Below are positions 1 through 64,000 of a stretch of 64,000 nt of DNA, in pieces. The stretch comes from an uncultured Chloroflexia bacterium (GTDB lineage: Bacteria > Chloroflexota > Anaerolineae > Caldilineales > Caldilineaceae). Made by a program: the position numbers and the translations under genes. Location of the stretch: positions 462,993-526,992 of the forward strand of contig CAVVYP010000007.1 in the NCBI GenBank assembly GCA_963752485.1, written 5' to 3'. The notes below the pieces were generated by a model. It did not search any database. It was given only the letters and a program-made list of their open reading frames with translations, and was not told the origin of the DNA. How positions within the stretch are numbered: position 1 is the stretch's first letter; each line of letters opens with the position of its first letter.

Positions 1-3000
1 CGCCCAGGCCAACCGCTCATAGCGCCACACGGTCTGGCCTGCGTAGTTGCTGTTCTCACCGTTCACCACCCACGGAATCTTCAGGAAGGTATCGCCGTAG
101 TTTTCCGAGCGGGTGTAGTAGGCGTCCGTGGGCGGAGCCTCTGGGGTCACGCTTTGGCCGCCCGTGGACTTGACGTTTTCGCCCGCGCCCGGCCACGAAG
201 AAGATGTTATCCAGATACTCGTCTTCCATGAAGCGGAGGACGGGCAGGGCAGGGTCGCGGCCGTCCACCGGGAAGACCGGCGGCGTGGCGCCAACTCGCG
301 GGTCGGACGAGGTCTCTTTGTTGTTATCGAACTCGGAGACCTTGATGGCAGGTTGGAACTCACCCGGGCCGATGTATGTGCCGGTGATTTCGCATTCACA
401 GACCGCGCCTTCTTCGCACGGCGGACACCAGTCCACACATTCCGGATCGAAGCCGTCGTAGGTGGGCGGCGCATTGCCGCTTCCGTCCTCGTCGGGCACC
501 GTCGGATCCGAGCGCCATTCTCGACAGAAGTAGACGCCTTCGCTATCCGTCACTCCGTCGCCGTCCACGTCGGCCGGAGTGGTTGTCCACGTCTGACCGC
601 CATCGAACGACTTGCGCAGGTAGAAGTTGTAGCGGTCGTTGCCGTTGCGAGCCGCCGCCCAGTTGGGCGACCAGGCGTAGGCCGCCACCACGAAGTCGCC
701 GCGGATGAAACCGCGATGGCTGCGTGCGTTGGAGTACATGCCGGCGCAACTTGTCTCATCACACACCGAGGTGTCGTCTACGCCGTAGGATTCGTTGCCC
801 AGGTTGTACGAATGCTGCGACCAGAGCAGCACCTTATCCGTGCCATACACATCGTCCGTGGGATCGTCAGGCGTATCGTCTTCGGGCCCGGCGTCCACCG
901 CGAGGTCGACGTCGGCCGAGGTCAGGTTGACCTGGTCGCGTCGCTCATAGCCCAGATGCGATCCGCGGGCCTCCCGCCGCAGAGCCGGTCGCCACTGGCC
1001 TCGCCCCAGACGTTGCACAGGTAGCCGGTGTCGCTGGACATCCTGCCGTCGCCGGTCGGGCACGACGGCAGATCGAAGGTCTCGTCCAGGTAGGTCGTGC
1101 ACTGGAAGTCTCGAAGCTGTAGGGATTACCCCGCCCTGGTTCACGATGCCACGGGTGAAGACGTCCGCGGGGCGGCCCATGCCTTCCGGCCCTGCTTGAA
1201 GATAATGTTCGCCACGGTGCCGGAGGGGCCCGCCTGCCCGGGGCCTGTCAGAAGAAACGGGCGCGGCGTGCGATCTCCGTGCGGAACTGGAGGAACTGGG
1301 TCTCGTCCGGCATCCACTCGCCGGTGCCGTCGCCGTTGTCCACATACTGGTCAAAGTAGAGCGGAAGGGCAGGCCCGGTGTACAGGTGCAGGTCGGGCGT
1401 CCGCGTCTCGCAGTAGTTCGGGTAGAGGCCGCCGCATAGGGCCGGCAGGTTCACGATGTGCCCCGCCGACACAAGGTCCGGCTGCGTGAGGTCGAACCAA
1501 TGGCAGATGAGTTCTTACCGAGTCCTGGCGGATCGCTGCTCTCGCCGCCTTCGCCGGGAACGATCTCGCCCGTGTCACCGCCGCCTTCGTCGTGGGCCTC
1601 CGCGGCCAGCGAGTGGCCCATGCCCTTGGACTCTTCATAGGAGAGCAGCACCCAGGCGCTCTCCGTGCCGTCCGGCTTCGTGTAGGTTTGGAGGTGGATG
1701 TTGGAACGGGATGCGCTCCATCACGTCCAGCAGGCGACGTCCGAAGAGATGCGACTGTCTTTGTGCTGCCCTCAGTGTTTATGAAGCGGTACCAGCGCTC
1801 GTGCGCCGTGCTGCCCGGCATGTCCAACATGATGCCGTCGATGTCGCCGTGGTTATCCGACGTGGCGCAGAGGCTCGAGCTTATCCGTGCGACAGGCGCG
1901 ACGCTGGCTCTCCGGGGCGAGGCAGGCAAAGGGCTCGGGGCTCACCGCGTCGCCATGTATCCGACCTCGTCCTGGGTCCATCGGTACGTAGGAACCGGTC
2001 GCTGGGTCAAATGGCGGGCAGCTCCGTGTCCGCATCCAGCGTGACCTTCAGCGGTACCCGGCGCTCACGATGTCATTGTCGGAGATACGCACCGGCAGAG
2101 CGAAGGGGAACGAACGCCTTTCGCCGGCCCAGGCCCGGGCTTTTCGGTCCGGGCTGCTGCTTCCGGCGGGCTGCTGGTATGAAGCGCTCGTCGAGTATGG
2201 AAAAGTCCTCTTGCGTGATGTAGGGGTATACTTGATGTTCTCGGTCTTGCGCATTGGAAGATGGCTCTGCTCGAACCTTCGCCGGGGCCCTTACCCTTGC
2301 CGGGGCGCAGACCGCGGTCCTCCCGCCAGGCGGATGGCAAAGCCGGACCGTGGCAGGTTGCCCGACCATCGGAGTTGAAAGCATCGTGGCGACCGGAGGT
2401 GATGCGCTCGGGCTCGAACCGGACAGATGTTGCTTATCCCGCGACCGCCTCGCTCTCGTCCCTCTCTTCTGTATCGGGATCGTCCAGCCCTTGTCGATGG
2501 GGAGGCGAAGCGCCTGCTGTCGAGGTCCGCCTGCGTCGAGATCGATGCTGTGGCTGCTGCATAGTGCTCTGCACGGGATCCCGCCGATGCCGAGGTCGGC
2601 GACGTTGTCGCATCTCGTCATAGTTGACCGAGCCTTGCTGACCGAGGACGCGCCAGATGTCATTGACAAAGTATGCGTCGTCATACGGGTAGTCGGGCTC
2701 GCAGACTCGCAGAACCCTGTCTGTGTTGCTGAAACAAGAGACTGCGGAGCCCGGTTCCGGTGTTTCGGCCTCTCGGTGTGTCTGGTTGATCGCCCAGGTC
2801 AACGGCGTAGCGTGGGTCGCTGTTTGCGGGTGTATGTGCTCGTCGACACGGCAAGGATGCGATTGTTGTTTATCTTCTATTCTGCGGAGACGTAGTGTGC
2901 CCGGGAAGGGCTGGCCCGTCTCGAGGTCGAACGAGGAGAAGCAGTTTGGCCATGTGTGACACATTCATGCGCTTCCACGGGGCTGTCGTTGTCGCGGGAG

Positions 3001-4500
3001 AGACTGCTATGTGACAGTTGACTGGCGAAGCGATCGTCCCAGAACTGGGTTGTGACATCGTCGTCGAGGACTCCGATCTCGCCGAGATAGCTCGACGGCG
3101 AGGGGTTCGGTCTCATCGCTGAGCACTGTGATGAGCGTTACGCGGCACGTCTCTTCGTCGACATAGTTGCGCTGGTCGCACTTCTTCCGTCGTTGGACTC
3201 GTCATACAGCTCGATACCCTCCGTACGCTACGCCCAGGGCGTCGCCTTCATCCGGGTCGTAGAGGCGGTCGCCGTTCACGTCCCACACAGCAGGGACTGG
3301 TTGCCATTGGAGCGGTAGCCGGGGAACCAGAGCGGCACGACCTCGATTTCGCCGGGCTGCTGTTGCTGAATTTTCTTGTTGTCTTGGTGACGTTCTTGCG
3401 GGGGAAGATGCCGCTGGCGCTGATGCCGTCGGTCAGGTTCGGCTGCGCTTGCTCGGCAGAGAAGACGACGAGCGTCGCCTCCGGGTTGCTGGTGGACACC
3501 GCGGTGCTTCTCGGCGATGAGTGTATCTGACTCAGACCGTCGTCGACCGGTCGACGTTGCCGGATCCACGGCAAGGTTCGCGGCCGCCGTGTTCAACAGC
3601 CCCGACGCTGGGCCAGATGTCGATCCCCGCCTGTGGGTTTCTCGTCCGCGTCCATGCTCTCGAGAGCCGGGTCACGTTCGTCATGGCCAGGTCTTCCACG
3701 TCGGCCATGAAAATGTTGAGCGGCGAGATCTTGTTGCCGGTTTCCGCCTGGCCCAGATAGACGTTGCCGACCCACAGGTCGACGCGGCTCTGCTGGGAAT
3801 AGTCAAAGCTGCCGGCCTCGTCGGTCAGGCCCGAATTGCTCGGGGTAGCGAAGCCCAGGCCGCCCACAGGCGAGGTCGAGAAAGTGGCGGGCGACGGGGT
3901 GTGCAAGCTGACAGTCGAAGGTCCAGCGGACTTCGAGCCGCGTTTAAAACTGGTCCGGACCGTAGGCTGCAGAGACGCTGCTGTTGCGCCCCGCTGCGCC
4001 CGTTTCCGTCCAGGTAGTAGAGCTGAGCGTGGACAGATGGCGATGGTGGGGAAGCGGTAGTCCGACGACGTGCCGCGAGACTTGAAGCCCCAAGTCCTCT
4101 TTGAGGTCCAGGGTAAGTTGGTGCACGGTGGTCGGGGAAACCTTGGTACGCTTCGTAAACGGGGACTTGCCTGGTATGGGTTTCCGTTGTTGGCCGCCGG
4201 AATCGGTTCAAGTCCGGGTAGCCGGCGTAGACCATGACTGGCCTGATGGCTGCAGCCCTCCATGGGCTCGACCTTGACCATCAGCTCTTGGGTGAGTCCA
4301 CAACTTTCACCGTGCCCATCTCTTCGTCTTGTTGGTGAGTAGCGTGGCCTCATGGGTCCCGGCCCCACGGAACCGGCGCGGGCGCCGGCGACGCTGGGCA
4401 GGAAAGCAGCAACGCGAAACAACAATGGGATAACTATATCAGCGTACCCATCCTGCGTTCCATGATTGCCCCCTCTCTTTGAACTGCATCTTGGACGCAC
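1..4500 (-). pseudogene. Remnant of a very large (>1400 aa) extracellular protein with BNR/Asp-box repeats. It is broken into at least 8 frames and runs off the window start.
   Basis: Protein-like minus-strand segments in successive frames (ORFs 56..1354, 1248..1472, 2434..2964, 2877..3116, 3248..3574, 3532..4500). Asp-box motif SFDGGQTWT is present. Composition is plausible for a real protein (e.g. ENYGDTFLKIPWVVNGENSNYAGQTVWRYERLAWA at the window edge). No single frame is open for more than about 430 aa. Confidence 0.4.
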
Positions 4501-5247
4501 GGCGTACGAATCCGGAGGCCCGTAAACTTTTGGATGAATGAATGTGATGTCATGGTCAGTTCTCGCGTCGGCGATCCCTGCATCCTTGCGTCACAGCCGG
4601 CCCGGGCCAAGCGAACCGTCTGCTCTCAGCCGGCTATCGAAGATGCGAAGCTATGTTCCGTTCCGCCGAGCGGCGGATCGTGCGGTGGAGCGCCGTCCGA
4701 GACGGACACCGAGACCGGTGGAGACGAGCATGTTGGGGAGGCACTGTAATCGCGGCTGTTCGCATCACGATCGCCCGGTCGCTGTTCAGGTCGACGCCGA
4801 GAAGCATGGTCCCGGGCAATCCATACAGCAGGGATAGGATGCGGCACGACAGCGGAGTTCCGATTTCGAAGACGATCGGGCTCGGGTCTGAGCGCTGCGG
4901 CACAGGTCTTGATGTTGAAACCTGGGGGTTCATTCGTGTCTACGGAAATCGAATGCCTCTCCATCAAAGAGAGCGCCAACGCCTTCCATGAGAACGGAAT
5001 CCCTACGACTAGAACGCCAGGCCCGCGTGTTCATATACGGTCTACCCGTGGCGGTCGGCCGTTCTTTGCGGCCGACGTCTCGAGTGAACGGCGGACACGG
5101 GCGCGCTTCAATCGTTCTTCGCCTCATCGAGGCATGAACAAGAGTAGCCTCGCTAGGCCGAAGCGACCGGCGAGTGATAAATTCGCTCCGTTTAGGAATG
5201 AGTGAGCCAGTTCGGGGCCGGGCAGGGGAGGTGATTCACCGGCGACC

Positions 5248-5900
5248 TCATCGCGCCGGTGCGCATGCGGCAGCGTTAGGAAGGGCGTCGCTGTCCGGGG
5301 AAGGAGGAATCAGCCCCTTGCGCAGGGCGTACTGGGCGGCTTCATGGCGATGGCTGAGCTGGAGCTTGGCGAGGAGTTGCGCATGTGGGTCTTGACAGTG
5401 TGGATGCTGATGGTAAGCGTCTCTCGGCGATCTCCTGGTCGGTCGCGTGCTGGGCGGCAGGCTCACACCTCCTGCTCGACGGTGAGTAGGCTGGTGGATC
5501 ATCCGCGACGATGTCGTGTGACCGTCCGGCTGAGGCGGCGGAATTCGTCGAGCATGCGGCCGCTGAGTTCGGGCGTGAGCGCGGCTTCGCCGTGCACCGC
5601 GCCGCGGCAACATGGCGAGCAGTCTCGGGGTGGATACTCTTGAGCAGGTAGCCTTGGGCTCCGGTCTTGATAGCCTCGAACAGCTTGTCGTCCTCGTCGC
5701 GCACGGTGAGCATGACGACGATGGTCTGGGGGAGGCGGCCTTGACGGCTTTCGTGGCTGCGACGCCGTCGCAGCCGGGCATGCCGCACATCCATCAAGGA
5801 TCAGGTCCGGCTTCAGCTTTGGCCTTCGACCACCCTTCCAGCCCGTCACGGCTTCTCCGACGACTTCGAAATCGGGCTGGGTGTCAGTATCGTTGCCATC
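5248..5900 (-). pseudogene. NarL/FixJ-family response regulator (receiver + LuxR-type HTH), frameshifted.
   Basis: Receiver motifs KPDLILMDVRMPGCDGVAATKAVK and VVMLTVRDEDDKLFEAIKTGAQGYLLK lie in different frames. The C-terminal LuxR HTH AQLLAKLQLSHRHEAAQYALRKGLI lies in a third frame. Confidence 0.55.
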
Positions 5901-8900
5901 CCTTCACGGAAGAGTGGTGATCGTCCCGCGAGCAAAACGCGAATGACTCGGATAGCGCCATCCCCTTGCGCTAGGCAGCCCCTCACGACGTATGACCAGC
6001 TGAGCACCTGTGAGCTCTTTCGGACAGCTTCTTGGCGATTGCTTTCCTGTAGATTTTCTTCTGTCGATCGCGTTCTGTCGATCGCCTTCTGTTGTTCGCC
6101 GTCCTGCGGTCAACGTTCGGGGGGCTGCCGGTTTGCGGCCAGGTGGAGTACGCGGGCGCCCTCGCCGGGCGGTGTATCGATTTCTACAACGCCGTCGATA
6201 TGTGCGGCGCAAGTCTGCATGATGCTGAGGCCGAAGTGACCGCCGTCTGGGAGCGTTCCTGCGGTTGGAATCCGCGGCCGTCATCGGCTCGACGACATGC
6301 GAATCGCCCCGGGCAAGCGCGGCGGTGACGGTGATGCGGCTGCGCCGGCGTGGCAGGCGCGCGTTCAGGATCGCTTCCTGTACACGGCAGCACCTGCTCC
6401 GACTCGTCCGGCGGCAGATACAGGGGATCGGACAGATGCGCTACGACTTCCCACGGGCGGTTCGTCGTCCACAGCGAACTCGCCGGCGATGCGCGCCGAG
6501 CGATTCCTGCAACGATGGCGCGGCTCCGGGTCCGCCTGCAGGCTGGTGATGGAGCGCCGCACTCGGTCGACGTGCGGTCGATGGGCGCTGCACTTGCAGC
6601 AAGTTCTGTCTGGCGCCTGCTGGGAATTGTCGTTTTCCGATGGGCGAGGGCGATGTCCGTCTTTAGATTCATGTAGCTCAGGACCTGTGCCAGGCCGTCG
6701 TGCATGTTGGCGGCGATGCGCTGTCGCTCTTCAAGCGCCGCGGACAGTTCGGCCTGCTGGTGGAATGTCGCATTGGCCTGGGCAACGGTGCACGGTGGCC
6801 GAAGCGTTCAATGAGGCTGATTTCGTCGGGTCGCCAGCGCGGGCCGATGGTCGAAAGGGCCGAGGAACTCGAGCGAAGTGGCGTCCGCCGAGGGGCAGAC
6901 AGAGCACCGGCGCGGCATTCTGAGTCCCCCGCCAGAAGCGCGGAGCGCGGGTCCGCCGACGCGTCTGGTGCGACGGTTGTCCGCTGGGTCCGAGAGACTC
7001 CGTCAAGAGGGCTGCGGGGATAGATCCTGTTTAGAATGGCGTTGCTCATCTCTGGCCCAGACCATGGCTGGCGACAAGCTCGCACGTCTTCTGATTGTCG
7101 GAACAGCGGAAGACGGCGGCTTTGCTGCATCCGCCGAGCCGCGTGGACTGCTCGGCGATGGTGCGGTTGACGGCGTCGGGATCGAGTGTGGCGGCGAGCC
7201 GGCCGCTAACGCGGTGCAGCAAGTCCAACTCCGCGGTCGACCGTTCCGCTGCCTGGTAGAGACGGGCGTTCTCCACGGCCATAGCGATCTGCTGGCCGAT
7301 TGCGGTCAATTGCTCTACGACGGACTGTTGATCCGCGCCGATACGCCGCGAGCCGACGGTCAATGACCCGACGGTGCGGCCTTTGGTGATGAGCGGGATG
7401 CTGATGAGCGTCTGGATATTTGCGCTTTCCAGGCACTCAGGAGCGTCCGGCGATTCCGAATCTGATAACGAATGACTGAGGGACTGCCGTTCGCTGATGG
7501 CGTCGGCTGCCAGCGCGATGAGGAACCTCTGCTCGTTCGCCCGCTCCGACCAAATCGTCTGCGGATATGCAGCCGCGGACGGCCTGCGGCGTAAGTTCGC
7601 CGGTTTCCGGATCCTGCAAGTGGATGACGCCTATCTCCAGGTCCTGCATCGACAGTACGGTGTCGAGCGCGTCGTTGAGTATCGCATTGAGATCCAGCGA
7701 TTGGCTGACGGTGGAGGCGACGGCGTTTTGCGCGGCGAGGCGGGCGTTGCGGCGTGCGATTTCGATCTCGGCTTGCTTGTGCTCGGTGATGTCCTGGAAA
7801 ACGACCACGGCGCCGGCCAGTTGTTCGTGGGTGCGCACGGGGTTGGCGATGTAGCGGACGGGGAAGCTGGCGCCGTTTCGCCGCCAAAAGACCTCGTCGT
7901 CTCCCAAGCGCTTGACGCCAAACCGGTAGGCCGGGTAGATGGGGTTCTCGTCCTCGCGATACGAAGCGCCGTCTTGACGGCTGTGCAGCCAGATGTCGTG
8001 GCTGGACTGGCCGATCAGCTCGTCGCGGGCTCGTAGCCAAGCATGTCGGCCGCAGCCGGATTCACGAATGTATACCGGCCTTCCCGGTCGAGCCCGCAGA
8101 TGCCTTCCCCGGCCGATGCCAGAATCATTTCATAGCGCTGGCCCAGATTCTCCAGCGCGGCTTCGGTCTGCTGGCGCTCGCGTATCTCGTCGCGCATCTG
8201 TGCGTTCACGGTTTCCAGTTCGGCGGTGCGCACGGCGACCAGTTCCTCCAGATGCTCTCGATGGAGGGCGAGCGCATCCTCCGCCTCCCGTTTCTCAATC
8301 GACTGTTCACGTAGATAGATAAAGCCGAGCACCGGGATGGCGAGCAGATGGAGGCTGTTCGCGACGGGACACATGACGTGGTTGTAGGTCTTGTCGGATC
8401 CGTAGTTGATCAGGATGATGAGCTCGCTCAGGAAGAAGAGTGAGAGCGCCAGGACTACGACGCGGCTCAGCCATGCCCGTTTCCTGGCTAGGTGGAAGAT
8501 GGCGACGCCCATCAACAGAAGCAGAGAGCTGTGAAAGAGCCACGCGATCCACGATAGTGGAAGTGAATCTGCGGATTCTGGGCAACCTGCCGCGGCCAAA
8601 CGGCGATGCCCGCCGCAAAGGCCAGGGCCGTCATCGCGCCGCCGGCAATGAGAAACCGGCGCGAGAGGCGCTCGTCGTCCAGCGCATAGCGCAGGAACGC
8701 GCCGGCCACCGCCACGATGGCGGCCATGGTGAGCGCATGCTCCAGCGGCTGGTGCAGTGCTCCCAGTCCGGATTCCTCGCCGACGATCATGCGTTCGGTG
8801 ACCTGGCTGAGCATGAAGAGCTCTCGCGTTAGGCCCAGGCCGAAGCCGAGGAGCAGAGTCGCTCGCGGCGGAAATGCTGGGACCGCTGCCGGGACCATGC

Positions 8901-9030
8901 GATCATCAGGAGAACGGCCCACAGGATGGCGGCAAGACCGAAGCGGACCAGATTGTTTTCAACTGGGCCGGGCCCGCCGGCAAACTCGCCCAGCAACGTT
9001 AGCAGATAGTCGCCCACGTCGTTCACTGTA
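5900..9030 (-). pseudogene. Membrane multi-domain sensor histidine kinase (TM region, PAS, GAF, HisKA_3, HATPase_c), with multiple frameshifts.
   Basis: TM-rich N-terminus (ORFs 8829..9026, 8512..8922, 8015..8599). PAS segment GICGLDREGRYTFVNPAAADMLGYEP. PAS/GAF segments in 7437..7907 and 7046..7363. HisKA_3 signature MHDGLAQVLSYM at 6705. DDGRGF and QEAILNAR HATPase fragments lie in other frames. Confidence 0.5.
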
Positions 9031-9516
9031 TCATCTCCACTGCACCATTTCGCTGAATGTGCGTCCAGTGGGAGTGCACCTACACTATGAGCCGGATCGA
9101 ACGTGGAACTCTGTAACCGGCTCTGTGCGGATACCTATGCGGATAGCTGTACGGACAACGGAGAAATCGTCTTGAGATCAAGACTTCTCAAATAGCACTG
9201 TGCGGTGGCGCAGTATTGCGTACGCCAATTTGGAGCGATGTTCGCAATTATACACGATTTCGTCCGTATGTCGTATCAGTTTTGAAGGCGAACCGTAGGG
9301 CAGCCACAGGGCTTGGATCGCTCGTGCCGGACGAGAGGACTTGGGCGGAATGGTCGACCACTTGGACCCGCTTCCTGCGTGCGAAGGATGCGGCCCGAAC
9401 ATGCTGAAAACGCTGTTGACAGATGGGCGGTGGTCGTGCAGACTCTTCCGCGCGCTCGACCGGAGGACTGACGGAAAGACCGTGCACCCGCTGTACCGAT
9501 CGGGCTCGCGCCGGGT

Positions 9517-10386
9517 TTGTGGCAATGCGCTTGGAAGGAGGCAGATCGACCATGGGGCTTGACGGTGCGTTGGCGAGATTTGACGCGGACACGGACTGAA
9601 TCGCGGCGCCGCAAGGCGCTGTATCAGCAGGTCTCCTGCTTTTTCCGGGAATGCCAGGTGGACCTGCTCTCGTTCGAGGATGTGCGCAAGGAGATGCACC
9701 TGACGCAGAAGATTTATCGCGGCGTGCAGGACATTCCCGTGGACCGCATCCGCGGCAGTGTGGGGCGATACGATGATTTCACGTCGGCATTTCTGCCGCG
9801 CAAGGGCCATTTGCGAGAACGATGGGAGCGCGTCGATCGTGCGATGATGGCCGGAGAGACGCCGCCCATCGAAGTGTACCAGGTGGGCGACGCCTACTTC
9901 GTGCTGGACGGCAACCATCGAGTTTCCATCGCCCGCCAGCATCGCCAGGACCTGATCGAGGCGGTGGTCTGGGAATACCCCAGGCCGCGCGGCCTGGGAG
10001 CCGACGTCGACATCCTGGCATTCGTGAACGACAGCGAACGCAGTGAATTTCTGGCGAAATACGGCCAGTGTAGCCCGCAGGCTGTGGCCGAGATCGTACT
10101 AACTTGCGCGTGTTGCTACGAGGACCTGGCTTCCATGATTGAGGCCTATCGACGAGGTCTGGATGAAGCTGGTGCGGGCCCGGTCTCCACGGAGCAGGCG
10201 GTGTCGGGCTGGTATAGCGAGGTGTACGCCCCGGCGATCGCAGGCATTCGCCAAAACGAACTACTGGCGCGCTTTCCGGATCGAGCCGAGGCGGACCTGT
10301 TCATTTGGGCGTGGAAGAATAACCAGGACTTGGAAGAGATGGCGCGGGCGGAGGGGATAGCGCCGGTGGCAGGCAAGGAATTGTAG
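9517..10386 (+). CDS. ParB/sulfiredoxin-like nuclease-domain protein. The true start is probably an internal start codon.
   Basis: DGNHR motif in YFVLDGNHRVSIARQHRQDLIEAVVWEY. N-terminal region KIYRGVQDIPVDRIRGSVGRYDDF. Single open frame of 289 aa. Confidence 0.55.
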   Translation: MWQCAWKEADRPWGLTVRWRDLTRTRTESRRRKALYQQVSCFFRECQVDLLSFEDVRKEMHLTQKIYRGVQDIPVDRIRGSVGRYDDFTSAFLPRKGHLRERWERVDRAMMAGETPPIEVYQVGDAYFVLDGNHRVSIARQHRQDLIEAVVWEYPRPRGLGADVDILAFVNDSERSEFLAKYGQCSPQAVAEIVLTCACCYEDLASMIEAYRRGLDEAGAGPVSTEQAVSGWYSEVYAPAIAGIRQNELLARFPDRAEADLFIWAWKNNQDLEEMARAEGIAPVAGKEL

Positions 10387-10565
10387 TCGAGCGAGCAAGG
10401 AAGCGGGGGTCGGACGAGGCGTCGTCGCGGCCATTCACAGACGATGAACCTGCTTGCGACGCGATTATTGCGGTGGCTCCGCGTGCCACGCTACCCATCG
10501 TGAATCTGTATCTCGTCATTCAACGACAGTTCGTCGAGTCGCTGACCATGTCCGGCCTGAAAGGG

Positions 10566-10577
10566 TAGCGTACGCTA
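10566..10577. promoter_or_regulatory. 12-bp perfect palindrome TAGCGTACGCTA, about 105 bp upstream of the 10683 operon start. Candidate operator.
   Basis: Read directly from the sequence; self-complementary. Confidence 0.2.
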
Positions 10578-10682
10578 CGCGCGGAGAGCTTGTTCGCCGG
10601 CTGAATCACCCATCCAACTCCGCGTTTCGAACCATCCTGTGAATCGCACAAACTCAAACCCCATGAAGCCAAGAGGTACTAG

Positions 10683-12728
10683 ATGAACAGACCGTTGAAC
10701 TGGGGCATCATGGCGACGGGCAACATTGCTCGTCGCTTCGCAACCGATCTACCGTACGCGGAACAGGGTACGTTGCTGGCGGTGGGCAGCCGCACCCTGG
10801 ACTCGGCCCAACGCTTCGCGGCCGAATTTGACGCGCCGCGCGCGTACGGCAGCTACGACGAACTCGTGGCGGACCCGGACGTGGACGCCATTTACATTTC
10901 GCTGCCCAACCACCTGCACGCGTACTGGGCGATCCGCTGTGCGGAGGCGGGCAAGCACATCCTGTGCGAGAAGCCGCTGGCCACCAATCACCCGGAAGCC
11001 ATGACCGTGATTGAGGCGGCGCGCTACCACGACGTCTTTCTCATGGAAGCGTTCATGTACCGCTGCCATCCGCAGACGGCCAAGCTGGCCGAGCTGGTCG
11101 CCTCCGGCGCGATCGGCGACGTCCGCGTCATCCAGGCTAGCTTCAGCTACGACATGGGCGGCTACAACGAGAACATCCGTCAGGTGAACGAATACGCGGG
11201 TGGCGGCATCATGGACGTGGGATGCTACCCGGTATCGCTCGCCCGCCTCATCGCCGGAGCCGCCCTCGGCCAGCCCTTTGCCGAGCCTGTGCTTGTCACG
11301 GACGGATACCAGCGCAAGCAGTCTGTCAAAGCCTTCGGCCACGTCGGCGATCAGAGCCGCGTGGACGAATGGACGTCGGCGGTGGTCCAGTTCCCCGGCG
11401 ATATCGTGGCGGAGCTCACATGCGGCATTCGCGCCCGCGTGGAGTCCGTCGCCCGCATCTGGGGCGCGAATGGCCATATCGTCACCATGAACCCGTGGTT
11501 GCCCGATGACGAACGCACGGGCGGCGAGGCCGGCCTGCAGATTCTGCTCTATCGCACCGGGCAAAGCGAACCGGAGGAGATCGTCCTGCCCGCGGGCAAG
11601 CCGCTCTACGCGGTCGAGGCGGACGCCGTGGCCGCCCACGTGGCGGACCGCGAGGCCCCGGCCATGTCCTGGCAGGACAGCCTGGGCAACATGATGGCGC
11701 TGGACAGTTGGCGCGAGGAGTTGGGCCTTGTCTTCGACAATGAGAAATACGATGCGCTGAAGACGCCCGTGTCCGGGCGGCCAGTAGCCAGGCGGTCGGA
11801 CCACAACATGCAATACGGACAGGTGGCCGGCATCGACAAACCCGTCTCGCGCCTGGTCATGGGCACGATGATCTTCAAGCGCAACCGGCTGCCGCTGGCC
11901 TGTTCGATGTTGGACTACTTCTTCGAGATCGGCGGCAACTGTCTGGACACAGCCCACGTGTACGGCAGCGAAGAGACCGTCGGCGAATGGCTCAAGCTGC
12001 GCGGCATTCGCGAGGAGATGGTCGTCATCGGCAAGGGCGCACGCGACGACAAGGGCACGCCGGAAGGCATCACCGCGCAATTGCTGGAGACGCTGGAGAA
12101 GATGCAGCTCGACTACCTGGACATGTACATGATGCATACGGACAACCCGTCCGTACCCGCGGGCGAACTGGTGGCCTGCCTGAACGAGCATCTGGACGCG
12201 GGACGCATCCGCGCCTTCGGCGGCTCCAACTGGAGTATCGAGCGCATCCAGGAAGCCGACGCCTACGCCGAAGCCAACGGCCTCGTCAGCTTTGCTGCCA
12301 GCAGCCCGAACCTCTCGCTGGCCGTGTGGAACGAGCCCATGTGGCCCGGCTGCCTCTCCGCCTCGGATGCGATTTCCCGCGCTTGGTACACCGAACGCCG
12401 GCTACCGGTCTTCGCGTGGAGCAGCCAAGCCACCGGCTTCTTCACTGGCCGCTACAGCCCCGAAGATCGAGACGTATCGTGGTTGGCGCCCATCGTGCGC
12501 ACGTGGTTCAATGATCAAAACTTTGCGCGATTGCAACGAGCTCGCGAGCTCGCCGCGCAGAAGGGCGTCACCGCCGCACAGGTGGCTCTCGCCTACGTGC
12601 TGCAACAACCCTTCCCGACCTTCGCACTGATCGGGCCGCAGTCGATCAACGAGCTGCGCGACGTACTGCCCGCCCTGGACATTCACCTTACGCCAGAGGA
12701 AACCGCCTGGCTCAATCTGGAGGACTGA
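10683..12728 (+). CDS. Fusion protein: N-terminal Gfo/Idh/MocA NAD(P)-dependent oxidoreductase + C-terminal aldo/keto reductase domain (681 aa).
   Basis: N-terminus MNRPLNWGIMATGNIARRF...EKPLA is a Rossmann Gfo/Idh/MocA signature. C-terminal half LDTAHVYGSEETVGEWL...IGKGARDD is an AKR signature. Intact ORF. GAGG RBS 8 nt before the ATG. Confidence 0.8.
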   Translation: MNRPLNWGIMATGNIARRFATDLPYAEQGTLLAVGSRTLDSAQRFAAEFDAPRAYGSYDELVADPDVDAIYISLPNHLHAYWAIRCAEAGKHILCEKPLATNHPEAMTVIEAARYHDVFLMEAFMYRCHPQTAKLAELVASGAIGDVRVIQASFSYDMGGYNENIRQVNEYAGGGIMDVGCYPVSLARLIAGAALGQPFAEPVLVTDGYQRKQSVKAFGHVGDQSRVDEWTSAVVQFPGDIVAELTCGIRARVESVARIWGANGHIVTMNPWLPDDERTGGEAGLQILLYRTGQSEPEEIVLPAGKPLYAVEADAVAAHVADREAPAMSWQDSLGNMMALDSWREELGLVFDNEKYDALKTPVSGRPVARRSDHNMQYGQVAGIDKPVSRLVMGTMIFKRNRLPLACSMLDYFFEIGGNCLDTAHVYGSEETVGEWLKLRGIREEMVVIGKGARDDKGTPEGITAQLLETLEKMQLDYLDMYMMHTDNPSVPAGELVACLNEHLDAGRIRAFGGSNWSIERIQEADAYAEANGLVSFAASSPNLSLAVWNEPMWPGCLSASDAISRAWYTERRLPVFAWSSQATGFFTGRYSPEDRDVSWLAPIVRTWFNDQNFARLQRARELAAQKGVTAAQVALAYVLQQPFPTFALIGPQSINELRDVLPALDIHLTPEETAWLNLED

Positions 12729-12730
12729 CC

Positions 12731-13747
12731 GTGAAGAAGGCCGCCATCACCGGACAGAAACAAGCCGCCCTCATCGATGCGCCCATGCCGGAGCCCGTGG
12801 ACAACTGGGTTGTAGTCAAGGTGCACGCCGCGCCCATGTGCGCCGAGTACAAGGGCTTCCTCAGCGGTCAGGAGAACCAATATCTGGGCCACGAGGCTGC
12901 CGGCGAAGTCGTAGCCGTGGCGCAGCCGGGCCGTCTACAGGTAGGAGACCGCGTCGTCGCCATGCCGTTGTGGGGCTGCGGCGAGTGCGAACTCTGTCTC
13001 GCCGGCGACTACATCCACTGCGAGAATACGGAACAAGTCTCCGCGACGCCGGGTGCGCGTGAAGGTCGCGCCACCTACGCGCAGTACCTGCTCAAGCAGG
13101 ACTGGCTGGCGCTGAAGATACCGGAGGGCATCTCCTATCAACACGCCGCGCTGGCTTGTTGCGGCATTGGCCCTTCCTTCGGAGCCATGCAACAGATGGA
13201 CGTGGACGCCTTTGACACCATCATGATTGCGGGCGCGGGTCCCGTTGGTCTGGGAGCCGTCGTCAACGCCAAATACCGTGGCGCACGCACTATCGTCGTC
13301 GAGTCCATCCCTTTCCGTGTCGAACGGGCCAAAGAGATGGGCGCGGACGCGGTTCTCGACCCGCGGGACGAGGACGCGCTGGCGCAGGTGCGCGACCTGA
13401 CCGGCGGTCGGGGCGTGGATTGCGCACTCGACTGCTCCGGCAATGTACATGCCGAACGCTTTTGCATCGACGCCACACGCCGCAAGGGTAAGGTGGCTTT
13501 CGTGGGTGAATGTTACGAAGACCTCGCCATCCGCATCAGCCCGGACATGATCCGCAAGGGCCTGACGCTGATCGGTTCGTGGCACTACAACTTGAACGAG
13601 TTCCCGAAGGTCATGCAAGTGATCCAGGGCTCGCCCATCATCGACCTGCTCATCAGCCACATCTTCCCCATGAGCGGCATCCAGGAGGCGTTTGAATGCT
13701 CCGCGTCGCACGAGTCGGCCAAGATCATCCTGGACCCGTGGGCGTAG
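12731..13747 (+). CDS. Zn-dependent medium-chain alcohol/polyol dehydrogenase (MDR family).
   Basis: GHEAAGEVVAV and CGECELC structural-zinc motif. GAGPVGL Rossmann motif. Starts 3 nt after the upstream stop. Confidence 0.85.
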   Translation: MKKAAITGQKQAALIDAPMPEPVDNWVVVKVHAAPMCAEYKGFLSGQENQYLGHEAAGEVVAVAQPGRLQVGDRVVAMPLWGCGECELCLAGDYIHCENTEQVSATPGAREGRATYAQYLLKQDWLALKIPEGISYQHAALACCGIGPSFGAMQQMDVDAFDTIMIAGAGPVGLGAVVNAKYRGARTIVVESIPFRVERAKEMGADAVLDPRDEDALAQVRDLTGGRGVDCALDCSGNVHAERFCIDATRRKGKVAFVGECYEDLAIRISPDMIRKGLTLIGSWHYNLNEFPKVMQVIQGSPIIDLLISHIFPMSGIQEAFECSASHESAKIILDPWA

Positions 13748-13923
13748 AAACCGATTCACCACAGAGAACGGCCAAGGAACCACCAAGACACAAAGACACG
13801 AAGACACGAAGTGGTGTGGACCCTAGAGTCTTGGAGTCTTCGCCGTTTCTCTGGGGGTAATCTAGTGCGTAGGACGCAACGAGTTTCCGATCTCATGACT
13901 CAATCACGCAAAAAGGACCACCC

Positions 13924-14790
13924 ATGTACAAGAACCTGAACGCCGGCGCCATCGGTATCCGCAACTACCCGCTAGATGCCACCATCCAACTGGCGGCCGA
14001 GACTGGCTACACCGGCATCGACTTCGATATCCGCCAAGCCGCGGAGCTGGTCGACGCGCAGGGCCTCGACGCTGTGCACGACCTGTTCGCGGACAGCGGC
14101 GTGCGACCCGGCCAGTGGGGGCTGCCCATCGTATGGAACAACGAAGCAACCTGGGACGCGGAGTTGGCGGAATTGCCGCGCTTGGCCGCGATCGGCGTGG
14201 CGCTGGGCTGCACACGCGTGGCCACCTGGTGCCCCTCGTGGTCAGACGTGCGCCCCTACGACGAGAACTTCGCCTGGCACGTAGGTCGATTCCGGCCCAT
14301 CGCCCAGGTGCTGGCCGACTTTGGCTGCCGGTTCGGCATCGAATTCCTCGGCCCCAAGACGCTGCGCGACGGCCATGCGTACGGCTTCATTTACACGCTG
14401 GACGAGATGATGAAGCTAGCGGACGCCATCGGCACAGGCAACGTCGGTCTGCTGCTGGACGCGTGGCATCTGTTCACCTCCGGCGGCGGGGTCGACGACC
14501 TGGACGCCCTCACCGCGGACGACATCGTGACAGTGCATATCAACGATGCGCCGGTCGACACACCGTACGATGAGATGCTCGACAACGTGCGCTTCCTGCC
14601 CATGCAGACGGGCGTGCTCGACCTGGTCGGCTTCATGCAGAAAGTGGCGTCGCTCGACTACAAAGGGCCTGTCACGACCGAACCGTTCAACCAGGAGCTG
14701 AACGCGCTGGCCGCCGAGGACCCCAAGGCTGCGGCGCAGCAAGTGTCCGACGCAATGGACAAACTGTGGCAAGCGAGCGGACTGGCCTGA
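13924..14790 (+). CDS. Sugar phosphate isomerase/epimerase (xylose-isomerase-like TIM barrel).
   Basis: The ETGYTGIDFD...GIEFLG...LLLDAWH pattern is typical of the AP-endonuclease-2 / xylose-isomerase-like fold. Intact ORF. Confidence 0.8.
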   Translation: MYKNLNAGAIGIRNYPLDATIQLAAETGYTGIDFDIRQAAELVDAQGLDAVHDLFADSGVRPGQWGLPIVWNNEATWDAELAELPRLAAIGVALGCTRVATWCPSWSDVRPYDENFAWHVGRFRPIAQVLADFGCRFGIEFLGPKTLRDGHAYGFIYTLDEMMKLADAIGTGNVGLLLDAWHLFTSGGGVDDLDALTADDIVTVHINDAPVDTPYDEMLDNVRFLPMQTGVLDLVGFMQKVASLDYKGPVTTEPFNQELNALAAEDPKAAAQQVSDAMDKLWQASGLA

Positions 14791-15037
14791 GGAAGGCGCA
14801 GTGAGCACGGATTGATCCGATTCGACTATCGGGGTGTATGAATGGATTCGCGCGAGTCTGCGTGCGGCGGGCCCAGGCTACGGCGGTGCCGAAATCGTAG
14901 GTACGTCTCCGGCGTGACGGATGGTGATCCGTGCAGGTTGGCATGCGTCTACGTTCTGTGATTTTTATTCGACATAAATAAGCTAACTCACCATAATACA
15001 ATGGAGGGGACTCAAACATGACCAACAATCAGTCGGC

Positions 15038-16146
15038 ATGGGCGTCGTCGGCGCAGGCGCCATCGGCATCCGCGCCGCGATGAAGCACCTGAGCCTGCCG
15101 GACGTGCAGGACCGCGTGCGGCTGGCCGCAGTGTGCGATCCGGTGCCGGGTCGAGCGGCGGCCGCTGCGGAAAGATACGACGTTGGCGCAGCCTACGAGA
15201 CGTACGAAGAGCTGCTGGCGGACCCCAACGTGGACGCCGTGACCATCTGCTCGCCCATCGGCCTCCACTACGAGCAGGGCCTGCAGGCCATCGAAGCGGG
15301 CAAGCATATCCACTTCAACAAGACGATGACCACGAAAGCGGACGAGGCCGACCACCTGCTGGAGGCGGCGGCGCAAGAAAGAACGTCCACATCGTGGCCT
15401 CGCCGGGGGAGATGCTCTACCCGCACAACCAGCGCATCCGCCGCCTCGTGCTGGACGGCGCGCTGGGCAGGCTGGCCTGGGCCATCACCGGCGGCTCCGG
15501 CATTGGCTACTACCACATGAACGAGGAGTTCCGCACAGGCGAAGACATCCTCACCGACGTCAACCCCGCCTGGTATTTCCAGAAACCGGGCGGCGGGCCC
15601 CAGTACGACTCCACCGTCTACAATCTGCACGCCATCACCGGCATCCTGGGCCCGGCCAAGCGCGTGACGGCTCTCTCGGGCCTGGTCATCCCGGAATTCG
15701 ACTATCACGGCGAGAAGATCGTGTGCGACATGGACGACACGACGTTTCTCCTGCTCGACTTCGGCGACACGCAGTTCGCCTTCGTCTACGCCGCCGCGGC
15801 CGGCAAGCTGCTGACGGGCCGGCAATTGAACCTCTACGGCACGCAGGGATCCGTGGTCGGGACGATGTTCGGCGAAGAGCAACTGCGGTTGCCCGATGAC
15901 CATGAGCCGCACGTGGTCGGCGAGCACGCCGGCATGCTGGAGTCGCACGTCTTCGAGGACATGATGCAACTCGTGGACTGGATCCGCGAGGACAAAGCCT
16001 CCATCGTCACCGGCGAGCACGCACGCCATGTCATCGACATCATCGAGTCGGGCTACCAGGCCGCAGCGACGGGCCAGACGCAGGAGCTGCGCACCACCTT
16101 CGAGCCACTGCCGGTGGAGGAACTGCACGAGGGACTGTCTGCGTAG
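15038..16146 (+). pseudogene. Gfo/Idh/MocA oxidoreductase with a single -1 frameshift in an A-run near 15380.
   Basis: MGVVGAGAIGIRAA...EAGKHIHFNKTMTTK in frame A. Continues as KNVHIVASPGEMLYP... in frame C. The junction lies in caagaaagaacg. Confidence 0.7.
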
Positions 16147-16161
16147 CAGAGGAGCGCGCAT

Positions 16162-16922
16162 CATGCCACGAACCGCCATCGACGTACAGGGGACGCGCTT
16201 CACCATCAACGGCAAGCTCGTCTATTCGGAGTACGCAGATTGTCCTGCGGAGCACCAGGGTCTGCTCATGAACGCCCGTTTCATCCAGGGCATTTTCGAC
16301 GACTGCGCACACCCCGAACGCTTCGCCCGCGCCAAATATGGGGACTGGGACCCGGAGGCCAACACGGACCGCCTCATCACAGCGTTGCCGGAATGGTACG
16401 CCCACGGTCTGCGCGCCATCACCGTCGGCCTGCAAGGCGGCGGGCCAGTCTTCATTGTGGGCGACTGGAGCACCATCGACAACAATCCCTTCGGGGAAGA
16501 CGGCGCCCGCTTCGACAATGCCTACGCCGGCCGACTGGACCGCCTCTTGCGCGCCGCAGACGAAATCGGCATGGTTATCATCGTCAGCTATCTCTATGGC
16601 TCACAGAGTCCTCGCCTGCGCAACGGGCGCGCTGTACGCAACGCCGTAGCGAACGCCTCGCGCTTCCTGCGCGACGGCGGCTACACCAACGTGATCATCG
16701 AAGTCGCGAACGAACACAATATCCGCAGCTTCGCACCGCACGCCATCGTACAGTCGGTGGAGGGCATTGTTTCGTTGATGGACCTGGCCCGTGCGGAGTC
16801 CGGCGGCCTGCCGGTCGGCAACAGCGGAACCGGTGGCGTGGCGGAACGGGAAGTGGCCGAAGCAAGCGACGTCATTCTCATCCACGGCAACGACTGCACG
16901 CGCCAGACCTACTACAACCTAG
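16162..16922 (+). pseudogene. Glycoside hydrolase (GH5-like TIM barrel), 5' portion, interrupted by an IS insertion at the CTAG at 16919-16922.
   Basis: The VIIEVANEHN motif resembles the GH5 NEP acid/base motif. The reading frame runs directly into the IS terminal repeat, and the stop lies inside the IS. Confidence 0.65.
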
Positions 16923-18372
16923 TACTACAGTTGTAGTTGTGATTCAGTCGTTTTCACTCGACGCTGATAATGGAAACGCTTAGCAATCGCTTGATGATGT
17001 CTGCGCCAGTACGACCAAGCGAGTACATATACAGGTTCTGGAATCCATCTCCAGACAAGTTGCCAGAGCAAACGCCGAATCTCAGCGACGCTCAGGCGCA
17101 CGCCCAGGGCTCGCGCAGCCCGCGGCTGGCCTTGAACGCCGCCAGGCTGCTCGGTTTGGACGGCAACGGGCCCCCTTTTTCCGGCGGCAGTGCCGTCTCT
17201 GGATGCTGGCTGCGCAGCACAGACAAGAAGGCATGGGCCAGACAGGCCAGGGTGATATGACGATACCAGCCCGACCAGCTACGCACTTCATAGTGGTCCA
17301 TCCCCACCTCCCCTTTGGCTTCTTGGAAACAGCTTTCAATGTGCCAACGGCTGCCGGCGACTTCGACCAGAGTAGAGAGTTCAGTATCCGCAGGTGCAAA
17401 ACAGAGAAAGGTCGTCAGGTCGGTGGGGTCGCTGATGCTGCGTCGCACCAACAACCAACGACGCCAGCCAGAGACGGAAGGAGTGGTCAAGGCAATGGTT
17501 TGCCAGTCATACAGACGAGGTCCTTTGGCGCCGTCTCCGGCACTCGGACGCGTCCATTGGTCGTTCAAACGGACCTGCAGCAACTCGCTGACACGCACCA
17601 TCCAGCCTTCGATCTCCACGGCTTCCTTGCCCGAGACGCCCAGGACATAGGCCAAAGGTTGCGCTTCCAGCCAAGCGCGCAAGGGGCGATGGTCGCCATA
17701 GATACTGTCGGCCGTCACCCAGCGCACCGGGGTATCAGCGGCCAACGCACGCTGCAGCATGTCCAGGGCCTGGGCCGGCTTGGTTGCAAAGACCGTCTCT
17801 TCTGGGATTCCCGCTTGCGCACAGCGCTCCCGGTCCTCTATCCAACTCTCAGGCAAGTACAGGGCCCGGTCAATCAGGGCATGGCCATGTCGGCTGACAT
17901 AGGCCAGAAAGACGCCCAGTTGGCAGTTCTCGACCTTGCCGGCCGTGCCGCTGTACTGTCGCTGTACCCCAGCCGAATGCTCACCCTTCTTCAAAAAGCC
18001 GGTCTCATCCACCACCAGAATCGCATCGCTGTCGCCCAGGTGCTCCACCACGTAGCTGCATGTGTCATCGCGAATCACATCCGGGTCCCATGGCGATCGA
18101 TAGAGAAACTGCTGCAATCCGTAGGGCGTCGTTTCACCTATCATTTCAGCCAGCTGCCAGCTGTTCTTGCGCTCCACCGGACTCAGCAACCCCTTGAGAT
18201 AGTTCTTGGCGCGCTCCACGATTCCGAGCGCGCAAACCGATCACCGATTCGCACCATCAAGTCGTCCAGCGCCTGCACCCATTCCTGTTCCATTCTATCC
18301 ATGGTCCTCTCCTCTCCTCGGTGAGGACCATGTTATCCGAAATCACTCAATCTGTAAATACAACTGTCAGTA
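16923..18372. mobile_element. IS701-family insertion sequence, 1450 bp, flanked by a 4-bp direct repeat CTAG (16919-16922 and 18373-18376).
   Basis: Terminal inverted repeats TACTACAGTTGTAGTTGTG (left) and TACTGACAGTTGTATTTAC (right, reverse complement). Encodes an IS701-type DDE transposase. Removing the IS and one CTAG copy restores a continuous glycoside-hydrolase ORF. Confidence 0.8.
17092..18301 (-). pseudogene. IS701-family DDE transposase with one frameshift near 18215.
   Basis: Family-typical N-terminus MDRMEQEWVQALDDLMVRIGDRFARSE in frame 1, then ERAKNYLKGLLSPVERKNSWQLAE in frame 3. C-terminal SRWHIESCFQEAKGEVGMDHYEVRSWSGWYRHITL motif. Confidence 0.75.
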
Positions 18373-18376
18373 CTAG

Positions 18377-18882
18377 TGAAGAAGCTACAGAGTTGGGACC
18401 TGAAGCGGCCCATCGTGTGCAATGAGGACTCGCCCTGCATCGGCCAACTCGGCATCGCCTGGCAAACGCAGACGTCGTGGGGCTACTACAACAATCCGAC
18501 CAAGCAGGACCCACCGGCGGATTGGTCCATCACGTCGGGCATGGATACGTTCTTCGCACGGCGCATGGCCGAAGGCGTCGGCATCCCCCTGGATGGGCTG
18601 CCGGCGGCGGAACACTACTACTTCCAGGGCTTCGAGCCGCACATGACGCTGGACGGCGTGACACGCTGGCTGCACATCGCCGCGCTCCATCCGGAACGGG
18701 TGGACAGAGTGGAGTATTTTCGCAACGGCGCGTTCGTGGACGTCGCCTATCAGGAACCCTTCTACATCAACTACGAGACGACGTGGATTCAGGGACCCGT
18801 GACCGTGCAGCCGGGGGATGAGTGGCGCGCGCGCATCACACAGAAGGACGGCGACATCGTAGAGAAGGTCGTGGTCGCCTAA
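18377..18882 (+). pseudogene. Glycoside hydrolase, 3' portion downstream of the IS.
   Basis: The frame continues from 16922 once the IS and one CTAG copy are removed (…YYNLVKKLQSWDLKRPIVCNED…). Confidence 0.6.
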
Positions 18883-19108
18883 CGGCTGCGGATGACGAAC
18901 CCGCTGGCGTCACGCAGGAAATCGTAGAAAGACCAAACCATAGCCGGGGCGCTCCTTCCACGTTCTTCTTGGGCGGCAGTGTCCCGGCTTTCTCTTGTAT
19001 TGGGTAGGCCAAGACGGGAGGCCTGGCTGCCCGCTGCGCACCGCTTGCATTCATGACAATCCGCCCACTTTCCATCGGCGTTCACTCTATCGTTTGCGGC
19101 GGAAGCGA

Positions 19109-19148
19109 TTCGATGGCCGTCCACTGCGAATCGTGGACGGCCATCGAA
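19109..19148. other. Perfect 16-bp stem / 8-nt loop hairpin (TTCGATGGCCGTCCAC tgcgaatc GTGGACGGCCATCGAA).
   Basis: Read directly. Intergenic, between the glycoside-hydrolase 3' end and the MFS gene. No U-tract follows. Confidence 0.3.
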
Positions 19149-19313
19149 ACCCATCTCTGCCGCGGCGCCCGTCGCTAGCCACTGCCGGTCGAGGGCAACG
19201 TGCGCGCCCTCAATGACCAATATGCCTCCATCGATTCCTACATCGCCTCTTCCGAATTGATGCAAAACCGATAACACGTACATAATTGATCAACAGGTGG
19301 GCGCGCGGGCGAT

Positions 19314-20646
19314 ATGGGCGCATCCACTCTTCGTCATCCTGCTTCACCGTTGGATCACCAAATGGCTAACATCGAACCGCCGCGTACACCGAACGTTCCG
19401 CCTGAAATCCTGCCGCTTCGCGCACGCCAATTCCGTGTCCCAAAGACCTTTGCGGCGCTCCGCCATCGCAACTACCGCCTGTTCCTGGGTGGCCAGCTTG
19501 TCTCGTTGGCGGGCACGTGGATGCAGATCATTGCGCAGGGATGGCTGGTCTACCAGATCAGCGGCTCGGAACTGGCCCTCGGCGTGGTAGGGTTTGCGTC
19601 TGCGATTCCCGTACTCATCGTCTCGCCATGGGCCGGGGTTGTCGTCGACCAAGTGTCCAAGCGCAGCTTGCTGGTCGTCACCCAGTCCATCGCCATGACG
19701 CTTGCTTTCGTTCTTGCGGGTCTGACCTTTACCGACGTCGTGGAGGTATGGCACATCGTGGTCCTGGCGGCCTGCATGGGCGTCGTCAATGCCTTTGACG
19801 GCCCGGCCCGGCAGGCGTTCGCAGTGGAAATGGTAGGAAGAGAGGACCTGCCCAACGCCATCGCGCTGAATTCCATGACCTTCAACAGCGCGCGCATCGT
19901 TGGCCCGGCCATCGGCGGGATCCTGCTCGCCGCTTTCGGTGCGGCCTGGTGTTTCACGATTAACGGTTTCACCTTCCTGGCGGTGATCGGCGCATTGCTG
20001 GCGATGAGGCTTGCACCGTTCGTGCGGCAGCCGGGAACGCAATCGCCCTGGGCGAAGCTGAAAAGCGGTCTTGTCTATGTGCGCGATGAGCACGACCTGC
20101 GCGCGCTGCTACTCCTGGCGTTTGCCTTCAGCATGTTTGGCCTGTCCTACGGCACGGTATTGCCGGCATTTGTCGACAAAGTACTGGGCCAGGGTCCGGG
20201 CGCGTTCGGCGCCATCAACGCCGCCTCGGGCATCGGTGCGGTAAGCGGGGCGCTGCTCGTTGCGCAGTTCGGCGACCGGGGAAAGCCGCGGCCGGTGGAT
20301 GTCCATCGCCATTCTGACTTTTCCGATCATCCTGATTCTGTTCGCTGTGAATACACGATACCCGCTGACGTTGATCTTGGCCGTGGCGTTGGGCGTGGCC
20401 TTCATGATTGTCTTCACGTTGATCAACACGTTGTTGCAAACGCGCGTGCGCGACGAGATGCGCGGGCGCGTGTTGAGCCTCTACACGTTGACATTCTTCG
20501 GATTCGCCCCGTTTGGCAACCTGTTGGTGGGCAGCGCCGCCGAAGTGATCGGCATCACCGAGGCGATCGTCATCAGCGCCTCGGCCTGCTTCGCGCTGGC
20601 CGCCGCCATCCTGATATGGACGCCCTCCGTCCGTCGCCTGCCGTAG
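19314..20646 (+). pseudogene. MFS transporter, frameshift near 20285.
   Basis: 12-TM MFS pattern (…[15 protein letters not shown]…). The C-terminal TM helices continue in ORF 20260..20646 in another frame. Confidence 0.65.
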
Positions 20647-20898
20647 TCCGCCCGCCAGAGGATGGCGAAGGGCGACGGTTACGCGGCGTCCGCCAGAAGC
20701 CGTTGCGTTGGACGCACGATATTCCCGGCTTGCACCGTCCGCTTGCGTCAAGCTAGGTGACAATGTTGCCGACGGATGATCGTTCTGTCGTTATCCATGT
20801 CGTTGGTGGCCGCGGTTCCCTCCTCGGCAACGTTATCTCTTATTGGGGCACCCTACCCGCTCAGTAACATTCAGCGTGATTGAATGAACCCGCTGGGG

Positions 20899-20943
20899 TT
20901 GACAACAGGCTGAAAATGCCGTAGAATTGGAAACGATTCCAAT
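20899..20943 (+). promoter_or_regulatory. Sigma70-like promoter TTGACA-17-TAGAAT overlapped by a LacI/cre-type palindrome ATTGGAAACGATTCCAAT (20926-20943).
   Basis: The palindrome fits TGnAAnCGnTnnCA. It lies about 100 bp upstream of the LacI-family gene. Confidence 0.45.
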
Positions 20944-21040
20944 GACGGTCCAGCCTAGTATGCGACACACGTCCAAATCTGGTAACTCCGCGAATGCAGA
21001 TGCGATTGCGTAGGCTTTCGCAGGACAGTTCTACGAGTTT

Positions 21041-22054
21041 GTGTGCAAGATGACCCGTGGACGTAACATCACAATACGCGATATTGCCGAGCGAGCCGGC
21101 GTGGGCCTCGGCACGGTTTCGCGCGTCCTGAACCATCACCCGAACGTGAGTGCGTCGACGCGTCAGGCGGTGCAGGAGGCCATTGTCGATCTCGGCTATC
21201 GTCCCCGCGCGGCCGCCAAGGCGTTGCGCACGCGCAAGAGCATGGCCATTGGATTTATCACCGACTTCATCGCTGTGACGCCGTTTGCCGGCAACGTCAT
21301 TTGCGGTGCACAGGACGTGGCCTGGGAGCAAGACCATGTCTTGCTTCTGGTAAATACGAATGGCGACCAAGATCTCGAGGTGTCCGCGATTGAGATGATG
21401 CTGGAGCGGGAGGTGGAGGGCATCATCTATGCCACGATGTGGCATAGAGAGGTGACGCTCCCGGACAACATACGCGAGGCGCCCGTTGCGTTGGTCGATT
21501 GCTTCGTCGCGGATCATTCGTTGCCGTCGGTGGTTCCGGACGAACGTCGGGGCGGCCAAGAGGCGATTGAGCGCATGATCCAAGCGGGTCATCGTCGCAT
21601 AGGCTTCATTAATCACATACGTCCGATTCCGGCGCAGGTACTGCGCTGGCAGGGCTATCGGGATGCGTTGGCTGCGCATGACATCGCATACTGCGAAGAG
21701 TTGGTCGTCCAGCGATTGTCGGAGCCGAGCGGCGGCTACGAGGCCATGCGTCAGCTACTGGATCTGGCAGATCCGCCGACGTCAGTCTTCTGCTTCAACG
21801 ATCGTATGGCGATGGGCGCATACGACGCCATCAAGGAGCGCGGGCTCAAAATTCCAAGAGATATTGCGGTGATGGGGTATGACAACCAGGAATTGCTGGC
21901 GGGCAACTTACATCCGGGTTTGACGTCGATGGAATTGCCGCACTATCGCATGGGGCGGTGGGCCGCGGAATTCCTATTGGGCGAGGCGAGCAAGGCCGGA
22001 GAAACGCCGCAGGTCAAGCTTGCTTGCCCGCTGATTGAACGACGGTCGATTTAA
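21041..22054 (+). CDS. LacI-family transcriptional regulator.
   Basis: N-terminal HTH ITIRDIAERAGVGLGTVSRVLN followed by a periplasmic-binding-protein-like sugar-binding domain. Intact. Confidence 0.85.
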   Translation: MCKMTRGRNITIRDIAERAGVGLGTVSRVLNHHPNVSASTRQAVQEAIVDLGYRPRAAAKALRTRKSMAIGFITDFIAVTPFAGNVICGAQDVAWEQDHVLLLVNTNGDQDLEVSAIEMMLEREVEGIIYATMWHREVTLPDNIREAPVALVDCFVADHSLPSVVPDERRGGQEAIERMIQAGHRRIGFINHIRPIPAQVLRWQGYRDALAAHDIAYCEELVVQRLSEPSGGYEAMRQLLDLADPPTSVFCFNDRMAMGAYDAIKERGLKIPRDIAVMGYDNQELLAGNLHPGLTSMELPHYRMGRWAAEFLLGEASKAGETPQVKLACPLIERRSI

Positions 22055-22230
22055 GTGGCGAGAGATGATTGGAGGTGGCATGGCCTGGTACCAGAACAGT
22101 TGACGGCGTTGTTTGGTTGACGGCGCCAAAGCGAGCAAAGAATGGCGCCTGGATCGTGCGAAGTAGGAATTGGTTTCATGCTCAAAGCGTCTTTTTCAAC
22201 ACATGTAGCCTTTGGAAAGGAAGACCAACG

Positions 22231-23697
22231 ATGACATCTGCGCTACGTAGAGAGTTTACCCGGCGTGATTTCTTGCGTGTTGCCGGGGCGGGTTCTGTTG
22301 CGCTGGCGGTGACTGCATGCGCGGCTCCGGCGCAACCCTCGGCGCCTGCTGCCGAGTCTGGCGGAGAGGCGGCTCCTTCAGAAGAGGCGGTTCTGCTCCG
22401 CATCCAGGCCAATCCGGATTACGAATCCCTGGTCATGGCCTTGTACCAGGAGACAGTTAACCCCAATGTGGAAGGCGAATACATCTCTGTTACCGGCATT
22501 GACCATGAGGAAGTCGCGGCCAAGATGCTGGCCATGTTGGCGGCGGGCGAGCAGATCGACATCGGCTTTGCGGCAACAGAGGCCACACAGCTCTACGCCG
22601 GCAAGGGGCTGGCGATGGCGCTGGATGACTATGTACTGGCTGCCGAGGCGGAGTTGCAGGACTACTTCTCGGACGTCCATCCGACGTTGAACGAAGCCAT
22701 GATGTGGGAAGGCAGTCTCTACCAGCTCTCCCGTGACTTCAACGCCGCCAATATGTATTACAACACGGCAGCCTTTGAGGAAGCCGGGTTTGGACATCCA
22801 GAGCCGGGCTGGACGAAGGAAGACTTCTACGCGATTGCCAAGGCGATCGCCTCTGCGGAGGGCGGTGAGCAGAGGTATGGCTATGCGTGGATCAACCGAC
22901 TGTGGGGTAGTTGGATGCCATGGATCTTTGTAAATGGCGGCAACATATTGACTGAGGAGCGGGCCCCCGGCGGCGAATGGTTGTGGGACACCTTCTACGC
23001 GGGTGACCCGGCTGCGGAAGGTCGCGGCGGCGGGTGGCGCTGGCTGGCGCCAAAGGCCAACGACACGGCCAACGTGGAGGCGCTTGAGTTCATGGTACAG
23101 CTCTTCGACGAGGACATCACGCCGGCTGTGGAACTGGGCGGCGGTGAGACGCTCCAGGGCTTCTTCACGAGTGGCACGCTTGCCATGACGCCTGCGGGAG
23201 GATTCTGGGCAGGCGGACTGTCGAATGCGGGCATGGAGAACGGCGCGTTTGACGTGCAGCTCTTCCCCTACTGGGCGAATCAGCGCCATCAGTTTGGCAC
23301 AGGCGCTCTCTTCATCTTCGAGAAGTCGGCCAATGTGGATACGGCGTGGGACTACTACAAGTTCAGCGCTACGAAGGAAGCGATGGAGGCCAACGGCATC
23401 TTCAATCCCGTGACGTTGACCACGCCATCGCGGCGCTCCATGTGCAATGCGGAGCGTTTTGCGGAGACCGGCCCCGCGCATTGGGAGGTCTTCTATAGCA
23501 CGCTGGACGATCATCCGGACACTGCGCCGATTCCGGCCCCGCCGATATCTAATCCCATGACGACGATCTTCACCAGCTATACGGCGCGAGCTATGAGCGG
23601 AGAGATGACGCCGCAGGAGGCGCTGGACGGGATGCAGACGGAACTGGAAGCGTTGTACGAACGCGAAGGCGACGGAATGTACAACCTGGAGGCGTAG
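22231..23697 (+). CDS. ABC transporter extracellular solute-binding protein (family 1, carbohydrate), Tat signal.
   Basis: RRDFLRVAGAGSVALAVTACAAP twin-arginine/lipobox-like N-terminus. AAGGAAG RBS. Confidence 0.8.
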   Translation: MTSALRREFTRRDFLRVAGAGSVALAVTACAAPAQPSAPAAESGGEAAPSEEAVLLRIQANPDYESLVMALYQETVNPNVEGEYISVTGIDHEEVAAKMLAMLAAGEQIDIGFAATEATQLYAGKGLAMALDDYVLAAEAELQDYFSDVHPTLNEAMMWEGSLYQLSRDFNAANMYYNTAAFEEAGFGHPEPGWTKEDFYAIAKAIASAEGGEQRYGYAWINRLWGSWMPWIFVNGGNILTEERAPGGEWLWDTFYAGDPAAEGRGGGWRWLAPKANDTANVEALEFMVQLFDEDITPAVELGGGETLQGFFTSGTLAMTPAGGFWAGGLSNAGMENGAFDVQLFPYWANQRHQFGTGALFIFEKSANVDTAWDYYKFSATKEAMEANGIFNPVTLTTPSRRSMCNAERFAETGPAHWEVFYSTLDDHPDTAPIPAPPISNPMTTIFTSYTARAMSGEMTPQEALDGMQTELEALYEREGDGMYNLEA

Positions 23698-23756
23698 TGC
23701 GGTAGAGAGTAGCATCGTCACTGTTTCGCCATCGCCGGGACGATTCCATCCTGGCG

Positions 23757-24746
23757 ATGGCGAAACGTACCGTCGGGGAGTGGAAAATGAGTGAAGCCAC
23801 TAGTCAAACTACGGAAAAGCGGTTCGCACGGAACCCAATTGGTTGGCTAACGGAGAATACGCTGACCGGGTTGCGACGTCGTCGTGCGGCCCTGGGCTAT
23901 CTATTTCTGGCGCCCACGATTTTGGGCATCATCGTGTTCATTGCCGGGCCGGTACTGGTCTCGTTTGGGCTTAGCCTGTTTCGGTGGAATGTATTTGAGC
24001 CGCCGCGATTTCTGGGCTTGGAACACTATGCGCGCCTGTTCACAGACCCGCGCGTGCGCATCGGGTTCTGGAACACGTTCGTATTCGTGGTGCTTGCCAT
24101 CACGTTGCAGATCGCGGTTGGGCTGACCCTGGCATTGGCCATCCGGCAGCGCATGTCGACCGGCCTGCGCTACTATTACCGCTCGGCGTTCTTTCTGCCG
24201 TTTCTGATGTCGGGCGCCGCTACGGGCATTGTAATCGGCTACATGTTGCACAAGGAGTTCGGGCCGGTTAACTACTATTTGTCGCTGATTGGATTGCCGA
24301 AAGTGCCTTGGCTCAATTCGCCAAACGTTGTCATCTACACGGTGGTGTTGGCGTACGTGTGGCAGACGATGGGCTTCACGTTCATCATCTTCATTGGCGG
24401 CCTGAGCAACATTTCGACGGAAGTGTTGGAGGCGGCGGACGTCGACGGCGCGCTCGGATGGCGGCGGCTGTGGCATATTACGCTGCCCATGCTCAGCCCG
24501 ACGCTGCTGTTTGCCGCAGTCGTGGGCGTGATCGGCGGCTTGCAGATCTTTGACCAGCCCTATGTGATGACACGCGGCGGCCCGGGTGACGCGAGCCGAA
24601 CTGCGGTAATGGTGATGTATGAGTCAGCGTTCAAGAACATGGAGATCGGCTATGGTTCCGCCATCGCTGTGATCCTGTTCGTTGTGATCCTGCTGGTGAC
24701 GGCGGGCCAGTTCGGGCTGTCGAAACGCTGGGTGTTCTACCAATAG
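23757..24746 (+). CDS. Carbohydrate ABC transporter permease (MalF/UgpA-like).
   Basis: 6-TM permease. An EAA-like loop is present. Confidence 0.8.
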   Translation: MAKRTVGEWKMSEATSQTTEKRFARNPIGWLTENTLTGLRRRRAALGYLFLAPTILGIIVFIAGPVLVSFGLSLFRWNVFEPPRFLGLEHYARLFTDPRVRIGFWNTFVFVVLAITLQIAVGLTLALAIRQRMSTGLRYYYRSAFFLPFLMSGAATGIVIGYMLHKEFGPVNYYLSLIGLPKVPWLNSPNVVIYTVVLAYVWQTMGFTFIIFIGGLSNISTEVLEAADVDGALGWRRLWHITLPMLSPTLLFAAVVGVIGGLQIFDQPYVMTRGGPGDASRTAVMVMYESAFKNMEIGYGSAIAVILFVVILLVTAGQFGLSKRWVFYQ

Positions 24747-24756
24747 GAGTATCGGT

Positions 24757-25647
24757 ATGCAGAGTTCCAGGACACTTCAAGGCACGAAAGATTCGAGTCA
24801 CAGCCGTAGCTGGCTCGATTTCGTGCGCTATCGCACGCTCCCACTTGTGGGGATGGTCTTGCTCACGCTTGCCAGCATCATTGTACTTGCGCCTTTTTTG
24901 TGGACGGTCGCTACATCATTGCGGCTGCCCACGGAGTCGTTCACGTTGCCGCCGCAATGGATCCCCAGAAATCCCGACTGGACGAACTATGCGCGCGTTT
25001 TCGAGGAGATCGAGTTCTTTCGCATGATCTTCAACAGCGCGTTTGTGGCGGCGGTGATCGTCCTGGGCCAGTTGACGACCGCGTCGTTGGCAGGCTACGC
25101 CTTTGCGCGGCTAGAGTTCCCAGGTCGGAACGGTCTATTCTGGATCGTGATGGCGACGATGATGATCCCGCTGCAGGCGACGATCATCCCGGTCTTTGTG
25201 CTGATCAGCCGCATGGGGCTGAACGACACGCTTGCGTCGCTGATTCTGCCTTCGCTCCCCACGGCCTTTGGCACGTTTCTGTTGCGCCAGTATTTCATGG
25301 CGGTGCCGAAGGACTTCGAGGAGGCGTCCCTGATTGACGGCGCAAATCAGTTCCAGATTTTTAGCCGCATCTATCTGCCGCTGGTGGCGCCGGGCCTGGC
25401 GGTGTTGGCCGTGCTGGTGTTCAACAGTCACTGGAATGAGTTCTTCCGGCCGCTGATCTTTCTGCTATCGCGGGAGAACTTCACCATTCCACTGGGACTG
25501 AACGTGCTGAAGGGCTATATGATGACGGGTTCCATTTCCGTGGTCCTGGCGGGCGTGGTGCTTTCGCTGATCCCGGTAATGCTGGTCTACGCGTTCGGCC
25601 AGCGCTATCTCATCGAAGGTATCATGATGGGCGGCGTCAAGGGCTAG
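24757..25647 (+). CDS. Carbohydrate ABC transporter permease (MalG/UgpE-like).
   Basis: 6-TM permease. AGGAG RBS. Confidence 0.8.
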   Translation: MQSSRTLQGTKDSSHSRSWLDFVRYRTLPLVGMVLLTLASIIVLAPFLWTVATSLRLPTESFTLPPQWIPRNPDWTNYARVFEEIEFFRMIFNSAFVAAVIVLGQLTTASLAGYAFARLEFPGRNGLFWIVMATMMIPLQATIIPVFVLISRMGLNDTLASLILPSLPTAFGTFLLRQYFMAVPKDFEEASLIDGANQFQIFSRIYLPLVAPGLAVLAVLVFNSHWNEFFRPLIFLLSRENFTIPLGLNVLKGYMMTGSISVVLAGVVLSLIPVMLVYAFGQRYLIEGIMMGGVKG

Positions 25648-25798
25648 TCAACGGCTTGTCTGTCACCCAGACGCGTGGAAGAATCTGATTGTTTCCCTTC
25701 CAAGTCCGACGGCCATCCGTCGATGGCCGTGTCGGACTCCATTTGTTGACAATGCGTTGCGAGTATCTCAATGATTGGTCCGACTACCTGGAGGCATC

Positions 25799-27255
25799 AT
25801 GTCTATATATGAACCAAACCCCGCAATCGCGGCTGCGGAGGCGAGCGTAGCGGCCTTGGCGCCCGCAGCGGCAGATGACGCAAACCGTCCCCTCTATCAC
25901 TTTCGCCCGCCGTGCTGTTGGATGAACGACCCAAACGGGACGATCTACCATGACGGGTGGTATCACGTTTTCTACCAGTTCAATCCCTATTCAGACGTGG
26001 CTGGGCAGATCCACTGGGGGCATACGCGCAGCCGGGACCTGGTGCACTGGGAACAGTTGCCGGTGGCAGTGTGGCCGTCTACGGAACTTGGCGAGGAGGC
26101 GTGCTGGTCGGGATGTGCGGCGGTGACCGGGGACGGTGCGCCGATCGTGTTCTACACAAGCCGCGGCACAAACAATGTGCGTCCCTTTGAACAGTGGGCG
26201 GCAGTCGGCGACGACGAATGGATGACGTGGCGCAAGCATCCCGCGAATCCGATTCTGGCGCTGGGCGAGGGCGGCGCGCCCCGCTTTGAGCCGGACTGGC
26301 GCGATCCGTTCATCTTCCACACTGCGGGCCGGACGTTCCTTGTGTTGGGCGCAGCCACGGCGCGACGAGGCGAACGTGGCGCTGTTCGAGACGGAGGATG
26401 CGGAACTGGCAGAATGGCGTTATCGCGGCGCGATCTATACGAAGCCGCGCAGCGAGATGCGGTTTTGTGAATGCCCGAATTTCTTCCCGCTAGGCGACAA
26501 ATTCGTGCTGTTGCTTTCGCCCTATCGAGCGGTGGAATATACGGTCGGCGAATTCGACGCAGATCAGCTCACGTTTACGCCAGAGGCGCACGGCATTCTC
26601 GACCCCGGCGTTTCGCGCTTGGACCACCGGGGCAATGAGACCGGTGAGGCGGAACATGCCAACTACTATGCCACGAATATCGCATTCGATCCGGACGGCA
26701 ACTGTATTCTGTTTGGCTGGGTGCGCGGATTTCGGTCCGGGCAGGGATGGAACGGCTGTCTGGCGTTGCCGCGCGTACTGACGCTGGGCGCGGACGGACA
26801 CCCGCGGCAGGCGCCTGTGCCGGCCGTGGAGATGTTGCGCGGTGCGCAGGTGGCGGATATCGGCGAGGTTCGCGATCGACGACGGGGCGCAGGCGCTGGC
26901 GGGCGTGCGTGGGGAGGCGCTGGAGCTGCAGTTCAGCGTGTCGCTAGAGTCGGCGACGCGGGCGGGTGTGCGGCTGCGCTGCGCTGCGGACGGCGCAGGC
27001 GGTCTGCCCATCGAGTACGATGGCCGCGTGCTGCGCGTGAATGAGACAGTGGTTGAATTGCCGGATAGAGAACAGGTGACGCTGCGCGTGTTCCTGGACC
27101 GGACCGTGATGGAGGTCTTCGTGAATGACGGCGAACGCGCCATCACGCAGGTGGCGTATGCGGATGCCGCGAACCTCGACGTATGGCTATATGCGGAGGG
27201 CGGCGCGGCGGTGTTCGAGGATGTGCGTGCGTGGGAGATGGGCTCGATTTGGTAG
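25799..27255 (+). pseudogene. GH32 beta-fructofuranosidase / fructan hydrolase, with at least 2 frameshifts (about 26340 and 26870).
   Basis: WMNDPNG catalytic motif. The later section including FCECPNFFPLG and the C-terminal beta-sandwich lie in frames +2 and +3. Confidence 0.7.
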
Positions 27256-27649
27256 ACGGGATGAGATGGGACGCTGAGCTGACAGATATTCGCCGATCCT
27301 CTAGGTGGGCTGCATACAGGGCGTTCTGTTTCGATTTACCGGCGGAAGGGCGGCGATCTGCCAACTTGCCGTTTGAGACCGCGAAAGAGTGTGCAGGGAG
27401 AGAGGAGGGAGGGGGGCACGTGGTCCAGGCGTGCCCCCATCCCGAAAGAGGAAACGTACGAGGGTGAAGCCGTGAGCGAGACGGCCGAGGGGTGTTTCCA
27501 ACAGGTCCTGAACACAATATAGCACATATGTTCTATCTTGGGAAGGGGAAATAATTCCGATTTCCGCGCAGCGCTCGTAGCGGGAAGCGCTCACCGAGGT
27601 TGCAGCCAGTGAGGCAGGGATCGGGTGGACGAACGGGGAATACTGAACA

Positions 27650-27680
27650 GTCGGGCCGGCGTTTCACACTCGCCGGCCCA
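27650..27680. terminator. GC-rich hairpin GGGCCGGCG-n9-CGCCGGCCC in a convergent intergenic region.
   Basis: Read directly. It lies 40 bp beyond the stop of the minus-strand gene 27721..28002. Confidence 0.3.
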
Positions 27681-27720
27681 GCTATTCTCTGCTGTGTTGA
27701 ATACAACGTACCGAAGTCAG

Positions 27721-28002
27721 CTACTGCCCGCGTGTCACCGCGGGCAGGAAGATCTCCTCATCTTTGGGAATGCCGGCCAGGAAGCCGCCGGCCAGCCCGC
27801 GGTCGCCGGCGGGTTCCGTTTGTGTGGCAAGCGATTCGCCCACCGCGCCAGTCAATACATAGTCGCCGGCGGACACCGACTCGCCGCCGCTGGAGAACAC
27901 GTAGCGTTCTACTGTGGGTACATCACTTCCAGACGCTGCGGTGACAAGAAGCAGCGAAAGCGCGGCAACGATTCCCACGATCCAGAGCTTGCGATGCATC
28001 AC
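27721..28002 (-). CDS. Small secreted protein (signal peptide + ~65-aa mature domain), unknown function.
   Basis: N-terminus MMHRKLWIVGIVAALSLLLVTAASG is a signal peptide. Confidence 0.5.
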   Translation of the reverse strand: MMHRKLWIVGIVAALSLLLVTAASGSDVPTVERYVFSSGGESVSAGDYVLTGAVGESLATQTEPAGDRGLAGGFLAGIPKDEEIFLPAVTRGQ

Positions 28003-28057
28003 GGCTCTCCCCTCCGGTAGTTGCGACGTGAATCCGAAACGCTGACCATTCTGGCGA

Positions 28058-29231
28058 CTAGCTGTGGCCGAGTCTCACACGAACACCGCCCACGTTGAGG
28101 CTGTCAAATTCATCTTCGAACTGTATCTGGAGGCGCAGCACGAGGATTCCGGCGTCCGCGTTGAGGGTGTTGTCCGGCTGACTTGGTGTGAAGGAATAGG
28201 ATGTCGCGGTCGTGGAAGTGTGATCTGTCACATCTGAGTAGATCGTATCAGCACTGCTGGCGCTCGTCTGTTTATACAATCTGGTATCAGTAATGTAGGT
28301 GTCCGGGTCCGACGTGAAGTAGTACACCGTTACGTCTTCCACGGTCACGTCCTGACCGTAGAGCACAGCCGGGAGCTGTATGGGCAGGAAGTATGTCCGG
28401 GTTCCTGGTCCAGCCGTCGTCTTGTATAGCTGCGCCCGGCCGTAATACCAGGTCTCCATGTGCAAGTCGGTTGCTTCTGACCAGGGATAGCCTTCCGTTC
28501 CGGCGGCAAAAATGTAGCTGTCGCTCCGGCTTCGATAGCCGTCGGCCCTCACGAAGCCGTCGGCGTAGATAGCTTCGTCGCCGGGTCCGGTTTCTTCCGC
28601 GTAAAGCCCGTATTGATTGCCGGACGCGTAGACGCCGCTGTCGGTGGCATCTACGCCGCTGTTGACCACGTTCAGGGCATAATCCGTGCCGGCAGGATCT
28701 CCCTGAACCACGGCGCCTGGCACAAGAGCAAACGCGTAGGCGCTTGGACGCAGAGCCTGGCGCGGCAACAACGTTCCCTCTACCGTGACGCTGAGGAACA
28801 GCGCTTCACCAAACACGTCCGGCGTCAAAGGCACGGTGTTGCCCAGCACGAGGACAAATAGCCCGCCGCGCAACATCCACGTCGTTGTGCATTTCAGGAC
28901 CCCAGCGCTGCGAGCCGCCGGAGGCCGCATTGTACAGAGACACTTCCATGTCGTAGGCGCCGCTGAGTGGAGCGCCGCCGCTGTTCGTCAAATAGCCCTG
29001 GTAATTCAAGGTATAGGGCGGCTGCGCCAGGACTAGGTCTTCCGCGGCGTCCTGCACCGGCGCGCTTTCGGCGTCGTCCTCAACGGCATAGATGGACGGG
29101 TCACCGCTGATTTGCAGACCCTCGGGCACAGGATCGTCCTGTGCGTGGACAGGTGCGGTCACCGCTAGCCCAAGCAGAAGGAGCAGCCCGATGACGGTTA
29201 ATGCGCCGTTCAATCTACCGTACTTCATAAT
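28058..29231 (-). pseudogene. Secreted protein of unknown function (~390 aa), one frameshift near 28900.
   Basis: Signal peptide MKYGRLNGALTVIGLLLLLGLAVTAPVHA. N-domain motif YQGYLTNSGGAPLSGAYDMEVSLYNAASGG. The Tyr/Thr/Asp-rich remainder lies in a second frame. Confidence 0.5.
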
Positions 29232-29587
29232 GCCCCCTTTGGCTGCGCGCCCTATCTTGAAGCGAAACAATTGCCAATTCACCAAAACGTCTGAACGTGA
29301 ACGGCGTTTTGACGTTGTTCCTTCCAACGTTGAGGCGCATGGTTGCCAGCGTTCGTTGCGGTCGGCGCGGTGGTGGGCGCGCCGACCGCCGAGTGCGGAC
29401 AGGGTGTCGCGCCCGATTACGTGCCGAACAAGGCCGCAAACAGACGGCCAATGTCACACGAGCGCACCCCTGCTCACTATCAGATAGGTCGGACCGAGGG
29501 AAGTGCCGGCAGCTCCTGTAGGGCAGCGGCGAGTGTGGAACAGGAGCGCTCCGATAAAATACCGCTATTCAGGCATTATGTCAACAT

Positions 29588-29603
29588 TGTGCGAAATATC
29601 ACA
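29588..29603. promoter_or_regulatory. CRP/FNR-like site TGTGC-N6-TCACA, inside a 7-N8-7 palindrome CATTGTG…CACAATG.
   Basis: Read directly. Intergenic, about 360 bp upstream of the minus-strand gene that starts at 29231. Confidence 0.25.
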
Positions 29604-29630
29604 ATGGCGTCGTGGAGACGAACGCCGATT

Positions 29631-30617
29631 CTACTCCTCGCGCAGATCTTTCGGCACTTTCAACTTGGCGTCGATGAACTCCTTGTGGAAGAGTTTGAGC
29701 GAGCCGGCGATCTGGCGGATTTCTTCAATCTCGGGTGTAGACGCGGCGCCATCCGCAGTGGCGACGGCGAAAAGGACGTCCAGGAAGCGGGTGGCGTCTT
29801 CATGGCGGAGGGTGTCGGCAAATTCGCGGGCCAGACGGTAGCGGTCGAGTTGCGAAGCGGGCTCAGAGAGGGCGACTTCGGCGACGAAGGCGGCTTCGCC
29901 GTGCGGCAAATCCCAGTGCGTCTGCAGCGCGTCCACCATTACGTCTTGCTCGCCGCTGGTCACCTCCGGGTTGGCGCGGGCGACCTGCGCCATGATGCCG
30001 CCGGCCAAGGTCAACATGCGCAGCTTCTCTTCGGGGATGTCAAGCGTCTCGCCGCTCTCTTGTTCGCGTTGTTGGATGCGGTAGTAGACGCGGTTGTGGA
30101 CATAGTCGTCGAAGTACTGCTCGCGGTTGGGCGCATCGGCCAGGGCAGCGCTGCGTTTGGTCGTCCTTCCGCGCATGAAACGCGACAACGCGCCGCCCAG
30201 CCCCACATTGGCGGAGACGAGAGCGGCGAGGGTTTCGTCGACGACTTCACGCTCCTGCAGAGTGATGTCGCCGTCGGCCTGCACGAGTTGGTCGAGCATG
30301 TGTATGGCGAGTTGGCGGCTCTGTTCGTTGGAGACGGCATCCTGCAGGTCGGCGATGAGGCGGGCGCGTTCGTCGTCGCCGACGGGGCTGTCCATATAGA
30401 TGTTGAGTTCCGCCCATTGTCTGGACGTGAGCTCCGGCAGGTTGAACATGAGGTCCTTGACGCAGTTGACCTCGTCGTTGGTGAGTTCTCCGTCGGCCCA
30501 GGCGCTGGCGATCAGCACCTTGGCGAGCGTCATGATAAGGGTTTCATCATTCATGCGGTGTCGTTGTCCGATCCGGTTGGGTGCCGTCCATTTCATGATC
30601 TGCTTCATGATCTGCAT
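29631..30617 (-). CDS. Tandem TerB-domain (tellurite-resistance TerB-like) protein.
   Basis: LIASAWADGELTNDEVNCVKDLM and two further TerB-like repeats (LTLAGGIMAQVARANPEVTSGEQDV; FAVATADGAASTPEIEEIRQI). Intact, 328 aa. Confidence 0.65.
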   Translation of the reverse strand: MQIMKQIMKWTAPNRIGQRHRMNDETLIMTLAKVLIASAWADGELTNDEVNCVKDLMFNLPELTSRQWAELNIYMDSPVGDDERARLIADLQDAVSNEQSRQLAIHMLDQLVQADGDITLQEREVVDETLAALVSANVGLGGALSRFMRGRTTKRSAALADAPNREQYFDDYVHNRVYYRIQQREQESGETLDIPEEKLRMLTLAGGIMAQVARANPEVTSGEQDVMVDALQTHWDLPHGEAAFVAEVALSEPASQLDRYRLAREFADTLRHEDATRFLDVLFAVATADGAASTPEIEEIRQIAGSLKLFHKEFIDAKLKVPKDLREE

Positions 30618-30718
30618 TCTGACAGGTCGTTCGCGTGAACGAAGTGCGCCAGCACACAGAGGCCGCCTATTATAGAGCAGATCAGAGGGGTCGGCTAGCG
30701 GACCAACACCGGATGCGA

Positions 30719-31183
30719 TCAGTCTTCCGCGGGGTGGACGTCGATGTCCAATTCAACCCAGCCCCAATTGTCACCCAGCATGTCATCGTTGATGCGGAGA
30801 TAGAGCGCGCCGGACTGCTGGGCCTCGCGCCAGGTCCGGCCGCCAACTAGGAAGGGGCTGCCATTCTCGCCGATGCGGCCGATGAGCACGCCGCCGGGGG
30901 CGTTGGTGAGGGGATAGAACGTCGGCGCCGGATAGCGGGCGTGGCCCTCGGGGCCGTGGATTTCGCCGGGCGTATATAGCCATTCTCCGCCGGCGCTGAT
31001 CTCCACCTCATCGCCTTCGTTCAGTCGCACGCCCACGCTCTGCCAGCCGCGATAGGCGAAGACGCGGGTTTGGCCGATGTCCTCCTGACGCATGACAGCG
31101 ACGGCTCGCTCGCGGTCGAACAGTACGATCAGCGCCGCTACTGCCAGCACCAGCCCCAGAAGCAATATCACCACTCGTCGCAT
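30719..31183 (-). CDS. Membrane-anchored PA-IL (LecA)-like lectin-fold protein.
   Basis: N-terminal TM MRRVVILLLGLVLAVAALIVLF. C-terminal GGVLIGRIGENGSPFLVGG…GALYLRINDDMLGDNWG resembles the PA-IL beta-sandwich pattern. Confidence 0.5.
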   Translation of the reverse strand: MRRVVILLLGLVLAVAALIVLFDRERAVAVMRQEDIGQTRVFAYRGWQSVGVRLNEGDEVEISAGGEWLYTPGEIHGPEGHARYPAPTFYPLTNAPGGVLIGRIGENGSPFLVGGRTWREAQQSGALYLRINDDMLGDNWGWVELDIDVHPAED

Positions 31184-31318
31184 ATAGCTCACCTCCAGGA
31201 ATGGTTCAAAGTTCAAGAGTTCAACAATCTGCGTACACAGGATGCTTGCTGCGGTTCCCTTGAAACCGGGAAACGCCGCTGTCCTGTCACTCTTGAACAT
31301 TGAACTCTTGAACGTCCC

Positions 31319-33165
31319 TTATCGCAGGTCCAGGATAGGCGTACCATCGCCGCCGCTGATGACCCACTTGCTGTTTTCCTTCAGCTGCTGGGCGATGAGG
31401 TATTCAATGAACTTTTCGCCCACGTCGCCCTTGCCTTCGAGTTCCGCGAGCAACGCGTTGACGGCTTCCTTCTCTGCGCCAGAGGTGAGCCGAATGCGTT
31501 CGGCGTCCGCCTGGGCGGTGGTCGTGATCTGATAGGCTTCGGCGTCGGCCTCCTTCTGGGCGGCGTAGAGGTCCGCGTCGGCGAGCGTCTGGCGCTGGGC
31601 AGCCTCGGCCTGCGCCTGCTCTTGGCGCTGCAGGGCGACCATGCGGTCCTTGATGGCGGTGAGCACCTCTTCCGGCGGCGAGGCGTTCTGCATTTGCACG
31701 GTGATGAACTCGACGCCGTACTGCTCCTCCTTTTCCTTGAGTGATTCCATGACCTCCTGGTTCATCACGGCGCGGTTGTTCATAATGTCGTCCATCGCCT
31801 TGGTGTTGACGACGTCGCGCAGTTTGCCCTGTACGAACTCGAAGACGATGCGCTCCGGGTCGTCCACCTGCAACGCGTACTGTTCCGGATCGGTGACCTT
31901 GAACGTGTATTGCAGCGAGACGATCATGGTGACCTTGTCCGACGTCATGGCGGGGATCTGCTCGACATACCCCAGCCGTTCATTGGTTGTGACGACGAGG
32001 ACTGTGTCTACAAGTGGGATCTGCATGTGCCAGCCCGGCTGCTGCACGCCCAGGAAACGCCCGCCGCGCAGATGCAGGCCGCGCTCGTATTCGTGCACCT
32101 TGTAGACGGTGGCACGCGCGATGACGAGGCCGACCGCCAACACGATCAGGGCAGTGAGAACGACGACGGCCGCCTTGTAGAAGCGGTCCAGCGTGCTAGG
32201 GCCGGGCGGTCCCGGCGCCACGGGTTCCCTGGCCGACCTCCCTTGTGCTGCGTCGTTTTGGCGTACGTCATTCTGCTCTTCGGTCATCTCTTCACCTCCA
32301 CTTCGATTCGGAGACATTTCGCCGGTGTCGCCAGCGGATACGGGGGCAACATGGGCAGCGCTTGGCTCGTCCGCCGGTTGCAGGGCGAGCGGCAGGCGAT
32401 CCGCCCAACCAAAACTGCCGCCAGACTTCCAGGCTACCTGATTGAGCGCGTACAGCAGGGACGGGACGGACTGAATCGCAATGCCCAGCCCCACAAAGAA
32501 CAGCGTAAGAAACAGTGGCGCATTCTCGGATAAGGCCAATCCGACCGCGAACGCGGTCTGGCAGATCGCGACCGCGCCGAATAGATAGTACCAGCGCCAT
32601 CTGTGCGGAGTGTACGCGAAGATCACAGCTGCCGCAGTCGCCAGCAGCAGCGGGACCAGCGACGCCACGAACAGACCGCGCACACCGGCTTCCAGCGGCA
32701 CGATGCCTGTGAGGAGGAAGAGGGCGCGGTAACGGCGGCGTGCGGGAAGACCGTGAACGCAGCGCGGATGCGCGAGCGGATCGCCACCCACAGCGCCGCG
32801 ACCGCCTCCGGAATGAACGCTAAAAACAGCAGTGGGATGACTAGAACAGATACGATGAGGCCCGATGGGCGATCCAGATTGATCAGCCACGTCATCGTCA
32901 TGAGCAGCAGGCCGACGACCTCGTACGTGGCGAAGCCGAGCCACGCGTATGCCCAGAGCGGTCGCGGCTCCTGCGTCTGCCACCGCCACGCCCAGAACGC
33001 ACCGGCAACCGTGGCGATGCGCAAAAACCAGCGCACAGCCAACCACACAGGGTTGGCTCCGGATTCCATGACGGTGGGCAGCGCGATGCCGAATAGCGCC
33101 ACGAACAGGAGCGCTACATAGGGCACGGCAATCAGCACCGCGTCTTGGGCTTTCTTGTGGATCAT
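31319..33165 (-). pseudogene. Polytopic membrane domain (~8 TM) fused to a C-terminal SPFH/band-7 (flotillin/HflK-like) domain. One frameshift near 32700.
   Basis: N-terminus MIHKKAQDAVLIAVPYVALLFVALFGIAL… TM helices in frame 1 continue in frame 2. SPFH core YKVHEYERGLHLRGGRFLGVQQPGWHMQIPLVDTV…TSDKVTMIVSLQYTFKV…, with a coiled-coil tail. Confidence 0.65.
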
Positions 33166-33312
33166 ATTCCGCCGCCCAGAGAGACAAATCCACCCTTCCC
33201 GGAATGGGACAGCGCGATGGGGAGGCGATGAAGGCAAAGTCAGTCTACAACGCACCCGGTGCAAAGACAAGCCGCGTATGGGAATACGACGGCAGACTAG
33301 CATGAGTGACGG

Positions 33313-34332
33313 TCAGGCGGTCATCTCTCGTGCTATCTGCTCGCGCAGACGGGTGGGCGCGTCGATCAGGCGCCGGTAGAACTCCGGCTCATCGTCCCCG
33401 GTGATCAGGTCGCGCGCGTCCAGCCAAGCGACGACGCGACGCACGCCTTCCTGCCACGGGATCGTGTAGCGGAAGTCCAGGTCCTCGTGTGCGGCGCGGT
33501 TGTCGAAGATGTTGTTGTACCGGAAGTTCTCCTTGATCCACTCGGCCTCTTCCGGCAGGGCGGCGTAGAGCGTATCGGTGGCAATGTGCACAAGCCGGGG
33601 CTCCGGTGCGTCCATGGCCGCGGCCGCGTCGCGGTGATAGCGGTCCCAGGTCAGCCACTCCTCACCGGTCACGTGATAGGCCTTGCCGAACGTGGCCGGC
33701 TTGCCCGCGGCGACGGCAAAGGTGCGGCCCACGTCGTCGCGATGGCAGGCCGTCCATAGGGAGAGGCCGTCGCCGTGTTGCACGATGGGCTGGCCGGTGC
33801 GCAGGCGGTGCAGGTAGTACATGCCGCTGCGGAACGTGTGCAGCAGGCCGCGGCCCTCGCCGTAGGTATAGGCGGGACGGATGATCGTGACGGGAAAGTC
33901 GCCGTGCTGGTGGGCGGCCTCCAGGATGCGCTCGCAGGCGGCCTTGCGGTAGGCGTAGGGGAAGGAGGGCAGTGGCTCGCGCGGCGTATCTTCGGTGATG
34001 GGCAGGACGGGCGGCTGCTTGGTGTACACGTCGACAGTGCTGCAGAAGACGAAGTGGCCCGTGCGTCCGCGGAAGGCGCGCACCGCACTCTCCGCCTCTT
34101 CCGGCGTGAAGCAGACCATGTCGATGACACAGTCGAAGGGACCAGCGTCAGCCATCTGCGCCTCGAAGGCAGCGAAGTCCTGGCGGTCGCCACGAAGAGT
34201 GTGCGGGGCGTCGTGGAGTTGAGACGGGGCCTGGCCACGGTTGTAGTGGGTGACGTCCGCGCCTGTTTCTTGCAGAGAGCGGGTGATAGCAGTGCTGATG
34301 AGGCCGGTGCCGCCGACGATGAGTACGTTCAT
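33313..34332 (-). CDS. NAD-dependent epimerase/dehydratase (SDR family).
   Basis: MNVLIVGGTGLISTAI Rossmann motif. YxxxK region present. Confidence 0.8.
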   Translation of the reverse strand: MNVLIVGGTGLISTAITRSLQETGADVTHYNRGQAPSQLHDAPHTLRGDRQDFAAFEAQMADAGPFDCVIDMVCFTPEEAESAVRAFRGRTGHFVFCSTVDVYTKQPPVLPITEDTPREPLPSFPYAYRKAACERILEAAHQHGDFPVTIIRPAYTYGEGRGLLHTFRSGMYYLHRLRTGQPIVQHGDGLSLWTACHRDDVGRTFAVAAGKPATFGKAYHVTGEEWLTWDRYHRDAAAAMDAPEPRLVHIATDTLYAALPEEAEWIKENFRYNNIFDNRAAHEDLDFRYTIPWQEGVRRVVAWLDARDLITGDDEPEFYRRLIDAPTRLREQIAREMTA

Positions 34333-34579
34333 TGTTGTCCTCTGTCTGGAGAATGGCATTCAGGTAGGTAGAGACAGGACGCTAACTGAGGCTGATCCGG
34401 CTGATCTTCGCTGATCACTTGCGAGTGAGCATGTTGGGCGACAGCCATGTCCGGTTCGTTGCGTCAGTTCCAGATATACTGTTGGGAGCGTGGAATACGG
34501 GCCAGGGCGCTGTTCGGGCGGTACAATGGTACGCAGCGTGGTCTGATCATGACCCATCCTACGACAAGGAGGCGCGCCC

Positions 34580-35417
34580 GTGCAAGAACCAGCGCAGAAT
34601 GAAGCGATCCGGCTGCTGCCGCAACCCGCAGCGCCACAACCACTGGAGGGGCTCTATCTGGGGCATGATGTTCGGCGGCTGGCGGCAGCCGGCGGCCGGC
34701 CCTTCGTCTACGCCAACTTCGTCGTCAGCCTTGACGGGCGTATCGCCGTGCCGGACAAGACGCAGGGCGGGCTGAAAGTGCCCGCGGCGACCGCAAACGA
34801 GCGGGACTGGCGGCTCTTCCAGGAGCTGGCCGTGCAGGCGGACGTCATCATCACCACGGGTCGCTATCTCCGCGACTACGGGGCCGGCAAGGCGCAAGAG
34901 ATTCTGCGCGTACAGGACGACCCTGCGTTCGCAGACCTGGCTGCGTGGCGACGGGCGCGCGGAATGTCGCCGCAGCCCGATTTGGCTGTGGTCAGCCGCA
35001 GCCTGGACTTCCCGATTCCGGAGGCGCTCCACGCGCAGGGGCGGCGTGTGCTGGTCGTGACAGATGCAGGCGCAGACGCGGCCCGCGTAGGGGAAATCGA
35101 GCGACAGCTCGGCGAGGTGCTGGTGGCGGGCGCAGAGGGCGTACGTGGCGACGAGTTCGTGGATGTTCTCGCCGCGCAGGGGTACCGAACGGTCTACAGC
35201 GCGGCAGGCCCGCGCATATTGCACATGCTGCTGGCGGCCGACGTGCTGGACCGGCTATACCTGACGACTGTACCGCGTGTATTGGGCGGTGACCCATTCG
35301 CGGCGATTGTGGACGGGGCCATGCTGGACACGCGCCGTGGATATGCCCCTGCGCACGCTCTATTTCGATGCAGCGGGTGTGGACGGGTTGGGTCAGTTGT
35401 TCGCGTGCTACGAGAGG
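34580..35417 (+). pseudogene. RibD C-terminal / dihydrofolate-reductase-family pyrimidine reductase-like protein, frameshift near 35340.
   Basis: FVYANFVVSLDGRIA motif. The true C-terminus PLRTLYFDAAGVDGLGQLFACYERDR lies in another frame. AGGAGG RBS before the GTG start. Confidence 0.65.
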
Positions 35418-35754
35418 GATCGGTAGCGCCCACGGTCGTGCGGTGGATGTTGCTGCGCGTCCAAGGTGGACGCGCAGATGCGGCGCGCGCCGGATTCGCT
35501 GGCAACGGCTCCTCCGCACGATGCCCTGGCTCGGGCAGGCATGGCTCGAGTTGGACGGCGCAGGCAATGGACGGCGGGAGAGAATCGGGGGCCCTCCGCA
35601 TGCAGAGATTGACCGGCCGCGCCTCCACTGCGCGCGTGCAAGTATTGCGCCGGCTGCAATCCGGCCACATTCGCTACGACCGATCCCGGATTTCCGTTGA
35701 GAATGGCTGTTGTGTGAAATACGGGCGCACAAATTGTTCCGCCAATCTCCGACA

Positions 35755-35808
35755 TTGGACAGACCAGAACTTATGTTCTATAATCGCCATTAGAACATAA
35801 GTTCTGGT
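35755..35808 (+). promoter_or_regulatory. Promoter TTGGAC-17-TATAAT embedded in a 19-bp perfect inverted repeat (35761-35779 / 35790-35808). The repeat carries two GAAC-N4-GTTC LexA/Cheo-type boxes.
   Basis: Arms GACCAGAACTTATGTTCTA and TAGAACATAAGTTCTGGTC. The 10-bp spacer contains the -10 hexamer. The arms fill the -35/-10 spacer and the +1 region. Confidence 0.6.
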
Positions 35809-35838
35809 CCGGCATTCGTCCAACAGGAGATGCACGCG

Positions 35839-36126
35839 ATGAGCAGACGATTCGAGATTCCGCAACAACAGAGCTGGGTCGGCCCCATCCTCCACGCCGC
35901 CAAAACCGCCAGACCCGGGGACACCATCGTGGTGCACAGCCACGCCCAAGACAACTTCCTCCACCGGGAACTCGTCGAGATCGGCAAGCGCGGCGTCAAT
36001 ACCGTCAACACGCGTCGCCTTACTTCCACCGCCCGCCCGTATGACGTACGCGACTCTGCCGAGAATGCCGAGAAGCTCTACAACTGGATCCAGCAACAGG
36101 CGGACGCCGCCCGCCAGCGCATCTGA
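35839..36126 (+). CDS. Small soluble protein (95 aa) of unknown function, a candidate LexA-regulated gene.
   Basis: AGGAG RBS 9 nt upstream of the ATG. No TM segment and no recognisable motif. Sits directly downstream of the twin-box promoter. Confidence 0.55.
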   Translation: MSRRFEIPQQQSWVGPILHAAKTARPGDTIVVHSHAQDNFLHRELVEIGKRGVNTVNTRRLTSTARPYDVRDSAENAEKLYNWIQQQADAARQRI

Positions 36127-36437
36127 CCAAATTTTCGGCGCGCGACCGGCACTGTAGCAGACCTGGTTCCCATTGGTTCGCCGGACTTGCGGGCGACGTA
36201 TGTGCTTGTTTCCCCTTGCGCCAGCTGGATGATGCGCACGATAGCAAACGGCTTGCGCCGATAGTCAGTCCTGCGCCCAATGCGCCTGGGCGAGCCCTGA
36301 TTTCGCCGCAGGACCAATATCGCTGAGGAGATACTGGCGGCAATATGCTTTTTCGGAGCGCGCCCGAAATCGATTATAGTTGTGCTGCATCGCGTACGTG
36401 GAAATCAACCACATTCATCCAGCGGGAGGACCATACT

Positions 36438-36842
36438 ATGGCATCTGTGATTGACATTGAAGGCATCGGTCCAGTCTATACCAAGAAACTCAAGGAAGTT
36501 GGCGTCGACACAGTAGAGGAACTGTTACAGGCCGCGGCTTCGCCAACGGCTCGGCAAGAACTCGCCGACAAGACTGGCATCTCGAGGAAGCGCATACTTT
36601 CTTGGGCAAACCGCGCAGATCTGTGGCGTATCAGAGGTGTCGGCGAAGAGTACACAGATTTGCTGGAAATGACGGGCGTCGATACCGTGCCCGAACTGGC
36701 GCAGCGCAATCCGAAAAACCTGTATGAGACCATGACAAACGTCCAAACCGAGCGCAAACTAGTGCGCAAGATGCCGACTGAGTCTCAGGTCCAGGACTGG
36801 GTAGAGCAAGCCAAGACACTGCCGCGTGTCATGACCTACTAA
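36438..36842 (+). CDS. DUF4332-type protein with two helix-hairpin-helix motifs.
   Basis: IEGIGPVYTKKLKEVGVDTVEELL and RIRGVGEEYTDLLEMTGVDTVPELA HhH repeats. GGAGG RBS. Confidence 0.6.
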   Translation: MASVIDIEGIGPVYTKKLKEVGVDTVEELLQAAASPTARQELADKTGISRKRILSWANRADLWRIRGVGEEYTDLLEMTGVDTVPELAQRNPKNLYETMTNVQTERKLVRKMPTESQVQDWVEQAKTLPRVMTY

Positions 36843-36870
36843 CGCGAAAATCCGCCAACCGCGTAGCCCT

Positions 36871-38443
36871 ATGCGTCTCCTTGTAACAGGGGCGGCCTGC
36901 CTTCTCGGCAGCGCCGTCCGCCTCGCGTTGCCCGCATCGACGCCAGTTCGCGCCGTGGATATCGCCTTCACAGGGCCTATCGACGGCGCAGAGATGATGC
37001 CCGGCGACCTGCGCGATGCGGATTTCATCGCGCATGCGTTGGACGGCGTCACTGCGATCCTGCATCTCGCACCTCTCACTACTCGTCTCGAGGACGATAC
37101 CGCGTCCCTGGACCACGCCACCCGCGGCACATACCAGCTTGCCCTCGCCGCGGCCGAAGCCGGTGTAAAGCGCATCGTCCTCGCCAGCACGCTGGACCTG
37201 TTCAGCGAGCTGTGGACGCGCTACCGCATCGACGAAGGCTGGCGACCGCGACCCCAGCCCCACATCGACCAACTCTGCCCGTACCTGGCCGAAGTCACGC
37301 TGCGCGAAGTCACCCGCGAGACCGGAGTGCCCGCGATCTGTCTGCGCTATGGCGCCATTGTGGACGACCAGACGGTGGAGAACGCGTCAGCAACCGGCAG
37401 ACCTGCGGACCCCCGCTGGCTGCACATCGACGACGCCGTGGCCGCTACCCTCCGCGCCCTGGAAGTTGGAGACAACCGGATGGCAGCTTTTCCACATCAG
37501 CGCCGCCGGTGAACAGGCCGCCGTACCCATCGCACGCGCCGGCATCGATCCCTTCGCGTACGCGCCCGCCCACCGCTACATTGGCCCGGAAGACCCGTTT
37601 CCCGACGCCAGCGTACCCCTGCCGGAGCCCGTGCCGCCACGTCCCATCCGTCGCGTGGTCGTCTTCGGCGCAGGCGGCCCACTGGGCGCCGCAGTCGCTA
37701 CGGAGTTGCAGGACGCCTACGAGTTGCGCCTGGCCGACATCCGCCCGGTCGAAGAAGCCGCAGCCGCCGAACCGCAGTTTCCCGGCGCACCTCTGCCCAC
37801 GCCGCCGCAGCCGCCCCACAGATGGCTCGTCATGGACATGCGCGATGCCGGCCAGGTCATGGACGCCTGCGAAGGCATGGACGCTATCGTCAACTGCTCC
37901 GTCCTGCGCAGCGACCCCGCCGACGCCTTCCGCGTCAACACGGTCGGCGCCTACCATGTCATGCGCGCCGCCGTCGCCCACGATATCAAGCGCGTCGTGC
38001 ATACCGGTCCCTACCTCCTCTCACAGGAAGGCCCGTCCGGCTATCGCTGGGACGACTGGATCGTGGACGATGCGCCCGCTCGGCCCGGCACCGGCTGGGT
38101 CTACCTGCCCTCCAAGCTCCTCGGCAAGGAAATCTGCCGCATCTACGCCGAACACTATGGCCTGGAAGTCCCTGCCCTCGCCTTTGTCCATCTGCGCAAC
38201 CAGGACATTCAGGCGTACCCGGACTCACCGCCGGGCTGGCGACTCTATCCCTTCAGCGTCTCCTGGCGGGATGCCGCCCGCGCCGTGCGCGCCGGGCTGG
38301 AGGTGGACGAGCTGCCCTCGCCCTTCGAATTTGTTCACATCGGCGCCGAGTTGCCCCACGGCGTCTACCCCATGGGCAAGGCCAAGCGCGTTCTCGGCTG
38401 GGAAGCCGTAGACACCTTCGAGAATTTGTACACAAGGCGCTGA
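36871..38443 (+). pseudogene. Tandem fusion of two NAD-dependent epimerase/dehydratase-like domains, frameshift near 37485.
   Basis: Domain 1 MRLLVTGAACLLGSAV…. Domain 2 IRRVVVFGAGGPLGAAVATELQ…YLPSKLLGKE. The two halves lie in different frames. Confidence 0.55.
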
Positions 38444-38462
38444 CGAGCGCCTACTGAACGCG

Positions 38463-38768
38463 CTACCAGGGGCTCGCCCGGCTCTCCAGGTAGGTACCCA
38501 GCATGCTCTCGGTCTCTACATACTGAAACCAGCCCAGTTCCTCCAGCGCACGGCGGTGCTCCCGAAGACAGTCCACGTTCGGGTATTCCTCGATCCCGAA
38601 GAAGTGCCACGCCTCCGTCGCCCAGCTCGACTCGCAATCCACAATGCTGTGGCCGCCCACCCGATCTCGCGCCTCGCCCACCTTTCCCAACAGGGTCTGC
38701 TGATCCTCGTCGGACAGCTCATACCACGCGTCGCACCACCGCAGACGATAGAACCTGTAGATGGGCAT
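38463..38768 (-). CDS. Hypothetical small protein (101 aa).
   Basis: Intact ORF with protein-like composition (MPIYRFYRLRWCDAWYELSDEDQQ…). No assignable family. Confidence 0.4.
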   Translation of the reverse strand: MPIYRFYRLRWCDAWYELSDEDQQTLLGKVGEARDRVGGHSIVDCESSWATEAWHFFGIEEYPNVDCLREHRRALEELGWFQYVETESMLGTYLESRASPW

Positions 38769-39020
38769 GCCCTGCTCTCCTCCCTATCACGATTGTCGTA
38801 GCAGTCGCCCCAGCGCTGTCCCTGCCGGAGCGTCTACCCAACGATAGCAGCCCTACCGTTCCCAGATCGTTCCTCCCCGCGGCGCGCCGAAAAACGCCCG
38901 CGCAGAGCGAAACGCTGTCCATCTGGATTCTGCTGTCAGTTCAAGGGAATCGATCAGCCCAACCGAAGATCACATCGCGTATGCGACGCCGGGCCACGCC
39001 CGCCGCGCCCTCTCACCCAC

Positions 39021-41344
39021 CTACCGCCCCAGCTTGCGCAGCCAACTCGCCATCCCCGCATCATCCGCACCCGCCTCGGCCTCTGGGCCACGCGCCGCCC
39101 GGTACCAGAACTGCACAGCCTCCGGCGCCAGACCCAACGGCTCGAAATCGCCCGCCTTGTCCAGGTCCCGATAGTAGCCGATCACGCGGCGACCCGCTTG
39201 GCGCCGAATCTGGTCCGGCCACGGCGCCCAGTCCCGAAAATAGGTCCATATCCCCCGTTGCACCGACGTCACCGCCATCGCCTGCACATCGCTCTCCGTC
39301 CACGCCACAGGATACTTCGCCGCCGCCGTGCGAATCGACGCCAAATCCAGCAACACCTCGTTGAACCCCGCCTCCACCAGGAACGGGGACGGCTCCGGCT
39401 GCAAATAATAGACGTACAGATGCTGTCGCGCCCGCGTCAGCGCCACATAGAGCAGCCTGCGTTCCTCTTCCAGATTTCCATGCAGATATCGTGGTACGAT
39501 GCCCGGGTTACAGGAAGGCACAAAGACCACTGGCCACTCCAGCCCTTTTGCCGCATCCATGCTGCGGATCGTCACCGCCTCATCGCCCGCCTGCCCGCGC
39601 GCAGTCGCACGCAACTGGTCCAGCCGCTGCACATTGGCCAGGAACGTGGGCAGGTTGCCCCGCCCCTGCGCAAAGGCAAGCAGTTGATGCACCGTCTCCG
39701 CCTCGTCGTCGCCCGTCTCCGACGCGCCATAGCGACGTTGCAAGTACGCACTGTAGCCCAACCGCTCGTCCAGCGCGCGCAGCACGTCATACGCCGGCCG
39801 GCCGGACAACGGCCCGTTCCGAAACGCGCCCGCCAGCCATTGCAGCGTCGCGCCCAGTTCGTGCATCTGCTCCTGGGTGATCGGCTCCAGGCTCGCGCCC
39901 GCGTTGAACAGCGTTAGGTAGACCGGCGCCTGCTGCACCAGCGCCGTCTCCACCACGGCCCGCGCCACCTCGTCGCTGATGCCCCGCTCCGGCCGCGCGT
40001 AGACCTGCTCCCACGAGCGGCGGAACTGGTCGATTTGCGCACCGTTCAAGTACGCGCTCGCGGCCAACTGGCTGTCCATATACGCCAAGCGGCAATAGTC
40101 GATCAGCGTCTGCACCTCCGGCCGCTTGTAAAACGGTTGCTGACCCAGGATCGAATAGGGAATATCGGCGGCCACAAACGCCTGCTCCACCGGCGGCGTC
40201 TGTGCAAACGTGCGTACCAACACCGCCATGTTGCGATACGGGGTGCCCGCCGCATGCCGCTTGTGCACATCGTCCACCATCGCTGCCGCCATCTCACGAG
40301 CGCTGCGCAGCCCCACCACCTCCATGCGCCCGCCCAGTCCCTGTGTCAAGCGCAACGACTTGCGGATGCGCCGCCGGTTGCCGCGGATCACGGCATCCGC
40401 CAACATGAGCGAGCCCGCCTTGCTGCGAAAGTTCTGTCCCAGTGGAAAGCGCCGCGCACTGTACCGCTGGGCAAAGCCGGTCAGGTACCTGGGACTGGCG
40501 CCGTTGCTCTCGTGGATGGCCTGGTCGTCGTCGCCCACTGCCATGTAGTTCAGATGAGGATGCGCCAACAGGTCCAAGATCTCCGACTGCGCCAGATTGA
40601 GGTCCTGGAATTCATCCGCCACGATACAGTCGAAACGGTCGCGAATGCGGTGCACGACGGTCCCGTGCTGATAGAGCATCTCCCATCCGGTCAGCAACTG
40701 GTCGTCCGAAGTGATCAGCCCCATGCGCTGCCGCACGCGCTCGTACAGGTCAAACAGGTCCAGATACCAGGGTAGATGGTCAGGCGGCGTTGCCTGGCTC
40801 ACCAGTTCATTGTAGGCCAGCACCCCGGTCAGCGCGCTCGGCTCCGCATAGCGCAGATTGCCCTTGCACACGGTCACCCACTTGAGAAAATCCTCCGGCT
40901 CCAACGTCTCCAGTTCCGTGACGAACTCTGTCTCCTCGCCGCCGCGCCTCTTCCAGCGTCCGCTGCAGCACAAGCTCGCCCGCACTGCGGATGCGCCGCT
41001 CCCAATCCGGAGCCAGCGTGCGCAGATGACCCTGTCCGTACGCAGCACTGCACTGCGCTGCGGCCCAGCGCATGCAGCGTGACGATCTGGACCTGTCCGC
41101 ATCCCGGATGCCGCGCCAGCCTCTGTCGCAAGTCGGCCGCCGTAGCCCCATTGAGCGCAGCCAGCAGAATGCGTTCCGCCTCAAAAATCTCCTTCTCCAC
41201 CAGGCGCGCCACGCGATAGACCGCCACCGTCGTCTTGCCGGACCCGGCCACGCCCAGCGCGACCGCAGGTCCCCGCTCGTGTTCGACCGCGGCCCGCTGT
41301 TCAGGTGTCAATTGTGCGTACTGCGTTCCGGAAATGGCGTCCAC
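39021..41344 (-). pseudogene. uvrD: UvrD/PcrA-family ATP-dependent DNA helicase, frameshift near 40950.
   Basis: Walker A GVAGSGKTT in ORF 40874..41344. Motifs DEFQDLN, LGQNFRS and VALTRAR in ORF 39021..41102. Confidence 0.7.
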
Positions 41345-41740
41345 AGGTTGTGTGCTGGGTGAGTGTGCCTTCAGTGGCTGGTACTGTACCTGTCCCGGTG
41401 CGTTGCGTCAAGACGGCGTGGCGCAGCGCACCGGGACGGCAGGAGCTTTGGGCATACTCTGTCATGGAAAAATGTCCCTGCGCCACGCCTTCGTGTTCGA
41501 CACTGGCCGGTTGGATCTGCCACTGTCGTGCGTGAAGGGTTGCGCCGATAGACATGGCGTGCTCGACCGCGCGCGCGATCTGCGTCGATGGGACATAGCG
41601 CCGGATCGTCCCACCGGAGAAGGTCATCCGCATGGGTGACGTCAATGTTTGTCGAGTGGACATATGGCGGGGTACTATGAACTACCTGCCCCTGACATGC
41701 CCGTACATTTCCGGAGACATACCGATGCCTACCGATAGCA

Positions 41741-42832
41741 GTGGAGACAGTAGCCGGCTCTGGCCGACCTGACTTTGGCCAGTTCTTCAGCCTGTCGCCT
41801 GACCTTCTCTGCTTTATCGGTCTCGACGGCTACTTCAAGGAACTCAATCCGGCCTGGGAAAAGGTTGTTGGCTTTTCACCTGCCGAATTGAAGGCATCCC
41901 CGTTGATCGACTTCATTCACCCAGACGATCGGGAACGCACACGGTCTCAAATGCAGGGAATGATCGCAGGGGCGGAAACCATCGCCTTCTCCACTCGCTT
42001 CTTGTGCCGAGACGGCTCCTTCAGATGGCTGTCATGGAACACAGCTCTGGCAGTGGATGACGAGGGCATCTATGCCATTGCCCACGATATCACCGAGCGC
42101 ATGAAGCGAGAGGATAGCCTGCGCCAAGCTCTCGCGCAGCGACGTGAACTGCTTGCGCGTCTGTATGTGGTGCGTGAGGAAGAACGTACCCAACTGGCGC
42201 GGGTCGTGCACGACGAGATGGGACAGGTTCTGACGGGTCTGAAAATGGACGTGGCGTGGCTGGAGAATCACCTTGAGCCGAAATCGGCTCCTTTGCTGGC
42301 CAAAACACAGGCCATGTCCCGCCTGATCGATACGACGATCAAAGCGGTACGCCAGATATCAATCGAACTGCGTCCGCCCATCCTGGATGACCTTGGGCTA
42401 GTCGCCGCAATCGAGTGGCAGCTTCAGGATATGCAGAAGCGAACAGGCCTTCACTGTGAACTGATCTCGGCCCAGGATGATGTCATGCTCGACGTTGACG
42501 GGCGCACGGCTGTCTTTCGTATCTTCCAGGAAATTCTTACCAACGTGAGCCGGCATGCCCACGCTTCCAATCTCAAGGTATTCCTCGAAGAAACCGAGCA
42601 GGACATGATCCTGCGCGTTCATGACAATGGACGAGGCATCAGCCAAGACGAGATCAACAGCGCCAAATCCATCGGGCTTCTGGGCATGCGAGAACGCGCC
42701 CTGCTGCGGGGTGGAGATGTTCAAATAGAGGGGGCGGCGAACCAGGGCACCACCGTGACGGTCCGCCTGCCTCTCCACTATGGGCAGACCAAAGGCCACG
42801 GTGAAGACCCTGCCTGGGAAGGACCGCCATGA
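41741..42832 (+). CDS. Cytoplasmic PAS-containing sensor histidine kinase (HisKA_3 + HATPase_c).
   Basis: PAS region, the HDEMGQVLTGLKMD HisKA_3 motif, and a HATPase G-box (DNGRGI…GLLGMRERA). Intact. Confidence 0.8.
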   Translation: METVAGSGRPDFGQFFSLSPDLLCFIGLDGYFKELNPAWEKVVGFSPAELKASPLIDFIHPDDRERTRSQMQGMIAGAETIAFSTRFLCRDGSFRWLSWNTALAVDDEGIYAIAHDITERMKREDSLRQALAQRRELLARLYVVREEERTQLARVVHDEMGQVLTGLKMDVAWLENHLEPKSAPLLAKTQAMSRLIDTTIKAVRQISIELRPPILDDLGLVAAIEWQLQDMQKRTGLHCELISAQDDVMLDVDGRTAVFRIFQEILTNVSRHAHASNLKVFLEETEQDMILRVHDNGRGISQDEINSAKSIGLLGMRERALLRGGDVQIEGAANQGTTVTVRLPLHYGQTKGHGEDPAWEGPP

Positions 42833-43461
42833 TCAGGGTGCTCATAGCCGACGACCATGCCATTGTGCGTGAGGGGCTCAAACAGATTCTGTCCGACATT
42901 CCCGATATGATGGTGGTCGACGAGGCCGTCGACGGTGAGGAGGCGCTGCGCAAGGCCCGAAGCGATACCTGGGACGTGCTCGTACTGGATCTGGGCATGC
43001 CCGGACGCAGCGGATTCGAGATTCTGGAGCATCTCAAGTGTGAGCGGCCACAACAACCTGTGCTCGTATTGAGTATGCACGCTGAGGAGATGTACGCCGT
43101 GCGCGTGTTGAAGGCTGGCGCGTCCGGATATCTGACCAAAGAAAGCACGCCCCTGGAACTGGTCAAGGCCATCCGCAAAGTGCTGAGCGGCGGCCGGTAT
43201 GTGAGCGCCTCACTGGCCGAGACACTGGCCCTGCGTCTTGATGATGCCGCTGAATTGCCGTTGCATGAATCCCTTTCGCCGCGCGAGTTTCAGGTGCTGT
43301 GCATGATGGCCAGTGGTAGGACTGTCTCCGAAATAGCCGGCGACCTCTCACTCAGTGCGAAGACGGTCAGCACCTATCGCGCCCGCATTCTCGACAAGCT
43401 GCATCTGAAGAACAGCGCCGAAGCGATTCGGTATGCGATAGACAATCAACTGGTCGATTGA
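42829..43461 (+). CDS. NarL/LuxR-family response regulator.
   Basis: MIRVLIADDHAIVREGL receiver and C-terminal LuxR HTH (LSPREFQVL…KLHLKNSAEAIRYA). Overlaps the kinase stop by 4 nt. Confidence 0.85.
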   Translation: MIRVLIADDHAIVREGLKQILSDIPDMMVVDEAVDGEEALRKARSDTWDVLVLDLGMPGRSGFEILEHLKCERPQQPVLVLSMHAEEMYAVRVLKAGASGYLTKESTPLELVKAIRKVLSGGRYVSASLAETLALRLDDAAELPLHESLSPREFQVLCMMASGRTVSEIAGDLSLSAKTVSTYRARILDKLHLKNSAEAIRYAIDNQLVD

Positions 43462-43712
43462 GTCGCAATCCCCGCCTGCAACCTGCCTTCCTTCCCCTCT
43501 CAGCCCGCCTAAGCGCTGTGTCCCCGCCGCATTCGCCCGCCTGCCGGGCACTCTTGTAGGACAAACCCTACAGCCAACCGTAATCCAATCCCACACAAAG
43601 ATAGGCGTTGCGCCGATAGATTTGGGCAACCCGGATCCGCTATGCTTGGAGCATGCAGTATTCAGGCATCAATGCCGGGCTCGGAGGTCGGATGTGTTCT
43701 CTCGCCACAATG

Positions 43713-44099
43713 ACTGTATTGATCGTTGACGGCTCGTCGATCATGCATGAACGGCTGGACGCCATGCTGACCGACCTGGACGGGGTCGAAATCCTCGGAC
43801 AAGCCCAGAACATCGCCGACGCCGTTTCGGCGGTCCGCATTCACAAGCCGGACCTCGTGATCCAGGACGTTCAGGCAGCGGATGGCAGCGGGTTGAAGGT
43901 CCTGACCGCCATCAAACAGGGAGAGCGTCCACCGTTGGTGATCGTGTTGACCAACGACGTATACCCGCCCTATCGCAAGGCGTACCTGCAGGCAGGGGCA
44001 GACTTCTTTCTGGACAAGTCCAGTGAGTTCAATCAGATACCCGGGCTGTTGCGGCGCCTATTGAGTGGACAAGCGGTTCCTGGAGATGGGGACCGATAG
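43713..44099 (+). CDS. Stand-alone CheY-like receiver-domain protein.
   Basis: MTVLIVDGSS…DLVIQDVQAADGSGL…VIVLTN receiver pattern. No output domain. Confidence 0.65.
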   Translation, partial: TVLIVDGSSIMHERLDAMLTDLDGVEILGQAQNIADAVSAVRIHKPDLVIQDVQAADGSGLKVLTAIKQGERPPLVIVLTNDVYPPYRKAYLQAGADFFLDKSSEFNQIPGLLRRLLSGQAVPGDGDR

Positions 44100-44161
44100 G
44101 CTCGTTCCGGCGCGAGCATGTAGTCATCGGGAGTATTGTCAATGTGTACGAGCAATAAAGG

Positions 44162-44641
44162 ATGGGAATGATGGACGAAGATGTGCGTGACGAACCCAGA
44201 GCATCGAACGACTCGCGTAGCACAACGCCTGTAGAGTCAGGCAAGGAGGCGACCGTGGAAAGCAAGCCGAGTATGGGACAACGGTGGAGTCAAGCACAGC
44301 CGACAAAGATGGCTACGTTCTGGCTGTGTCTCGCCTCGGTAGCGGTGGTGTTGATTGTGGGCTTCACTTGGGGAGGATGGATGACGGAGGGCGGCGCCGA
44401 GAAACAGGCCCAGGCAATGGCAAAGGACGCCGTCATCGAACGCCTGGCGCCGATCTGCGTGGCCCAGTTCAATCTGGATCCGGACAACGCCCTGAAGCTT
44501 TCTGAGTTCAATGAACTTACCTCGTCCCAACAGCCGAGGTTCGTACGCGAACAAGGCTGGGCGACCCTTTCCGGCGAGACCGAACCAGATCGGCAGGTGG
44601 CGAACGCCTGTGCCAAGTTGCTCATGGGAATAACTGAGTAG
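44162..44641 (+). CDS. Single-pass membrane protein, unknown function.
   Basis: One TM (FWLCLASVAVVLIVGFTWGGW) followed by a soluble domain. The start is ambiguous (44162, 44273 or 44309). Confidence 0.4.
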   Translation: MGMMDEDVRDEPRASNDSRSTTPVESGKEATVESKPSMGQRWSQAQPTKMATFWLCLASVAVVLIVGFTWGGWMTEGGAEKQAQAMAKDAVIERLAPICVAQFNLDPDNALKLSEFNELTSSQQPRFVREQGWATLSGETEPDRQVANACAKLLMGITE

Positions 44642-44991
44642 CGACTCGCGTTGTTCTCGGAATGGCGCGACGAATCTCATGAGGCAGGGATGGTGATGAC
44701 CGGCCTTCCCGAAAGCTGCAGGCAGCCTTCGGGAAGCCGTTGTTGCAGGAACCGCCGGAGCGGACGTCGATTGTCTATCTTCCGCCATGGCGGACTATCA
44801 GAACTCGAAAGGAGAATCAGCCGGTACCGGCTCTGATTGACAGGCATCATGGATCGATAGGCGGGTCCGACCACCCGGCCTTTACCAATGGCCATCGCGG
44901 GATCGAAGGGCCGATGGATCGGCAGTTCGCGATTCTCGCAGCCGGAGCCCGCTCCTTGCCTACCTAATGTCCTGTCAACCGACGAGTTCGA

Positions 44992-45697
44992 GTGCGCAAC
45001 CAAATGAAGCCACTACACGACTATCTCTATCGTTTTCCGCCCGAGGTTCTGCAAGTTCGGGGACGGTGTCGCGTTCGAATATACGAAGGCGGAAAAGGGG
45101 CCCACACGGTTCTGTTGACTGAACTTGCCAACAATGCCGGCGAATCGATCACCAGCGCATGTGAGCGCATTGCCACCGATCTGGCAGCAACGAAAGACCT
45201 GAATCCGAAGACGACTCGATGGATACAGCACGATCTGCCACACAGCGGACAGCCGCAAACATTCGATGAATTGCAGTTCGTCTGGACAAGCGACAACTCG
45301 GCGAGCGACCCGCAGTGGCAGCGTCTGGATGACGACCAAATTGAAGCGGCGACGGGCAACATCCCAAGTTCCCTGAGCCGGCGAATCGGGGACTTGGGAT
45401 CTCAAACCGAGGAGGGTACCGAAAGTGGCGGACCTGAAACCTAAGGAGTGGCATGAACAACACCTTGCCAGCGGTGACAAGGACAAGATCGTGCAGTATC
45501 TGTCGGATGGACAGGACACGGGCGTCACCATGATCGCGGTATCGCTTGCACGCCAATGCGATCTGTTTGTTCACTTCGAGAGATTGTGGATGATGCGCGT
45601 GGTGGACCTTGACGAGAAACTGAGCACCGAACGATACATGAAGCACATTTTTGTGAACAAGAGAACCCTATACAGGGAGCTGAACAGAACCGCATAA
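44992..45697 (+). pseudogene. Hypothetical protein with a possible C-terminal Fis-type HTH, frameshift near 45430.
   Basis: Two protein-like ORFs (44992..45444 and 45425..45697) in adjacent frames. The C-terminus KHIFVNKRTLYRELNRTA resembles HTH_8. Confidence 0.35.
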
Positions 45698-45876
45698 CCG
45701 GCAGAAGCCGAAGTCATGGCATGCCGGAAATGGCATCCACGGACCGCCCCCTCGATTGCGGCGGCTCCGTGGGAAGCCCTCGCCCTGTGTGCGCGATTTA
45801 CGTCAAGAACGAGTTGTGCGATGTGAGAAGCCAATGAAGTTGCCGTTGCCAGACTGCACCTTCACCCAAACACATG

Positions 45877-47350
45877 TCATCTCACCTCCTTCATCCTTGC
45901 GTCGCTCAACGACGCGTCCCCCGCATCCTGCCCCACGTCATACATCGTCGTCATCCAGTGGTAGAAATTGTCTCCCGCCGCTCGTAACTCCCCGTACAGC
46001 GCAGAGTACAACTCGCTCTTCACCGCTGCGTACGCGGGGTTGTCGATCTCGTTCACCAGCTCATACGGGTCCCGCACCAGGTCATATGACTCGTCGATAT
46101 CCGGCGGATTCACCACCAGCTTGTGCGTGTGCGTGCGGATCATGCGCTGCGGATACGGAAAATGATGTCCGTGGAACTCGGCCACGATATACTGCCGCCA
46201 GTCGGGTACATCCTCGCCGTGCAGCAGTGGCGCGAGGCTCCGCCCATCGAAATGCTCCGGAACCGGCGCGCCCGCCAGCTCCAGGAACGTCGCCGGCAGA
46301 TCCACCAGCGACACGAGGCGGTCGTCTACCGCCGCCTGCCGCTCCGCCAGGCAGGCCGGCGATCAAAGGCACGCGATAGGTGTCGTCGTACATCGCCGGC
46401 CCCTTGTCCTGCATCTTGTGGCTGCCCACGAACGCCCCGTGGTCCGTCGTGAAGAAGACCGCCGTCTCTTCCTCCAGCCCCAGCCGCTCCAGTTCCGCCA
46501 CCACGCGCCCCATCTGCTCATCGATCAGCGTCACATAGCCCCAGTAGATGGCGATGATCTTGCGCCACTCATCCTCCGAGAAGCTGTCGAAGGCCCAATG
46601 CCGCGAATAGTGCTCGTGCACCCGCGGCTTATTGGCGAAGGTCTCCGCCATCCCCGGCGGCAGCGTCACATCTGCCGGATCGTATAGGTCGTAGTACGCG
46701 TCGGGAAGGTAGTACGGCAGGTGCGGCCCGAACCACTGGCAGGCCAGGAAGAACGGCTTGCCCTCCTCCGCATACCGGCGCAGCATTTCAATCGTGCGCT
46801 CAGCCAGGAAATACGGATACGTCCCCTCCACCGGCCCCTCGTACCGCGCCGCCGTCACGTTCGACGGCTGCCCGTTTGGAAAGCGGCCGCGCACCGGCTC
46901 CCGCGTACGGAAAGGCGGCAACCCATTCTCCTCCAGATAGCGCACATAGTCTGCGTGCTCCACCGGCGCACACCAGCCCGGATAGTGCAGCCCGTCGAAC
47001 TCATAGAAATCCGGGCCTCGCTCCACGCCGATATGCCACTTGCCCACCGTGCCCACGTTGCAGCCTGCTTCGCGCAAGTAGCGCGAGAAAGGAATCGTCC
47101 CCGCCGGCAGCTCCGTGGGATAGCCGACATTGCGCTCGAAGTTGGCCAGCAGCTTGTGCTTGTGCGGCATCACACCCGTCAGCAGCGAACCTCGCGCCGC
47201 CGTGCAGATCGACGTCGGCGTGAACGCGCAGTCAAAGCGCACACCCCGTTCAGCCAGCCGGTCCGCGTTGGGCGTGCGACAAACCGCATTGCCATAGCAG
47301 CCCAGCGTATCCGCCCGCTGCTGGTCAGTAATGAAGAATAGGGTGTTCAT
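45877..47350 (-). pseudogene. Sulfatase (arylsulfatase family), frameshift near 46340.
   Basis: N-terminus MNTLFFITDQQRADTLGCYGN…CTAARGSLLTG carries a C-x-A-x-R FGly motif. The C-terminal domain lies in ORF 45877..46314. Confidence 0.7.
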
Positions 47351-47449
47351 TTCGGCCTCGGTGGTCCAGGTTGTACGGGGAGAGAAGAGTAGTCATGGGC
47401 ATTCGAGAGAACAGTGGCCCAGGCGCATCCGACACTGCACTCAGCCTGT

Positions 47450-47481
47450 GCGAACGGGCGATGCATGCATCGCCCGTTCGC
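47450..47481 (-). terminator. 32-bp perfect palindrome GCGAACGGGCGATGCATGCATCGCCCGTTCGC, 12 nt downstream of the DsrE-like stop. Likely intrinsic terminator and/or operator.
   Basis: Checked position by position (47450-47481). Confidence 0.4.
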
Positions 47482-47493
47482 GTGAGACACCAG

Positions 47494-47970
47494 CTAGTAG
47501 CTCAACACCGTCGCATTGTCTGCGAACAGCGCGCCTTGCGTCAACTCCGGCACGCCCATCAGCACGCCATCCAGCAGATCCCCCTTTGTCATGCCGCCCA
47601 CGTTCTGCATACAGAACGGACAGATAATCACCGTGCCGCCATCAGCCATGAACTTCTGCAGTTTCTCCTGCAGAGTGTCGCCGGTCACGTGGGTGTGCTG
47701 CGGGATCGTCGTATCGGCCAGGCGCACGCCTTCCACATTCAGGAAGATCGTCACCGGAATGCCGCGGTCCATCAGCACCTTGTGCGCGAAGGTGATCGCC
47801 ATCGCCGCCCGTCCTATGTCCGAGCTGGACAGATTGACGAACAAGCTCTCATCCGCCGCCTCAATGTTCGCCAGCACCGCCTGCACCGTCTCGGTCATGG
47901 AGACGGTTTCGGTCATTTCATCCGGCGCCTCGGCTGCCGAGTCCTTCCGCCGTCTTCGTCTCCTGTGCAA
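47494..47970 (-). CDS. DsrE/DsrF-like sulfur-relay family protein.
   Basis: Pattern similar to DsrE/TusD-fold proteins (…VTIFLNVEGVRL…VIICPFCMQ…). Confidence 0.5.
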   Translation of the reverse strand: MHRRRRRRKDSAAEAPDEMTETVSMTETVQAVLANIEAADESLFVNLSSSDIGRAAMAITFAHKVLMDRGIPVTIFLNVEGVRLADTTIPQHTHVTGDTLQEKLQKFMADGGTVIICPFCMQNVGGMTKGDLLDGVLMGVPELTQGALFADNATVLSY

Positions 47971-48122
47971 AGGCTATCACGCCCAATTGATCCGAAATCA
48001 TCACGCCCGCTAACAGCGCCAGGGCAAGCGCGATCATACCGAAGAGAGCAAACTTCTTGTTCACAAGAACCCTCCGTAGGGGTAGTTGAGGATTGTCTTC
48101 AGTTGGTCTGCCAACGGCGGCG

Positions 48123-48762
48123 TCAGTCCGACTTCTTCTCCATCTCGCCGTCGCCTTCTTCGCCTTCCTGCATGTCGCCGTCCATATCGTCTTCCATCTC
48201 ACCGTCCATCTCACCGTGGCCGGCCATCATGCTCGAATCGCCGGGCGCCACTACTTCGCCAGTCACAGCGACATCGCCCGCGTTGGCGAACTTCAGCACC
48301 ATGTCCACCGTAGCGCCCAACTCCAGCGGCGCTGCCTTCTCGATGCACATCACGTGCAGTCCGCCCTTTTTGAGCTCCACCATCTCACCCGCGGGGATCG
48401 GAATCTGTCCGCCCTCCACCGGGCGCATCACCATCACGTCCCCGTCCATCTTCATGTCGTGCAGCTCTACGACGCCACAGCCCGGGATCTCCCCGCCGAT
48501 CAAGCGCGTCGTCGGTGTCGGTCCCGTTCATGATTACCAGCCACACGGAACCCGTGTCCGTCGGCAGCGTCAGGTTGGCGCGCACGTTGGCCACCGTCAG
48601 CTCGCCCTCCACCATCTCCGGCATCTCCGCCATCGATTCGTCCATCGCCATTTCGCCGCCGGCCATATCGCCTTCAGCCATCTCTTCGGCGACCGGCATC
48701 ACACACGCCGCCAGCAGAGCGGCCAGCGCCGCCAACACAAACAGCAAGATCAACTTCCTCAT
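48123..48762 (-). pseudogene. PCu(A)C periplasmic copper chaperone lipoprotein with a Met/Asp/Glu-rich C-terminal tail. Frameshift near 48500.
   Basis: Lipobox LLAACV. H(M)…M…HxM pattern (GGLHVMCIEKAAP; MMAGHGEMDGEMEDDMDGDM). Confidence 0.6.
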
Positions 48763-49507
48763 CGGTTAGTCTCCATTCAAGGATGTTTGCAGATTTGATT
48801 CTGATCGCAGGCGCCACAATCGCCCGCCGCACAGGCCATGCGAGTACCGCCCGATGACTGGGCAGCCTGCGCATGGCTGTACGGGCGAGACAGGTCTCGC
48901 CCGGGCATGCCTCGCCGCCCGCAGTACGACAAGCGGAGCGACGCAAAGTGGTTTGATGCTAGACCATCGCGCGGGGCGGCGGCGTTGGTACGGAAAGATC
49001 CGTCGAACGAGGAGAACGACACGAAAGCGTAACCGAAAACGTCGGCGGCTGCGTCAAGGCAGCGGACCACATGCCCGTCGCCAGCAGCGGCAGCTCCGAA
49101 ATCGCCGTCGACGGCGCCGAACGACCTGCCGGGACGGCGGTCTCTGCTGCAGCGGCAGCCTGCTCATCCACGGCCAGACCGGCCAGCGGCGCAACGGACG
49201 GATCCCCGCACCACGAGTCGACGAACGCCTGGCGCACCTCCGCCTGCACCCGTGATTGCGCTGCCGCTTCCAGCGACGCGTGCATCTGTGGCGGCTGGCC
49301 GAACACGAAATGCACCGAACCGTGGGGATGGCCCGGCGTCTCCGACACGCCCCAACAAATGAACGGCAGGACAAACGCAAACAGCAACGCAAGCAGCAAT
49401 TGGGCTGCCTGTCGCCATCCGTCAATTACGGGCTTCGCGCGGTCGGAGATTTCTCATCGTTCCCGTCGATTACGATTGACGACAGCAAGTCTATCACAAA
49501 GCGCGCA

Positions 49508-49585
49508 CGTCGCCCGAATGCTACACGCTCGCCGAATGCCACGCGTTCGCCGAATGCTGACCACGCTCGCCGAATGCCACGCACA
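49508..49585. repeat. Four tandem ~19-20-bp repeats with core CGCC(C)GAATGC.
   Basis: Cores at 49511, 49530, 49548 and 49568. Intergenic, about 265 bp upstream of the FAD oxidoreductase start. Confidence 0.5.
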
Positions 49586-49847
49586 TGGGGGAATCCTTGC
49601 GAAGGTTGCGCCGGCCGCAGATTTCGGACCCAAGATGCGCGACGCCCGCGCAAGGATGGCTGTCATCCAGAGTTCTGCACAGCATGACTTGCTTCCCGCT
49701 ATATCGCAATCCTCCCCAATCTGCGAGTTGCCCGGCGCATTTCGTCTGCTGGCGCTGTTCGCCGCCGCTGTATTACACTGGCGAGGCGGGCTCCTCCCGC
49801 CGGCAGTGCGCCGGACAGACACCAACCATTGCAAAGGCAGGGATATT

Positions 49848-50971
49848 GTGGACTACGTGATCGTTGGCGGCGGGATCTATGGCTGCGCCACAGCGTGGGA
49901 ATTGGCCCGACGCGGCGCGGAAGTCGTACTCCTGGAGGCGCGAGAAATCGCCTCCGGCGCATCCGGCGGCCCGGGCAAGCGCGGTGTGCGCGCCAACGGT
50001 CGCGATCTGCGCGAGTTACCGCTTATGCGCGAAGCCTACCGCCGCTGGCCCACTCTCCACGAAGAACTGAATGCGACCACCGGCTACGAGCAGCTCGGCC
50101 ATCTCCAGCTCATCGAACGCGACCGCGACCTGGCCGGCGCGTCCGCCCGCGCCTGGATGCAAAATGAGCAGGGCATCGAGACCCGCTTGGTCGAACGAGA
50201 TGAGCTTCAGGAGATGGAGCCCTACCTTGCGGAGACGATGACCGCCGCCCTCTACTGCCCACAAGACGGCGTCGCCGACCATACCGCTACCACCCGGGCT
50301 TACGCCCAGGCCGCGCGGCGCGCCGGCGCAATCATTCGCGAAGACGCCCCCGTCCAGATGTTTGCACTGGGGAACTGACCGCGTCCAAGCTGTGATGACA
50401 CAGCACGCAGAGCTCTTCCCAGTGGGACGCCGGCTGCTGATGCTTGCCAACGCCGATATCGCCGGTTTGTTGCGGTTCACCTTCGATGTGCAGCTGCCGG
50501 TGTGGGCACGACTTCCCCAGGCGATCTTCGCCAAGCCGTCGGGACCGCAGCCCGTGCGCCATCTCATCGGCCACGCCCACCGCCGCCTCGCCATGAAGCC
50601 TGGCCCGGGCGACGACGTCATGATCTCCGGCGGCTGGCTCGGCCGTGTGGATCCCGGAAACGGGCGAGCCCGAAACCGATCCCAATCAGGTGGCGGGCAA
50701 ATTAGCGGAGGCCGTGGCTGTCTATCCCTCCTTGGCGGACGCCGCCGTCATCGTCCGCACACGCCGACCGCTGGGAAACGGAAACCGGAGACGGCATCCC
50801 TATCATTGACGCCGTCCCCGGTATGGAAAACGTGCTCTTCGCCTCCGGCTGGAGCGGCCACGGCTGGGCCATCGCACCCGCTGTCAGCGCTCTGCTGGCG
50901 GAGTGGGCCCTCAGCGGCGAGCGCCCGCCGTTGCTGGAGCCCTTCCGCTATGGCCGTTTCTTTCCGACCTG
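49848..50971 (+). pseudogene. FAD-dependent oxidoreductase (DadA/ThiO/sarcosine-oxidase-beta-like), with at least 2 frameshifts.
   Basis: VDYVIVGGGIYGCATAWELARRG dinucleotide-binding motif. C-terminus ENVLFASGWSGHGWAIAPAVSALLAEW lies in another frame. Confidence 0.65.
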
Positions 50972-51075
50972 ATTACTTGAACCCCATGCCGCGCAGGCCC
51001 AAAACCGCTGCGGAATCCGTTGCACCAGCCGAATCGGCCTCACACCTGTGCGACATCGTGCGTAAGACGTACAGT

Positions 51076-51528
51076 CTAGCAGTCGAATACCGACCAGCAG
51101 ATGTCGTTTCGGAGCCGCTGATCATCTAGGACAAGATCGCGGATCGCTTCCGGCAGCTGTTCGCGCTGCCACCGGCATTCCCGACGACCGGCGGACTCAC
51201 TGTGCCTCTTTGGCGCGGCTGCCCGTTCGGCCTTGATTGCGTAGGCCGCAGCGCCGAGCTCGTGGGCGGCAACATGCGCCACCGCCGCCGCTTGGCCCGC
51301 CGATGTACGCGCTTGAGTCATCGTAATTTCACCTCGCGCCCAAGCGCGCACCGATTCGATAGCTCGACGCGGCCGGTCGTCATTGGGGTGGATTTCCTCG
51401 AACAAGTGCAACACATGCTGCGCGCAATCGGCGGCCCGTACGGCAAGCAGGTGATGATCGGAGTCTCCGAGGGCGCCACTACGACGTATCGTGATGAACC
51501 TGAGGTCTCGCCTCTTTGGCAATATCAT
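51076..51528 (-). CDS. Hypothetical protein (150 aa).
   Basis: Intact ORF with protein-like composition. No confident family assignment. Confidence 0.35.
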   Translation of the reverse strand: MILPKRRDLRFITIRRSGALGDSDHHLLAVRAADCAQHVLHLFEEIHPNDDRPRRAIESVRAWARGEITMTQARTSAGQAAAVAHVAAHELGAAAYAIKAERAAAPKRHSESAGRRECRWQREQLPEAIRDLVLDDQRLRNDICWSVFDC

Positions 51529-51807
51529 TCGTTAGATCCTACGCTGAACCCTCTGGGTCCCTTCTGCTAAACATATACTGGGCCGAAGCCAAATCCGCAT
51601 GCCTCTGACTATCGCCGTTTTCTTCTCCATGTCATAAAGTAGTCTGATCGCTAAATGGATAAACACCTTTTCTACTTTATTTCGAGCATCCACCCTACCG
51701 CACGCAACCCACGACATCAATCAGCAGACCGAAACAAATCAGTGAAGATCAGCTACATCAGATGCGCCGTGTACAGCGCGGTGCATCAGCGTCCCGTTCA
51801 CCACCCA

Positions 51808-52908
51808 TCACCCGATCTCGATCATCCGCTCCACCGCCAGCGCCGCTCGCTCCCGAATATCCTCCGGGATCGAAATCTGATACTGCTCCTTGCGCAGCGA
51901 CTCCAGCGTATCCTCCAGCGTGATCTGGTTCATGTGCGGGCAGCGCACCATGCACAGCCGCAGCATCTCCTTGTCCGGGTTCGCCGCAGCCACGTTGTCG
52001 CCCATGCTGCACTCGGTCAGCAGCAGGTACTGCGGCTTGTCCGTCTCCTCCACAAACTTGATCAGCCCCGTCGTGCTGCCGGAATAGTCCGACGCCGCCA
52101 CCACCTCCGGGCTGCACTCCGGATGCGCCAGGATCGCCACCTCCGGGAACTGCGCGCGCACGGTCTCGATGTCCTCCACCGTGAACTGCTCGTGCACCTC
52201 ACAGCGCCCGTGCCAGCCGATCATCTCGAAGTCGCCGTTGACGCCGCCCAGCTCAATGTTGGACATGCGCGACGGGATGATGATGCGCTTGCCCGTCTCG
52301 TTCGCCACGTTCTTGGCCAGATACTCGTCGGGCAGGAAGATGATCGTGTCCGAATCGAACGAGTTCACCACCTCGACCGCGTTGCCCGACGTGCAGCAGA
52401 TGTCGCTCTCCGCCTTCACGTCCGCGTACGTGTTGACATACGTCACCACCGGCACGCCCGGATACCGCGCCTTGAGCTGTCGTACATCCTCCGCCGTGAT
52501 GCTGGCCGCCAGCGAGCAGCCCGCCTTGTCCGACGGGATCAGCACCATCTTCTCCGGGTTGAGCAACTTGGCCGTCTCGGCCATGAACTCCACACCGCAG
52601 AAGACAATGATGTCCTTGTCCGTCTCCGCGGCCATGCGGCTCAGATAGAGCGAGTCGCCCACGATGTCGGGCACCGACTTGAACAGCGCCGGCTCCATGT
52701 AGTTGTGGCCCAGGATGACGGCGTTCTTCTCCTCCTTCAGGCGGTTGATCTCATACGCCAGCTCGGCCTTGATGCGCAGCTCCACATCCGGCACCACGTC
52801 GCCGAGCGCCTTTTTCATTTCTTCATAGGTCTCTTGGACCGTATCAGCATAAATCGCCACAACATACCCCGATTTCTCTATACCCCCTGCCGGGAGCGCA
52901 TGTCCCAA
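51808..52908 (-). CDS. nadA: Quinolinate synthase NadA.
   Basis: AVILGHNYM, CGVEFMAETAKLLNPEKMVLIP and the three conserved Cys regions. Intact, 366 aa. Confidence 0.85.
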   Translation of the reverse strand: MGHALPAGGIEKSGYVVAIYADTVQETYEEMKKALGDVVPDVELRIKAELAYEINRLKEEKNAVILGHNYMEPALFKSVPDIVGDSLYLSRMAAETDKDIIVFCGVEFMAETAKLLNPEKMVLIPSDKAGCSLAASITAEDVRQLKARYPGVPVVTYVNTYADVKAESDICCTSGNAVEVVNSFDSDTIIFLPDEYLAKNVANETGKRIIIPSRMSNIELGGVNGDFEMIGWHGRCEVHEQFTVEDIETVRAQFPEVAILAHPECSPEVVAASDYSGSTTGLIKFVEETDKPQYLLLTECSMGDNVAAANPDKEMLRLCMVRCPHMNQITLEDTLESLRKEQYQISIPEDIRERAALAVERMIEIG

Positions 52909-52985
52909 AGTTGCGTATACACGTTGCCATCGTCAGTTCACCACAGGCCGCAGCCCAAGTCGGTGAGTCGGCATGCAATCGCCGC

Positions 52986-53690
52986 CTACGCCGCCTGCCC
53001 GACGATGAAGTCACGCGCATTCATCGGCTGCACCGGCCGTGCGTTCCCCGTGTACAATGCCTTGAACGCCGCTATCTGTCCCGCGGACAATTCCACCGGC
53101 TCCCGCAACATCAACCACTTCACGCCCTCCGTACACGGCGGCGTCGTCAGCGACCCGTCCCAGCGCCAATAGCTGCGATCCTCCGGCAACAGCGCAGCGG
53201 CATCCACAGCTACGCCGGCCACATCCACAGGATCGCCCGGTGCATCCGGCATGTTGTCGAAGACCGGCGCATATGCCTGTGTTCTCCGCACCCTCCACAA
53301 GGAAAACACCCACCACCGCAATCTCGCCCTGGCCGTTCTACGTGGACCAGATGCATTTCCATCTCGGTGGCCACGCCGTCTACCGTGTTTTCGCTCGGAT
53401 TGTGGAAGTGAAACTGCAGCAGCCGGTACCGCTCACCGTCCACCTCCAACCCGCTGCCTGGATCGTAGTTCGCCTGGATCGAATGGCCGTTGTTGACGAT
53501 ATGCAGCGCGAGGGAGGCATAGTCAAAGACGAGGTCAGCCGGATTGACCGGCGCCGTCGACGGGATGTCGATGGGCGATTGCTCCCGCCCCGACTTGCAC
53601 ATCGCAAACGAGCGGGCTCAGATCGCCCCAACGATCTGGGCCATCTGTCGCCCTCATACCCCCAGTGCAATCTCCGGATTGGACTCTACT
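52986..53690 (-). pseudogene. Alpha-class carbonic anhydrase, with at least 2 frameshifts.
   Basis: HWGYEGD, QSPIDI, QFHFHNPSE and GSLTTPPCTEGV motifs spread over three frames. Confidence 0.65.
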
Positions 53691-53951
53691 TGGACACGAT
53701 GTCTCCTTTCACCTGTTGTAGAGACTGCGCAACTCGGACCAGTTCGGACTAGTATCTCGCTCATTCTGCGCACAAATCGCCCTGATCAGTTCGGCGGGGT
53801 CAAACGGCAACGCGTTCGCGGCGCCGGGTAGCCGCGTCAGCCCACGTGCTCCAACATTGCCCGGATGTCGCCTGATGTGCCGGCCGATAGAAGCCCTCCT
53901 CCGCCCACGCCTTCATGCCTGCGGGCACAGCCTGCGCATACGGGAACCTGA

Positions 53952-54778
53952 TCAGCGCCTCCACATCCGCGCCCTGCGCAGGCACTGCCGGCGACCCCAG
54001 TTCGCCAGTGCCGCACGACATCGTGCCTCCAGCGTATCAAAGTATTCGATATTGCCGCGGATCAACTCCGGACCCGGCCCACACCGGCGCATGACAGTAC
54101 AGAGTCGATCGCGCATCGAGCGCATCCAGCCGCGCCAGCGAGTCCCGCAGATCGACAAGTCCGCCTTCGTCCGGTGACGGAAACGGCGTCTCCGCAGCAT
54201 CGCCCGCCAGAACGTGGCGAATCTCCGGAATATAGACTGAGCAGTGGTCAGGCGTATGTCCCGGCGTAGCAAAAAGTCCAGCGTCAGGTCTCCGCCGTCA
54301 ATCGTCAGCGCCTCGTCGAACAGGATGTCCGGCGGGCACAGACGCACGCCGTCATAGACGTCCGGCTGCTCCCGTTGCAGCCGCAGAAGCTGCTCGCTGT
54401 TCTTCGTTCGATCGCATCCGTCGGCGCATCCCGCGTGCCGATGATCGGGCGCCGGCGCCATACCGTCGGGGCAGCGAAAAGCTGATTGCCCCACGCATGG
54501 TCATAGTCCGCGTGCGTATTGACGACGAGCAGCCCGCGTCCGTGCAGATGGGGCCGCGCCAGTTCCAGCAGCGCCTGCGCCGTCGCCTCGTTCACCAGCG
54601 TATCCACCAGCACGACATAGCGCTCGCTGACGACGATGAACACGTGCATGGGCAACGCGTATGCCCCGTACACCAACTCATAGCCGCACACCAGGATGCG
54701 CGGGTCCCAGCCCTGGTTGGGGACAAGCGTCACCTGTGCAATCCCTGCATCGCTCATCGCGGACCTCCCCGTCCGCAA
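53952..54778 (-). pseudogene. MBL-fold metallo-hydrolase, frameshifted.
   Basis: HADYDHAWGN (HxHxDH) motif in ORF 54305..54778. The continuation lies in another frame. Confidence 0.5.
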
Positions 54779-55065
54779 ATCCTCAAGCAGCCGCCCTCCG
54801 ACATGATTGCACGGCAGCCCAGCGACAAATCATAGCGCATCCCGATCCCTGTATGAAGTAGCGCTGCATCTCACCGCGTATCCGAGCTATCTGGAACCGG
54901 CGATACAGAAGCGTGCGCCGCCCTACCGGTACCATTACATACTCGACGCAGCACACCGTCGCAGCAGCCAACATGAGCACAGGGTCCCTCGATCGCACGC
55001 AGTCGTAGGAAGTTTCGTACGTGAGACGTTCCGCCTATTCTGTCAGTCTTCACAAGGAGAAACCC

Positions 55066-55860
55066 ATGCGCAAAATACAAGAGCTCAATCGCCGCACGTT
55101 CCTCATGACCGCCGGCAAGGGCGGCTTCGCACTGCTCTCCGAAATGACCTTCGGCTTTGGCCGCCGCGGACTCGCCGTCGCACTGGGCGGTTCCGGACTT
55201 GCGGCCGCAGCCTGCCAGCCGGTGATGCCGCCGGCCGGCATGTCCGGCGCAGCCGAGCCCGAAGAGATGGCGGCCGCCTACGCTCGCGTGCTTTATGGAC
55301 TTCGTCAGCGCCTATGTTCTCATACGCGGTGCGGAAGTCGCCATCGTCGACACGGGCACGCCCGGCAACGCAGCGAAGTTCGCGGACGTCATCCACGTCC
55401 GCCGGACTCAACTGGAGCGACGTCAACCACGTCATCCTTACCCATCACCACGGCGACCATGTGGGCGGCCTGGCCGAGATCGTCAGCCGCGGCCACCGCC
55501 TCCACCATCTATGCCGGCGAGGCCGACATCCCACAGATCCAGGCGCCTCAGCCGATTCAGCCCGTGCTGGACGGCGACGAGGTCTTCGGCATGCAGATAA
55601 TCGGCACGCCGGGACATACGCTGGGTCACGTCTCCATCTACGATCCGGTAGGCTCGCTCCTGATCGCGGGCGACGCCGTGGCCAATCAGGACAATCTGTT
55701 CACCGGCTCCATCCCCCGTTTCACAGCAGACATGGGCATGGCCAACGACAGCGTCAGGAAGCTGGCGACCCTGTCGTTTGAGACGCTCGTCTTCGGCCAC
55801 GGCGATCCCATCGATACAGGCGCTTCCGAAGCGGTGGCGGAACTGGCAGCCACGCTCTAG
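55066..55860 (+). pseudogene. Tat-secreted MBL-fold metallo-hydrolase, with at least 2 frameshifts.
   Basis: RRTFLMTAGKGG Tat signal. THHHGDHVGG motif in frame 2. C-terminal GTPGHTLGHVSIYD…FGHGDP in frame 1. AAGGAGA RBS. Confidence 0.6.
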
Positions 55861-56041
55861 CGGTGATAGAGTAATCCCGGAAGGCCGTACAGTCCGCCGC
55901 TGCCGCTGAGTCGTAGGTCAGGTCCCCGGCCTGACTCGGTACCGGTGCGTAGATTCCGGCTCAAGGCCGGAATGACAGCGGCGACCCGGTTCCCTTGGAT
56001 TCTCGACGAACGCACACCATCGCATCGGAAAGGCTACTGAC

Positions 56042-56961
56042 ATGCATATCGCAGTGATCGGCGCAGGCAGTCTCGGCGCCGTATACGGCGCGCGCCTGGC
56101 GCAAAGCGGGCAGGACGTCACCCTGATCGACATCGACGAAGAACACATTGCGAGCATCAACGCGCGACGGCCTTCGCTTCGAGGAAGACGGCATGGAGAC
56201 CGTCCTCACCGTGCGCGCCTCCATTGACCCGGCGGCCGTCGCCCAAAGCCGACGTCGCCCTCATCATCGTCAACGCCTACTCCACAGGCGACGCCGCACA
56301 GTCGGCGCATGCCCTGCTCAAAGACGACGGCTACGCGGTCACGCTGCAGAACGGGCTTGGCAATATCGAGGCAATGCAGGAAGTATTGGGCGAAGAGCGC
56401 GTCGTGGGCGGCATCTGCTTCATCAGCGGCGCGCTCAGCGGCCCCGGTGCGGTCAAGCAGACCGGCACAGGCCCCACGCACGTCGGTGAGCTCGACGGCA
56501 CGCGCAGCCAACGTCTCGAGGCCCTGGCCGCTGCGCTGGAACCCGCCGGCCTCAATCCGGTTATTGACGACGACATCATGAACATCATCTGGGGCAAGTT
56601 CGTCCACAACTGCGCGGTCAACGCCGTGTGCGCCATCACCGACCTCAATCCCGGCTACGTGCGCGAGGTGCCGGAGCTGGACGAATTCCGAACCTGCATC
56701 ATCCGCGAAGCTGTGGCCCTGGCCGATGCAGTGGGTGTCGAGCTGCCCGACGAGGACCCGGTCGCCACGATCCAGGCGTGGGCGGCACAGCGCTTCCACC
56801 GGCCTTCCATGATGCAACACCTCGACCGCGGCCTGCCCACCGAAATTGACGCGCTCAACGGATACTGTGCGCGCGAAAGCGCACGTCTCGGCCTGTCCGC
56901 TCCCTGCAACGACGCCATCACGCGGCTCATGAAGGGGCGGGAATACCTGCCCGCGACATGA
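56042..56961 (+). pseudogene. 2-dehydropantoate 2-reductase (ApbA/PanE family), frameshift near 56170.
   Basis: MHIAVIGAGSLGAVYGARLA Rossmann N-terminus. The remainder lies in ORF 56224..56961 (…NGLGN…IIWGKFVHNCAVNA…). Confidence 0.65.
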
Positions 56962-57036
56962 CGCGAAAGGGCCGGCTCGTGGGTCCCGCTGCCACGAACC
57001 GGCCCTGCGTTGCCGCATCCGATATCACTCCTCGCG

Positions 57037-59511
57037 CTACTCCACACGCACCGGCTTCACGCCCCAAATGTCTTCGACATATTCCTGGATCGCCCGGTCC
57101 GAGGAGAAGAAGCCGCAGCGCGCTGAGTTCACGATCGACATGCGCGTCCAGCGTTCCGTGTCCTGGAACGCGGCCGCCGCTGCCTCCGACGCCTCCACAT
57201 ACGGCGCATAGTCCGCCAACAGCATGAACTCGTCACGGTCGAGCAGGCTGGAGACGATGGGCTGGAACAGCTCCTTGTCTCCGCCGGAGAACAATCCCGA
57301 GCCAATGCAATCGATGGCGCGGCGCAACTCCGCATTGCTTTCATAGTATGCCCGCGGGCTATAGCCGTTGCTCTTCGCCTCAAAGACCTCATCCGCCGTC
57401 AGCCCGAACAGGAAGAAGTTCTCCTCGCCCACACGTTCGCGGATCTCGATGTTGGCCCCGTCCAGCGTGCCCACGGTGATCGCGCCGTTGAGCGCGAACT
57501 TCATGTTGCCCGTGCCGGACGCTTCCTTGCCCGCCATCGAGATTTGCTCCGAAACGTCGGCAGCAGGATAGATGTTCTCGGCCAACGTGACGTTGAAGTT
57601 GGGTAGGAACACGACCTTCAACCGATTGCGCACGTCCGGATCGTGGTTGACCACCTCGGCCACATCAGTTGATCAGCTTGATGATCAGCTTCGCCATGTA
57701 GTAGCCCGGCGCGGCCTTGGCTCCAAAGATGAACGTACGCGGGGCCATCTCCATGTCCGGGTTATCCTTGAGCCGGTTGTACAGCGTGATGATGTGCAGC
57801 GCCTTGAGCAATTGCCGCTTGTACTCGTGCAGACGCTTGACCATCACGTCGAACAGGCTCTCCGGATTCACCTGCACCCGTGTAAGCTCCAGGATATGGC
57901 CGGCCAGCTCGCGCTTGTCGTCCAGTTTGATCTCTCGCCAACGCCGGCGGAATTCTTCACTCATCGATATGGTCCTCGAGCTCGCGCAGCCGCTCCAGAT
58001 CGCGCAGCCACCCATCGCCGATCGTCTCGGTGATCAGCTCCGAGAGACGCGGATTGGCGATGCGCATGAAGCGCCGCGGCGACACGCCATTGGTCTTGTT
58101 GTTGAACTTCTCCGGCCAATACTCGGCGAAATCGGGCAGCGTGCGCTCGCGCAGCAGCTCGCTCTGCAACTCGGCGACGCCGTTGACCGAGAAGCTGCCG
58201 ATGGTCGCCAGGTTCGCCATGCGCACCATGCGCTCGTCGCCCTCTTCGATGATCGACATGCGGATCACGCGTGCCTCGTCGTCCGGGTAGCGCTTGCGCA
58301 CCTCACCCAAGAAGCGCTTGTTGATCTCGTAGATGATCTCCAGATGTCGCGGCAATAGCGACTCGAACAGGCTGACCGGCCACCGCTCCAGCGCCTCCGG
58401 CATCAACGTGTGGCACGTATATGCGAATGTGCGCCGCGTGATGTCCCACGCGCGGTCCCAGTCGAGAAAGTACTCGTCCAGAAAGATGCGCATCAATTCC
58501 GGAATGGCGATCACCGGATGGGTGTCGTTGAGCTGGATCACGACCTTTTCCGGGAACTTTTCCAGGTCCTGGTTGCGCAGCCGGAAGCGACGGAAGATGT
58601 CCTTCAACGAACAGGCGACGAAGAAGTACTGCTGCGCCAGCCGCAGCCTCCGCCCCTGCGCGTTGTTGTCATTCGGGTAGAGCACCTTTGTCACGGTCTC
58701 GCTGCGCACCTTGCCTTCAACCGCACGCGCGTAGTCGCCGATGTCGAATAGCTGGAAGTCGAACGCCTTCGTCGCCCGCGCCCGCCACAGGCGAATCAAA
58801 TTGACCGTGCGCGTCCCGTACCCTGGCACAAGCATATGAATCGGCTCGCCCAACAGGTCATTGGCGGGGACCCACCGCGTGCGATAGAGACCTTCCTCGT
58901 CCATGTACCGTTCCGTGTGCCCGCCAAAATGCACCTCCACCATGTCGTCGGGCTGCTGGAATTCCCACGGGTTGCCCAGAAAGAGCCAGTCGTCCGGCTG
59001 CTCCACCTGCCAGCCCTCCTGAAAGGTCTGGGTGAAGATGCCGTACTCATAGCGAATGCCGTAGCCCACTGCGGGGATGTCGAGCGTCGCAAGGGAGTCC
59101 AGATAACACGCAGCCAGCCGGCCCAGGCCGCCGTTGCCAAGCCCGGGTTCCTTGTCCAGGGCAACAAGATCGTCCAGCGAAATGCGGAATTCCGCAGCCG
59201 CCTCTCTCGCCATGTCCCAGGCGCCGGCATAGAGCATGTTCTGCGTCAACTGCTGTCCCAGCAGATATTCGGCAGAGAAGTAGTAGACGAACTTCGGGTT
59301 CGCCTCGTATTGCGCTTCCGAGGTCGCGTGCCAGTTGTGCACGAGCGCGTCGCGCACCGTGTAGGCCAACGCTGTGTAAACGTCGAGCATACTTGCAGAC
59401 TGCACGGCCGAGCCGCGCGACATAGTACAGGCTGTCAATCAATGACTCCTTGAACTTGTCCAGCGTGTCCGTCCTGCGCGTTTGGCTGAGGCTATTTGGA
59501 ATCATGGACAT
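57037..59511 (-). pseudogene. glgP: Alpha-glucan (glycogen/maltodextrin) phosphorylase, GT35, with 3 frameshifts.
   Basis: Family segments (…[16 protein letters not shown]…, [12 protein letters not shown] pyridoxal-phosphate region, …TLYNRLK…) lie in four frames (57037..57663, 57665..58015, 57957..59438, 59047..59511). Confidence 0.7.
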
Positions 59512-59693
59512 CCTCCCCGAATGTCTATTCTACTCGCTACACGTCGTACAAAGATTCGCTGAATCGTATTGCCGGTCGCGGTGACTGGTTCTCGCGGTGA
59601 GCGCCAGCGAACCTGCCCGCCAGAGCCAATGCGCGTCATCTTCCTGCCACCGTAGCGACTCGGCGGCTACTTCCTATACGGTGACTACTTCCT

Positions 59694-61562
59694 CTATATA
59701 TGGAACGGCCAAACCAACGGAATGACCAACAGACTCACGACCAAGAACAGAATCACAAGCGGCAGGCCGACACGCATGTAGTGGTTGAAGCTGTAGCCGC
59801 CCGGCGCCATCACCAACAGATTGGGCGGCGTGCCGATGGGCGTCAACAGCGCCGAAGACGCGCCGACCGCCACAATCATCAGGAAGGGATACGGCGACAA
59901 CCCCAGGCTGAGCGCCGCGGACAAGACGATCGGCGCCACCAGCACCGTCGTGGCCGTGTTGCTGATCACCTGGCTAAACCCAGACGTGAGCACGAAAACG
60001 CCCGCCATCAACGCCAGCGGGCCTAGCGAGCCCAGCGTATTCACCAGCGTGGACGCGATCAACTCCGCGCCGCCAGTCACATTGAGCGCCGTACTCATCG
60101 GAATCATCGCCGCGATCAAGACCACGCTGCTCCATGAGATAGCGCGATAGGCCTGCTCGCCGTTGAGACAGCCCAGCAGCACCATTGCGACTGCCGCCAT
60201 AACGGCCGCAATCACAGTCGGAACCATGCCGCTGACCATCAGCACGATCATGGCGACAAGAATTCCGCCAGCCAGCACCGTATCGCGAGCTGATGTCCAC
60301 TATCTGCTGGGCCATGGCCTCCGGCTGGCCCACCACGACGAAGTTTCGGCGCTCATTCGCCAACTGCTCAATGTTGCTCCACATGCCGCGCACGAGGAGC
60401 GAATCGCCGAACTGCAGCTTGACGCGTTGGCGCATGGCCAGCTCGTTGTTGCGCAGCACGCCCATCACCTGCACGCCGTAGCGCTTGTAGAAGCCGCTCT
60501 CGGCTAACGTCTGGCCGATGAAGCTGGAACGCGGCGTCACCAATACCTCCGCCAGGCCGATCTCGTGCGAAAGCAACGTGCCGGAGAGGGGCTCCGTGTA
60601 CTCGTCCAGACACCTGCACGCCAAAGTTGAAATCGCCCATGGCTTTCTGGACAATGGGCGCCGTGGCGCGCACAAGCAGCTCGTCGCCGGGGCGCAGAAC
60701 TGTATTGCCGTCGGGCATCAACACGTCGTCCAACCCCCAGCCGTCAACAATCGGCTCGCGCTCGCCGTCGTTGTGGTGTTTGACGCTGAGTACCGTGATC
60801 TCGTAATCGTGGCCCAGGCCGGACTCCGCAAGCGTCATACCCGACAGCTTCGACTGCGCACGCACGCGCAGCCGAAACAATTTGCCGTGCAGCGAATACG
60901 CGTCCGCCCACTCGCCCACCGACATGTCCAGGTCCGCCGGCGGCGACAGATTCGTGCGGTCAGGCAACATGCGCACTCCCAGCAGAACCATATAACCGAT
61001 GGCAGACGAGGAGCAGCGGCAGCCCGATCAAGGCGTACGCGAAGAATCCGAACGGCTCGAACCCCGCCGCCGATAGCGTGTCCGCCACCACAATGTTGGG
61101 CGGCGTCCCCGTCAGCGTAAGCAGCCCGCCCGAATTGGCGGCATACGCCAGGGGCATCAGGAACTTGGCCGGTACGCTGGCGACCCCCCATGCCGCAGCC
61201 ACCACAGCGGGCATCAACGCGGCCACCGCCCCCGTGTTGCTCATAAAGGCCGAGAGCGCGGCGGCAAAGACCATGAGGGCCACAAGCAGTCGCAGCGTAC
61301 TGCCGCCTGCCAGCGAACGGAGCCGGCTGCTCATCCAGGCCGTCACCCCGGAACGCGACAATCCCTCGCCTACCACAAAGAGCGCGGCGATCATGATGAC
61401 GGTCGAATCACCGAAGCCGGCCAGTGTCTGCGGCAAGGTAAGGATGCCGGTCAAATACAGGGCCAGCAAGGCCAGCAACGCGATCACATCCGAGCGAAGC
61501 TTGCCCCACACAAATAGGACGACGGTGAGCGCAAGAATGGCGAACGTCAGGTACATGCATTT
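59694..61562 (-). pseudogene. SLC13/DASS-family permease with two central TrkA-C (RCK_C) domains, with 3 or more frameshifts.
   Basis: Two TrkA-C-like segments (…LAEVLVTPRSSFIGQTL…; …MTLAESGLGHDYEITVLSV…) flanked by TM-rich halves in separate frames. Confidence 0.6.
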
Positions 61563-61770
61563 CATCAACGCCAAACTCTCATGATTCGCATCCAAGTGAT
61601 CTCGCGACTTCGCGGCGGCAATCGGATCCTCAATTGCGCCGCGGCAAGGCCGAAGCACACGCCCCCAGCGGACGCGAATTCGCCTACACCCATGACAATA
61701 TACGCATCAGCGCTGCAACGACAAACATCTGCGCCGGCGAACTGCACGCGATTACCGGGGAGTCCGGACT

Positions 61771-63859
61771 AACTCTTGATCTCGGCGGCGAGAATGACCA
61801 CCGTGCGCGGTTGCACGGTGTAGACATACGATTCGACCGACGGGCGCCGTCGCCATTTCGCTGAAGTCGTCGGGCGGCTCCAGATACGTGTCGACGATTC
61901 GACGCCAGCGCCCATTGCGACCGCTGTTCAGACCTGCGGCAATTCAAACTCCAGCGCCTCCCAGTAGGCGTTGACGATCACCTGAAATGAGAAACTCCGG
62001 CCTCGTACTGTGAACGAGAACGTGTGTGAATCATCGCCCCAGTCCGGCTGGTGCAACTTGACGCCGTGCCACTGGATGCGCGCCCGTTCCAGCAACTCCG
62101 TCAGACAAAGGCCGTGGTCATCGCGAAAAGATGTCCAGATCCTGGCGCAGCCGGATCAACCGCTTCACGAAGCGGTGCATATCCGCGTGCTTCTCGACCA
62201 GGTCTCCAGTCGAACCAACTGATCTCGTTGTCCTGGCAATAGGCATTGTTGTTGCCGCGCTGCGTCCGGCGCACTTCGTCGCCCATCAGCAACATGGGCA
62301 CGCCCAGCGCGCCGAGCGTCACGACGAAGAAGTTCTTCACCTGGCGGTTGCGCAGCCGCTCGATCTCCGGATCGTCGGTGGGTCCCTCGACGCCGCAATT
62401 CCAGCTCAGGTTGTAGTTGTGGCCGTCGCGGTTGTGTTCGCCGTTGGCCGCATTGTGTTTCTCGTTGTACGAGACGACATCGTTCAGCGTGAACCCGTCG
62501 TGGCAGGTGACGAAGTTGATGCTCTGCTCCGGCTCGCGATCGGCATGTCCGTACAGATCCGGGCTGGCCAGAAAGCGTGCAGCCACGTCCTCGGTCATGC
62601 CCTCGGTCGCCCTTCAGAAACGCGCGCACGTCATCCCGGAAATGGCCGTTCCATTCCTTCCAGTGGTCGCCGGCAAAGTTGCCCACCTGGTAGAGACCCG
62701 CCGCATCCCACGCCTCGGCGATCAGCTTTGTTCCGGCCAGCACGGGGTCCGTCTCGATGTCCCAGAGGATGGGCGGATTCGCCAGCGGCACGCCCTCCTC
62801 GTCGCGCGAGAGGATCGACGCCAGATCAAAGCGGAAGCCGTCCACGTGCATCTCCTCCACCCAGTAGTGGAGGCTGTCCAGGATCATACGCCGCACCACA
62901 GGCTGGTTGGCGTTCAGCGTGTTGCCGGTGCCGCTGTAGTTGGCGTAGCGAGCGCGGTTCTCCGTCAGAATGTAGTAGGCGCTGTTCTCCAGCCCCTTGA
63001 AGCAGAAGGTCGGCCCGGCGTGATTGCCCTCCGCCGTGTGGTTGTAGACCACATCCAGGATCACCTCGATGCCCGCCCGGTGCAGCGCCTTGACCATGTC
63101 GCGGAACTCGTTGAGCGGGCCCAGCGGATCCTGGTTGGAGCTGTACGCGCAGTGCGGCGCAAAGAACGAGACGGGATTGTAGCCCCAGTAGTTGGTCAGT
63201 CCCGAGCGGCGCTTCCTGCGCATCGAACTGGAACACCGGCAACAATTCCACCGCGGTGACGCCCAACTCTTTGCAGATAGGGAATCTTCTCCACCAGACC
63301 GGCGTAGGTGCCGCGCTTGTCTCGCGGCAACACCCGAGTTCGGGTGTCTGCGTAAAGCCGCGCACATGCATCTCGTAGATGACGGTGCGGGCAAAGGGCG
63401 GCCGCAGCGGCTCGTCGCCTTCCCAGTCATAGCTGGACTCATCGACCACCACGCTGCGCATGGCGTAGGGCGTGTTGTCGCCAAGCGCTCTTGGCCGCGT
63501 CGCGACTGTACTGCGCCGGCACAGCAACCGCCCGCCCATACGGGTCCAGCAGCAGCTTCTCCCCATCGAAGCGTAGCCCCGCCTCCGGATAGTTCGGTCC
63601 AAAGGCTCGGTAGCCGTACACCTGACCGTTGCCGATGCCTGGCACAAACGCATGCCAGTAGTGAAAGGTACGGTTGCGTTTGGGATGCAACGGGATAACG
63701 CTGGCAGGTTCCGCGATCGTCCGGGCCGTCAAATAGAAGAAGATGGAGTTCCGTGCTGCTCTTGGAATAGACGGAGAAGTTGACGCCGCCGGGAACCACT
63801 GTAGCCCCAAGGGGAAAGGTGCGTCCGGCTCCGATCTCCGGATTGCGTTTTCTGCTCAC
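61771..63859 (-). pseudogene. glgX: Glycogen debranching enzyme GlgX (GH13 isoamylase), with at least 4 frameshifts.
   Basis: N-terminus PLGATVVPGGVNFSVYS…LHLLLFD. GH13 motifs DVVYNHT, GFRFDLAS, EAWD and [10 protein letters not shown] distributed over several frames. Confidence 0.7.
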
Positions 63860-64000
63860 AAAGCGCCCTGTCTGCTATGCCATGTCCTGCGTGGAGCGAT
63901 CCATCCAGTGTGCCGGGGCCGAGGCGCAGCCGTGCAGACGTCGAGGAATCCACGCGTATTGACGCCCGCTGGCGCGAGTTGAACACGATTTCGTATCGAC

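Follow-up and report, generated by a model that had tools for sequence, protein, structure and literature searches.

Why do so many genes in this stretch of Chloroflexota DNA fail to read through? In the 64,000-nucleotide stretch analysed here (the window), about 41 genes could be assessed, and at least 23 of them need a change of frame, from 1 to 35 times per gene. A first-pass annotation had seen at least 25 such genes with one to four changes each; the observation is real and the count close, but one to four changes, while right for some genes, is too low for several (35 in one histidine kinase). It left two answers standing: assembly or sequencing error, or a genome in active reductive decay. 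We find that the frameshifts are almost certainly errors left in the consensus when a Caldilineales-like Chloroflexota population was assembled from long metagenomic reads.

Where the genes are broken

The 90% cluster of a 681-aa protein encoded in the window, whose contig measures 690,790 bp, led to two further, independent ENA assemblies, A (ERZ25039603 contig_3685) and B (ERZ25039600 contig_91083). Both are 95-99% identical to the window and colinear with positions 5522-41137 and 47015-64000 (about 51 kb). They represent different strains, at 1-5% divergence, rather than the same cells assembled anew. MAG C (GCA_046259705.1), with 81-84% nucleotide identity to the window, served as outgroup; contig E, 85-89% identical and error-laden too, was an outgroup for 59.7-64 kb only. 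MAG D (GCA_041391185.1; 79% nucleotide identity) was dropped as a reference, being itself fragmented, and GTDB species representatives, with a best match of 70% amino acid identity, were too distant for site-level use. Frame changes were called against intact orthologues in A, B or C or against distant protein homologues, and the features are as follows.

1-1717, minus strand: hypothetical gene of about 650-720 aa, running off the window start; at least 4 frame changes, near 190, 955-970, 1240 and 1511
About 5.25-5.98 kb: response regulator; needs a frame change
5983-9026, minus strand: PAS/GAF histidine kinase; 35 frameshifting indels in the window, intact at 1,006 aa in A
10683-14790, plus strand: clean segment (GFO-AKR fusion, Zn-ADH, AP_endonuc_2); zero window-private indels, at least 8 indels in B and 1 in A
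15018-16146, plus strand: GFO_IDH_MocA oxidoreductase (GFO375), 375 aa in A and B; -1 at 15022 and +2 at 15371-15380 in the window
16923-18372, minus strand: IS701-like (DDE_5) insertion sequence, 1,450 bp long and flanked by a CTAG target duplication, inside a gene for a 421-aa hypothetical protein
19362-20646, plus strand: MFS transporter, 427 aa in A and B; +C at 20286 in the window
21101-25647, plus strand: clean segment (LacI, SBP, two ABC permeases); zero window-private indels in genes
25799-27255, plus strand: GH32, intact at 484 aa in A; +G at 26364 (also in B) and +G at 26872 (private) in the window
28058-29228, minus strand: hypothetical protein (hyp389), 389 aa in A and B; +G at 28868 in the window
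31319-33165, minus strand: Band_7/SPFH protein, 615 aa in A; -A at 32723 in the window
34580-35426, plus strand: RibD_C (DHFR-like) protein, 281 aa in A; +G at 35334 in the window, 10 indels in B
36871-38443, plus strand: epimerase (epimerase-523), 523 aa in A; +G at 37465 in the window
39021-41363, minus strand: UvrD helicase, 780 aa in C; +C at 40937 and +A at 41047 in the window, A and B broken elsewhere
45890-47350, minus strand: sulfatase; the frame changes once, between 46326 and 46361, where C and further homologues have 486 aa in one frame
Within 47494-48762, minus strand: hyp189; +1 at 47943
Within 47494-48762, minus strand: PCuAC copper chaperone; -1 at 48189 and +G at 48504 (common to B)
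49848-50972, plus strand: FAD oxidase (DAO), 373 aa in A; three +1 changes, at 50373, 50656 and 50753
53011-53697: alpha-CA; 8 indels
53837-54757: MBL306; 11-12 indels
Within 55066-56961, plus strand: MBL263; 3 indels
Within 55066-56961, plus strand: PanE/ApbA, 305 aa in B; +G at 56166 and +T at 56239 in the window
57037-59540, minus strand: glycogen phosphorylase (GlgP); at least 3 indels (57667, 57960, 59419), A and B broken at other sites
Within 59694-63859, minus strand: SLC13/CitMHS transporter; 5 indels
Within 59694-63859, minus strand: GlgX; 11 insertions of one or two bases in the window, 692 aa in A

In the first of these genes, consecutive tblastn HSPs to four distant homologues lie in frames -1, -2 and -3; the homologue search gave matches of at most 77% identity, which serve to set frames, not sites. 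Across 0-5.5 kb, Pfam searches of the ORF fragments gave no match and a cluster look-up of ten ORFs gave no relative, and for 1.7-5.2 kb and 44.1-45.9 kb neither a close relative nor a Pfam match was found. In the Band_7/SPFH gene, the deletion puts the N-terminal 150 or so residues of the window's 624-aa ORF out of frame.

The damage is patchy. The first-pass annotation had called 10.7-14.8 kb and 21-25.7 kb free of frameshifts, and indeed no gene in either segment (10.7-14.8 and 21.1-25.7 kb) has a window-private indel; the sole event across both lies between genes, where a T6 run is shortened to T5 at 22192. It had also placed a shift at 15375-15385 in an A homopolymer. A two-nucleotide gain does lie at 15371-15380, where an A5 run is interrupted, but the length of the run is unchanged, and two G insertions, of which one falls within the run, explain the gain best. 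Two stretches are densely affected.

5522-7056: 145 mismatches and 44 small indels relative to A, the indels being 18 insertions and 26 deletions
53200-54500: covers alpha-CA and MBL306; B has its own patch at the same place

Per kb, the first patch, which may begin before 5522, contains 28.6 indels and 94 mismatches; in the next 3.3 kb these figures fall to 2.1 and 7.0. Mismatches to A in the kinase fall on codon positions 1, 2 and 3 as 38, 32 and 51, a third-position bias much weaker than elsewhere. At the second patch, 26 of the window's 63 private indels fall in the two 1-kb bins at 53 and 54 kb.

Private indels in three assemblies

Are the same genes broken in the relatives? In 40.3 kb of three-way alignment, we counted 63 private indels for the window, of which 53 are 1 bp long, as against 30 for A and 132 for B. 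Among 31 genes, 14 are privately frameshifted in the window, 11 in A and 15 in B, at differing sites, and hardly any gene lacks an intact copy among the three. GH32, MFS, GlgX, DAO and both MBL genes are intact in A. The gene for the sugar-binding protein, intact in the window and B, is split in A by +C at about 22948; Zn-ADH and the AKR fusion, intact in the window, are frameshifted in B. C has intact PanE, MBL309, alpha-CA, NadA and PCuAC as well as the full-length sulfatase and UvrD. The comparison with orthologous loci that the first-pass annotation had suggested thus finds genes broken in one assembly and intact in another, with the frameshifts private to single assemblies. Inherited inactivating mutations were sought in the close relatives, and no site was clearly common by descent. 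Taking the majority base of the window, A and B repaired many ORFs; others stayed broken, as errors in two of the assemblies at times lie a few bases apart.

Indels do not track gene function. The first-pass annotation had pictured, should the frameshifts be real, a genome in which sugar uptake is retained but two-component sensing, glycogen catabolism and CO2 hydration are being lost. This pattern differs between assemblies (the sugar-binding protein is frameshifted and GlgX intact in A), and the claimed loss of two-component sensing fails in the window itself, where an intact histidine kinase and two response regulators lie at 41.7-44.1 kb.

The insertion sequence at 16923-18372 had been described as cleanly inserted, with an intact target duplication and a broken transposase, and this description holds. 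As read from the sequence, its termini are imperfect inverted repeats, TACT(G)ACAGTTGTA, flanked by a 4-bp CTAG direct repeat; the element is missing from A and B, where the empty site is CTGG. The transposase matches Pfam DDE_5 (E = 1.5e-51), and the stitched 403-aa product does so at 2.3e-52, with the match reaching profile position 5. The element thus has the DDE_5 transposase of about 403 aa, the terminal inverted repeats and the short direct repeat of the IS701 family, a call that rests on Pfam, but differs in that its transposase frame is broken once, near codon 28 (near 18220-18235). The insertion itself is real. The broken frame had been taken to imply either sequencing indels or mobilisation in trans of a defective copy. 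The error rate suffices: at 1-1.6 indels per kb, about 1.5-2.3 are expected in a 1.45-kb element, so mobilisation in trans is unneeded. The transposase frameshift most likely arose by the same assembly error process.

Indel spectrum and selection

Errors in homopolymers are the classic signature of Nanopore, 454 and Ion Torrent data, and spontaneous small indels in bacteria are deletion-biased and occur mainly in nucleotide runs. The private indels fit neither picture. Insertions outnumber deletions by 41 to 19 (about 2:1) in the window, 20 to 10 in A and 97 to 35 in B. Of the 53 window-private 1-bp indels, 39 (about 74%) do not adjoin an identical base and 14 touch one; the proportion not adjoining one is 70-75% in each of the window, A and B. 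The homopolymer bias for which the first-pass annotation had proposed to look is therefore absent from these 1-bp indels. This result excludes the homopolymer subtype of error, not consensus error in general. Nor does it rescue pseudogenisation, since an insertion-biased, non-homopolymer 1-bp spectrum is unlike that of spontaneous bacterial indels.

A search for motifs around the insertions gave moderate CGCG-type enrichment (3-fold for CGCG contexts; 3-6 fold across CGCG, CCGCGG and CGCGGC) and no clean methylation-like motif. Private indels also lie near strain-variable sites at 1.4-2.2 times the local background, which suggests that the consensus fails where haplotypes mix.

We then considered whether the broken genes look abandoned once their indels are corrected. 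In 28 corrected window genes there are 2 in-frame stops, one of them adjoining an indel. Window-private substitutions in the broken genes comprise 191 synonymous, 83 non-synonymous and 1 stop, where the neutral expectation is 76, 194 and 5.3; none of 500 neutral simulations rose as high as the observed synonymous count. Intact genes have 49, 14 and 1 (expected 19, 43 and 1.6). With dN/dS at about 0.17 in frameshifted and about 0.13 in intact genes, the broken genes carry the same signature of purifying selection as the intact ones. Relaxed selection, with dN/dS moving toward 1 and a build-up of nonsense mutations, is not seen in them; with the indels removed, they look like functional genes.

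Error, decay and the recurrent sites

Because A and B are different strains, each private indel could strictly be a strain-specific mutation. Could the window strain, A and B each be undergoing genuine, very recent pseudogenisation with frameshifts of its own? The deposited sequence does contain the frameshifts, one IS is truly inserted in a gene, the window is without a 5-kb sugar-transport block found in A and B, and a window-private nonsense substitution shortens an ABC permease by 11 aa. Mass pseudogenisation does accompany reductive decay, for example in Mycobacterium leprae and recently host-restricted symbionts, and the window resembles such genomes in its many adjacent, unrelated, interrupted genes and in having an IS. 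Here, however, inactivating mutations are not shared, nonsense is almost lacking, there is no deletional bias, the "pseudogenes" have the dN/dS of intact genes, and A, B and C keep genes intact. Decay would require 0.7-3.3 private frameshifts per kb in each of three strains 1-5% apart, and 35 frameshifts in the kinase and 11 in GlgX imply far more neutral substitutions than are seen. A 1.5-kb patch at about 12% difference beside more than 99% identity is likewise unlike the accumulation of mutations. We regard pseudogenisation as extremely improbable; the first-pass proposal of active reductive decay is not supported by these data, while its alternative of assembly or sequencing error is strongly supported by the private indels in three assemblies, the odd spectrum and purifying selection. 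Programmed ribosomal frameshifting or recoding was rejected, as the sites are private and scattered and have no common motif; an alternative genetic code was rejected, as they are private and unordered.

Seven +1 sites deserve separate mention, because in each case two assemblies gain a base at the same or a nearby position where, by Pfam, A keeps its frame. The window and B coincide at 26364 (GH32), 48504 (PCuAC) and 55394 and 55484 (MBL263), and the window and E at 62201, 63323 and 63348 (GlgX). About 2-3 such coincidences are expected overall by chance; in GlgX alone there are 3, where independent errors predict about 0.3-0.4. Could most indels be errors and the remainder real frameshift alleles or strain polymorphisms, with these sites as candidates? 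At 55394, however, neither the inserted base nor its offset agrees between the window and B, and E is 89% identical to the window, so that common descent of the three GlgX frameshifts without A is implausible. The CGCG-type enrichment and the proximity of private indels to strain-variable sites also speak against such a mixture, which we hold to be highly improbable. Errors in long reads depend on k-mer context, and hard sites fail repeatedly at low depth; the recurrent sites could be context-dependent errors of this kind. That the seven are non-random, as real frameshift alleles in Caldilineales populations or as lineage-specific modification or context miscalls, seems to us very unlikely.

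How might consensus errors of this kind arise? The platform was probably of Nanopore/Flye type, and the names of the A and B contigs ("contig_N") resemble Flye output. An insertion-biased, patchy pattern away from homopolymers calls for low local depth or collapsed strain heterogeneity, rather than systematic homopolymer miscalling, as its source. Where depth is low, or reads of co-occurring strains are collapsed, the polisher would leave mostly 1-bp insertions and deletions, and two stretches of the contig would stay near raw-read quality. Gene callers would then split intact genes into fragments that mimic pseudogenes.

Watson and Warr reportedly made the point in 2019 that indel errors in long-read assemblies fragment gene calls. 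Indels left in a Nanopore consensus lead to frameshift errors when genes are called, and polishing is required for bins with less than 40-fold coverage (PMC9262707); the same pseudogenising effect of indel errors has been described elsewhere (PMC12007338). The window resembles these artefacts, which are of the kind revealed by IDEEL-type protein truncation, in its mostly 1-bp indels splitting conserved genes, in a severity that varies between assemblies of the same taxon, in the restoration of genes by relatives and in being a long MAG contig. It differs from the classic form in that its indels are insertion-biased, not centred on homopolymers, and clustered in raw-read-like patches.

Taken at face value, the contig would imply a free-living Chloroflexota lineage in reductive decay, and databases would be seeded with truncated GH32, GlgP, GlgX, UvrD, carbonic anhydrase and other fragments. 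Until it is polished, this MAG, like its sister assemblies, is no reliable basis for inferring metabolism, counting pseudogenes or compiling gene-length statistics. Independent assemblies of near-identical strains, nonsense mutations and dN/dS in the "broken" genes together provide a read-free recipe for telling error from decay. The frameshifts say nothing about the biology of the organism; their significance is one of quality control only.

Close relatives and the extent of frame disruption

The window has a G+C content of 62% and no tRNA genes. Its 681-aa GFO/aldo-keto-reductase fusion (10683-12728) is intact, and the closest species-representative relatives of this protein, from Caldilineaceae and Caldilineales MAGs, reach only 70% identity. 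In a large protein collection, a 100%-identical protein lies on a single 690,790-bp NCBI/ENA contig, which is very long for an uncultured Chloroflexota genome. The 90% cluster of the fusion held two further proteins from other ENA assemblies, which led to contig A (ERZ25039603 contig_3685, 208 kb; loci L081, L083, L085) and contig B (ERZ25039600 contig_91083, 55 kb; loci L082, L084, L086). Their "contig_N" naming resembles Flye output. Both are 95-99% identical to the window and colinear with it over 5522-41137 and 47015-64000. We aligned the three block by block and listed all indels (three-way alignment, 40.3 kb).

Frameshifting indels of the window were scored against orthologues intact in A or B. 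For the sulfatase (486 aa) and UvrD (780 aa), the reference was a more distant Caldilineaceae MAG, GCA_046259705.1 (L087), in which both are intact; for the first gene, it was distant homologues.

Frameshifting indels or frame changes in window genes
First gene, 1-1717: at least 4 frame changes
PAS/GAF histidine kinase: 35
GFO375: 2
MFS: 1
GH32: 2
hyp389: 1
Band_7: 1
RibD_C: 1
epimerase-523: 1
hyp189: 1
PCuAC: 2
DAO (FAD oxidase): 3
alpha-CA: 8
MBL306 (metallo-beta-lactamase-type hydrolase): 11-12
MBL263 (same type): 3
PanE: 2
GlgP: at least 3
SLC13: 5
GlgX: 11
UvrD, 40937 and 41047: 2 frame changes
Sulfatase, 46326-46361: 1 frame change
IS transposase: 1 frame change

At least 23 genes are broken, versus about 18 intact, which bears out the first-pass annotation's claim of widespread frameshifts. 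Its two clean segments (10.7-14.8 and 21-25.7 kb) also stand: apart from one T6-to-T5 change in a spacer (22192), they contain no event private to the window.

The IS element and other sequence differences

An IS of 1,450 bp (16923-18372), with imperfect terminal inverted repeats and CTAG on each side (16919-18376), lies inside a hypothetical gene of 421 aa and breaks it. A and B lack the element, and their empty site reads CTGG; either the target differed by one base or it was CTAG before insertion. The insertion of this DDE_5/IS701-like element genuinely sets the window's strain apart. The transposase (Pfam DDE_5) has a single break near codon 28, and stitching the two frames gave a 403-aa product with a longer Pfam match. 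The clean insertion, target duplication and broken transposase reported earlier are all present. At 1-1.6 indels per kb, 1.5-2.3 are expected in a 1.45-kb element. Hence, no special explanation, such as mobilisation in trans, is needed.

Other differences were also observed. At 10365-10488 the window has only 124 nt where A and B have about 5 kb (L081 4827-9806) encoding a LacI-type regulator, a solute-binding protein and ABC permeases; either the window's strain has lost or replaced this stretch, or the window assembly contains a misjoin. At intergenic position 14903, A and B are about 256 bp longer (L081 about 14240-14500), with repeated palindromic CCCAGGCCAGGAGACCTGGGCTACG-like units suggestive of an intergenic array of REP-type repeats. 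A window-private 24-bp deletion lies at 36289, between the hyp95 and DUF4332 genes. Since GGCGAGC begins both the lost segment, GGCGAGCACGCTCACCGTCTTGCC, and the sequence following it, the event resembles a deletion between short direct repeats. Finally, a lower-GC block (41400-45900; 57-59%) separates UvrD from the sulfatase. These genes adjoin each other in L087, so the block may be an inserted island; A has an equal-length segment at this position, judging by contig coordinates. The block carries:

41741-42832, PAS histidine kinase, intact
42829-43461, LuxR-type response regulator
43653-44099, second receiver protein

Independent assemblies and selection

Perhaps the broken genes reflect a genome in reductive decay, the alternative that had been offered to assembly or sequencing indel error? 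Parsimony gave 63 private indels for the window, 30 for A and 132 for B; almost every one is 1 bp long. Of 31 genes, 14, 11 and 15, respectively, had private frameshifts, at differing positions. Comparison of orthologous loci in close relatives thus found different genes broken in each assembly. The AKR fusion and TerB are broken in B but intact in the window and A; the sugar-binding protein is broken in A alone. The window has the sole intact Zn-ADH of the three and B the sole intact PanE, while GH32, MFS, DAO, both MBLs and GlgX are intact in A. Split-gene sets in the gene calls also differ between A and B. Because the broken-gene sets differ, the proposed loss of two-component sensing, glycogen catabolism and CO2 hydration with sugar uptake retained is not reproduced between assemblies. 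The window has an intact histidine kinase at 41.7-44.1 kb, together with two response regulators.

In the public Caldilineaceae MAG L088 (GCA_041391185.1), LacI, SBP (solute-binding protein) and GH32 are also split. Between them, L088 and contig L089 (ERZ25039600 contig_95096) have split LacI, SBP, GH32, GlgX, SLC13 and GlgP genes, and hence split genes appear to be frequent among the publicly available assemblies of this Caldilineaceae group.

With the intact orthologue as guide, we took the window indels out of 28 genes; two in-frame stops in total were then left, one adjoining an indel. Window-private substitutions were compared with the same mutations randomised within the same genes (500 simulations). 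Frameshifted genes, with the kinase patch excluded, had 191 synonymous, 83 non-synonymous and 1 stop change (neutral, 76, 194 and 5.3); intact genes had 49, 14 and 1 (neutral, 19, 43 and 1.6). In both sets, the observed synonymous count exceeded that of every simulation. From these counts, dN/dS is about 0.17 in "broken" genes versus about 0.13 in intact ones. Drift long enough for 11 frameshifts in GlgX or 35 in the kinase could not have kept this signature of selection.

The sole clear nonsense difference found, perhaps genuine and perhaps a substitution error, was a window-private C-to-A change creating TAG at 24744-24746. With it, the first ABC permease ends at 329 rather than 340 aa, shortly before the start of the following gene.

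Indel spectrum, dense patches and recurrent sites

The window's frameshifting private indels comprise 41 insertions and 19 deletions, and A and B share an insertion excess of 2-3:1. About three-quarters of 1-bp events, in all three assemblies, lack an adjacent identical base, so the suggested check for homopolymer bias was negative for classic homopolymer miscalls. In bacteria, spontaneous indels occur mainly in nucleotide runs and are more often deletions. An insertion-biased spectrum lying mostly outside runs therefore fits real mutation no better than it fits classic miscalls.

Errors are strongly clumped. Window 5522-7056 has 28.6 indels and 94 mismatches per kb against A, versus 2.1 and 7.0 in the 3.3 kb that follow. 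In the kinase gene spanning this patch, mismatches to A are far less third-position-biased than elsewhere (38/32/51 at positions 1/2/3). Of the 63 indels private to the window, 26 lie in a second patch at 53.2-54.5 kb. Both patches look like nearly uncorrected read sequence inside a polished contig. In the second patch (53200-54500) and its counterpart in L086, about 1.3 kb covering alpha-CA and MBL306, private indels and substitutions are densely clustered in both the window and B, with a separate cluster in each, while A is clean; this suggests a region intrinsically hard to polish, for example one hypervariable among co-occurring strains. Window 1700-5200 has no coherent high-GC3 ORF, its coding phase switches every few hundred bases, and the ORF fragments tested gave no Pfam match; it may extend the patch visible from 5522.

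At seven sites, two assemblies have a +1 at one and the same position or only a few bases apart, with A in frame by Pfam domain continuity:

Window and B: 26364, 48504, 55394, 55484
Window and L089 (89% identical): 62201, 63323, 63348

Independent error densities predict about 2-3 coincidences versus the seven observed, some excess over chance that is clearest in GlgX. A few of these sites might be real alleles, though at 55394 the inserted bases differ between the window and B. Among insertions, CGCG, CCGCGG and CGCGGC contexts are over-represented 3-6 fold, and beyond this general enrichment no common motif was found around the recurrent sites. Proximity to strain-variable sites is commoner for private indels than for the local background. 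We attribute these sites to context-dependent consensus failure, possibly worse where several haplotypes collapsed, which would also explain the dense patch that the window and B have in the same place.

That residual indels break up gene calls is well documented for long-read assemblies, above all for metagenome bins with low coverage (PMC9262707, PMC12007338), and large Nanopore soil MAG projects have used Flye assembly with a single Medaka round (PMC12313526); the sequencing platform of the present assemblies is one that we infer. Private indels, purifying selection, the indel spectrum and the patches together make it very probable that the frameshifts are assembly indel errors. We reject reductive decay: the indels are private to each assembly, and dN/dS is as in intact genes. 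We conclude that the widespread frameshifts are not a biological feature of this organism.

Follow-up and report, generated by a model that had tools for sequence, protein, structure and literature searches.

A conserved pair of putative LexA-type boxes over the predicted promoter of a small orphan gene in Caldilineaceae-like Chloroflexota

The locus and its predicted promoter

The stretch of DNA analysed here (the window, 64 kb with a G+C content of 62%) contains a gene for a small protein of 95 aa, preceded by a predicted promoter, a perfect inverted repeat and two palindromic boxes. The features of the locus are listed below, with coordinates in the window.

35756–35761, + strand: −35 hexamer TGGACA, from a consensus scan; the orthologs have CTGGACA or TTGACA at the same place
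35762–35809, no strand: 19-bp inverted repeat with a 10-nt gap and both boxes inside; genome-specific, not a conserved unit
35766–35779, no strand: box 1, AGAACTTATGTTCT (AGAAC-N4-GTTCT); exact core in seven of eight lineages, with AC....GTTCTA invariant in the alignment
35779–35784, + strand: −10 hexamer TATAAT; the orthologs have TATAAT, TATACT, TACAAT, TAGTAT or TATCAT at the same position
35792–35805, no strand: box 2, AGAACATAAGTTCT, identical to box 1 when reverse-complemented; extends over the predicted start and the initial ~14 nt of leader
35825–35829, + strand: ribosome-binding site AGGAG, 9 nt ahead of the start codon; GGAG or GGGAG is kept in the orthologs
35839–36126, + strand: gene for a 95-aa basic soluble protein of an orphan family, supported by homologs that are all 95 aa and by the pattern of substitution at codon positions
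36438–36842, + strand: DUF4332/HhH gene (PF14229, E = 6e-44; HHH_5, E = 2e-12), given for context only

The reading frame of the 95-aa protein starts with the ATG at 35839 and ends at 36126. Translation does not begin at the upstream in-frame ATG (35830), because the orthologs all begin MSR.... An earlier note on this DNA had described a 95-aa frame with an AGGAG ribosome-binding site followed by a DUF4332 gene with HhH repeats, and both descriptions agree with what we find. A sigma-70 consensus scan of positions 35000–37000 returned a single promoter-like site, TGGACA-17-TATAAT, which matches the consensus at 11 of 12 positions. This promoter (35756–35784) is predicted from the consensus match only. 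The note had placed a promoter here but read it as TTGGAC-17-TATAAT; TTGGAC is 18 nt from TATAAT, and it is TGGACA that gives the spacing of 17.

The arms of the inverted repeat, GACCAGAACTTATGTTCTA (35762–35780) and TAGAACATAAGTTCTGGTC (35791–35809), are perfectly complementary over 19 nt and are separated by 10 nt, exactly as had been claimed. Folded as single-stranded DNA the repeat has a calculated stability of −18.7 kcal/mol (z = −9.4), which was reached by none of 200 shuffled sequences. The arms had been said to fill the promoter spacer and cover +1. This holds in part: the left arm takes up the spacer and runs into the −10 hexamer by two bases, but the right arm lies outside the spacer, starting 7 nt past the −10 over the predicted +1 region.

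Each arm contains one exact GAAC-N4-GTTC palindrome of LexA type, within AGAACTTATGTTCT and AGAACATAAGTTCT respectively. The note had reported these two cores, and they are the only two in the 64-kb window (35767–35778 and 35793–35804). Their number alone is not significant, since a mean of 0.9 sites is expected by chance and 25 of 100 shuffled sequences have at least two. The weight of the two sites comes instead from their position and conservation. Box 1 is located inside the promoter spacer and touches the −10 hexamer. Box 2 begins 8 nt past the −10, and therefore covers the predicted +1. Relative to the predicted promoter, both boxes are thus placed where a bound repressor would block it, that is overlapping the −35/−10 region or +1.

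The 95-aa gene is followed by the DUF4332 gene, a fused double epimerase gene and then, on the opposite strand, a gene for a 101-aa protein and one for a UvrD-like helicase. As far as the contigs extend, this full order is seen in the window, in L012 and in the L001/L002 lineage, and its first part in L005, L006–L009 and L024. The spacer between the 95-aa and DUF4332 genes is 155–311 bp long, poorly conserved and free of boxes, and might contain a −10 element of its own. In L010 the 95-aa gene has its boxes but no DUF4332 gene follows it. On these grounds we find no support for co-regulation of DUF4332 at the loci compared. DUF4332 is probably a separate transcription unit, and the regulated unit would be monocistronic.

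Conservation of the boxes in eight lineages

We compared the region upstream of the gene in eight lineages (the window, L012, L013, L005, L001, L010, L007 and L021) whose proteins have identities of 46–100%. The sequences at the two boxes are as follows.

Lineage; box 1; box 2
Window; AGAACTTATGTTCT; AGAACATAAGTTCT
L012 (98%-identical contig); AGAACTTATGTTCT; AGAACATAAGTTCT
L013 (Caldilineaceae MAG); AGAACGTTTGTTCT; AGAACATGTGTTCC
L005; GGAACAAATGTTCT; GGAACAAATGTTCT (direct repeat of box 1)
L001; AGAACATTTGTTCT; GGAACATATGGTGA
L010; AGAACATTTGTTCT; GGAACCAATCGTTC
L007; AGAACATTTGTTCT; GGAACAAATTCTCT
L021 (46% protein identity); GACACATATGTTCT; CGAACATGCGTGCT

Box 1 always abuts the −10 hexamer. 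It departs from an exact GAAC-N4-GTTC only in L021, the most distant lineage, in which the right half and the AC of the left half are all that remain. In box 2 the GAAC half does not vary between the eight lineages. The other half is retained by the window, L012, L013 and L005; in L001, L007, L010 and L021 it is degenerate. In the seven lineages with protein identities of 62–100% the centers of the boxes are 24–26 bp apart, a variation in which strict cooperative phasing is not evident. The invariant columns of the upstream alignment are T.G in the −35 hexamer, AC....GTTCTA...T across box 1 and the −10, GAAC in box 2, and two positions of the ribosome-binding site. Outside these the alignment has drifted, with a mean column identity of 58%. 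When 25 fetched loci were scanned, the motif was present at this promoter for each of the close orthologs whose upstream region was covered, and in three other places only.

The hairpin has a very different distribution from that of the boxes. It is present in 18 of 19 bases in L012, which is 98% identical to the window, and is absent from L001, L005, L007, L010 and L013. The alignment therefore indicates that the conserved unit is two separate 14-bp palindromic boxes, and not the 19-bp hairpin. The note had described a promoter buried within the 19-bp repeat, with a duplicated operator over the −10; the conserved boxes over the promoter remain from that proposal, while the hairpin is a feature of this genome. 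The gene upstream varies between loci, being of the RibD_C type in the window and a GH32 gene, a LacI-family regulator or unidentified genes elsewhere. Because it differs in this way, the footprint belongs to the 95-aa gene. Judged from these comparisons, the two boxes are an operator and not a terminator or attachment site.

The 95-aa protein and its relatives

Word-indexed searching of 5.8 billion proteins gave 10 homologs, each of exactly 95 aa and with identities of 62–100%. To these an exhaustive HMMER search of 1.84 billion representatives contributed only a fragment (P0011) and two distant relatives of full length (P0014 and P0016), and with a profile search the family now comprises about 20 clusters. 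The 95-aa proteins are recognized by the signature PGDTIVVHS...Q and a C-terminal helix YNWIQxQAxAARQRI. Four longer HMMER matches (P0012, P0013, P0015 and P0017) were judged to be false positives at the level of the PGDTIVVHS motif; P0012, the only one inspected individually, is an unrelated repeat protein. The sole match in a metagenome scan, L025, is likewise a false relative, a beta-helix protein of 704 aa with the same motif. Right-handed beta-helix proteins of 700–3600 aa contain a local N-terminal ...A.PGDTIVVHSG.Y motif, but they share only about 10 residues with the 95-aa protein, which is predicted to be alpha/beta, and we have rejected them as relatives.

Between eight orthologous genes there are 682, 574 and 1386 substitutions at first, second and third codon positions respectively. 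Since these concentrate at third positions, the protein appears to be under purifying selection, and the comparison indicates that the gene is real. A scan of 185,579 species, with one genome each, gave a single match, in the Caldilineaceae MAG L013 (Chloroflexota, Caldilineae) with 71% identity, and Litorilinea aerophila has an annotated distant homolog. The family thus appears to be rare and confined to Caldilineaceae-like Chloroflexota. No relative of the protein was found in 50,697 phage records, 72,556 plasmids or IMG/VR, and the neighbors are of housekeeping type (Band_7, TerB, epimerases, the RibD_C gene, the UvrD-like helicase and a two-component system). These results do not support a mobile-element or prophage gene.

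The protein is basic and hydrophilic (pI about 10, GRAVY −0.78), and its highest Kyte-Doolittle mean over 19 residues is 0.54, so that by this measure it has no transmembrane helix. It has no significant match in Pfam, LysM included, nor in NCBIfam, PHROGs, PADLOC or the PDB sequences. The weak Pfam match to Phage_int_M is below threshold (17.2 bits against a cut-off of 27). The description of the product as soluble, without a transmembrane helix or recognizable domain, is therefore upheld. An AlphaFold2 model based on a 10-sequence alignment has a mean pLDDT of 72. Residues 1–57 are confidently predicted as a small beta-alpha-beta-alpha-beta domain (pLDDT 79–91) with a cluster of conserved polar residues, residues 58–72 as a disordered basic linker and residues 73–93 as a conserved C-terminal helix. 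Fold searches with the model returned generic alpha/beta fragments only. The invariant residues of the 95-aa family are mostly polar or glycine (W13, G15, P16, G27-D28-T29, H33, Q37, G49-K50, T55, N57-T58, R71-D72, N76, W83 and R92-Q93). When the distant paralogs are added four invariant columns are left, H33 among them, with D28, T29, Q37 and K50 nearly invariant.

Small SOS-induced proteins include SulA, DinI and YebG of E. coli, YneA, ChiZ and SosA of Gram-positive bacteria, and SidA and DidA of Caulobacter. Like these, the 95-aa protein is small, lineage-specific, under putative SOS-type control and presumably partner-binding. It has no sequence relationship to SulA, DinI or the other small SOS proteins; there is no significant Pfam match, Pfam being the only route by which SulA and YebG similarity was tested, and hhalign gives a probability of 0.2% against DinI. 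It also differs from YneA, ChiZ, SosA, SidA and DidA in having no transmembrane segment, and from YneA and ChiZ in having no LysM domain, in line with the contrast to membrane-bound inhibitors that had been drawn from the sequence, and its predicted fold is a generic beta-alpha-beta-alpha-beta domain. The protein would most likely act on a partner in the cell, in a regulatory or checkpoint role, and not as a membrane-anchored inhibitor. Our best guess, made with low confidence, is a partner-binding regulator made on derepression.

The distant relatives are acidic paralogs of 106–111 aa. In two diverged lineages the genes of those of 109–111 aa (pI about 5, 25–46% identity) are always located 18–20 bp after that of a SpoT/RelA-type HD hydrolase of 143–161 aa (PF13328; N-terminal region of TIGR00691). 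The Litorilinea paralog follows thiI. No GAAC-N4-GTTC was found upstream of the acidic paralogs at the loci examined, and boxes are found upstream of the 95-aa subfamily only. This restriction agrees with a single paralog having been recruited to a stress regulon.

Candidate binding proteins for the double operator

In Firmicutes and Actinobacteria the LexA motif is GAAC-N4-GTTC (PMC4951493), and work on Dehalococcoides ethenogenes has led to reports of variations on it in Chloroflexi (Fernandez de Henestrosa 2002, as cited in PMC4951493). The LexA boxes of Dehalococcoides, as they are described in that citation, are of Gram-positive type and come from the same phylum, but from the class Dehalococcoidia where ours are from Caldilineae. 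LexA sites are also documented in tandem, a full site being accompanied by one with the first half only, and such pairs are cooperatively bound (PMC4951493); this pattern, known from the tandem lexA sites of Verrucomicrobia, is also present in L001, L007 and L010. The Verrucomicrobia motif is an inverted version, TGTTC-N4-GAACA, and Opitutus terrae has one fully conserved tandem pair just 2 bp apart (PMC4951493), compared with a gap of 10–12 bp between the boxes here.

The closest likeness is to the LexA (DinR) operators of Bacillus subtilis and of Firmicutes and Actinobacteria more generally, with which the window boxes share the core, the 4-bp AT-rich spacer and the 14-bp palindrome. As in the B. 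subtilis-type operators there are two boxes per promoter, overlapping the −10 and the transcription start, and as in those regulons the product is a small, lineage-specific protein. The difference lies in the host, here a Caldilineaceae-like member of the Chloroflexota, for which LexA binding is predicted. The lexA and yneA genes are examples of multi-box LexA promoters in Firmicutes and Actinobacteria.

At the loci compared no transcription factor is conserved beside the 95-aa gene, which points to a global repressor acting in trans. From the identity of the motif and published knowledge this is likely to be LexA. There is no lexA, recA or uvrA in the 184 kb of the window and fetched loci (tblastn for lexA and recA, window plus 24 loci), and the LexA motif of Caldilineaceae is consequently an assumption. 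With B. subtilis LexA as the query, tblastn of PLSDB matched 189 records, and the 108 of these that were listed include none from Chloroflexi. Taken as a whole, we read the locus as a gene under a strong sigma-70-type promoter with a LexA (Cheo/DinR)-type double operator AGAAC-N4-GTTCT, and give this reading a probability of about 0.65. The comparative evidence gives good support to both the operator and the orphan gene; LexA control and DNA-damage induction are strongly inferred.

According to this LexA reading the gene would be repressed by occlusion. In the undamaged cell one repressor dimer would occupy box 1, within the −35/−10 spacer and against the −10, and a second would occupy box 2 over the transcription start. 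Together the two dimers would exclude RNA polymerase or block promoter escape. On DNA damage, RecA-stimulated self-cleavage of LexA would free the promoter and give a burst of the 95-aa protein, which is probably damage-inducible.

A conserved footprint tells us that something binds, not what it is. The boxes might be recognized by a different dimeric helix-turn-helix repressor of Caldilineaceae with a GAAC-N4-GTTC specificity, responding to a signal other than DNA damage. UvrD-like helicases are frequent SOS genes elsewhere, and the one nearby (39021–41102) has no box, nor is there any site within two mismatches in its region. A boxless helicase 3 kb away argues mildly against a local SOS island, and says little about LexA. 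Against another repressor, no regulator gene is conserved beside the locus, and we know of no other widespread bacterial regulator with a consensus of the GAAC-N4-GTTC type. Moreover the 14-bp site has the core, spacing and AT-rich spacer of the published LexA motif (PMC4951493), and we consider a repressor other than LexA unlikely. The basic 95-aa protein could also bind the palindromes over its own promoter, in the manner of small repressors and antitoxins. Such palindromes are typical of autoregulated small DNA-binding proteins, and the restriction of the boxes to the basic subfamily, with none at the examined loci of the acidic paralogs, would be expected. Yet the order of secondary structure in the AlphaFold model contains no helix-turn-helix, ribbon-helix-helix or AbrB-type motif, no DNA-binding family is matched, the fold searches lead only to generic alpha/beta fragments, and it would be a coincidence for a new fold to have converged on precisely the LexA motif. 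Autoregulation of this kind is quite improbable.

The remaining explanation is that the hairpin or cruciform itself is functional, whether in terminating the RibD_C-type gene upstream, as a regulatory stem in RNA, or in recombination or attachment, and that the LexA-like cores are incidental. The stem is perfect and very stable, a gene of the same strand precedes the repeat, and nine matching positions lie outside the 10 consensus bases of the boxes, beyond what the motif needs. This symmetry would be better explained if template switching had recently corrected a quasi-palindrome. No T-run follows the repeat, the next bases being CGGCATTCGTCC, and 35000–37000 contains no terminator-like site. 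The left arm is upstream of the predicted +1, and would therefore be outside the gene's own transcript, and the leader alone folds no better than shuffled sequences (z = −0.8). The boxes are direct repeats in L005 and unlike each other in L013, L001, L007 and L010, the upstream gene changes from locus to locus, and no relative was found in the phage records, plasmids and viral contigs. Rfam gave nothing for the repeat at the gathering threshold, and under permissive settings returned only chance matches to microRNA precursors, far below their cut-offs. The terminator or attachment site that the note had named as the refuting alternative thus fails, lacking a T-run, a conserved hairpin and a constant upstream gene, and we regard a function of the hairpin as very improbable.

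To our knowledge, the mapping of SOS regulons is still poor beyond Proteobacteria, Firmicutes and Actinobacteria, and the class Caldilineae has none on record. What the locus adds is an uncharacterized protein under regulation of a textbook type. LexA regulons often include hypothetical proteins specific to one lineage, and the value of another is therefore incremental until its target is known. Our search of the Chloroflexi LexA and SOS literature found nothing beyond the Dehalococcoides study cited in PMC4951493. If the assignment to LexA is right, the conserved double-operator promoter could be used as a DNA-damage reporter in these organisms, the gene would encode the first lineage-specific SOS effector for filamentous Chloroflexota, and there would be a handle on an uncharacterized family of small proteins with paralogs coupled to SpoT-like hydrolases. 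A more far-reaching proposal, which we think doubtful, is that the 95-aa protein is the founder of a new class of soluble SOS effectors, restricted to filamentous Caldilineaceae and recruited from the paralog family partnered with SpoT-like HD hydrolases. Were that so, its mechanism would be unrelated to those of SulA, YneA and DinI, and it might link DNA damage to alarmone or nucleotide signaling, or to a division or replication checkpoint.

One further box-like site occurs in the window. The sequence AGCACATATGTTCT at 27521 has a single mismatch to the motif and lies inside a conserved structured non-coding element, where it pairs with an upstream segment; it is probably not a second operator.

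Relatives of the 95-aa protein and their neighbors

The acidic paralogs of the 95-aa protein (109-111 aa) have a fixed genomic context. In loci L014-L020 the paralog gene always lies 18-20 bp 3' of a gene for a small SpoT/RelA-type HD hydrolase, which matches PF13328 (HD_4) and, over residues 3-121, TIGR00691. One such pair is found in locus L018:

L018 3942-4403, small HD hydrolase
L018 4421-4750, acidic paralog

The pairing is present in two diverged lineages, and this recurrence suggests that the hydrolase and the acidic paralog form a functional pair.

The short signature motif of the 95-aa family also occurs in a 704-aa protein of right-handed beta-helix type, encoded at 2626-4740 of L025 (metagenome contig Ga0081455_10000619), where it is found close to the N-terminus as AMPGDTIVVHSGEY. 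The false-positive matches to the long proteins P0013, P0015 and P0017 probably stem from this motif.

A conserved non-coding element downstream of GH32

A conserved non-coding element of ~125 nt sits a short way 3' of the GH32 gene (25775-27255) in the window. It occurs at these places:

27413-27534 of the window, + strand
1579-1700 of L012, the contig ~98% identical to the window
1407-1528 of L001, - strand
L003 and L004

The element is 79% identical to the post-GH32 region of the L001 lineage, in which it is followed by a gene encoding 59 aa. In the RNAalifold prediction the element forms a hairpin, GGGGCACG...CGTGCCCC, two of whose base pairs are compensatory, and AACGTAC pairs with GTATGTT. 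The latter predicted pairing includes the LexA-box-like sequence AGCACATATGTTCT at 27521-27534. The element has no match in Rfam; it could represent a small RNA or else a leader.

Indels and the region upstream of the 95-aa gene

Alignment of the window with the metagenome contig L012 (98.1% identity) has 36 gap openings over 20 kb, and gene integrity differs between the two in three regions of the window:

34580-35800, RibD_C gene
36871-38443, double-epimerase gene
39021-41102, UvrD-like helicase gene

The RibD_C ORF extends to 35800 in the window; in L012 it is 281 aa long, with its stop at the position equivalent to window 35424-35426. The double-epimerase gene encodes 519-523 aa in L001, L006 and L012 and is broken into 36871-37512 and 37349-38443 in the window, while the helicase gene is whole in the window and split in L012. 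These differences look like either long-read assembly indel errors or true pseudogenes. Given the possibility of such errors, caution is needed with any spacing in the window that depends on a single base.

If the RibD_C stop is placed as in L012, ~330 bp of intergenic sequence (35427-35755) separate it from the promoter of the 95-aa gene, within which no convincing ORF and no RNA family were found. A 115-aa ORF on the minus strand (35408-35755) was rejected, as it did not pass the codon-position G+C filter. Comparison of the two 98%-identical strains reveals a patch of raised divergence with several 1-nt indels at ~35605-35720, yet the adjoining promoter and operator are near-identical in both.

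The sequence between the two LexA-type boxes is GGTTCCGGAAC in two lineages (L001 3212-3236 and L010 485-509). It contains an inverted GTTC-N2-GAAC arrangement, arising at the junction of the -10-proximal flank with box 2.
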